The notes beneath the pieces were generated by a model that had not been told where the DNA came from, did not search any database, and saw nothing but the letters and a program-made list of their open reading frames with translations. The position numbers were made by a program, and so were the translations under genes. A DNA stretch of 28,452 nucleotides from a virus (Duplodnaviria; Caudoviricetes): positions 1 through 28,452 of the IMG/VR virus record IMGVR_UViG_3300036985_000288, one strand, 5' to 3'. Shown piece by piece: positions 1 through 28,452 of the stretch. The number at the start of each line of letters is the position of its first letter. Position 1 is the stretch's first letter.

Positions 1-127
1 ATGGGGCAATCAATTTATTGGCTGAAACACCCGATTTGGCATTGCCGCATCCCGCGATTCCTTCCGTAATTGTCACCATCAATCAATTGTAAAAATGTGT
101 AATTGCATACAAATCACATATCAATTC
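1..127. repeat. 127-bp terminal direct repeat (copy 1); circular-assembly overlap
   Basis: 1-127 is identical to 28326-28452. It lies inside coding sequence, and 127 is a common assembler k-mer size. Confidence 0.95.
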
Positions 128-1552
128 GATGCCGAAGGATTGACACAAACAATCGATGTTGATGCGGTTGGAACATACAACGGATACAATTATTTTATTT
201 GGGTTATTGATGCGGTCACTTATACGATGTGGCACGATCCGTTCGACAATTGGTACGTCACAACGGATGGATTGGGCGGAACGGCATTCGTTGCACAATA
301 CAAATCAACATACACCCAATGTCCGATTGCATCAATTCCTACCTGGATCGTTGGTGAATCATTTACAACATTCACAACGGAATTGTGTCCCCCAATCGAA
401 TTGAATTGTGATTGTGGAATAAAAGTCACTTTGAACAATCCGCGTGAAAATATTTGGAATGTCACCGCATTGGGATTGATAAATGGTCGCGCGTATTATG
501 AGTTTATTTTTATTGCAACGGTTTACGAATTCCGTTTGTTTTGGGATACAACGCAATGGGTGATTGTGAACATGATTGATTCGGTTATATTTTGGACGTT
601 GGATTACAACGCAACATGTCCAATTGGAACGGATTGGGTGAATCAAATCGACAATGATTTCACGGCATTGACTGAAAGTGTTAATTGTGGATGTGTTCCC
701 AACGAGGAACGAACCGCGTTTGAATTCCAATCAATCAAATTTCCGCCAATTTTCATTGAACAAAAACGCGGATTAAAAGATTGTTGTTGTGAACAAATCG
801 TATTGGCGGGGGGCGGAACGGAATCATGGAAAAATGACAAATCATCCGCATGGATAAAATTGTCATCGATTGATGATTCGGCATCATTTAGATTATTCAA
901 ATGCGGTATTGGAACAACATACGCACCAACACCAATTCCATTTGTAAATGAACCAAACGCGTATTATACAACAATCAATTGGGCGGATGTTTTGGTTTCC
1001 GATGGTGTTGGAAATTACGAATTGGTTGTGACGTTTAACATTGCGGGGGTTGCGGGACAATTCACATGGGCGGAATACAATTTGCAACAATACACAATCC
1101 AGAACGCATTGACAACGGCGCGTGTTCGCGCGATATTCAACGGATATCACGAAATCGAGGGCATTGATTTCACGGGTTCAAATGTGGAATCAACACATCG
1201 TTTCCATGGGTTCATTGGAAATCGTCAACCGAACACCGAAATCGACAATATCATTTACAACAACCGCGAAATGAAACGCGTTATTCGTGAAAATCTGAAT
1301 GATTACGAAATCACGACCGATCCAGAGGACGAATGCATCATCAAACCATTGGTTGATTTGTACCTTTTGAGCGAAAATGAATTGTTCATTTCAGATTACA
1401 ATGCACACAATCATTCATATCGATACCTGGATATTGCGGTAATTGTAAGCGAATCACCATCAATTGAATACAAACAATTTTCACGAAAAGCGGTGTTGAC
1501 ATGCAAGGTCGCGGATAAATTAAAGAATCAAAGAACATATTTTAACGGATAA
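95..1552 (+). CDS. Putative virion structural (tail-tip) protein with two N-terminal Cys-bounded repeat modules
   Basis: 485-aa ORF that follows the tail genes across the circular junction. Two similar ~100-aa modules (CNCIQIT..GTYNGYNYF..CPI..W and CDCGIKVT..GLINGRAYY..CPI..W). Confidence 0.6.
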   Translation: MCNCIQITYQFDAEGLTQTIDVDAVGTYNGYNYFIWVIDAVTYTMWHDPFDNWYVTTDGLGGTAFVAQYKSTYTQCPIASIPTWIVGESFTTFTTELCPPIELNCDCGIKVTLNNPRENIWNVTALGLINGRAYYEFIFIATVYEFRLFWDTTQWVIVNMIDSVIFWTLDYNATCPIGTDWVNQIDNDFTALTESVNCGCVPNEERTAFEFQSIKFPPIFIEQKRGLKDCCCEQIVLAGGGTESWKNDKSSAWIKLSSIDDSASFRLFKCGIGTTYAPTPIPFVNEPNAYYTTINWADVLVSDGVGNYELVVTFNIAGVAGQFTWAEYNLQQYTIQNALTTARVRAIFNGYHEIEGIDFTGSNVESTHRFHGFIGNRQPNTEIDNIIYNNREMKRVIRENLNDYEITTDPEDECIIKPLVDLYLLSENELFISDYNAHNHSYRYLDIAVIVSESPSIEYKQFSRKAVLTCKVADKLKNQRTYFNG

Positions 1553-1563
1553 AACAAAGAAAA

Positions 1564-1827
1564 ATGGGAACGAATTTAATACAAGTTATAGGGAATTATT
1601 TGACGATTCAAGCGGGACGCGACACGACCGAATTTCAATTGAAAAATGTATTTTTTCGTACGGAAAACGGCGCATTTATCATTCGTGACGTGACGTATCG
1701 TTTAACTATTCCATTTGATGAGGTTGGGAATTATTGGGACGGAAAAGATACATTCACCACGGCATCATTGACAACATTTTTATGTGTCAACACGGGTTCA
1801 TTGGGGTTGCCATTTCAACAAGCATAA
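1564..1827 (+). CDS. Hypothetical protein (end of structural module)
   Basis: 87-aa ORF with an A-rich leader and ATG start, tightly packed with neighbours. Confidence 0.65.
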   Translation: MGTNLIQVIGNYLTIQAGRDTTEFQLKNVFFRTENGAFIIRDVTYRLTIPFDEVGNYWDGKDTFTTASLTTFLCVNTGSLGLPFQQA

Positions 1828-1831
1828 TTGA

Positions 1832-1839
1832 TAAATTTG
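1832..1839 (+). promoter_or_regulatory. Bacteroidota-type -7 promoter box (TAAATTTG) before the lysis cassette
   Basis: Matches the TAnnTTTG consensus; intergenic, 16 nt upstream of the holin ATG. Confidence 0.5.
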
Positions 1840-1855
1840 TATAAAAACGTAAAGG

Positions 1856-2176
1856 ATGAAATTTTTAAACGAATTCGGTGATTTGTTGTCAATGGCGGTC
1901 GGGATGGTCGGGGCATTGCTTAAAGGATTGAAATCACGATTGCATTTCACATCGGTGATTTTGGGAATGATGATTGCGGGTATTTTGACATTTTCAATTA
2001 TCGGTGTCATCGAACAATTTTATTCTACATTGTCCCCGAAATTTATTATTCTGATTTCGTTTTGTGTGGGTTGGGTTGCCAATGAAATCACATCCAAATT
2101 GGATTCCATGGTGAATGATATTTATAATATCTTTATTGATTGGGTAAAAGCAAAATTAAAATCAAAATCAAAATGA
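1856..2176 (+). CDS. Putative holin
   Basis: 106 aa with about three hydrophobic segments and a highly basic C-terminus (KAKLKSKSK); lies upstream of the lysin candidate. Confidence 0.7.
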   Translation: MKFLNEFGDLLSMAVGMVGALLKGLKSRLHFTSVILGMMIAGILTFSIIGVIEQFYSTLSPKFIILISFCVGWVANEITSKLDSMVNDIYNIFIDWVKAKLKSKSK

Positions 2177-2466
2177 AAAAAATCATTGCAATTTTGTTGT
2201 TTGTTGCATGGACTGAATGCATAAACGCAAAACCATTGGTGACGATTACAATTGACACATCTGTCATTCAATCGCAACCATTGGTCATTGATGGTCACAT
2301 GGTCATTGTTGACACAATCATCATTGAAAAGGTCATTGAAAAAACATTCCCAAAAGCAACACCGGATCAACGCGGTGATTACGGGAAAATCGCGGCAGCA
2401 TTCTTTTCGTTTATTTTTGTAATCATGTCCATCATTTGGGGCAAAAAGAAATCAAAAAATGGTTAA
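2173..2466 (+). CDS. Membrane/secreted lysis-cassette protein (possible unimolecular-spanin-like architecture)
   Basis: ATG 2173 overlaps the holin stop (ATGA). Signal-like N-terminus MKKIIAILLFVAWTEC, beta-rich middle, C-terminal TM helix and basic tail. Confidence 0.5.
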   Translation: MKKIIAILLFVAWTECINAKPLVTITIDTSVIQSQPLVIDGHMVIVDTIIIEKVIEKTFPKATPDQRGDYGKIAAAFFSFIFVIMSIIWGKKKSKNG

Positions 2467-3031
2467 AAATTACACGGATAAACAATTGTTGACAAAGGTC
2501 AAATCGTTGTCATCCTTCAAATCAATTCCATCGGGATATTGGATTTTGGGTGTTCAATCAATCCTGGATCAATTCAATACGTTTGACGATAAATTTTATT
2601 TGTTCCATGGTGAACAATTTGTGATGGTGACAACGGGAACAACCAACGCGGGAAAAAACGGGATGATGCAATACGAATCACAAAATCCCGAAGGTGTTGC
2701 CGTCATAAAAACCAACGAATGGTATTATGATGTTTGGCGGTACGGATTGCACAAGGGCAAAATGAGGGCATTAAAGCAAGTTAGAACGTTTTTAATTAGC
2801 CGTGACGGGGATAAAGATGACCGCATCGAGGAAAATGCGTCAAAAGCCGTTATTTGCGGAATCAATTTCCATGCGAACACCTACAATTTAGCGAACCAGG
2901 ATATCAAATCCATCATCGGCGCATGGTCATTAGGTTGTCAAGTTGTGAATGATACACCGAAATATGTTCAATTCATGGATTATTTGCAACCACAAAAGGA
3001 TGTGACGTATTGTTTGATAAAAGAATTTTAG
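2459..3031 (+). CDS. Putative endolysin of L,D-transpeptidase (YkuD-like) fold
   Basis: GINFH...AWSLGCQV resembles the H...SxGC catalytic motif of YkuD-family enzymes; last gene of the holin cassette. Confidence 0.6.
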   Translation: MVKNYTDKQLLTKVKSLSSFKSIPSGYWILGVQSILDQFNTFDDKFYLFHGEQFVMVTTGTTNAGKNGMMQYESQNPEGVAVIKTNEWYYDVWRYGLHKGKMRALKQVRTFLISRDGDKDDRIEENASKAVICGINFHANTYNLANQDIKSIIGAWSLGCQVVNDTPKYVQFMDYLQPQKDVTYCLIKEF

Positions 3032-3043
3032 TACATTTACAAA

Positions 3044-3127
3044 CGCACAAGTTTAGTTTATTAGGTATTTTTTCTTTTCATGTAGAAAATTTAGGTCACA
3101 AGAATCCCCGTATCCACGGGGGTTTTT
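3044..3127 (+). ncRNA. Candidate small antisense RNA
   Basis: Lies between a promoter-like TACATTTA (3032-3039) and a terminator. 3070-3083 is perfectly complementary to 7951-7964, which spans a start codon. Boundaries are inferred. Confidence 0.4.
3101..3127 (+). terminator. Rho-independent terminator after the lysis cassette
   Basis: AGAATCCCCGT-ATCC-ACGGGGGTTTTT hairpin with T-run. Confidence 0.8.
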
Positions 3128-3183
3128 GCGTTTATACAATCTTTTTTCAATCTTTTTTCACTTTTTTTTCTTGATAAGTGTTG

Positions 3184-3210
3184 TATATTGATTTTATGTT
3201 TTTATATTTG
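3184..3210 (+). promoter_or_regulatory. Putative early promoter 1 (-7 box TATATTTG at 3203-3210)
   Basis: TAnnTTTG match; near-identical copy at 7754-7779; phased T-tracts upstream (3142-3169). Confidence 0.7.
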
Positions 3211-3247
3211 TGAACCCAATGACGGGAAAAAACCTAAAAACAAAAAC

Positions 3248-3556
3248 ATGAAAGCAACACAAAACACCGAATTTAAAATTGAATCAAAAGAATTGTATAT
3301 TTCACCAATGCGCGAACGTAATTTGGAAAAATACGGAATGGAATCAGACCAATGCGAATGTTGTGGGAAATTGATGGCGGACGATGAAAGTTTATATGTA
3401 CACATGGGTGTAGATTGGATGGCATACAATATTTTTGAAAGCGAAATAATTGATGGACGTGATTTCATTAAAGGAACAAAAATTGAATCGCAAGGATGTT
3501 TCCGCATTGGCAATTCATGTGCAAAAAAAATGAAAGGATTCACATTTTCAATGTAA
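3248..3556 (+). CDS. Early hypothetical protein, probable Zn-binding (CECC...GCFRIGNSC)
   Basis: ATG 3248 after an A-rich leader. The TTG start at 3188 in the ORF track lies inside the promoter. Confidence 0.7.
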   Translation: MKATQNTEFKIESKELYISPMRERNLEKYGMESDQCECCGKLMADDESLYVHMGVDWMAYNIFESEIIDGRDFIKGTKIESQGCFRIGNSCAKKMKGFTFSM

Positions 3557-3567
3557 AAATACACAAC

Positions 3568-3591
3568 GGGGGGTGCGCATCCACAACGCAC
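3568..3591 (+). promoter_or_regulatory. Compact GC-rich RNA element (possible H-type pseudoknot)
   Basis: GGGGGGTGCGCATCCACAACGCAC: GTGCG/CGCAC and GGG/TCC pairings inside an AT-rich spacer. Confidence 0.35.
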
Positions 3592-3612
3592 ATTTACAAA
3601 ACATCAAATCAC

Positions 3613-3729
3613 ATGAAAAATTTTATCAACCAATTCATCCCGCGTGATCCAGAACAAATGGAATCCTTCATTGGAATGTTGTGCGGCATCGCAATCCTTG
3701 CAATCGTATTTTATTTTTATTCAATTTAA
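3613..3729 (+). CDS. Small single-TM membrane protein (38 aa)
   Basis: MKNFINQF...FIGMLCGIAILAIVFYFYSI, preceded by the leader CAAAACATCAAATCAC. Confidence 0.6.
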   Translation: MKNFINQFIPRDPEQMESFIGMLCGIAILAIVFYFYSI

Positions 3730-3743
3730 CAAATCAAAACATC

Positions 3744-4010
3744 ATGAACACACCAACACCAGAACAAAAGGAAAAATTTGCATTGCATCAATCGTTGATT
3801 GGATACCATGTCACATTGAATGCATACAAAGCAAATGATGTAATTGAAATCATGAACGCGATGTCAAGCATGTTGATATCAATTGACCATATGGAAAATC
3901 AAATGTTGAAACATGGTTCAAAGCATATTGGCACACCCGAATATCATTCAACGCGAACCGTCATTGATTCATTCAAAATGGACATCATCAAAAAAATCAC
4001 GCAATTATGA
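3744..4010 (+). CDS. Early hypothetical protein
   Basis: ATG 3744 after the TCAAAACATC leader, in frame with track ORF 3681-4010. Confidence 0.65.
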   Translation: MNTPTPEQKEKFALHQSLIGYHVTLNAYKANDVIEIMNAMSSMLISIDHMENQMLKHGSKHIGTPEYHSTRTVIDSFKMDIIKKITQL

Positions 4011-4168
4011 CACAATCAATCAAATGCGCTGAATGCCATGGAACGGGCATCATCGAAGGATACACGAATGATGGGGATTATTCAATCCCCTTCCGTGACG
4101 AATGCATCGAATGCGATGGAAATGGAACAATTGAAACCGAAATTGATGATGACGATGATGACATTTGA
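4007..4168 (+). CDS. 53-aa DnaJ-type zinc-finger mini-protein with acidic tail (not in ORF track)
   Basis: Manual translation: MTQSIKCAECHGTGIIEGYTNDGDYSIPFRDECIECDGNGTIETEIDDDDDDI. Two CxxCxGxG motifs; ATGA overlap with the upstream stop. Confidence 0.8.
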   Translation: MTQSIKCAECHGTGIIEGYTNDGDYSIPFRDECIECDGNGTIETEIDDDDDDI

Positions 4169-4307
4169 AATCCGTTTTTTTAACGTATGCCCCAAAACAT
4201 TCAAACGAAAATTGGAAACGATCCAGGTTCATGCATACGACCAACAACACGCGGTTCGCATTGTTGACCGCCATCATTCACTTATCAAATCAATTCGAAG
4301 GATATGA
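4155..4307 (+). CDS. Small hypothetical protein
   Basis: 3' part of track ORF 4038-4307 (MMTFEIRFF...). Start is 4155 or 4158, since the upstream part is occupied by the Zn-finger gene. Confidence 0.55.
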   Translation: MMTFEIRFFNVCPKTFKRKLETIQVHAYDQQHAVRIVDRHHSLIKSIRRI

Positions 4308-4501
4308 ACGAACAAACCAAAACACACATTGAACATGCGAATGAAATCAAACAATGGAAACGATCGGTTGATGTTCGCGACCGTTCCATTGTCATTTTAC
4401 ACAATACAATCGATAAAGAACGCAAACGAATTAAAGCATATCAACGCGAGGTTGAAAAATTAAAAGACCAAATCATCAAATTAACATCACCAAATTATTG
4501 A
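4304..4501 (+). CDS. Small coiled-coil hypothetical protein
   Basis: 65 aa, ATGA-coupled, charged helical C-terminus. Confidence 0.6.
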   Translation: MNEQTKTHIEHANEIKQWKRSVDVRDRSIVILHNTIDKERKRIKAYQREVEKLKDQIIKLTSPNY

Positions 4502-4503
4502 AC

Positions 4504-4665
4504 ATGAAATCAAAACGAACAATCAAACAACCAGGGCAACAAACCAATATCATCAAACCACAATTTGCGCATGGAATCACACACGCGGATCGCAAAAAAT
4601 GGTGGAACAATTACGATGCATTATTGGTGAATAGAATCAGCGAAATAAAAAAGGCAACATCATGA
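4504..4665 (+). CDS. 53-aa basic hypothetical protein (not in ORF track)
   Basis: Manual translation MKSKRTIKQPGQQTNIIKPQ...RISEIKKATS. Fills the gap exactly, with an ATGA overlap to the next gene. Confidence 0.55.
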   Translation: MKSKRTIKQPGQQTNIIKPQFAHGITHADRKKWWNNYDALLVNRISEIKKATS

Positions 4666-5042
4666 TGACACCAGAATCAAACAATTTCATGTCAAATGTT
4701 TATGACATCATCGAAAAATACAAATTGACACGGCGCGACCGCCATCAAGCAATTATTTACAAACGATATTATTTGTATCATCAATTGCACATGGCGAAAT
4801 TATCATTGTCACATATTGGATTGTTGTTCAACAAAGACCATGCAACGGTTATTCACGGGATAAAAATGCATAAGCAATTCACGAAATCAAAGGATGCGAT
4901 TTATTTGCATCATGTTCAACCCGTGATTGATGACCTGGATCACAAACCACAACCACGATTTTTGATTGATGACATCATGAATTGCGAATCGATGGATGAA
5001 TTGTTGATAATAAAAACCAACATAAAAAGGAATATTTATTAA
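4662..5042 (+). CDS. DnaA C-terminal (domain IV)-like HTH DNA-binding protein
   Basis: LSLSHIGLLFNKDHATVIHG resembles the DnaA domain IV signature (SLxxIG..F.RDHTTVxH). Confidence 0.75.
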   Translation: MMTPESNNFMSNVYDIIEKYKLTRRDRHQAIIYKRYYLYHQLHMAKLSLSHIGLLFNKDHATVIHGIKMHKQFTKSKDAIYLHHVQPVIDDLDHKPQPRFLIDDIMNCESMDELLIIKTNIKRNIY

Positions 5043-5049
5043 ATTAGCG

Positions 5050-5141
5050 GTGTTCGGTCTCACAATATGAACACATGGCATTATTGCCCCTTTATTTGAA
5101 TTGCAACGTGAGACCTGCAATGATAATGAAGGGGTTTTTTT
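5050..5141 (+). ncRNA. Candidate cis-regulatory RNA: two hairpins with complementary loops plus terminator U-tract
   Basis: Stem 1 GTGTTC/GAACAC with loop GGTCTCAC; stem 2 with loop GTGAGACC; T7 at 5135-5141. Confidence 0.6.
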
Positions 5142-5160
5142 ATGCACTAAAATCAAACAA

Positions 5161-5913
5161 ATGGCAACCAATAAAAAATCATTTTTGCTTTATGTGGATT
5201 TGATTCACACAATCGAAAAATTGCCCGATGAATACGCGGGGAAATTATTTAAACACCTTTTGGAATACGTCAACGACCGCGATCCGGTCACGGATGACAT
5301 CGTTGTCAACATTGCATTTGAACCAATCAAACAATCATTGAAAAGGGATTTGGTGCGATGGGATGAAACCAGAGAAAAGCGAAGCAAGGCGGGAAAAATG
5401 AGCGCGGAAAAACGCAACAAAAGTGAACACATGTCAACACATGTTGAAAATATTGAACACATGTTAACACATGTTGATTTTGTTGAACACAATTCAACAC
5501 AAGTCAACACACGTCAACACACGTCAACAAATCCAACTGATAATGTAAATGTTAATGTAAGTGTAATAAATAATAATATAGATGATGTCGATGTCAAGAC
5601 AATCGACCATATCGATTTTGATTCTTTATTGAAATTGATAAACGACACATTCAAACGAAATTTCCGCACAATCAATTCAAAGAACCGAACCGCGTTCATG
5701 GCGCGATTGAAACAAGGATATCGAAAGGATGACATTGCGACCGCCATCACCAATTGCAAATCGAACGAATATCATGTGAACACGGCATATCGATATTGCA
5801 CACCCGAATTCTTTTCACGGGCGGATGTGTTGGATAAATATTCAGCGGTGACGGTTCCCGACAAAAACACGAACAAACCAAATGCTAAAAATGTCCCATG
5901 TTGGAATCGTTAA
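5161..5913 (+). CDS. Phage replication initiator / replisome organizer (DUF6291-like N-terminus)
   Basis: MATNKKSFLLYVD...AGKLFK N-terminus, central low-complexity iteron region, C-terminal domain with YCTPEFF; directly upstream of the helicase. Confidence 0.75.
   Translation: MATNKKSFLLYVDLIHTIEKLPDEYAGKLFKHLLEYVNDRDPVTDDIVVNIAFEPIKQSLKRDLVRWDETREKRSKAGKMSAEKRNKSEHMSTHVENIEHMLTHVDFVEHNSTQVNTRQHTSTNPTDNVNVNVSVINNNIDDVDVKTIDHIDFDSLLKLINDTFKRNFRTINSKNRTAFMARLKQGYRKDDIATAITNCKSNEYHVNTAYRYCTPEFFSRADVLDKYSAVTVPDKNTNKPNAKNVPCWNR
5424..5580. repeat. Putative replication origin: 10-bp-period AACAC iterons plus AT-rich tract inside the initiator gene
   Basis: AACAC at 5426, 5436, 5456, 5466, 5486, 5496, 5506 and 5516; AT-rich 5541-5580. 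Same layout as lambda ori inside gene O. Confidence 0.7.
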
Positions 5914-6896
5914 AAGGGTTCAAAGTTACATCCGCATCGGATGTGTTGAACAAATTGCAATCGTATCGAACAACGTATCATGACAAAGGGAAATATTTGG
6001 GATTTCCTTCCATTAACAACCATTATTCGATGCAATTGGGGAACGTCACGGATTGGACGGGATATCCAATATCGGGAAAAACACAATTTTTGATGGAAAT
6101 GTTGATGAACACATCGGTGATGTACGGATGGCGGCATTTGATATATTTTCCCGATGTTGGTTCAAATGTGGAAATCATTGCGGATTTGATTCACAAAAAA
6201 ACGGGCAAATCATTTGATCCAGGTTCACCGAACCATATCAGCGAAAAGGAAATATTTTCCACATTGGATTGGATTACGCACCATTTTTTGGTATTGACCA
6301 AACATGATGTAAAAGCAAAAATGACACCCATGGATTTTTGGGACATGGCGGTCAAAATCAAAAACGATTCTGGATTGGAAACCGCATCCATTGATTCATG
6401 GAAGGATTTGAATCATCCGTATAATGAACATGGGGGATATGCACAATATTTGGAAATGGTGTTGCCGTATCGAAATGCCATTGCGGAAAATAACGACCTA
6501 CATTTGCACACCATCATTCACCCGAAATTGACCGAAAAGGAAAATGGCAAAAGGAAACCGCCCGTTCCGTATGATTTGAAAGGGGGTTCGGAATGGTTCA
6601 ATTCTGGAAAATGTATGATTACAATTGACCGCCCCGATTTCGAAACCAATGAGGTTGATATTTATTTCAACAAAATCAAACCGCGTTCCATCGGAAACAT
6701 CGGTCAAATTACGATGCGATACGATGTTGATGCGGGACGATATTACGAATCAAACGACATCCATGGAATTGAACATCGTCATTATGCGGGTGAACAAACC
6801 GAACCAACAACAACAATCAATTTGTATGGTGGCAATTCATGGAAGGGAAAAACGGATGATGATGAATTCACACCAATCAATGACGTACCATTTTAA
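5898..6896 (+). CDS. SF4 (DnaB/T7 gp4/Twinkle-like) replicative helicase, no primase domain
   Basis: Walker A GYPISGKT, Walker B-like ASIDSW, IIHP.K and YDLKGGSEW motifs; acidic C-tail ending DVPF. Confidence 0.8.
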   Translation: MLESLKGFKVTSASDVLNKLQSYRTTYHDKGKYLGFPSINNHYSMQLGNVTDWTGYPISGKTQFLMEMLMNTSVMYGWRHLIYFPDVGSNVEIIADLIHKKTGKSFDPGSPNHISEKEIFSTLDWITHHFLVLTKHDVKAKMTPMDFWDMAVKIKNDSGLETASIDSWKDLNHPYNEHGGYAQYLEMVLPYRNAIAENNDLHLHTIIHPKLTEKENGKRKPPVPYDLKGGSEWFNSGKCMITIDRPDFETNEVDIYFNKIKPRSIGNIGQITMRYDVDAGRYYESNDIHGIEHRHYAGEQTEPTTTINLYGGNSWKGKTDDDEFTPINDVPF

Positions 6897-6907
6897 TCCT
6901 GGATCAC

Positions 6908-7201
6908 ATGGAACAATTAGATTTAATATTAGCAAAATCAAATGTCACGGCAATCATTCATTCATTGCGAATATCAATTGATGAGGTGACGGAAAAACGA
7001 CCGAATGCAACCGATTACATTGATGGAATGAATAAACACATGAAATCGATGTTGGATGTGTATGCCGCCATCGAACAAATGGAAATGGAAATATCAACAA
7101 TGCGTTCGGTCATGTACAATTATCATCGTGAAAATATGGAAATGCGATTGGAAATCAAAAATTTGAAGGAACAAAATACAAACCTTTACAACGGATTATG
7201 A
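6908..7201 (+). CDS. Hypothetical coiled-coil protein
   Basis: 97-aa helical ORF, coupled to NinG. Confidence 0.65.
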   Translation: MEQLDLILAKSNVTAIIHSLRISIDEVTEKRPNATDYIDGMNKHMKSMLDVYAAIEQMEMEISTMRSVMYNYHRENMEMRLEIKNLKEQNTNLYNGL

Positions 7202-7761
7202 AAAAATGCAAACATTGCGGTGACCAATTCGAACCGCGTTTTTCATCACTTGAAAAATATTGTTGGAATCCAGATTGCAAAACCATCGAAGCAATGACCA
7301 AATTGGCACAATTGAAACGGATGGAATCACGGAATTGGAAGGAACGGAAACGGGAAATGAAAAAAGCAAACAAAACCGCATCCGATTATCGGAACGATTT
7401 GCAAAAGGTGTTTAATCAATGGGTTCGATTGCGTGATAAAAATGATGGATGCATTTCATGCGGCAAACCATTCCGTTCGAAATATGACGCGGGACATTTT
7501 TTTTCCGTTGGTTCATATCCAAATTTACGTTACCACATACAAAATTGCCATGGTCAATGTGTTCATTGCAACCATGAAAAGGGTGGCAACCTGGTTGAGT
7601 ATCGTCCCCGATTGATTGTCAAAATTGGTCAACAACAATTTGATGAATTGGAAGCGATCCGGAATCAACCTTTGAAATTGACAATCCCCGAAATATTGGA
7701 ATTGATTGACACATATCAGATGGCAATAAAAATATTTTTATCCAATTATGACCTATATTGA
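7198..7761 (+). CDS. ninG: NinG/Rap-family recombination endonuclease
   Basis: N-terminal CxxC..C; LQKVFNQWVRLRD..CISCG..YDAGHF..NCHGQCVHCN, typical of lambda NinG. Confidence 0.85.
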   Translation: MKKCKHCGDQFEPRFSSLEKYCWNPDCKTIEAMTKLAQLKRMESRNWKERKREMKKANKTASDYRNDLQKVFNQWVRLRDKNDGCISCGKPFRSKYDAGHFFSVGSYPNLRYHIQNCHGQCVHCNHEKGGNLVEYRPRLIVKIGQQQFDELEAIRNQPLKLTIPEILELIDTYQMAIKIFLSNYDLY

Positions 7762-7779
7762 TTTTAATTTTTATATTTG
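7754..7779 (+). promoter_or_regulatory. Putative early promoter 2 (-7 box TATATTTG at 7772-7779)
   Basis: TATATTGATTTTAATTTTTATATTTG, near-identical to 3184-3210. Confidence 0.7.
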
Positions 7780-7801
7780 ATGACACCAAAACGTTAAACA
7801 C

Positions 7802-7948
7802 ATGAAAAAAATGTCAACAATTGCCGAACTTGATGCCAAAATGGAACGCATCGCGGCATCCGTGAATATGACGGTTGAACAATTCAGAAAATTGCCACGT
7901 CAACGATTCATTAAAATTTGTAATCAATTTAACCTAAATAACAAATAA
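7802..7948 (+). CDS. 48-aa hypothetical protein (not in ORF track)
   Basis: Manual translation MKKMSTIAELDAKMERIAASVNMTVEQFRKLPRQRFIKICNQFNLNNK; first ORF after promoter 2. Confidence 0.6.
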   Translation: MKKMSTIAELDAKMERIAASVNMTVEQFRKLPRQRFIKICNQFNLNNK

Positions 7949-7952
7949 CAAC

Positions 7953-8522
7953 ATGAAAAGAAAAGGAATCAGTCAAACGACAATTGCCCGTTACATGGCG
8001 GCATTTATCGAAATCAAGGCGGCATTGGATGCAAATCCAAAAGCAAACACAACACCAATTGCGCGTGAATTCAAAATCGGGGCGCATCCAATTACGTTTT
8101 TGAAAAAATTGGGTGTCATTGAACACGCAAAAGGCGGTCACAAAAAATGGGTTGGAAACAATCCCAATGTTGCGATGGTCATTCAGATTGCCGAAGCGGT
8201 TCACAATTACCATGCTGAATTGCGTTCACGCAAATCAAAGGGTGAATTGTTCACCAAAACAAAGAAACAACCGCAAATCGCACCAATTGCCGTTGAAAAG
8301 GAATCACACAAAGCATGGAAGGAATCATTTGGTAAACAAATCGCGGAAAAATCGGATGTGTTGATCCAGGAACAACCATTTGACCAATCGTTGGTGTCCG
8401 AATTTATCAATCACGATGAAAAACCAAAGGTTGAACATGGCGAATTGACATCATCAAAACCAAAACCACGCACATTTGAGGTCAAAATATTTGGCATCCG
8501 TTTATTTACAATCAATTACTAA
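7953..8522 (+). CDS. Hypothetical basic protein, possible winged-helix N-terminal domain
   Basis: 189 aa; TTPIAREFKIG..ITFLKKLGVIEH..GGHKKWVG resembles a wHTH. Function inferred. Confidence 0.6.
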   Translation: MKRKGISQTTIARYMAAFIEIKAALDANPKANTTPIAREFKIGAHPITFLKKLGVIEHAKGGHKKWVGNNPNVAMVIQIAEAVHNYHAELRSRKSKGELFTKTKKQPQIAPIAVEKESHKAWKESFGKQIAEKSDVLIQEQPFDQSLVSEFINHDEKPKVEHGELTSSKPKPRTFEVKIFGIRLFTINY

Positions 8523-8543
8523 TCAAAAAAACATCAAAACATC

Positions 8544-9092
8544 ATGGAAGAACAACGAATCAATCCAGAATTATTGACGGCAATGGCGCAATTTCAATAC
8601 GAATGCCCCATCATCCACAAAACAACAAAGGGTTATGGGTATAGTTACGCGGATTTGCCCACAATCATTGAAAAAATCACCCCAATTTTGAAAAAAAACG
8701 ATTTGGGATTCACGCAATTGGTCAACGGGCAAACCATCACAACAATTGTTTTTCATTTCCCATCTGGTGGGCGAATCATGTCAACAACGGATATTATCGG
8801 GGGATTGGATTTCAAAGGGATGAACGCATTGCAATCATTCGGTTCGCAATTGTCATACATGCGCCGTTACGCATTGACATCCATTTTGGGCATTGTATCC
8901 GATTCGGACACCGATGGTCAAGGACAACCAAAGAAAAAAGCCGAAAAGCCGATGGAAAAAACATTGAACGACCAACAATTCATTCGCGCCATTTCAGCGG
9001 TTCAAAACGGGACATTGGACGCGAACAAATTAAAGGGGGATTTCAAATTAACCGAATCACAATTGGCAACATTGGGTGAAATAAATGATTAA
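8544..9092 (+). CDS. erf: ERF-family single-strand annealing protein
   Basis: GYSYADL and GSQLSYMRRYALTSILGI match the ERF signature. Confidence 0.88.
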   Translation: MEEQRINPELLTAMAQFQYECPIIHKTTKGYGYSYADLPTIIEKITPILKKNDLGFTQLVNGQTITTIVFHFPSGGRIMSTTDIIGGLDFKGMNALQSFGSQLSYMRRYALTSILGIVSDSDTDGQGQPKKKAEKPMEKTLNDQQFIRAISAVQNGTLDANKLKGDFKLTESQLATLGEIND

Positions 9093-9098
9093 ATTCGT

Positions 9099-9106
9099 TA
9101 TATTCG
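9099..9106 (+). promoter_or_regulatory. Possible -7 promoter box (TATATTCG) followed by a (TCAAAACA)x3 leader
   Basis: One mismatch to TAnnTTTG; intergenic. Confidence 0.4.
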
Positions 9107-9133
9107 CAATTCAAAACATCAAAACATCAAAAC

Positions 9134-9844
9134 ATGACACATCAATTTATCGCGAGGGCATCGCAAATGGGGGATTTAATGACGAATCCCCGTTCCAAAT
9201 CTGAATTCCTTTCAGAAACCGCAAAAAAATCCGTTCAAAAATCCGTGTTGTTTGACAAATATGGCATCACCGATGACATATCAAGCAAACCAATCGACAA
9301 AGGTATCCAATTGGAACCAGAGGGGATTGAAACCGCATCAAAGGTGTTGGGTTGGTTCGATGTTGAACCTACAAAAAAACGGATGATAAACGAATTTTTC
9401 ACGGGTGAACCCGATGTGTTGACACCAACATTGTTGGCGGATATCAAATGTTCATTTTCGGGATTAACATTCCCCTGGTTCGCGGATGAAATCCCAACGG
9501 CGGGATATTTTTTCCAATTACAAGTGTACATGGAATTGTCGGGACATCGGACATCCGAATTGGTTTATGTGCTATTAGACACACCCGAACAAATGGTGTT
9601 GGATGAAATCAATCGCAAGGTGTGGAAAATGTTGCCCGATCCGCGATATGCAAATTTTAATCAAACGGAAATCGAATTGATGGCGGATGAGGATGTGCGC
9701 CGAATGCACAATTTTAGTCACATCCCAATTGAAAAACGGGTGAAAAAATATCGTGTCGATTACGATGCGGATGTCATCCAGGCAATGCAACAACGCGTGA
9801 CATTATGCCGCGAATATTATGATGCAATTTACAATACAATTTAA
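9134..9844 (+). CDS. YqaJ/lambda-exonuclease-like recombination nuclease
   Basis: RASQMG, KGIQLE, GEPD..LADIKCS and YFFQLQVYM, a PD-(D/E)XK pattern; adjacent to ERF. Confidence 0.8.
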   Translation: MTHQFIARASQMGDLMTNPRSKSEFLSETAKKSVQKSVLFDKYGITDDISSKPIDKGIQLEPEGIETASKVLGWFDVEPTKKRMINEFFTGEPDVLTPTLLADIKCSFSGLTFPWFADEIPTAGYFFQLQVYMELSGHRTSELVYVLLDTPEQMVLDEINRKVWKMLPDPRYANFNQTEIELMADEDVRRMHNFSHIPIEKRVKKYRVDYDADVIQAMQQRVTLCREYYDAIYNTI

Positions 9845-9864
9845 CAATCAAATAAACAAATCAA

Positions 9865-10272
9865 ATGGGAACAACGAACACAATCACGGGAACCGTGTAC
9901 AAAATCGGACAAACAAATCAAGTGTCTGATAAATTCAGCAAACGCGAAATCGCAATCAAAACGGATGACACATATCCGCAAACGATATTGATTCAATTTA
10001 GCAACGATAAATGTGCGTTGTTGGACAATGTGAGCATTGGGAACAATGTGTCAATCAATTACAATTTGAGGGGGCGCACATGGGTTGGAAACGATGGCAT
10101 CGAAAAGGTATTCAACACAATCGATGGTTGGGCAATATCATTGACAAACCAGAACGCAACACCGCAACCAATTCAATCAAATCAATCCTTCCAACAAAGG
10201 GAACAACAATCAATCGTCACAAAAACGGATGCATCAAATGTGCAATTGGGTGATGATGGGTTGCCATTTTAA
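9865..10272 (+). CDS. DUF3127-family OB-fold, putative ssDNA-binding protein
   Basis: FSKRE..YPQTILIQF..NLRGRTW..FNTIDGW; Q-rich linker and DDGLPF tail. Confidence 0.8.
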   Translation: MGTTNTITGTVYKIGQTNQVSDKFSKREIAIKTDDTYPQTILIQFSNDKCALLDNVSIGNNVSINYNLRGRTWVGNDGIEKVFNTIDGWAISLTNQNATPQPIQSNQSFQQREQQSIVTKTDASNVQLGDDGLPF

Positions 10273-10283
10273 TCCTGGATCAG

Positions 10284-10496
10284 ATGAAAGCAAAAGATTT
10301 AATGAACATCAATGTGGAAACGAAACGATTGATTGCCGAATACATGGAAAAAAAGAACATGACATTGGCATCATTCGCGCGGTGTGCGGGTGTTCATCAA
10401 TCCCAATTGTGGATATACATCCATGGGGACATTAACAAAGGATTACACGGCAACACAATTGAAAAGATTGGCAAATTTTTAAATGAAAATCCGTAA
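10284..10496 (+). CDS. Cro/CI (XRE)-type HTH regulator
   Basis: 70 aa; MTLASFARCAGVHQSQLW...TIEKIGKFL. Confidence 0.75.
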   Translation: MKAKDLMNINVETKRLIAEYMEKKNMTLASFARCAGVHQSQLWIYIHGDINKGLHGNTIEKIGKFLNENP

Positions 10497-10505
10497 TTTG
10501 CCATT

Positions 10506-10793
10506 GTGAAACAACGATACAAAAACGGATTCATTACGGCAAAAGCATTGCGCGATTTGTTGGTTGATCATTATATAAGTCAACCATGTTGCAATTGGAA
10601 TGCCATCGTTCAAATATCAAAAGATTTTGGATATTCACCATTGAACGCAATCCGAATTTATGATGATACACGCAAATCAATCAAACCAATCATCCAATTG
10701 TTGCGTCAACATCATGTGTACGTTTTACACATCGAACACAATGACGAATTCACGCACACGATTACAATCATGAACCACACAACCGAAAATTAA
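10506..10793 (+). CDS. Hypothetical protein
   Basis: 95-aa ORF with GTG start, filling the gap between neighbours. Confidence 0.55.
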   Translation: MKQRYKNGFITAKALRDLLVDHYISQPCCNWNAIVQISKDFGYSPLNAIRIYDDTRKSIKPIIQLLRQHHVYVLHIEHNDEFTHTITIMNHTTEN

Positions 10794-10795
10794 CC

Positions 10796-10863
10796 TACCT
10801 TTGTAGGGATGTTTTGAAACCGCGCCCGTTGATTTAACCGTTGCCATGGCAATTGACGGGCGC
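10796..10863 (+). promoter_or_regulatory. Putative promoter (TACCTTTG 10796-10803) followed by a GC-rich leader hairpin (10822-10863)
   Basis: Consensus -7 box; GCGCCCGTTGATT/AATTGACGGGCGC stem; internal palindrome TTGCCATGGCAA. Confidence 0.55.
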
Positions 10864-10879
10864 ACAAAACGAATAAGAC

Positions 10880-11098
10880 ATGACAAAAAAACGATTCAAA
10901 ATTGCATTGGGGTTGGTATTATTGCCAATGTTCGGAATGATATATTTTATCGACCGCGCAATCCTGGTGTTCCTTCCATGGATTGACCAAAAGACAATCA
11001 AAAAATGGTTCGATGATATCCCATTGATGGTGTATTCATTTACACGCGTATCGGTGGGATGCATCATTTGGTTCATTTACCAATTGATATTTGGTTAA
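10880..11098 (+). CDS. Small membrane protein
   Basis: 72 aa with two hydrophobic segments. Confidence 0.65.
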   Translation: MTKKRFKIALGLVLLPMFGMIYFIDRAILVFLPWIDQKTIKKWFDDIPLMVYSFTRVSVGCIIWFIYQLIFG

Positions 11099-11100
11099 AC

Positions 11101-11343
11101 ATGGAATATTACGAAATATTCGATGACCTGGATCGTTGTTTTGGTGACGAATACGATGGGGCAATTGTTGGATATTGCATCGAATCACATCAACCAATAT
11201 ATTCAATCGACAAAATCGCGCGTATCGTAATGAAACGGGCAAAGATAAATTATCACGAATCAATTGATTTCATCATCAATACCATGAAGGGGTGCGCCAA
11301 TGGTTCATGTGAACCCATATTGTGTATGGATTGCGATGATTAA
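11101..11343 (+). CDS. Hypothetical phage protein (YDGAIVG motif)
   Basis: ATG 11101 lies two nt after the upstream stop, in frame with track ORF 11059-11343. Confidence 0.65.
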   Translation: MEYYEIFDDLDRCFGDEYDGAIVGYCIESHQPIYSIDKIARIVMKRAKINYHESIDFIINTMKGCANGSCEPILCMDCDD

Positions 11344-11364
11344 ACAATAAAAACACGGAACAAA

Positions 11365-11595
11365 ATGGAACAAAACATTGAACAACAAATTGATTTAGAT
11401 ATCAGCGAATCACTAAGCATAAACACCCTAATTGAAAAGGCGGAACAATTGGCATACGATGGCAATATAAACAATGCCGCCATCGGAACAATCCCCGTTC
11501 AAATCCTTTTGGTTGATGGTCGACCATATGTGTTTAGTGTCAAAATGGAAATGGTCGAATTCGAACCAGAATCAATTGATCCAGGTTCAAAATAA
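11365..11595 (+). CDS. Acidic hypothetical protein
   Basis: 76-aa ORF with an A-rich leader. Confidence 0.6.
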   Translation: MEQNIEQQIDLDISESLSINTLIEKAEQLAYDGNINNAAIGTIPVQILLVDGRPYVFSVKMEMVEFEPESIDPGSK

Positions 11596-11603
11596 CAATC
11601 AAC

Positions 11604-11996
11604 ATGGCATACGACAAAAACGAATTGATTCGGCTTTCATTGGAAGCAATCGAAAAACATCAATTGGTGTTCATCGATGAGGTCGTGACATTCATTCCAT
11701 GTTCACGCGCGACCTTTTACAATCATGAATTGGATAAATTAGACGATATAAAGGAAGCATTGAACAATGTGCGCACATCAACCAAAACGCAATTACGGAA
11801 CAAATGGCGCGATTCAGAGAATGCCGCCCTACAAATCGGATTGATGAAATTGATGGCAACCGATGAAGAACGCAAAAGATTATCAACATCCTTCATGGAA
11901 ACGCGTCAACAACACATCGCGCCCGATTTATCCAATCTAACAACCGACCAAATCATTGAATTGTTGGGGAATGAACCAGGAACAAACAACGAATAA
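11604..11996 (+). CDS. terS: Putative terminase small subunit
   Basis: Directly upstream of and overlapping TerL; HTH-like CSRATFYNH; C-terminal DLSNLTTDQI motif. Confidence 0.7.
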   Translation: MAYDKNELIRLSLEAIEKHQLVFIDEVVTFIPCSRATFYNHELDKLDDIKEALNNVRTSTKTQLRNKWRDSENAALQIGLMKLMATDEERKRLSTSFMETRQQHIAPDLSNLTTDQIIELLGNEPGTNNE

Positions 11997-13344
11997 ACGG
12001 GAAATCGTTCGTGAATTGTTGCGAATTGAATTGTGTCGAAGGTCATTTTGGCATTTTTGTTTGTATTATGACGAACAATTCTACACCGAACGACCATTTT
12101 TGAAGGATGTCGCGGATGGATTTCAAGCCATCGAGGATAAAAAAATCAATTCTTTATCGGTATCAATGCCGCCACGCGCGGGAAAATCATACATCACATC
12201 GTTGTTTTGTGCATGGACGATTGGAAGGAATCCCGAAAAATCCGTGATGCGCAACACATGTACGGCTACATTATACCTAAAATTTAGTTATGATGTTCGC
12301 GCCATCGTCAAAAACGAACGATTCAAACGTGTGTTCGCCGATGTCCAATTGTCAGATGACAAAGCCAATTTACAAGGTTGGAACACCAACAAGGCGAAAA
12401 TGGTATCATATTTCGGTGCGGGTGTTGGGGGAACAATCATCGGGTTCGGTGCGTCCAATGTCGCAATTACGGATGACCTTTATCGGGGCATCGAGGATGC
12501 ATTGTCGGACACGGTTAACGACCGAATAATCCAATGGAAGGAATCAACACACGATTCACGTTTTGAATCTGGATGTTCACGCATCGATATTGGGACACGT
12601 TGGTCATTGAATGATGTCATTGGTCGCAACATGGGACAAAACCAATACGAAAAATCGGTCATTGTTCCCGCCCTGGATCACAACGATGTGTCATTTTGTG
12701 ATGCCGTCATGACATCCGATGAATATAAAATCAAACGATTACGCACCGCAAACGAAATATGGTTGGCGGAATATCAACAACAACCCGTTGATATGAAGGG
12801 ACGTTTGTTTGCTGATTTGCAATTCATCGACAAAGCGGAATTCGAAGCAATGACGGCAACCAATCCCATTGAGGGGACAATCGCATACATTGATGTAAGC
12901 GACCAGGGAACGGATTACACCGCCATGGCAATATGCGCCATCGTAAAGAACACACCATTTGTCGTTGATTATGTGTTCACCCGTGACAACACCGATGTGA
13001 CATTGCCAATGTGCGCGGAAAAATTAACACGATGGAACGTCACATATTGCCGCGTTGAATCAAACAACATGGGTGCGATGTTTGCCCGTCAATTGCAATT
13101 ATTGACCAAAACACGGATATTGCAAGTCAACAACACGACAAACAAAATCACCCGTATCATCATGCAATCAGCATTCATCATGCACACGTTGCAATTCGTT
13201 AAAAATGGGGACAATCATTCCGAATTATTCATCCAAAATGTGTTGTCATTTAGCAAGGAAGGAAAGAATAAAAACGATGATGCGCCCGATTGCATCGCGG
13301 GATTGTCAATTTTTATGGTGTCAATGTTCAAAAATTTGCATTAA
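11971..13344 (+). CDS. terL: Terminase large subunit
   Basis: Walker A MPPRAGKS, Walker B AITDDLY, GTRW coupling motif, EYQQQP, nuclease motifs YIDVS and KNDDAPD. Confidence 0.93.
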   Translation: MNQEQTTNKREIVRELLRIELCRRSFWHFCLYYDEQFYTERPFLKDVADGFQAIEDKKINSLSVSMPPRAGKSYITSLFCAWTIGRNPEKSVMRNTCTATLYLKFSYDVRAIVKNERFKRVFADVQLSDDKANLQGWNTNKAKMVSYFGAGVGGTIIGFGASNVAITDDLYRGIEDALSDTVNDRIIQWKESTHDSRFESGCSRIDIGTRWSLNDVIGRNMGQNQYEKSVIVPALDHNDVSFCDAVMTSDEYKIKRLRTANEIWLAEYQQQPVDMKGRLFADLQFIDKAEFEAMTATNPIEGTIAYIDVSDQGTDYTAMAICAIVKNTPFVVDYVFTRDNTDVTLPMCAEKLTRWNVTYCRVESNNMGAMFARQLQLLTKTRILQVNNTTNKITRIIMQSAFIMHTLQFVKNGDNHSELFIQNVLSFSKEGKNKNDDAPDCIAGLSIFMVSMFKNLH

Positions 13345-13349
13345 CTTTG
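13342..13349 (+). promoter_or_regulatory. -7 promoter box (TAACTTTG) before the portal gene
   Basis: Exact TAnnTTTG match overlapping the terL stop. Confidence 0.5.
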
Positions 13350-13371
13350 CTAAAATCAATCCTCAAATAAT

Positions 13372-14805
13372 GTGGAAATAAACTTTTGGGAAGCATTTTT
13401 CGGTGTGAACGCGAACCGCGAAAACCGATATATCAACCAGATGCGGCGATTGTTTCCGACCGCCAATCAATTGTGGGGGGTTAAAACCGCCGTTTGGATT
13501 GATACACAAAACGCATGGGAATTGTTTATGACCATCCCCGAATTGAGGGCGGTGATTGACAAACGCGCATCAATGATGTCATCAAACAAGCCCGTAATGG
13601 TTGACCGCGATGGCAACAAGGTGACGAACCATTGGTTGTTGGATTTGATCCAGAAGCCGAACCCGATGCAATCATGGGCGGATGTCGTTTATTCATTGTC
13701 AGTCAACGATGCGTTGTATTCCAATTCCTTTGCCTATTCACCATTACGTTCGTTCAATCAACGGAACATTATGGTGACATTGCCATCGGGAAAAATGGAA
13801 ATCACAACCACGGGGCGCACATTGAAACAAATGGATGTGGATGGGTTGATTGATTCATTCAGATTTAAATACGACAACGAATCATTTGAAAAATTAGATA
13901 TCAATGATGTCGTTTATTTGACAACCGCGGATGGGATGAATCTAATTCGACCAACGTCAAAGATTGACGCGTTGAAATATCCGTTGTCAAACATCAAAGC
14001 ATCGTATCATAAAAGGAATGTATTGTTGGAAAATATTGGCGCGATTGGTATCCTTTCAGCGCAAAAATCTGATATCGGCGGTTCGATTCCAATGACACCA
14101 GAAGAAAAAAGCGAAATCCAACGCGATTGGTATTCACGTTCAAAGGATGAACTAATCATCACCGAATCGCAAGTGAATTGGCAACCGATGTCGTATCCAA
14201 CACGCGATTTGATGTTGTTCGAAGAATTGACCGCGGATAAATTGGCAATCATTGACGCATACGGATTGAACTACAATCTATTTTCATCGGATAAAGGGGC
14301 AACATTCAGCAACGTAAAAGATTCGATTCGGATGTGTTACACCGATACCATTATCCCCGAAACGCAACAAATGTATGATACCATCATGCAACAATTTAAA
14401 TTGACCGATGAGGGATACAAATTGATTGCTGATTTTAGTCATTTGCCCGTTTTACAAGATGATGAGGTGTCAAGGGAACAAGCAATGACCGCCCGTGTGA
14501 ACAATTATTCAACCATGTTGCGTGATGGTGTAATCACATCGGAACAATACGCGGCGGAATTCGGCATCGAATTGATGAAAGTTGACGCGGCAACCGCACA
14601 AGCGGCGGGATTGGCACAAGCGCAAACCCAATTGAGGGGAACCGTTGGGGGATTGGATGGAATCATCGCATTGAACACCGCGGTTTCAACGGGGCAAATG
14701 GATCGCGTGACCGCCATAAACACATTGGTAAATTATTACGGATATGCGGAATCGATTGCATCGGCAATGATTACCATGCCACAACCGCCACAAATCACAC
14801 AATAA
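13372..14805 (+). CDS. Portal protein (HK97-like) with C-terminal extension
   Basis: Lies between TerL and the protease; LIQKPNPMQSW, ATFSNV and TIIPE motifs typical of portals; GTG start. Confidence 0.88.
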   Translation: MEINFWEAFFGVNANRENRYINQMRRLFPTANQLWGVKTAVWIDTQNAWELFMTIPELRAVIDKRASMMSSNKPVMVDRDGNKVTNHWLLDLIQKPNPMQSWADVVYSLSVNDALYSNSFAYSPLRSFNQRNIMVTLPSGKMEITTTGRTLKQMDVDGLIDSFRFKYDNESFEKLDINDVVYLTTADGMNLIRPTSKIDALKYPLSNIKASYHKRNVLLENIGAIGILSAQKSDIGGSIPMTPEEKSEIQRDWYSRSKDELIITESQVNWQPMSYPTRDLMLFEELTADKLAIIDAYGLNYNLFSSDKGATFSNVKDSIRMCYTDTIIPETQQMYDTIMQQFKLTDEGYKLIADFSHLPVLQDDEVSREQAMTARVNNYSTMLRDGVITSEQYAAEFGIELMKVDAATAQAAGLAQAQTQLRGTVGGLDGIIALNTAVSTGQMDRVTAINTLVNYYGYAESIASAMITMPQPPQITQ

Positions 14806-15566
14806 TGAGAAAAGAAACGAACATTTATAGCACCAAATCGGCATTCGAAATCAAAGCAATGGACGCGGGAAAACGTGAGGTTGCAATATATTTGTCCAAA
14901 TTTGGGGTGATTGATTCCGATATGGACATGATCCAGAAGGGCGCATTTGCGAAATCCATTTTGGAACGCGGTGTCAATTCAGAATCGAACCGAAAAATTG
15001 CATTTTTACGCAACCATGATTGGGAAAAACCAATTGGAAAATTCCTAACATTACAAGAGGATGAATTCGGATTGTTCGCGGTTGCTGAATTGGGACATTC
15101 ATCGTATGCCAATGACGCATGGAATGATTACCAGGATGGCATAATTCGTGAACATTCAATCGGATTTAAATACATGAAGGACAAAATGCGATTCATCGAG
15201 GACACAAGCGCACCCGATGGGATTGGATTTTGGAACATTACCGAAGTCCAATTATATGAAGGTTCGGCGGTGTTATTTGGCGCGAACGAATTCACACCCG
15301 TTGTTGATGTCATGAAATCAGAGGAACGCAAATCATATTTCGAAAAGGTATCCAATGAAATCGATGTTTTAATCAAAGCATTGGTCAATGGCAAAGGGAC
15401 GGATGAACGTCTATACAACATGGAAATGAAATTAAAATTTTTGAACGGACAATTGTTGTCACTTGCATCCATCGAACCGCTTGATGTAAAGCATTCGAAC
15501 GAAGCAAAGCCGATGGAACAACCTGGATCGTTCGATTGGGATAAAGTAATCAAATCAATAAATTAA
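14805..15566 (+). CDS. HK97-family prohead maturation protease
   Basis: IQKGAFAKSI, LRNHD..PIG (catalytic His), HSIGF (catalytic Ser), LYEGSAVLFGAN. Confidence 0.92.
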   Translation: MRKETNIYSTKSAFEIKAMDAGKREVAIYLSKFGVIDSDMDMIQKGAFAKSILERGVNSESNRKIAFLRNHDWEKPIGKFLTLQEDEFGLFAVAELGHSSYANDAWNDYQDGIIREHSIGFKYMKDKMRFIEDTSAPDGIGFWNITEVQLYEGSAVLFGANEFTPVVDVMKSEERKSYFEKVSNEIDVLIKALVNGKGTDERLYNMEMKLKFLNGQLLSLASIEPLDVKHSNEAKPMEQPGSFDWDKVIKSIN

Positions 15567-15584
15567 AAACAAACAAAAAAAGCA

Positions 15585-16784
15585 ATGGAAAATACATTGA
15601 CACCAGAACAAGTTGTGGAAAAATTAAACACAATGTTCACTGAAAAAATGGAAGGAACGGCAACGAAAAGTGACGTTAACGACCTAAAAAACGAGGTTGA
15701 ATCTTTGAAGGGATTGAACGAAAAAAGCGCGGAAATCGAAAAGGCAATCGCACGATTCGAAGGACGTTTAGAATCAATGGGTGAAAAGGCGGTAAACAAC
15801 GCACCAAAAAGATTGCAAACATTGGCGGGTGCATTTGCTGAAAAGCATTCCGATATCCTTGATGCCGTTACCAAAGGACAAACATTCAATTTGAATGTAA
15901 AAGCAATGGGGGACACGACAATCACGGGTTCATACGATGGGAATGTTGCATTGTCAACATTGGAATTGGGTGTTGACCGCGTTCAACGTCCGATTATCAA
16001 GGTTCGCAACGTTGTGAATAGCGGAACAACAACATCAAAATATGTTGTGTACATCACGCAAACCAACGCAATTGGTGCGGATTGGACGGCTGAAAGTGAA
16101 GCAAAAACTTTGTTCGCACCAACATACGAAGAGGTATCCGAAGAGGTTAAAAAGGTAGCGGGAACAATCAAAATTTCAAAAGAAATGTTGGCTGATTTGG
16201 CATTCATCCAATCAGAAATCAACACGGATTTGATGGAAGCAATCGCATCACAAATCGAAGATTCACTTATCAATGGTGCGGGTGGTGCTGAAATCAACGG
16301 ATTGTTGTCATTTGCTCAAACATTTGCGGCGGGTTCATTCGCGGGTTCAATTCCTTTGGCAAACGAAACGGATGTGATCCGCGTTGCAATTGCGCAAATC
16401 CAATCGGCTAATTTCGAACCAACACACGTTGTTTTGAATCCAAACGATGTTGCAAAAATGCAATTGACAAAAACGTCAACGGGCGAATACACATATCCAA
16501 TGTTTCTGGTTGATGCATTGGGTGTTCAAACCGTTGCCAATTTGCCAATCGTTTCAACAACGAATATTGCCGCGGGTGATTTCCTTGTTGGTGACATGAC
16601 AAAATCAAATGTTCGTGTTCGTGAGGATGTGAACATGCAAGTTGGATATGTGAACGATGATTTTCAACGCAACATGGTGACCATTTTGGCGGAAGCGCGT
16701 TTGGTTCATTACGTTAAAGCAAACCAGGTGTTCGCATTTGTAACGGGTGATTTTACAACCGCAAAGGCGGCAATCAATGACTAA
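15585..16784 (+). CDS. Major capsid protein (HK97 fold, N-terminal coiled-coil delta domain)
   Basis: 399 aa after the protease; WTAESEAK, KKVAGTIKISKEML and DDFQRNMVTILAEARL motifs. Confidence 0.92.
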   Translation: MENTLTPEQVVEKLNTMFTEKMEGTATKSDVNDLKNEVESLKGLNEKSAEIEKAIARFEGRLESMGEKAVNNAPKRLQTLAGAFAEKHSDILDAVTKGQTFNLNVKAMGDTTITGSYDGNVALSTLELGVDRVQRPIIKVRNVVNSGTTTSKYVVYITQTNAIGADWTAESEAKTLFAPTYEEVSEEVKKVAGTIKISKEMLADLAFIQSEINTDLMEAIASQIEDSLINGAGGAEINGLLSFAQTFAAGSFAGSIPLANETDVIRVAIAQIQSANFEPTHVVLNPNDVAKMQLTKTSTGEYTYPMFLVDALGVQTVANLPIVSTTNIAAGDFLVGDMTKSNVRVREDVNMQVGYVNDDFQRNMVTILAEARLVHYVKANQVFAFVTGDFTTAKAAIND

Positions 16785-16795
16785 TTAAATGTTAA

Positions 16796-16815
16796 CGGGG
16801 GACGCAAATCCCCCG
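16796..16815 (+). terminator. Hairpin after the capsid gene (terminator or mRNA-stabilising stem)
   Basis: CGGGGGA-CGCAAA-TCCCCCG; weak U-tract. Confidence 0.55.
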
Positions 16816-16829
16816 CTAATTTGCATCAA

Positions 16830-17144
16830 ATGGAAAATAAGAAACGCACACGCAAACCAAAACGGGATGTTGCCATCAACATTGATACACCGAACATCGA
16901 TTTGAATATCGAAAAGGATGTCAATGGGGATATTCGCGCTGATTTGGACACGAAAAAAGTTGATATTCATGTCGAAAAAACGGATGAAAAATTGACCATC
17001 AATGTTGAAATCGATGACCAATCCATTTATGAATTCGAATCCAATGGAAAATCGAAGCACATGGGTAAAGGTCAAATTTTCAAGGTAGCGGGGAAATTGG
17101 CGAAATATTTCATTCAACGGGGATTTGGACGCATAAAAAAATAA
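16830..17144 (+). CDS. Hypothetical protein with repeated beta-strand motifs
   Basis: ATG 16830; internal repeat INIDTPNIDLNIEK / ADLDTKKVDIHVEK. Confidence 0.65.
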   Translation: MENKKRTRKPKRDVAINIDTPNIDLNIEKDVNGDIRADLDTKKVDIHVEKTDEKLTINVEIDDQSIYEFESNGKSKHMGKGQIFKVAGKLAKYFIQRGFGRIKK

Positions 17145-17147
17145 ACG

Positions 17148-17900
17148 ATGTATTATTTAACACCGAACGATTTTAATGGGAAATTTGCATTGCATACGGG
17201 AATGTATGCGAACGCAACGATCCAGGATTACATTGACCGATACGAACCTTTGTACATGATGCAATTGTTCGGTGCTAAAATGTACGATGAATATGTTGGG
17301 GATATGGGAATTTTAAACATCCCAATTTCACCAAATTTTCAATATTTGTTTAATCCCTTCCATGAAAATATCGCATTCAACACATTGATTGTGTCGAACG
17401 GTTTGATTGACATGCTGAAAGGATTCGTTTATTTTGAATATTGCAAGGATTTAACGAACCAAATGACCATCAACGGGAATGTACGTCCAACGGGTGAAAA
17501 TTCGGCGGATGTGTCCACGTTGTATTCAATGATGTATGCCCGATACAATGAATCAATTCGCACATATCGCGCTATTCAAACGCACATCGTGAACAATTTT
17601 AATGCACCAACGGGGCAAATTGTAAGCGCATCAATCACGAATCAAGGTTCTGCATATGTTGACGCGCAAAATGTCATCGTCACGGGCGGTTCCGGATCGG
17701 GCGCATTGTTATCAATAAATGAAACGGGCGGCGCAATTGATACGGCATATTTCACCAACAAGGGAATAAATTATCAAGTTGGTGATGTGTTGACCATCAC
17801 GGGCGGAAATGATGACGCGATATTGGTCGTTGATTTAATCGGGATTGGGAATTACAACAATTTTTCGGGTGTTCACAAACAATTTAATTATTGGATATGA
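17148..17900 (+). CDS. Putative head-tail adaptor with a Gly-rich beta-domain near the C-terminus
   Basis: Position after the capsid gene; helical N-terminal part; ITNQGSAY..GGSGSGA..TNKGINYQVGDVLTITGG segment. Confidence 0.6.
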   Translation: MYYLTPNDFNGKFALHTGMYANATIQDYIDRYEPLYMMQLFGAKMYDEYVGDMGILNIPISPNFQYLFNPFHENIAFNTLIVSNGLIDMLKGFVYFEYCKDLTNQMTINGNVRPTGENSADVSTLYSMMYARYNESIRTYRAIQTHIVNNFNAPTGQIVSASITNQGSAYVDAQNVIVTGGSGSGALLSINETGGAIDTAYFTNKGINYQVGDVLTITGGNDDAILVVDLIGIGNYNNFSGVHKQFNYWI

Positions 17901-18595
17901 TGACTGATATCGCATTTGAGGTTGGTGAATTGGTTCAATCAATTGATTGCAACATTTACGGCGAATTAAATGATGATGTTGATCCGAACATTTGGGTGTC
18001 ATGCAACCTTAAATGGGCGCGTGTTGGTAAAATTGTCATGGATGAAACAACGGGGAATTCGTTCACCATTGTTTCTTTGGTTGATGATGCGTTAATTTTA
18101 GAACCATTACCAACAAATCCAACGGTCGAACCGCCATCAAATGTTTTATTGTTGCCAAATCCATTCTATTTATCGGGAACAAAAATCGCGGCGAACAACG
18201 AATGGTCGAAGGTCACCAATTCATTGATGGCAAAAACACCCGTTATTTGGTTGTTGGAATTGATACGATTCAAAACATACGGGCGCGAATCAACGATTGA
18301 TTTCGAAACGGATGTGCGATTGTTTTTCCTGGATGAAACCAACGTGACACAATATTACACATCCGACCATCGGTCAAATGTAGTGATGCCAATGACACAA
18401 TTGGTTGGTGAATTCATGGAATCGGTTGCGCGATCCAGGTCATATCAGACCATTGACCAATACGAAATTATCACATTTTCGCGGTTCGGTGTGGAACAAG
18501 AACAAGGGGTGTTTAAAAATATCCTTGATGCAAATTTAAGCGGGGTTGAAATGCGTGTCACCTTGACAAAGTATAAACAAAATTGTAAATGTTAA
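17897..18595 (+). CDS. Putative neck / tail-terminator protein
   Basis: ATGA-coupled, immediately upstream of the major tail gene; ends KQNCKC. Confidence 0.55.
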   Translation: MMTDIAFEVGELVQSIDCNIYGELNDDVDPNIWVSCNLKWARVGKIVMDETTGNSFTIVSLVDDALILEPLPTNPTVEPPSNVLLLPNPFYLSGTKIAANNEWSKVTNSLMAKTPVIWLLELIRFKTYGRESTIDFETDVRLFFLDETNVTQYYTSDHRSNVVMPMTQLVGEFMESVARSRSYQTIDQYEIITFSRFGVEQEQGVFKNILDANLSGVEMRVTLTKYKQNCKC

Positions 18596-18607
18596 AATTT
18601 AGAAAAT

Positions 18608-19507
18608 ATGGCATTAGGATGTAATTGCAATTCTGGATTGTCCAACACGGGACGTCCAAATTGTGTTCCGTTACAAAGTGTAACGAGTAAATTGATAATG
18701 GTTCCGCTCAAAGCAAATGACGGTTCATTAAACTACATTGATTTAACTTTGCCCCTTCCAACATGGGATGATTTAATCAATGAAGCGGATGCATCAAAAC
18801 GATGGTTTCCGTTACCAAATTTCGAAAATGTTGAATTGCCAAAGGCGGATTCACAATTCGAGGAAGCAAACAGCGGTCGAATGGTGTTTTTGCGTCAAGG
18901 CAAAAGGTCATTCAGCGGTGAATTGTGGGCGGAAGATTCCACACCTACATTGTTGGGTAAATTACAAAACAATCGTTGTGTTGATTTCGGTGTTTACATC
19001 GTTGATGTGAATGGAAATTTGGTTGGTTCAAAGGTAAATGGCGGATTGTATCCAATCCCCGTTGACAATCCATCATTCAACCCAACATTCGTGTTCGCAA
19101 CGGATTCAACAACACAAAAAATCATGGTCACTTTTGATTTTGACCGATTGTTTGACGAATCAACGATGTACATGATAACACCAACGGAAGCGGGAATCAA
19201 TTTCAACGATTTAACGGGATTATTGGATGTGATTTTTTCCGTTCCTGGATCAACCGCAACCACATATCAAGCGACATTGGCATTGGAATATGGAACGGCA
19301 TTGAATCCAATCCAATTTGTTGGGGCGGTTGCCGCGGATTTCCAATTGTTTAACAATGATACGTCATCAATCGTTTCAATTTCAGTAAGTGAAGCACCAT
19401 CGGGAACGTATGTGTTCACATTTATTGCACAAACAACGGGTGATGAAATGGTGTTATCGGTTATCAAACCAGGTTATGATGGTGAGGTGACATTTTTAGC
19501 ATTGTAA
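18608..19507 (+). CDS. Putative major tail (tube) protein
   Basis: 299 aa, beta-rich, with an Ig-like C-terminal part; lies between the neck genes and the tape measure, with a strong terminator shortly downstream. Confidence 0.7.
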   Translation: MALGCNCNSGLSNTGRPNCVPLQSVTSKLIMVPLKANDGSLNYIDLTLPLPTWDDLINEADASKRWFPLPNFENVELPKADSQFEEANSGRMVFLRQGKRSFSGELWAEDSTPTLLGKLQNNRCVDFGVYIVDVNGNLVGSKVNGGLYPIPVDNPSFNPTFVFATDSTTQKIMVTFDFDRLFDESTMYMITPTEAGINFNDLTGLLDVIFSVPGSTATTYQATLALEYGTALNPIQFVGAVAADFQLFNNDTSSIVSISVSEAPSGTYVFTFIAQTTGDEMVLSVIKPGYDGEVTFLAL

Positions 19508-19509
19508 TC

Positions 19510-19677
19510 ATGGCACACATCAAGGTTGGAAGCATCGAATTCGCCGTTGAACATTTGACGGGGATTTCATTGGCTGAATGTCAAGCATTTTTCGCACACA
19601 TTCGCAAGGATATTGTTAAAATCGCATGGGATAAAGCCAATCCAAAAGGGAAATCAAAACCGAAAACCAACGATTGA
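19510..19677 (+). CDS. 55-aa hypothetical protein (not in ORF track)
   Basis: Manual translation MAHIKVGSIEFAVEHLTGISLAECQAFF...KPKTND; starts 2 nt after the tail-tube stop. Confidence 0.65.
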   Translation: MAHIKVGSIEFAVEHLTGISLAECQAFFAHIRKDIVKIAWDKANPKGKSKPKTND

Positions 19678-19696
19678 TTGGTCACTACTAACAAAC

Positions 19697-19731
19697 AAAG
19701 GGGACGCGTGAATCATGCGTCCCTTTTTTTT
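19697..19731 (+). terminator. Rho-independent terminator
   Basis: AAAGGGGACGCGTG-AAT-CATGCGTCCCTTTTTTTT. Confidence 0.85.
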
Positions 19732-19738
19732 ACCTTTG
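19731..19738 (+). promoter_or_regulatory. -7 promoter box (TACCTTTG) 4 nt before an ATG
   Basis: Exact consensus abutting the terminator T-run. Confidence 0.5.
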
Positions 19739-19742
19739 TATC

Positions 19743-20213
19743 ATGTTCGATTTGATGCAAACGAAATTGGGGGAATTGTTGTTAAAATCACGGGGATTGA
19801 TATTTTCGGATGTATGGCGCGAGGTGTTCCGTGATGAACAATTTCAAACGGAAATATTGGATTGGATACGATGGGAACAATTATTCGCCGATGGTGTGGA
19901 TGAATTGGGACAAATCATTGGAACATATTCCGCATACACGGCAATGTTGAATCCAGAAAAGGCAATTGGAACACCATACACGTTGTATGATACGGGCGCA
20001 TTTTACACATCCATGGTGATGACCATTTTGGATGATGCGATTGAAATCGATGCCGATCCAATCAAGGTTGACGAATTCGGGCAAACAACCGATTTGTTCA
20101 ACAAATATGGTGATGGCATCATTGGGTTAACGGATGAAAACAAAACACGATTGGCAAATGAATTGGTTCAAAGGTTTCAAATCGAAGCCGCGCGAATATT
20201 ACAAGGGGATTGA
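19743..20213 (+). CDS. Putative tail completion / morphogenesis protein
   Basis: 156 aa; TLYDTGAFYTSM resembles the LxDTG motif of phage morphogenesis proteins; located in the tail module. Confidence 0.55.
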   Translation: MFDLMQTKLGELLLKSRGLIFSDVWREVFRDEQFQTEILDWIRWEQLFADGVDELGQIIGTYSAYTAMLNPEKAIGTPYTLYDTGAFYTSMVMTILDDAIEIDADPIKVDEFGQTTDLFNKYGDGIIGLTDENKTRLANELVQRFQIEAARILQGD

Positions 20214-20631
20214 TGACCTTCCATTGTTCAATTGGATTCAATGCCATAATGGACATTTGGAATTCACGCGAATTGGTGTTCCTGGATCACCCGAACAAGA
20301 CATCGAAACATGGCAACAAATATATGACGATTACATCCGTGAATTCGGATTGAATCAGATGCAAAAAAAAATGTTTGACGCGATGAAAAAAAAGGCATTA
20401 TTGGAATTGGATTTTGTAATCACGGGCAATCGGTTCAAATTGACCGAAATTGAAATTGCCATTGCAAAATTGGATTCAATGTTAATGCATCGCGGTGATG
20501 GCATCACCATCGACCAAATGTTGGTTCATTTGTCCAAATGGATTGGTCATTGGGTAAATTCTAAAAACATAACGACACGCGAATATTTCACACTAATTGA
20601 CCAATATGGCAAAGCAAATAAAAGCAAATGA
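20134..20631 (+). CDS. Putative tail assembly chaperone (start uncertain: 20134 or 20158)
   Basis: Helical ORF immediately before the tape measure gene; overlaps both neighbours. Confidence 0.55.
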   Translation: MKTKHDWQMNWFKGFKSKPREYYKGIDDLPLFNWIQCHNGHLEFTRIGVPGSPEQDIETWQQIYDDYIREFGLNQMQKKMFDAMKKKALLELDFVITGNRFKLTEIEIAIAKLDSMLMHRGDGITIDQMLVHLSKWIGHWVNSKNITTREYFTLIDQYGKANKSK

Positions 20632-23623
20632 TTTATTTGAGAATGAAGACATTTTCAAAGGGATACGCGAATCAGCTGAAAAAACGATATCAACCATTGA
20701 TAAATTAAACGCGGAATTTAAGCAAACCGCCGAAGGATTGAAAAGCACCATCGGAAATGCTGATTTGGGTTCATCAAAAGGAATCAATGAATTCACATCG
20801 GCAACCACAAAGGCGAACCAGATTCAAAAGGATGCAATTGAATTGTCAAAATTACGCGCCGAAGCGGAAAAACAATCCGCCATTGCGCAACGTGAACAAT
20901 CAAAGGCACAAGCCGAAGCATTGAAAACCGCCACGGCTGAAGCAAAAGCCAAAGAACAACAAGCCAAAGCGGCTGAAAAGGTTCGCAAGGCGGCGGATGA
21001 TGAAGCAAGTGCATACAAAAGATTGGAAAAATCAACGCGCGACCTTAAAAACCAATCAAAAGAATTGGGGGCGCAAATGGTAAAATTGGAACAAACGGGA
21101 CAAACCAATTCGTATGCATACGAAAAATTGGCGAAACAATATAGTGATGTTACAAATGAAGCGCGTAAAAATGACAAAGCATTAAAAGAATTGGATAAAA
21201 CCGTTGGGGACAATTTCCGCAATGTTGGTAATTATGAGGGCGCGACAAAAGGATTGAAACAAGAATTGCGGCAATTGACACAAGCATTGCAACAAATGGA
21301 AACGACCGATCCGCGATTCGCTGAAATGGCGCAACGGGCGGGGGATTTAAAAGACCAAATTTCCGATACACAAGCCGTCATCAAAGCAACGGGGGGAACG
21401 GCGGTTGAAACATTGTCAAAAGGGATTGCGGGTGTTGGTTCGGTTGGTATTGCGGCATTTCAAGGTGTTGAATCATCCATGGCATTGATGGGTGTGCAAT
21501 CCGAAGCGGTCATGGAAACAATGATGCGATTACAAGCATTGGCGGGATTGGGTGACGCATTGGAAGCATTGGGGGGATTGGGTGATAAATTGACCGAAAT
21601 CAAAGCGGCATTTGTTGCAACGGCATCCAAAATGGGATTGTTCACCGCGGCAAAAGAGGTTGATGTATTGGTGACCGAAGGTCAAATTGTAGCAACGGAA
21701 ACGGCAACGGTTGCAACGTCTGGATTGGGTAAAGCAATGAAAGCATTGCCAATTGTTGCGATAATTGCGGGATTGGCGGCATTGGCGGCGGGTGTTTACT
21801 ACTACATGTCAAGCAATGACAAAACCGCAAAAGCAATTGAAAAACGGCATAAAGCCGAAAAGGCGGCGCGTGAGGAATCAGAAAAGGCAAGGGATACAAT
21901 TGCCAAAGAAAGCACCGCATACGTTTCATTGATTATGCAATTGAAACAAACCAATGAAAATTCCAAAGAACGAAAGGATTTGATTGGAAAAATCAATGAA
22001 CAATATGGAACAACACTAAAAAATTTAAGTGATGAAACCGCGTTCCAAAATCAATTGAATGTTGCCGTTCGAGATTACATCGAATATCAAAAAAACAAAT
22101 ATACATTGGCGGCAAACGAGGATTTAATTACACGAAATCTAAAAAAACAACAGGAACTTGAAAAGGATATTTCCAAAATGGATAAAGAAAAAATTGGAAG
22201 CCGTATCGTATTGCAAAATAAATACAACGATTTAATTTTGAAGGGTGTGTCCCAATCCGAAGCATTGGACAAAAGCGGATTAGGTACATGGGATGAAAAA
22301 TATAAAAGTTTAACCGATGAATTGGGGGCGGCGCAAAAAAGGATGACCAATTACGCAACAACATCATTGAAATTGACAACGGAAACGGAAGATAAATACA
22401 TTCCCGTGACTGAAAAGGCAACAAAAGCAACCAAAGAAAAAACGAAATCACATCAAGATGCCAATGAAGCAATTCAAAAAACTCTTGATTTGATGGAATT
22501 GGAAAATCAAATCATTGAACAAACGCAATTATACGAAACCGAAAAGGACATCGCATCCGCGATCCAGGCGCAAATGGAAGGCATCGGAAAAACGGGACAA
22601 TATCAAATCGATTTAATTGACCAATTGTTGACGCGTGAACATGATTTGGAAGCCGCGCAAATCAGACGTAAATATGAAACACAATTAGCATCCAAAAACG
22701 CATTGGAAGCATCCAATGCACAAATGGCAATGGATTTGGAATTGTCACAATTAGATGATAAAACAAAGGAAAAACGGAAACAAACATTGACGGATTTGGA
22801 AACCGCGCAAGAAGATTATGCGGCAAAATGCGTTGAAACGGAACAACAAGCCGCGGATAAAATTGCTGAAATAAACAAAACACAATGGGAAAATTCCGCG
22901 AAATTTGCCGAACAAACCGCTAATTTTTTTATTGAACAAAGCAACAAAAAGATTTCACAATTGGATAAAGAAAGCGAAGCCGCGCAACAACAATATGATA
23001 CATTATCTGAATTGGCGGCAAACGGAAATATCAACGCAAAGGAATCATTGGCGGAACAACAACGCATCATAAATGAAGCAAACCAACGCAAAGAAAAGGA
23101 AATGCGCCGTCAACAACGGATTAAATTGGCGGAATCAGTATATTCAACGTATGCGGCAAAGGTTGCGTCCGGATCAAAGAACCCATTGCAGGAAACCATG
23201 ATGGAAACGGCATTGTTGCAAACATTTATTGCATCCCTTCCAACATTTGACAAAGGAATCGAAGACACGGGAACGAATGGTCGCGGATTAGACGGCAAAG
23301 GGGGATTCCTTTCAGTATTGCACCCGAACGAACGTGTTGTCCCGAAATCATTGAATGAACAAATCGGTTCAATGTCCAATGAATCATTGGCTAAAATGGC
23401 AATGGAATATCAAGCGGGGAAATTGGTTCATGGTCATAAGGGTGCGGAATCAATGCAATTGGCGGTGTTGGTCAATGAAATGCGTGATTTGAAATCAGTC
23501 ATTCAAAACAAACCCGAAACCAACATTGAATTGGGTGAAATAACGCAATCAATGATGGAAATTGTTAAGACAACCAGGGTTGGGAACACGCATACATTTA
23601 ACCGATACAAAGTAAGGAAATGA
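20606..23623 (+). CDS. Tail tape measure protein
   Basis: ~1005 aa Ala/Glu/Lys/Gln-rich coiled coil, RNVGNY motif, central hydrophobic segments. Confidence 0.9.
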   Translation: MAKQIKANDLFENEDIFKGIRESAEKTISTIDKLNAEFKQTAEGLKSTIGNADLGSSKGINEFTSATTKANQIQKDAIELSKLRAEAEKQSAIAQREQSKAQAEALKTATAEAKAKEQQAKAAEKVRKAADDEASAYKRLEKSTRDLKNQSKELGAQMVKLEQTGQTNSYAYEKLAKQYSDVTNEARKNDKALKELDKTVGDNFRNVGNYEGATKGLKQELRQLTQALQQMETTDPRFAEMAQRAGDLKDQISDTQAVIKATGGTAVETLSKGIAGVGSVGIAAFQGVESSMALMGVQSEAVMETMMRLQALAGLGDALEALGGLGDKLTEIKAAFVATASKMGLFTAAKEVDVLVTEGQIVATETATVATSGLGKAMKALPIVAIIAGLAALAAGVYYYMSSNDKTAKAIEKRHKAEKAAREESEKARDTIAKESTAYVSLIMQLKQTNENSKERKDLIGKINEQYGTTLKNLSDETAFQNQLNVAVRDYIEYQKNKYTLAANEDLITRNLKKQQELEKDISKMDKEKIGSRIVLQNKYNDLILKGVSQSEALDKSGLGTWDEKYKSLTDELGAAQKRMTNYATTSLKLTTETEDKYIPVTEKATKATKEKTKSHQDANEAIQKTLDLMELENQIIEQTQLYETEKDIASAIQAQMEGIGKTGQYQIDLIDQLLTREHDLEAAQIRRKYETQLASKNALEASNAQMAMDLELSQLDDKTKEKRKQTLTDLETAQEDYAAKCVETEQQAADKIAEINKTQWENSAKFAEQTANFFIEQSNKKISQLDKESEAAQQQYDTLSELAANGNINAKESLAEQQRIINEANQRKEKEMRRQQRIKLAESVYSTYAAKVASGSKNPLQETMMETALLQTFIASLPTFDKGIEDTGTNGRGLDGKGGFLSVLHPNERVVPKSLNEQIGSMSNESLAKMAMEYQAGKLVHGHKGAESMQLAVLVNEMRDLKSVIQNKPETNIELGEITQSMMEIVKTTRVGNTHTFNRYKVRK

Positions 23624-25338
23624 GGCATTTATTAAATGGTGTTGAAATAACACCGCGCAACCGCGATTCCATCGGTGTCGTGTCCACATTTGAAGGAAAT
23701 CCCGATGAATTGTCATTGAATGTTGATTCAATTGTGTTGCCACGCGAAGCATATGCGATGGTAAAACAACACATTGCAACCATTGGATTGTTCGAAGGGA
23801 TTCCCTATTCGGTCGAATCGGGCGGTGTCACATTGGATTATTACATTGATTTAACCGATCCAGGAAACACATACAAATCCTTTGAATGTGAATTGAAAAT
23901 CAAACGGCGCAAGGCAATTGACAATTTTAGAGATAATGCCGCGGGAACATCATTCGAATTATTGTTGAAACGCGATGTTGAATTCCCAACATTCAATGTC
24001 CCATATGTGATAATCAAAGATAATCAAGTTGAATTGGCATTGATTACGGGCATCACATTATACATGATGACATCGGCATTGATTCAATCAATAAAAGATT
24101 TGGCAACAACATTATCGCAAGGGATTCAAGCATCAACACCAAATGCGGGTGTTCCCCCTTCCATCGATGTTGGTGACATCATCGCATACATCATAAATGT
24201 GACCGCGCAAATTGTATTTATTGCGGCGCAATTGGTCGCAATCATTCAGATGGCAACCAAATTTTATTCGTTGATTTTTCCGCCAATCCGTAATTTATTG
24301 GGATGCACAATTTGGGATTTGATGCGTGTGGGTTGTGAACAATTGGGATATACATTCAATTCAACATTGGCGGTTCAATATCCAAATTATACGATTTTGC
24401 CCGTTCCCCTGGTTCGCAATCGCAAATCAATTTTTGATTGGATTCCCGAAGAATTAACCGCACCATTTAACAAGGGTGTGCCATCATCATCGGACACGAC
24501 ACCAACAATTGGGACATTGTTCGATGCGGCGGAAATATTATTCAATGCGCGAACGCGTGTTGTGAATGGTGTTGTCCAATTTGAACGGCGCGATTGGTGG
24601 GCGAATGTCACACCGAACAATATCATTCCCGCGCTGAATTTACAAGCCGAACGAACGGATGAATTTTCATACAATACGGATGAGGTGTGGAAACGATATT
24701 ACATCCATTACAATTTGGATACGATGGACATCCACACCATGGATAAAATTTATGATTATCATGATGCGGAATATTCAACCGAACCAACAAATGTTGTCAA
24801 TGCCGATTTGGTATCCATCAAGGGATTGAACGATGTCAACATTCCATTTGCAATGGGTGCGCGTAAAGAAAATTTGAATTGGTTGGAAAAATTAGTCAAA
24901 GGAATGTTTGAATTCATCGATTTTTTGACGGGAATTTTTGGCGGCGGAACAAATTTCGCAACCAAAATTGAGAATCGAAAAGGTGTGTTGATGGTGTCGC
25001 AAAATTATTTCACAACAACAAAATTATTGTATTGCATTAACGGCAAACAACAACCAGATTATTTAGATTTTATGGCGGCGCGTTCGATATGGGGGAAATT
25101 TCACTACATCAATCAGATTCAATTGAATGATTATGTGATAAAAAATGAAGCGCGTATCCGAATGACGCAATCCGATTTCGTAAATTTGTTAAATAATAAC
25201 TTTGCCGAAATTAACGGGGTGATGTGTGAAATTTTACGAATCGAATGGATTGATGAAAAATCATTTGCGCAAATCACATATCGCGAACGGAATAATTTCG
25301 CAATTGGCAAGGTCAACACGTTAGTAATTAACGATTAA
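23620..25338 (+). CDS. Putative tail-tip / hub protein
   Basis: 572 aa, ATGA-coupled to the tape measure gene. Confidence 0.6.
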   Translation: MRHLLNGVEITPRNRDSIGVVSTFEGNPDELSLNVDSIVLPREAYAMVKQHIATIGLFEGIPYSVESGGVTLDYYIDLTDPGNTYKSFECELKIKRRKAIDNFRDNAAGTSFELLLKRDVEFPTFNVPYVIIKDNQVELALITGITLYMMTSALIQSIKDLATTLSQGIQASTPNAGVPPSIDVGDIIAYIINVTAQIVFIAAQLVAIIQMATKFYSLIFPPIRNLLGCTIWDLMRVGCEQLGYTFNSTLAVQYPNYTILPVPLVRNRKSIFDWIPEELTAPFNKGVPSSSDTTPTIGTLFDAAEILFNARTRVVNGVVQFERRDWWANVTPNNIIPALNLQAERTDEFSYNTDEVWKRYYIHYNLDTMDIHTMDKIYDYHDAEYSTEPTNVVNADLVSIKGLNDVNIPFAMGARKENLNWLEKLVKGMFEFIDFLTGIFGGGTNFATKIENRKGVLMVSQNYFTTTKLLYCINGKQQPDYLDFMAARSIWGKFHYINQIQLNDYVIKNEARIRMTQSDFVNLLNNNFAEINGVMCEILRIEWIDEKSFAQITYRERNNFAIGKVNTLVIND

Positions 25339-25339
25339 A

Positions 25340-25555
25340 ATGGAACATTTAAAACAATCAATTGACCAATTATCGGTCATCCTGGATCGCGTCAAATTGG
25401 AACAATCACAAATGATTTCTAAATTGACACCCGAACAAATTGCAATGGTTGCACCCATTCAAGCCGATGTGACAAACGCATTGGATGCATTGAAAAAAGG
25501 GGATGCCGATTTCATCAATAAATTACAAAAAAAATATGCCAATCCAGATAAGTAA
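25340..25555 (+). CDS. Small helical hypothetical protein
   Basis: 71-aa ORF tightly packed in the tail module. Confidence 0.6.
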   Translation: MEHLKQSIDQLSVILDRVKLEQSQMISKLTPEQIAMVAPIQADVTNALDALKKGDADFINKLQKKYANPDK

Positions 25556-27806
25556 TAAACAATTCGCGGATGTTTTTTCAAACGTCACATCGTATTATCA
25601 AGCAAATGCGGGTGACCGAATCGCGGTTGAATTAGATTTGACCGAATGTATCCGTGTTCAATCGGGCGGGGCGAACAATTTTTCCCTTGATCCAATCAAC
25701 AACATCATCATTTGGGCAACGGGAAATTTCCTTGATGAAGGATTCCGCGACAACGATGATGTTGAAATAAATGTGTACACAAATGGCGGTTCGATTATTT
25801 CGTCAACGGTTACCAATGTAACAAATGTCACCGCGAACCAATTGGATGTGAATTCGATTCCCGTTTGGTATGATTTCACCGCGGGGGAAATCCTTCGTGT
25901 GACGGTTACGGGACGCAAACGCGAGGGATTGATTGTCAATTTGAACCATGTGCAAAATGGCGCAACGGGTACGAAATTTTCATTGATTGATGGCGAGGTC
26001 ACAACATTCACATTTGATATTTCGGGAACGACAACGGGTGACACCATCACGGGAACGCAAGTTGGAAACCGTTCGGGGCAATTTGATTGCATCGTTGATA
26101 TTACGGACAACACCATTTATCCAAATGATGTGCGCAATTATCAATTATCAATGTTGGTGATCCAGGCGGGACAATACAACGAATCATCATTCGATACATC
26201 GGGCGCATTGAAATTGTTTGTTCAAACCAATTGGCAATCGTTATTGGGTGAACCATACAATCAATTAACATTCACATTTTCAGAGGATGCGAACACGGGG
26301 TGGTTCAACCAGGCATACAACATTGGAACACCCGCGGGAACAATTGTTCAACAAATTACATCATTGGATTATGCAATACCAACATCGGGACAATTCGTCA
26401 TTGATTGGTTGTCATCATCCGATTGGGGCATTGGTGGCGCGTATTATTCAACCGATGATGCGTATTATCGCAATCGACCATTTTCACAATCGCAATTGTC
26501 GATGGTATTGCCATCAACACCATTGGGATATGGTTCGGCATTTTCATCACAATTAAATGAGGATGGTGCGGCATGGACGATGAATGTGACGGGTGTCACA
26601 ACCGTTGGAACAATATCAACATTTGATTTTGTATTCACACCAAATGCGGCATTTAACACATTCATGGATGGACGTGTGATTGGTGACCGAACAATGTATA
26701 TTTGGGTAAAGATTGACAACATCAATTTATTGATTTATTCGGGGCAATTGACCAAATCACCGCCCGTTGCGGGTGAATTATTGGTGGCAAAATCAACATT
26801 TTTCGACCATGGTCAAAATTACGATTACATCACTGATTCAACAACGGGATTTATTGGTGATATCGAGGATGATATTGAATTCGGTGGGGTGTTTTTGCTT
26901 GAAAAGGGTGTGATTTATGATTCATTTACGGGGCGAATCGAAGCATTTAACAATGTAACGGGTGAAAAATTCACTTTGCATCAAGCATTTTATGATTTGT
27001 CATCCATTCCATTCAACGGAACAAACCAAATTATTTATCAGCAACAACCTATTTTGACGCAATTACCAACGACATCGGACAAAAGGGATTCAAGGTTGGA
27101 ATTGTCACCTTCGGATGACACAATAACGCATTACGGGGTATTGTTTACATTGCCGTTTTTGTATCGATGGGAATATTGGTTAGCACAAATCAACGCGGAT
27201 GCCGATTTTTATCCTTTTGACCAAACGCGAAATTGGTTTCCGTATGCGAACACAACCAATTGGAAAATTCGATTGCATTGCGAAGCGGTGACGGGCGGAT
27301 TGGCATACGTTTTTGACAACGATTTGACATTGAAAAATTACGCGTCCAATGCTGATATTGACCAAACAATGGAATTGATTATCAATTCAACAAATGATGT
27401 TGTTGGTGTCGTTGTGGAAAATGAATTGATGCGTGTTATTGCATATCATGAATTGACAAATGGCGAAATATGGGATGCAACGAACATATGGGGAATGATT
27501 ACCATCGAACCATATGAAAATGCGCCGCGAAATATCATATCATCGGCAATCGGATATGATGGAAATCCGAACAATCCATTGACACCATTAACGGGGGGAA
27601 TTGGTTCGGTCACACCAATCACATATCCATCACCAGAAATTGCGCGAATGGAATGCTATTTCAATCCCAATTTGGTCAATCTAACAAATGGGGTTAAATT
27701 TACGATAAAAATAAAGGGTTGCACGACATCAAAAGATTTGTTAAAAATCACAACAAGGAATGACGAAAAAATCACGACCGATAATCAATTTAAAATTATA
27801 GCATAA
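25536..27806 (+). CDS. Large beta-rich minor tail protein
   Basis: ~756 aa from ATG 25536; rich in Thr/Asn/Gly/aromatic residues; tail module. Confidence 0.65.
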   Translation: MPIQISNKQFADVFSNVTSYYQANAGDRIAVELDLTECIRVQSGGANNFSLDPINNIIIWATGNFLDEGFRDNDDVEINVYTNGGSIISSTVTNVTNVTANQLDVNSIPVWYDFTAGEILRVTVTGRKREGLIVNLNHVQNGATGTKFSLIDGEVTTFTFDISGTTTGDTITGTQVGNRSGQFDCIVDITDNTIYPNDVRNYQLSMLVIQAGQYNESSFDTSGALKLFVQTNWQSLLGEPYNQLTFTFSEDANTGWFNQAYNIGTPAGTIVQQITSLDYAIPTSGQFVIDWLSSSDWGIGGAYYSTDDAYYRNRPFSQSQLSMVLPSTPLGYGSAFSSQLNEDGAAWTMNVTGVTTVGTISTFDFVFTPNAAFNTFMDGRVIGDRTMYIWVKIDNINLLIYSGQLTKSPPVAGELLVAKSTFFDHGQNYDYITDSTTGFIGDIEDDIEFGGVFLLEKGVIYDSFTGRIEAFNNVTGEKFTLHQAFYDLSSIPFNGTNQIIYQQQPILTQLPTTSDKRDSRLELSPSDDTITHYGVLFTLPFLYRWEYWLAQINADADFYPFDQTRNWFPYANTTNWKIRLHCEAVTGGLAYVFDNDLTLKNYASNADIDQTMELIINSTNDVVGVVVENELMRVIAYHELTNGEIWDATNIWGMITIEPYENAPRNIISSAIGYDGNPNNPLTPLTGGIGSVTPITYPSPEIARMECYFNPNLVNLTNGVKFTIKIKGCTTSKDLLKITTRNDEKITTDNQFKIIA

Positions 27807-28417
27807 TGGGAATCAAAATAAATGAATACACAAACGAAATATTTGCCATCAATGATTTGGATTATTTTGATTCGGATGCATGGGATGGTGTAGGTTTTAA
27901 GTCAAGCAAATTAAGCGGGGCAAATTTAAAAACGCAAGTTGAAGCATGGGCGGGAAAAAAATTCGGTTCGTTTTTGGATAATAACACCCAAACATGCGCA
28001 TCTGGAACAATTACGGCAATGCAAACAACAACATCGGATTCATTTAATAACGGCGTTATGGTTGGTCTTGACGGATTATCGAACTATACTTTGTATAGTG
28101 TAACCGATCCAGGTGTTTATAATGTGCAATTTTCGGCGCAATTAAGCCGCGTGACGGGCGGATCGGCACAAACCATTTCAATATGGTTGCGAAAAAATGG
28201 AACGGATGTCCCAAACACGGCAACACATGTGAGTTTACAAGCAAACGCGGGTAAATTGGTCGCGGCATGGAATTTTTTCATTGACATGATAACAACGGAT
28301 TCCATTCAAATCATGTGGTCACAAAATGGGGCAATCAATTTATTGGCTGAAACACCCGATTTGGCATTGCCGCATCCCGCGATTCCTTCCGTAATTGTCA
28401 CCATCAATCAATTGTAA
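27806..28417 (+). CDS. Putative tail fibre / receptor-binding protein with C1q/TNF-like jelly-roll C-terminal domain
   Basis: PGVYNVQFSAQL..ISIWLRKNG..AAWNFFI..DSIQIMW beta-strand pattern. Confidence 0.6.
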   Translation: MGIKINEYTNEIFAINDLDYFDSDAWDGVGFKSSKLSGANLKTQVEAWAGKKFGSFLDNNTQTCASGTITAMQTTTSDSFNNGVMVGLDGLSNYTLYSVTDPGVYNVQFSAQLSRVTGGSAQTISIWLRKNGTDVPNTATHVSLQANAGKLVAAWNFFIDMITTDSIQIMWSQNGAINLLAETPDLALPHPAIPSVIVTINQL

Positions 28418-28452
28418 AAATGTGTAATTGCATACAAATCACATATCAATTC
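28326..28452. repeat. 127-bp terminal direct repeat (copy 2)
   Basis: Identical to 1-127. Confidence 0.95.

Follow-up and report, generated by a model that had tools for sequence, protein, structure and literature searches.

The closest described counterparts of the word reported here are HIP1 (GCGATCGC) and the alternate HIPs, octamers with a GATC core that, according to excerpts of two studies (PMC4390886, PMC5861425), are strongly over-represented and conserved, lie embedded in genes with a non-random spacing of about one per kb, and are linked to methyltransferase targets. The reason for HIP1-like words has been open for decades. Uptake sequences (USS/DUS) of the Pasteurellaceae and Neisseriaceae, as described in part of another report (PMC2817400), are asymmetric, occur in both orientations more evenly than random, and are built up by point mutation and recombination, altering the encoded peptides. 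Among phages, excerpted accounts describe an unexplained genome-wide excess of a GATC-containing word (GATC/GGATCC) in one subgroup, the subcluster B3 mycobacteriophages (PMC4841201), and a 17-bp dyad repeat of unknown function in Cluster O mycobacteriophages, with tens of exact copies, some of them genic (PMC4351075).

The word GATCCAGG, which we analysed in a window comprising a whole 28,452-nucleotide stretch of viral DNA, resembles each system in several of these respects and differs from each in others; conservation beyond background holds in one phage pair but not in another. Unlike HIP1, it is non-palindromic, belongs to a 28-kb phage probably of Bacteroidota from which GATC is otherwise purged, and arose independently in several phage lineages; the HIP1 periods given in the excerpts are 10–90 kb, whereas the regularity in the phage is a nearest-neighbour exclusion at 0.5–1 kb. 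Uptake sequences, in the portion of the account covered, favour preferred codons, whereas the phage word uses rare codons, lies in a phage genome and is built on a restriction/methylation core. GATC is 4-fold enriched in the B3 mycobacteriophages, but here it is 4-fold depleted save in one context, which is evenly spaced. The Cluster O repeat (PMC4351075, in part) has the form of a long dyad that often lies between genes and crowds towards one end, in contrast to a short, asymmetric and uniformly distributed word with 19 of 21 copies in genes. No description of this word was found in searches of an open-access library, closed journals lying outside its coverage. A pattern similar to HIP1 is now seen in small phage genomes.

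The word and its graded context in the phage genome

The window is a complete circular phage genome with a unit of 28,324 bp, in which positions 28325..28452 (+) repeat the first 128 bp as assembly overlap. Genes for Erf, an exonuclease and NinG are present, and no tRNA genes were found in the window. The proteins are of Bacteroidota type, not those of a cyanobacterial chromosome, the setting of HIP1, and the host phylum is probably Bacteroidota.

The original prediction, made by manual count, was borne out to the base: the window holds 11 copies of CCTGGATC and 10 of GATCCAGG, the two strands of one word, and no others. An order-2 Markov model gives 0.4 copies against the 21 observed (under one had been guessed), the largest gap measures 2,850 bp (about 2.9 kb by the earlier count), and the AG/CT step is, as claimed, avoided in the genome (rho 0.23). 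No copy, however, reaches the palindrome GATCCWGGATC toward which several had been said to extend. GATCCAGG is asymmetric, the count of GGATCC in the window is 0, and the mirror word GATCCTGG/CCAGGATC does not occur there.

GATC is mostly purged from the genome (4-fold depleted) and kept mainly as GATCCAGG, at about one per 1.4 kb. The unit is GATC in the graded context GATC-C-A-G-G, and this graded consensus was recovered in three lineages. All but two of the GATC outside the octamer are likewise GATCC, and nowhere in the genome does a pyrimidine come after GATCC. Second-tier GATCCAGA sites lie on the + strand in wide gaps (1319..1326 and 3646..3653) and in the largest gap (13647..13654 and 14930..14937). 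A further 15 weak YGATCCR sites span 236..28164 (GATC at 236, 2365, 4588, 5281, 7656, 9638, 14701, 16376, 17695, 17981, 20055, 21308, 23172, 25689 and 28161), and the genome's only five CCGG fall in five of them. The GATC at 4362 and 10566 break the YGATCCR rule.

Enrichment beyond protein and codon constraints

As first described, the copies lie mostly inside genes and in both orientations (19 genic, 2 intergenic). The enrichment does not vanish under Markov models or under codon and dipeptide shuffles: the 19 genic copies compare with a mean of 2.1 (maximum 6 in 1000) under synonymous shuffles, with 1.4 (maximum 5) under junction-preserving shuffles, and with 4.8 (maximum 7) under a null in which the proteins and every 5-mer count are preserved, the last over 90 correlated sweeps. 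The excess of GATCCAGG is 9- to 13-fold. All six strand/frame combinations are occupied rather than a single frame, the encoded residues being DPG (4), IQx (5), RSR (1), PGS (3), LDx (5) and TWI (1), with 2 copies intergenic. An amino-acid or codon artefact as the source of the word is ruled out by the shuffle nulls together with the frame spread. The word also accounts for 5 of the 28 CAG, 5 of the 15 CTG and 3 of the 18 CCT codons of the genome, all rare.

Even spacing and gap filling

Tested against random placement, the copies proved much more regularly spaced than chance would give (CV 0.45, P=9e-5), with a smallest gap of 451 bp (P=3e-4), and the evenness is independent of word orientation. 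Strong sites exclude one another to about 650 bp, both in the window (2 pairs against 9.6 expected) and in its sister phage G001 (0 against 9.0), and the exclusion also acts across orientations (P=0.011, 0.003, 0.013 and 0.006 in four genomes), whereas strong–weak pairs closer than 650 bp occur at chance (17 against 18.3). Gaps are under-dispersed past 700 bp as well (P=0.02–0.04), and there are none above 3 kb against 4.8 expected; the regularity excess beyond 1 kb is marginal (P=0.04–0.14), and when a hard minimum distance is imposed in the null the largest gap becomes unremarkable (P=0.08–0.43). The 12 synonymous opportunities left unused lie closer to existing sites (334 bp) than do the 19 that were taken (812 bp; P=0.001), and weaker GATCC sites occupy the gaps between strong ones (P=0.003 in the window; P<5e-5 in G001).

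Turnover of sites between sister phages

G001, which is 91% identical to the window, likewise holds 21 copies, and of the 20 sites that can be aligned 17 are intact against 10.9 expected (P=0.005); third positions are kept at 44 of 47 in the sites and at 326 of 396 in the flanks. The sites common to both phages are, on the + strand, 4220..4227, 6216..6223, 8363..8370, 17219..17226, 18432..18439, 26159..26166 and 28106..28113, and, on the − strand, 2563..2570, 4934..4941, 11127..11134, 12672..12679, 15522..15529, 19244..19251, 20281..20288, 25381..25388, and 6898..6905 and 10274..10281, each of the last two in an 11-bp intergenic spacer. The remaining copies show turnover. The site at 342..349 (−) was gained in the window's lineage, differing at 3 positions from both sisters and changing Val to Thr, and at 23857..23864 (+) the flank was gained there with a Ser to Gly change, both sisters having GATCC with another flank. 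At 11578..11585 (+) G001 lacks the site and has a copy 395 bp away instead, and 22561..22568 (+) falls in a tape-measure segment that cannot be aligned to G001, whose own segment carries its own copy. Sites arose from non-GATC ancestors and with amino-acid changes, and new sites lie near lost ones, although the closeness of each compensating gain is weak on its own (P=0.08–0.24).

The second sister, G002, at 75% identity, has no copy of the word. Amino-acid identity to G002 is 29 of 64 under the word and 209 of 362 in the flanks, a difference that is not significant (P=0.08). AATCGAGG, with 16 copies in G002, was considered as a sister word and dropped, as the enrichment-plus-spacing scan missed it, and scanning exact 5–9-mers gave no comparable word in G002, in G005 or in any other of 44 longer relative loci. 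In both pairs compared, synonymous divergence climbs with distance from a site (0.147 to 0.209, P=0.018; 0.138 to 0.184, P=0.023). This gradient is weaker or gone within genes (P=0.06–0.55), is not transition-specific and is matched or beaten by 8 of the 292 control words that occur about as often; it could stem from linkage or recombination blocks.

The same pattern in unrelated phages

Phages G008 and G009 have no head or terminase gene in common with the window, and 6 of 40 proteins match at 24–43% identity. They retain 16 GATC against 133 expected and 23 against 159, respectively; 38 of these 39 are GATCCA, with spacing CVs of 0.46 and 0.45. The invariant core is GATCCA, the next G and the GG being optional. 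Genic GATCCAGG numbers 4 against 0.6 and 6 against 0.7 expected, while GATCCA stands at its neutral count (15 against 15.3; 21 against 18.9), and the 15 of 23 GATC common to both phages do not exceed background. One distant family member shows the same pattern at different positions, and many family members lack GATC entirely. At locus L239, chosen after the fact from 94 loci, Asp-Pro-Gly makes up two of the four copies.

The lattice was found in genomes of 28–37 kb and is polymorphic between strains. A close-pair pattern scan of viral contigs found none in 120 of an estimated ~390 stretches (40 with short flanks), such a scan being biased against evenly spaced genomes. The search for prophages and hosts gave two MAG contigs, probably misbinned, with ordinary word density. 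The lattice is of independent origin in several phage lineages, and it is recent, since it is absent at 75% identity. Considering that the pattern stands at other positions in unrelated phages and is missing from a 75%-identical relative, these data point to a cause on the host side.

The original prediction read the word as overlapping Dam (GATC) and Dcm (CCWGG) targets, and this reading found no support. The 16 lone CCWGG show no spacing around the word and no conservation, the mirror word is absent (0 of 32 opportunities used, 11 of which overlap a used site), GATCCTGG numbers 0 in five lattice records, and the optional GG in G008/G009 speaks against CCWGG as part of the signal. As no GATCC in this genome precedes a pyrimidine, the missing mirror word alone cannot exclude a role for CCWGG.

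Methyltransferase scar and candidate readers

The earlier statement that the phage encodes no recognisable methylase stands for the window itself, but not for its sisters: G001 and G002 carry a C5 DNA methyltransferase gene at a slot that in the window is reduced to a deletion scar, the last codons and stop of that gene (10493..10509, +). The methyltransferases of G001 and G008/G009 have two variable modules in common. The modules of the enzyme do not predict the lattice: module B1, considered as the writer, found no support, since the lattice accompanies it in one of seven other lineages, and the second module differs in the strains of runs X2 and X3. A gene for a DnaA domain IV-like helix-turn-helix protein (4662..5042, +) encodes a candidate reader that does not track the word: co-variation was rejected, as lattice-free G002 has the same recognition segment and the rest of the family similar ones, and in G008/G009 the homologue reaches only 29% identity. 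The winged-helix-like protein encoded at 7953–8522 is a candidate docking protein. Only one gene, of 109 aa, is common to the window and G001 yet missing in G002, and an atlas search with a 189-aa protein gave sub-threshold helix-turn-helix leads only.

Origin and maintenance of the lattice

What survives of the original proposal of a HIP1-like, methylation-linked or selected site is a positive force, an even spacing of about 1 kb and recurrence in unrelated phages; its Dam and Dcm component does not. We tentatively favour, at a rough probability of 0.36, a HIP1-type, distance-limited repair ratchet on the host side, probably methyl-directed, that makes and keeps the lattice. A host repair machine would work only within about 1 kb of a marked site, and a minimal even set of GATC is kept in the context GATC-C-A-G-G while nearly all others are purged. 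GATC would be costly through restriction by host strains, with only the protected context surviving, and the C of GATC may be modified in that context, because all CCGG of the window overlap the GATC context at their outer C. Repair of replication mismatches and of Erf/exonuclease recombination heteroduplexes would favour the better-marked strand, the bias acting only where no other site is in range, such that sites and their CAGG flank would ratchet up to about one per 1–1.5 kb and then halt. The putative writer and reader would both be host-encoded. Elhai's model, as given in the excerpt of PMC4390886, predicts that sites build up until there is roughly one per 1000 nt, and that the bias is absent close to a site already in place. 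The same excerpt restricts MutH to some gamma-proteobacteria, so the repair reading needs an unknown analogue. GATC-directed repair outside MutH bacteria, or a defence needing spaced marks, would be new biology if true; a small, recent, polymorphic and convergent lattice makes a repair ratchet, a self-mark and a restriction side-effect separable once the host is cultured, and the word may serve as a host-prediction handle.

The lattice might instead be a self-mark, a host defence helicase or nuclease that scans incoming DNA being repressed or brought to a halt by a GATC site that bears a modification, which is possible but doubtful. The spacing, gap filling and convergence would be accounted for equally, the phage needing about one mark per kb and keeping no more, since any GATC exposes it to restriction in other strains; strong first-order selection could pay for the rare codons, and the excess of intact sites and third positions between the sisters agrees with it. 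DndFGH translocates and nicks DNA without phosphorothioate, and GATC is the word used by one Dnd system (PMC10470545); DISARM is another precedent, being repressed by methylation and not activated by a site in the part of the account covered (PMC9142583). Against it, no system needing evenly spaced marks was found in the literature searched, many family members survive with no GATC, and G008/G009 show no excess conservation. Its specific form, that a 'missing-self' check in some Bacteroidota hosts destroys DNA lacking modified GATC(CAGG) within about 1 kb and that unrelated phages convergently wrote a passport lattice into their genes, is speculative and we incline against it. Purely negative selection seems unlikely. 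Under it, two-site looping restriction at GATC purges close pairs and tolerates isolated sites, whose flanks drift to the most cleavage-resistant form, and there is precedent in Sau3AI (GATC) and HpaII (CCGG), which loop two sites, the optimum loop ranging, depending on the enzyme, from <75 to nearly 500 bp in the excerpt of PMC1474071. Among non-redundant records with depleted GATC, 9 of 21 show over-dispersion of that word (7 of 19 once the lattice phages are set aside), as do 2 of 4 for depleted CCGG, and the median CV in 29 non-GATC cases is 0.94; GATCCA and GATCCG totals are near neutral and the hard-core null accounts for the largest gaps. Such selection cannot, however, yield the GATCCAGG excess, new GATC from non-GATC ancestors, rare-codon use or above-background conservation, and against it also stand the regularity past 700 bp and the strongest repulsion between the supposedly safest sites, with strong–weak pairs at chance.

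A docking lattice for a phage protein, whether the DnaA domain IV-like one, the winged-helix-like one or, as writer, the phage's own C5 methyltransferase, would suit an asymmetric, graded word if the reader were monomeric; the DnaA box has the core ATCCA in common with the word, and the methyltransferase modules common to G001 and G008/G009 fit as well. We consider it improbable, given the unchanged recognition segment in G002, the divergent G008/G009 homologue, the single 109-aa gene that follows the lattice, the poor match to module B1, the differing second module in runs X2 and X3, and the loss of the methyltransferase from the window. Least probable of all is an uptake-sequence-like or Chi-like drive, in which fragments bearing the word have an advantage in uptake or in rescue and recombination. 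Uptake sequences are similarly non-palindromic, present in both orientations, more even than random and able to reshape proteins (excerpt of PMC2817400). The genes for Erf, the exonuclease and NinG fit such a drive. No uptake or Chi word of Bacteroidota was found in the literature search. Chi is active in one orientation, and the mutual exclusion of opposite-orientation sites in four genomes (P=0.003–0.013) argues against one-orientation action.

Excess and even spacing of the octamer

All 21 copies of the GATC-containing octamer listed in the original prediction were found in the window at the predicted positions. Nineteen are intragenic, compared with 2.1 and 1.4 expected under two synonymous shuffles and 4.8 under a null preserving the proteins and all 5-mer counts. 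Within genes the word occupies all six strand/frame combinations, where it accounts for 5/28 CAG, 5/15 CTG and 3/18 CCT codons. Together with the protein-preserving nulls, this occupancy rules out a coding artefact as the source of the word. Tested against random placement, the copies were spaced more evenly than chance (gap CV 0.45, P = 9e-5), with a smallest gap of 451 bp (P = 3e-4). The window offers 33 synonymous opportunities for the word, of which 19 are used. After exclusion of two unused opportunities overlapping used ones, the remaining 12 lay nearer an existing site than the 19 used (334 vs 812 bp, P = 0.001). Copies in opposite orientations were also mutually exclusive (P = 0.011), exclusion among full octamers (strong sites) reached about 650 bp, and gaps >700 bp were still under-dispersed.

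Sequence unit and probable modification of its context

The window contains 42 GATC vs about 173 expected, and the context is YGATCCR at 40/42 of them and at 49/49 in G001, a sister genome. Gaps between strong sites are filled by weaker GATCC sites (window, P = 0.003; G001, P < 5e-5), most clearly by GATCCAGA. The octamer had been interpreted as overlapping Dam- and Dcm-type targets, a reading that is not supported: the 16 lone CCWGG in the window showed no gap filling and were conserved in 9 cases vs 8.4 expected, and the mirror word, with the opposite overlap, is never used in the window. The signal thus consists of GATC plus a flank, C-A-G-G, that is graded and present on one side only.

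CCGG overlaps GATC at the outer C in 5/5 cases in the window and 9/10 in G001. In the 75%-identical relative G002, the outer C is adjoined by G in 10/10 CCGG and 13/13 CCWGG (43% expected), and in the distant family member L239, 7/7 CCGG lie inside CCSGG. From these contexts we infer that such CCGG and CCWGG sites persist where a C is modified by a different enzyme; in the hosts of the window phage, the C of GATC would then carry a modification. Across its whole record, G002 cleanly exemplifies how methylation by one enzyme would license a site of another.

Conservation and turnover

G001 (90.8% identical) likewise carries 21 copies. The word is intact in both genomes at 17/20 aligned sites vs 10.9 expected (P = 0.005); the remaining three each show two or three base differences, never a single one. 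The window copies at 342 and 11578 are missing from G001, which instead carries copies at distances of 507 and 395 bp; one copy each lies in a G001 insertion and in its non-homologous tape-measure segment. Rooting with G002 places the gain of the copy at 342 and of the flank at 23857 on the window's lineage, both involving amino-acid changes. G002 has zero copies; across 2.16 Mb from 215 other family loci, counted with redundancy, there are 10. At four-fold sites, transversions between the window and G001 exceed transitions (about 0.12 vs 0.10), as they do between the phages G008 and G009.

Recurrence in other lineages

L239 (67-69% identical), a small case chosen post hoc, carries 4 copies within 5.4 kb, at places non-homologous to those in the window. 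GATCCA makes up 12/13 of its GATC, and a quick capsid tree placed it away from the window. G008 and G009, located via a methyltransferase search, match 6/40 window proteins, none of them a head gene. They retain 16 GATC vs 133 expected and 23 vs 159, spaced at gaps of 771 bp or more (CVs 0.46 and 0.45); 38/39 are GATCCA, and GATCCAGG is enriched 7- to 8-fold. In this pair the count of GATCCA matches the neutral one, and conservation does not exceed background. Among 21 non-redundant records, lattice lineages included, 9 show over-dispersion of depleted GATC; other depleted palindromes mostly do not. The further phages L446, L105, L418, L423, L425 and L438 have strongly depleted, evenly spaced GATC with no AGG preference. 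In G009, 1-5300 and 31900-36833 form an end-redundant stretch whose two non-identical copies differ in the GATC sites carried, possibly two strains joined in assembly.

Origin of the lattice

A positive force is needed to explain the surplus of copies, the origin of new GATC sites, the use of rare codons and the conservation; the even spacing requires that this force saturate with distance. The lattice is real, upheld by a positive force, and convergent. In Elhai's model of HIP, as given in part of PMC4390886, methyl-directed repair promotes new sites up to about one per 1000 nt. Repair of this type would supply both the force and its saturation, and is our tentative preference (probability roughly 0.36). 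In both genome pairs, synonymous divergence is higher farther from a site, which is weak support for repair because the gradient mostly vanishes within genes and has no transition specificity. A self-mark maintained by selection and recognised by a defence complex that scans DNA would produce a geometry identical to that under repair, and DISARM and DndFGH are partial precedents; MANTIS, by contrast, in the excerpted account selects against sites, and we regard a self-mark as possible but somewhat unlikely. Negative selection alone, via two-site restriction (as described in part of PMC1474071), may account for depleted GATC and CCGG being generally over-dispersed, but leaves the excess of the word unexplained, and is an improbable cause of the lattice. 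A phage-encoded reader protein is disfavoured, and seems quite improbable, because no candidate tracks the word.

The word's statistics resemble those of HIP1, as had been proposed; membership in HIP fails, since the word is not palindromic and its carrier not cyanobacterial. They also resemble those of uptake sequences, and, unlike Chi, the word is orientation-independent; an uptake or Chi role is very unlikely. The GATC excess of B3 mycobacteriophages and the Cluster O dyad repeat, in the partial descriptions available, differ in form from the window lattice.

Genome and probable host

The window spans an entire circular phage genome of 28,324 bp and a further 128 bp of overlap. Its genes, all on one strand, include those for terminase, portal, protease, capsid and tail, together with Erf, exonuclease, SSB, NinG, helicase and a DnaA domain IV-like protein. 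The SSB is a DUF3127 protein, present among 14 control genomes in Bacteroides thetaiotaomicron only, and a tail-region protein matched Flavobacterium phages in 32/32 cases (about 27-31%). These protein similarities point to a host in the Bacteroidota. Metagenomes from sediment and water contain related strains.

Over 1-28324, AG/CT (rho 0.23) and TA (0.43) are extremely depleted, and GGCC, CTAG, GGACC, GACCC, CCAAG, CCTGA, CCAGY and CTCC are absent. The avoidance profile of G002 is very unlike this, a contrast suggesting that the host changed recently and that codons were rewritten wholesale. The AG-poor family members L117 and L124 have zero GATC, CCGG, GGCC and CCWGG. The central tape-measure segment (21799-22889) aligns to neither G001 nor G002, indicating module exchange. 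A 122-aa ORF with cysteine pairs (3188-3556) has no family match, and G001, G002 and G005 lack a homologue of it.

Modular C5 methyltransferases

G001 encodes a 394-aa C5 methyltransferase (PF00145, E=1e-62) in the slot between the window genes at 10284 and 10506, and G002 a homologue with a different variable region. Comparison with both identified a remnant at 10493-10509 in the window; because these are the gene's last codons, the window's lineage has deleted it. A contig from metagenome run X1 joins across the gene, and fragments of it are covered by contigs from runs X2, X3 and X8, the second module being a different one in X2 and X3. Phage C5 methyltransferases of this group are modular. 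Modules A and B1 are common to the G001 and G008/G009 enzymes, and B1 is accompanied by a lattice in only 1/7 other lineages; from this distribution, we read the link between methyltransferase and lattice as probably one of shared hosts, not of the enzyme as writer. At L149:6228-7412 and in L395-L473, a modular phage C5 methyltransferase family with shuffled variable modules is probably multispecific. Module 'C' accompanies relaxed GGCC and CCWGG avoidance (9/60; P about 1e-3, uncorrected), 'F/N' accompany GCNGC and 'K/N' accompany GGNCC, associations that offer a route for assigning methyltransferase specificities from genome composition.

Follow-up and report, generated by a model that had tools for sequence, protein, structure and literature searches.

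In guanidine-IV RNAs, a kiss between the 5' hairpin and the loop of the terminator opposes termination, as described in the accessible parts of PMC11611296 and PMC7736828. In satellite phage P4, immunity involves the CI RNA and the seqA and seqC segments of a leader that lies before the replication genes, carries self-complementary segments and undergoes premature termination, according to the available portions of PMC4825925. Rep control in IncI, IncB and IncK plasmids begins with long-range pairing initiated by a loop before the replication initiator; in the accessible text of PMC10724649 the pseudoknot controls translation and needs an opposing countertranscript (Inc RNA/RNAI), and few-base differences in loop and upper stem, a feature shared with the element described here, define compatibility groups. 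The cATT zipper attenuator of pLS20, as presented in the available parts of PMC13401043, is ligand-free, lies in a mobile-element leader and has an upstream hairpin complementary to the terminator.

In this study, we analysed a window of 28,452 bases (the whole stretch of DNA under study), a complete phage record with direct terminal repeats, and identified at 5050–5141 on its + strand a real, uncatalogued structured leader RNA that resembles each of these systems in part. Guanidine-IV/Gd4v and the phage element have in common two hairpins, a loop-loop pseudoknot, a 3' hairpin that is an intrinsic terminator (a predicted one in the phage) and a similar size; in both, the kiss does not overlap the terminator stem, and by analogy it would oppose termination in the phage as well. 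However, the pseudoknot letters of guanidine-IV are highly conserved in the accessible part of PMC9788692, whereas six of the eight kissing pairs vary in the phage family and 27 codes occur. No sugE-type or related guanidine gene was seen among the Pfam matches of 68 downstream proteins (68 of the 119 deduplicated), and membership in guanidine-IV/Gd4v was rejected because of the variable pseudoknot letters and the phage replication genes downstream.

Compared with the P4 leader in the portions of its source available, the element differs in placing one 8-bp loop-loop helix on the terminator itself and in that none of its 24 carrier genomes has a tyrosine integrase or resolvase. For the P4 CI and phage P1/P7 C4 immunity RNAs, Rfam gave no gathering-level match on the element, whether in the window or across 20 related loci. 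As for the target sites flanking an antisense segment, a hallmark of P4 and C4, hexamers of the two kissing strands K1 and K2 occur once each in the window, and a third site is present in 3 of 143 family copies. The first-pass annotation had suggested an analogy to IncI/IncB rep control, which holds only in part: the loop pairing ahead of an initiator is shared, but loop 2 here caps a terminator and reverse −7 promoter boxes within 150 nt downstream (this box type being the one covered) are not enriched, with 14 of 141 versus 91 of 500 background windows. The Rfam PK-repZ model scored 12.3 bits on the element against a gathering threshold of 44. As neither an antisense promoter of this type nor an integrase was found, the element does not appear to be of the IncI or P4 type as such, although it is similar to both in purpose. 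The pLS20 attenuator, in the same portions of its source, pairs with the terminator stem within a 456-nt leader, whereas here only loops pair, within about 90 nt.

The element and its surroundings in the window

The window encodes terminase, portal, protease and capsid proteins together with a replication and recombination block. Relatives of its putative initiator, found in 127 phage records, belong nearly all to phages of Flavobacterium, Riemerella, Cellulophaga and Olleya, thus the host of the window phage is likely a member of Bacteroidota. As proposed before, the element lies between a DnaA-like reading frame and the initiator ATG at 5161. The upstream frame (4662–5042, + strand) carries a DnaA C-terminal-type helix-turn-helix, although its Bac_DnaA_C match (E 3.3e-7, 30.7 bits) falls under the Pfam curated cut-off of 31.5 bits, and its TAA stop is situated within a promoter-like box. 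The downstream frame (5161–5913, + strand) is likely a replication initiator, with a DUF6291 match in Pfam, a weak Phg_2220_C match and weak PHROGs matches to 'replication initiation protein', and its end is overlapped by a helicase-like gene on the same strand (5898–6896; PHROG primase/helicase, E 4e-13). Inside the initiator frame, iteron-like repeats of about 10 bp are arrayed at 5424–5532, which is a likely replication origin. Three copies of the 10-mer TGAACACATG lie in the genome, one at 5068–5077 in the 3' arm of hairpin 1 and two, at 5424–5433 and 5454–5463, in the array; the 10-mer may be an initiator-binding site in the window lineage.

RNAfold predicted both hairpins of the element (−32.6 kcal/mol, z −2.36, with 2 of 200 shuffles equally good), and the positions earlier assigned to the hairpins, the loops, the T7 run and the ATG all match the sequence. 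Hairpin P1 (5050–5074), which is also supported by covariation, has the arms GTGTTC (5050–5055) and GAACAC (5069–5074) and presents in loop 1 the kissing strand K1, GGTCTCAC (5056–5063), followed by an A-rich linker of 5 nt. After an inter-hairpin linker of 12 nt (5075–5086) comes hairpin P2 (5087–5134), composed of a terminator-type lower stem (CCCCTTTATT, 5087–5096; AATGAAGGGG, 5125–5134), a 3x3 internal loop (UGA/GAU), an upper stem (ATTGCA, 5100–5105; TGCAAT, 5116–5121) and loop 2, in which K2, GTGAGACC (5108–5115), is the exact reverse complement of K1 over 8 nt, as had been claimed. The internal loop would hold non-canonical pairs, probably tandem G-A; a K-turn was considered and dropped, the loop being symmetric and without a bulge. 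With a stem base of CCCC/GGGG and then the U7 tract (5135–5141), P2 combines the G+C-rich stem and U-run of a predicted intrinsic terminator, and the T-run is conserved in the family alignment. A simple terminator scan missed P2, as its rules bar interrupted stems and permit only loops of 3–8 nt.

A small hairpin (GGCA/TGCC, 5077–5088, −5.2 kcal/mol) may form in the linker and overlaps the terminator base. The relatives L126 and L177 carry GGAA/TTCC, a lineage-specific compensatory variant of it, and a family-wide mini anti-terminator in the linker was rejected, as only 7 of 96 copies beat their own shuffles.

A likely Bacteroidota −7 promoter box, TAAATTAG, is located at 5040–5047, one mismatch away from TAnnTTTG. 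That consensus is found 8–14 nt before loop 1 in 131 of 143 copies, and the variant of the window in only 2, thus the promoter of the window is less certain and its copy may be reached by read-through. Bacteroidota −7 boxes sit at −12 to −5 in the accessible part of PMC9723704, and from this spacing the RNA is predicted to start near 5052, at the foot of hairpin 1.

The loop-loop complementarity in the window is not due to chance: none of 1000 dinucleotide shuffles of the spacer reached an 8-nt loop-loop complement, and among 709 sliding windows of the genome the single match is the element itself. GGTCTC and GAGACC occur once each in a genome that is poor in the steps AG and CT (observed/expected ratios of 0.28 and 0.15), has 5 occurrences of CTC and lacks CTAG. 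The avoidance extends across the whole window and was also noted in the relatives L001 and L002, and no literature on this depletion was found. Outside the kiss, the window copy has 2 AG/CT steps, where 95 copies from loci without depletion average 8.3 (minimum 4); inside the kiss it has 2, one per kissing strand, versus a mean of 2.5. The earlier suggestion that the loops keep, under selection, steps which the genome avoids thus holds. The terminator hairpin of the window is nearly identical to those of L495, L496 and L499–L502, which have no AG/CT avoidance and different downstream genes; this suggests that the leader was transferred between lineages and purged of AG/CT afterwards.

A leader family with variable loop codes

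The window element is a member of a family of leaders of about 95 nt in aquatic phages, in which a structural filter over all loci collected retained 143 distinct copies; a promoter box is present in 134 of them, and these show 27 loop-1 codes. An IMG/VR scan for both 8-mers, which fixes the code, found 120 loci, the span being 60–62 nt in 82 of 121 matches, and two later scans left the loop letters free. When the scan was anchored on the loop-2 flanks in P2, a perfect upstream partner was present in 60 of 81 distinct hits, a count in which about ten evident chance hits are kept, and a 7/8 match in 10 more; 16 different perfect codes were recovered with the partner at a near-fixed distance, and the frequency of perfect matches was 0.0 in a swap control giving each locus the code of another. 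When it was anchored on P1, 32 of 111 distinct hits were perfect, with 13 codes, and perfect partners were seen in 32 of the 34 hits with a promoter box and G-run/T-run versus none of the 77 others.

Covariation on 57 diverse copies showed both-side changes in 22 of 25 pairs, and 91% of the alignment cells were paired versus 33–45% with the partners slid. Compensatory changes occur in all 5 counted pairs of P1 (82% of cells paired), in 4 of 4 pairs of the upper stem and 7 of 8 of the lower stem of P2. The 99% pairing of the kiss in the alignment is circular, as members were chosen at 7/8 or better, a circularity from which the loop-free scans are exempt. In the nearest relative, a kissing G-C pair has become C-G and the upper stem has been rebuilt, and 1 of the 63 other element sites differs. 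Covarying loop complementarity in homologues, the test that the first-pass annotation had named, is therefore strongly supported by the loop-free scans, the alignment and the nearest relative.

The geometry is also constrained. K1 and K2 are 52–55 nt apart in 133 of 143 copies and the inter-hairpin linker measures 9–16 nt (mode 13). Loop 1 pairs via its 5' side, a 6-nt A-rich linker then following in 125 of 143 copies, and loop 2 via its 3' side with a 2-nt linker before, an arrangement in keeping with the way pseudoknots usually cross the minor and major grooves. As its flanking bases are mostly unable to pair, the kissing helix ends after 8 bp. Folding favours the + strand in 111 of 143 copies, and G-U pairs work on that strand only. 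A covariance model found one copy in the window and no second, and on 24 whole viral records it matched 23, with a single copy in 22, the miss being a chance pattern hit. The two-hairpin structure, its covariation, its strand and its position at the head of replication operons are observed features of the element.

It might be argued that the K1/K2 repeat, inverted at fixed spacing, acts in DNA as an operator or cruciform, and in the window lineage the 10-mer of P1 is indeed the iteron-like repeat of the initiator. We consider this very improbable in view of the 27 codes, the G-U pairs that function on the + strand only, and the fixed U-run and orientation to the promoter box; furthermore, the iteron match does not extend across the family (3 of 34 versus 3.6% in swaps), and an iteron in the leader as a family character was rejected on these figures.

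One end of the kiss is constant. Loop 1 ends in AC in all 32 P1-anchored members, although the search pattern left these positions free, and K2 starts with GT in the P2-anchored members, hence an invariant AC/GU end in both loop-free scans; the internal loop of P2 is likewise conserved in the family alignment. Such conservation would suit an orphan riboswitch or protein switch, in which a small molecule, an ion or a phage protein binds at the AC/GU end or the internal loop and stabilises the kiss, and which, like the trans-acting RNA considered below, would supply a trigger for an attenuator. This reading seems quite unlikely to us: six of eight kissing pairs vary, unlike the highly conserved pseudoknot of guanidine-IV in the accessible part of PMC9788692, looser versions in other phages are devoid of the AC/GU end, and the downstream genes have no metabolic theme.

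These looser versions, with other codes, are visible upstream of DUF6291 homologues, and in L003, L060, L068 and L492 an AGUA/GAA motif, which resembles the bulged-G (loop E) motif, replaces the internal loop. The loop-1 code is repeated touching the ATG in L058, L077 and L288 (3 of 143 copies) and, by eye, in the looser L003, L060 and L068.

Among cultured phages, Flavobacterium phage FL-1 (KY421186.2, 18932–19029) carries an unannotated member scoring 57.9 bits, and weaker look-alikes (21–29 bits) were seen in Cellulophaga phi13:2 and phi19:3, Muminvirus tooticki6-1 and Olleya Harreka_1. Muminvirus tooticki6-1 has two look-alike leaders with different codes (L493:1106-1196 and L493:2149-2244), one preceding a NUMOD4 endonuclease and the other, whose polarity is reversed (GTGAGACG then CGTCTCAC), preceding the initiator operon. 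By eye, a further unannotated region of FL-1 (L490:3190-3360) shows tRNA-like ends and contains a long insert. A GTDB pattern scan gave 46 hits with 1 true member; its contig, a small one in a MAG titled Ca. Fonsibacter, is suspected to be a mis-binned phage piece. No match to the family model was found in 151 genomes sampled from the order to which a Winogradskyella MAG belongs (with 27 candidates scored for each genome listed), and scanning metagenomes for the P1 of the window yielded 0 hits. A blastn search with the element gave no match among 50,697 phage records. The single sequencing run compared, probably of DNA, had no coverage over the element, a result that does not bear on expression.

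That the element has no family name, as the first reading of the letters supposed, was corroborated by Rfam, which gave no gathering-level match in the window, chance-level matches only on the element and the FL-1 copy, and on the 20 related loci two DUF805b matches only, elsewhere in the loci (L042:1984-2016 and L020:2223-2255). The match in L042 lies directly 3' of the leader copy (1885–1982). No description of the RNA was found in the open-licence literature; the 8-mers tried were absent from the four supplementary files checked of PMC10690425, a catalogue of unnamed viral RNA candidates, among which, in its remaining parts, the element may nevertheless be included.

Order of folding and a putative attenuator

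The family element mostly heads replication-initiator operons. By N-terminal signatures of our own choice, the first downstream ORF is initiator-like in 57 of 143 copies; among 85 others, 57 have enough sequence, and of these 36 have an initiator-like gene within 1.5 kb and 21 have none, the latter including HNH nucleases, methylases and a helicase. Pfam and PHROGs confirmed DUF6291, Lin1244_N, HTH_36 and DnaD-like/replisome domains for some of the initiators, others being unnamed. With a promoter box before it and initiator genes after it, the element is placed in a way consistent with an attenuator.

The predicted energies in the window are −12.6 kcal/mol for the kissing duplex, −3.1 for the upper stem and −21.0 for the whole terminator hairpin. 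In stepwise nested folding, all 143 of 143 copies have the kiss in their optimum. No nested pairing is more stable from the emergence of loop 2 up to the final base or two of the terminator stem; the kiss is last optimal 14–17 nt past K2 in 127 of 143 copies, where the stem ends at 16–19 nt. The kiss can thus form first, about 15 nt before the terminator is complete, as it stays optimal until just before the G-run of the stem is finished; once transcribed, the full terminator is optimal. These folding models describe equilibrium and nested pairing, polymerase, kinetics and pseudoknot energies lying outside them.

On these models and by analogy, we propose that the element is probably a transcription attenuator with guanidine-IV topology, in which the kiss precedes zipping of the terminator and favours read-through. 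While the RNA is still being made, loop 2 would be caught by loop 1, which would hinder zipping. In the kissed state the 5' arm of the terminator would be closed into a ring, so the 3' arm, of about 19 nt and held by the polymerase, would struggle to wind 1.7 turns round it, and read-through would then extend into the initiator and helicase genes. If loop 1 were blocked, or the terminator won the race, an RNA of about 90 nt would be released. We infer the anti-terminating sign from guanidine-IV, where a kiss of the same topology prevents assembly of the terminator.

Rough lengths (a 13-nt linker and a 19-nt stem) indicate that a released RNA could hold both the kiss and the complete terminator, thus the kiss may stabilise the short RNA rather than anti-terminate. 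Accordingly, P2 might be a constitutively leaky terminator and the kiss a post-termination feature which protects or shapes the product of about 90 nt, a functional molecule or a dose limiter without any switch. The optimum of the full terminator after transcription, the estimated compatibility of linker and stem lengths with both helices and the mixed gene context would all suit this possibility, which we nonetheless consider unlikely, given that the kiss is formable before the terminator can finish, that the identical topology switches termination in guanidine-IV (accessible parts of PMC7736828 and PMC11611296), and that the invariant AC/GU end and the fixed spacing suggest a tuned tertiary fold.

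Code turnover and a possible trigger

For the attenuator that we favour, a trigger could be the leader itself. Existing leader RNAs of the phage might kiss nascent loop 1 in trans, which would prevent the internal kiss and make termination more frequent, so that the 8-letter code would mediate copy-number feedback or the exclusion of same-code phages; we regard this extension of the attenuator as a tentative and rather unlikely possibility. Of 35 pairs whose downstream gene starts are at least 85% identical, 17 have different codes; more than one code is present in 8 of 14 clusters, and the sole genome with two copies has two codes. Between the window and L001/L002, changes affect 11 of 30 sites in the kiss and upper stem, with pairing kept, and the flanks on either side are 87% and 95% identical; the flanking genes of the nearest relative differ by 13% and 7%. 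In P4, a leader-derived RNA governs the replication genes, according to the available part of PMC4825925. However, the upstream flank is less than 75% alike in 11 of 13 measurable code-switched pairs, thus ordinary module shuffling can explain much of the code switching. In addition, 24 of 24 carrier genomes lack a tyrosine integrase or resolvase, so nothing points to lysogenic immunity, 32 of the 81 hits in the unbiased scan fall into two codes, and a released leader could mask its own loops. As the reverse −7 box is not enriched and the code occurs nowhere else in the window, a trans-acting RNA would have to be the leader itself.

In its fullest form, which we offer as a doubtful speculation, the element would be an RNA 'postcode', a ligand-free topological anti-terminator jammed in trans by its own leader RNAs and addressed by a fast-changing 8-letter code. 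If so, non-integrating Bacteroidota phages would count their own genomes and throttle same-code competitors, with neither an antisense gene nor a repressor protein needed.

If the attenuator itself holds, a common, uncatalogued regulatory RNA would head the replication operons of aquatic Bacteroidota phages, in which gene control is barely studied, and the anti-termination design of guanidine-IV would also exist with freely changeable pairing letters. The natural compensatory alleles make the steric or topological mechanism directly testable and are potentially orthogonal switches for Bacteroidota, and the copy in FL-1 would provide a bench system in a cultured phage.
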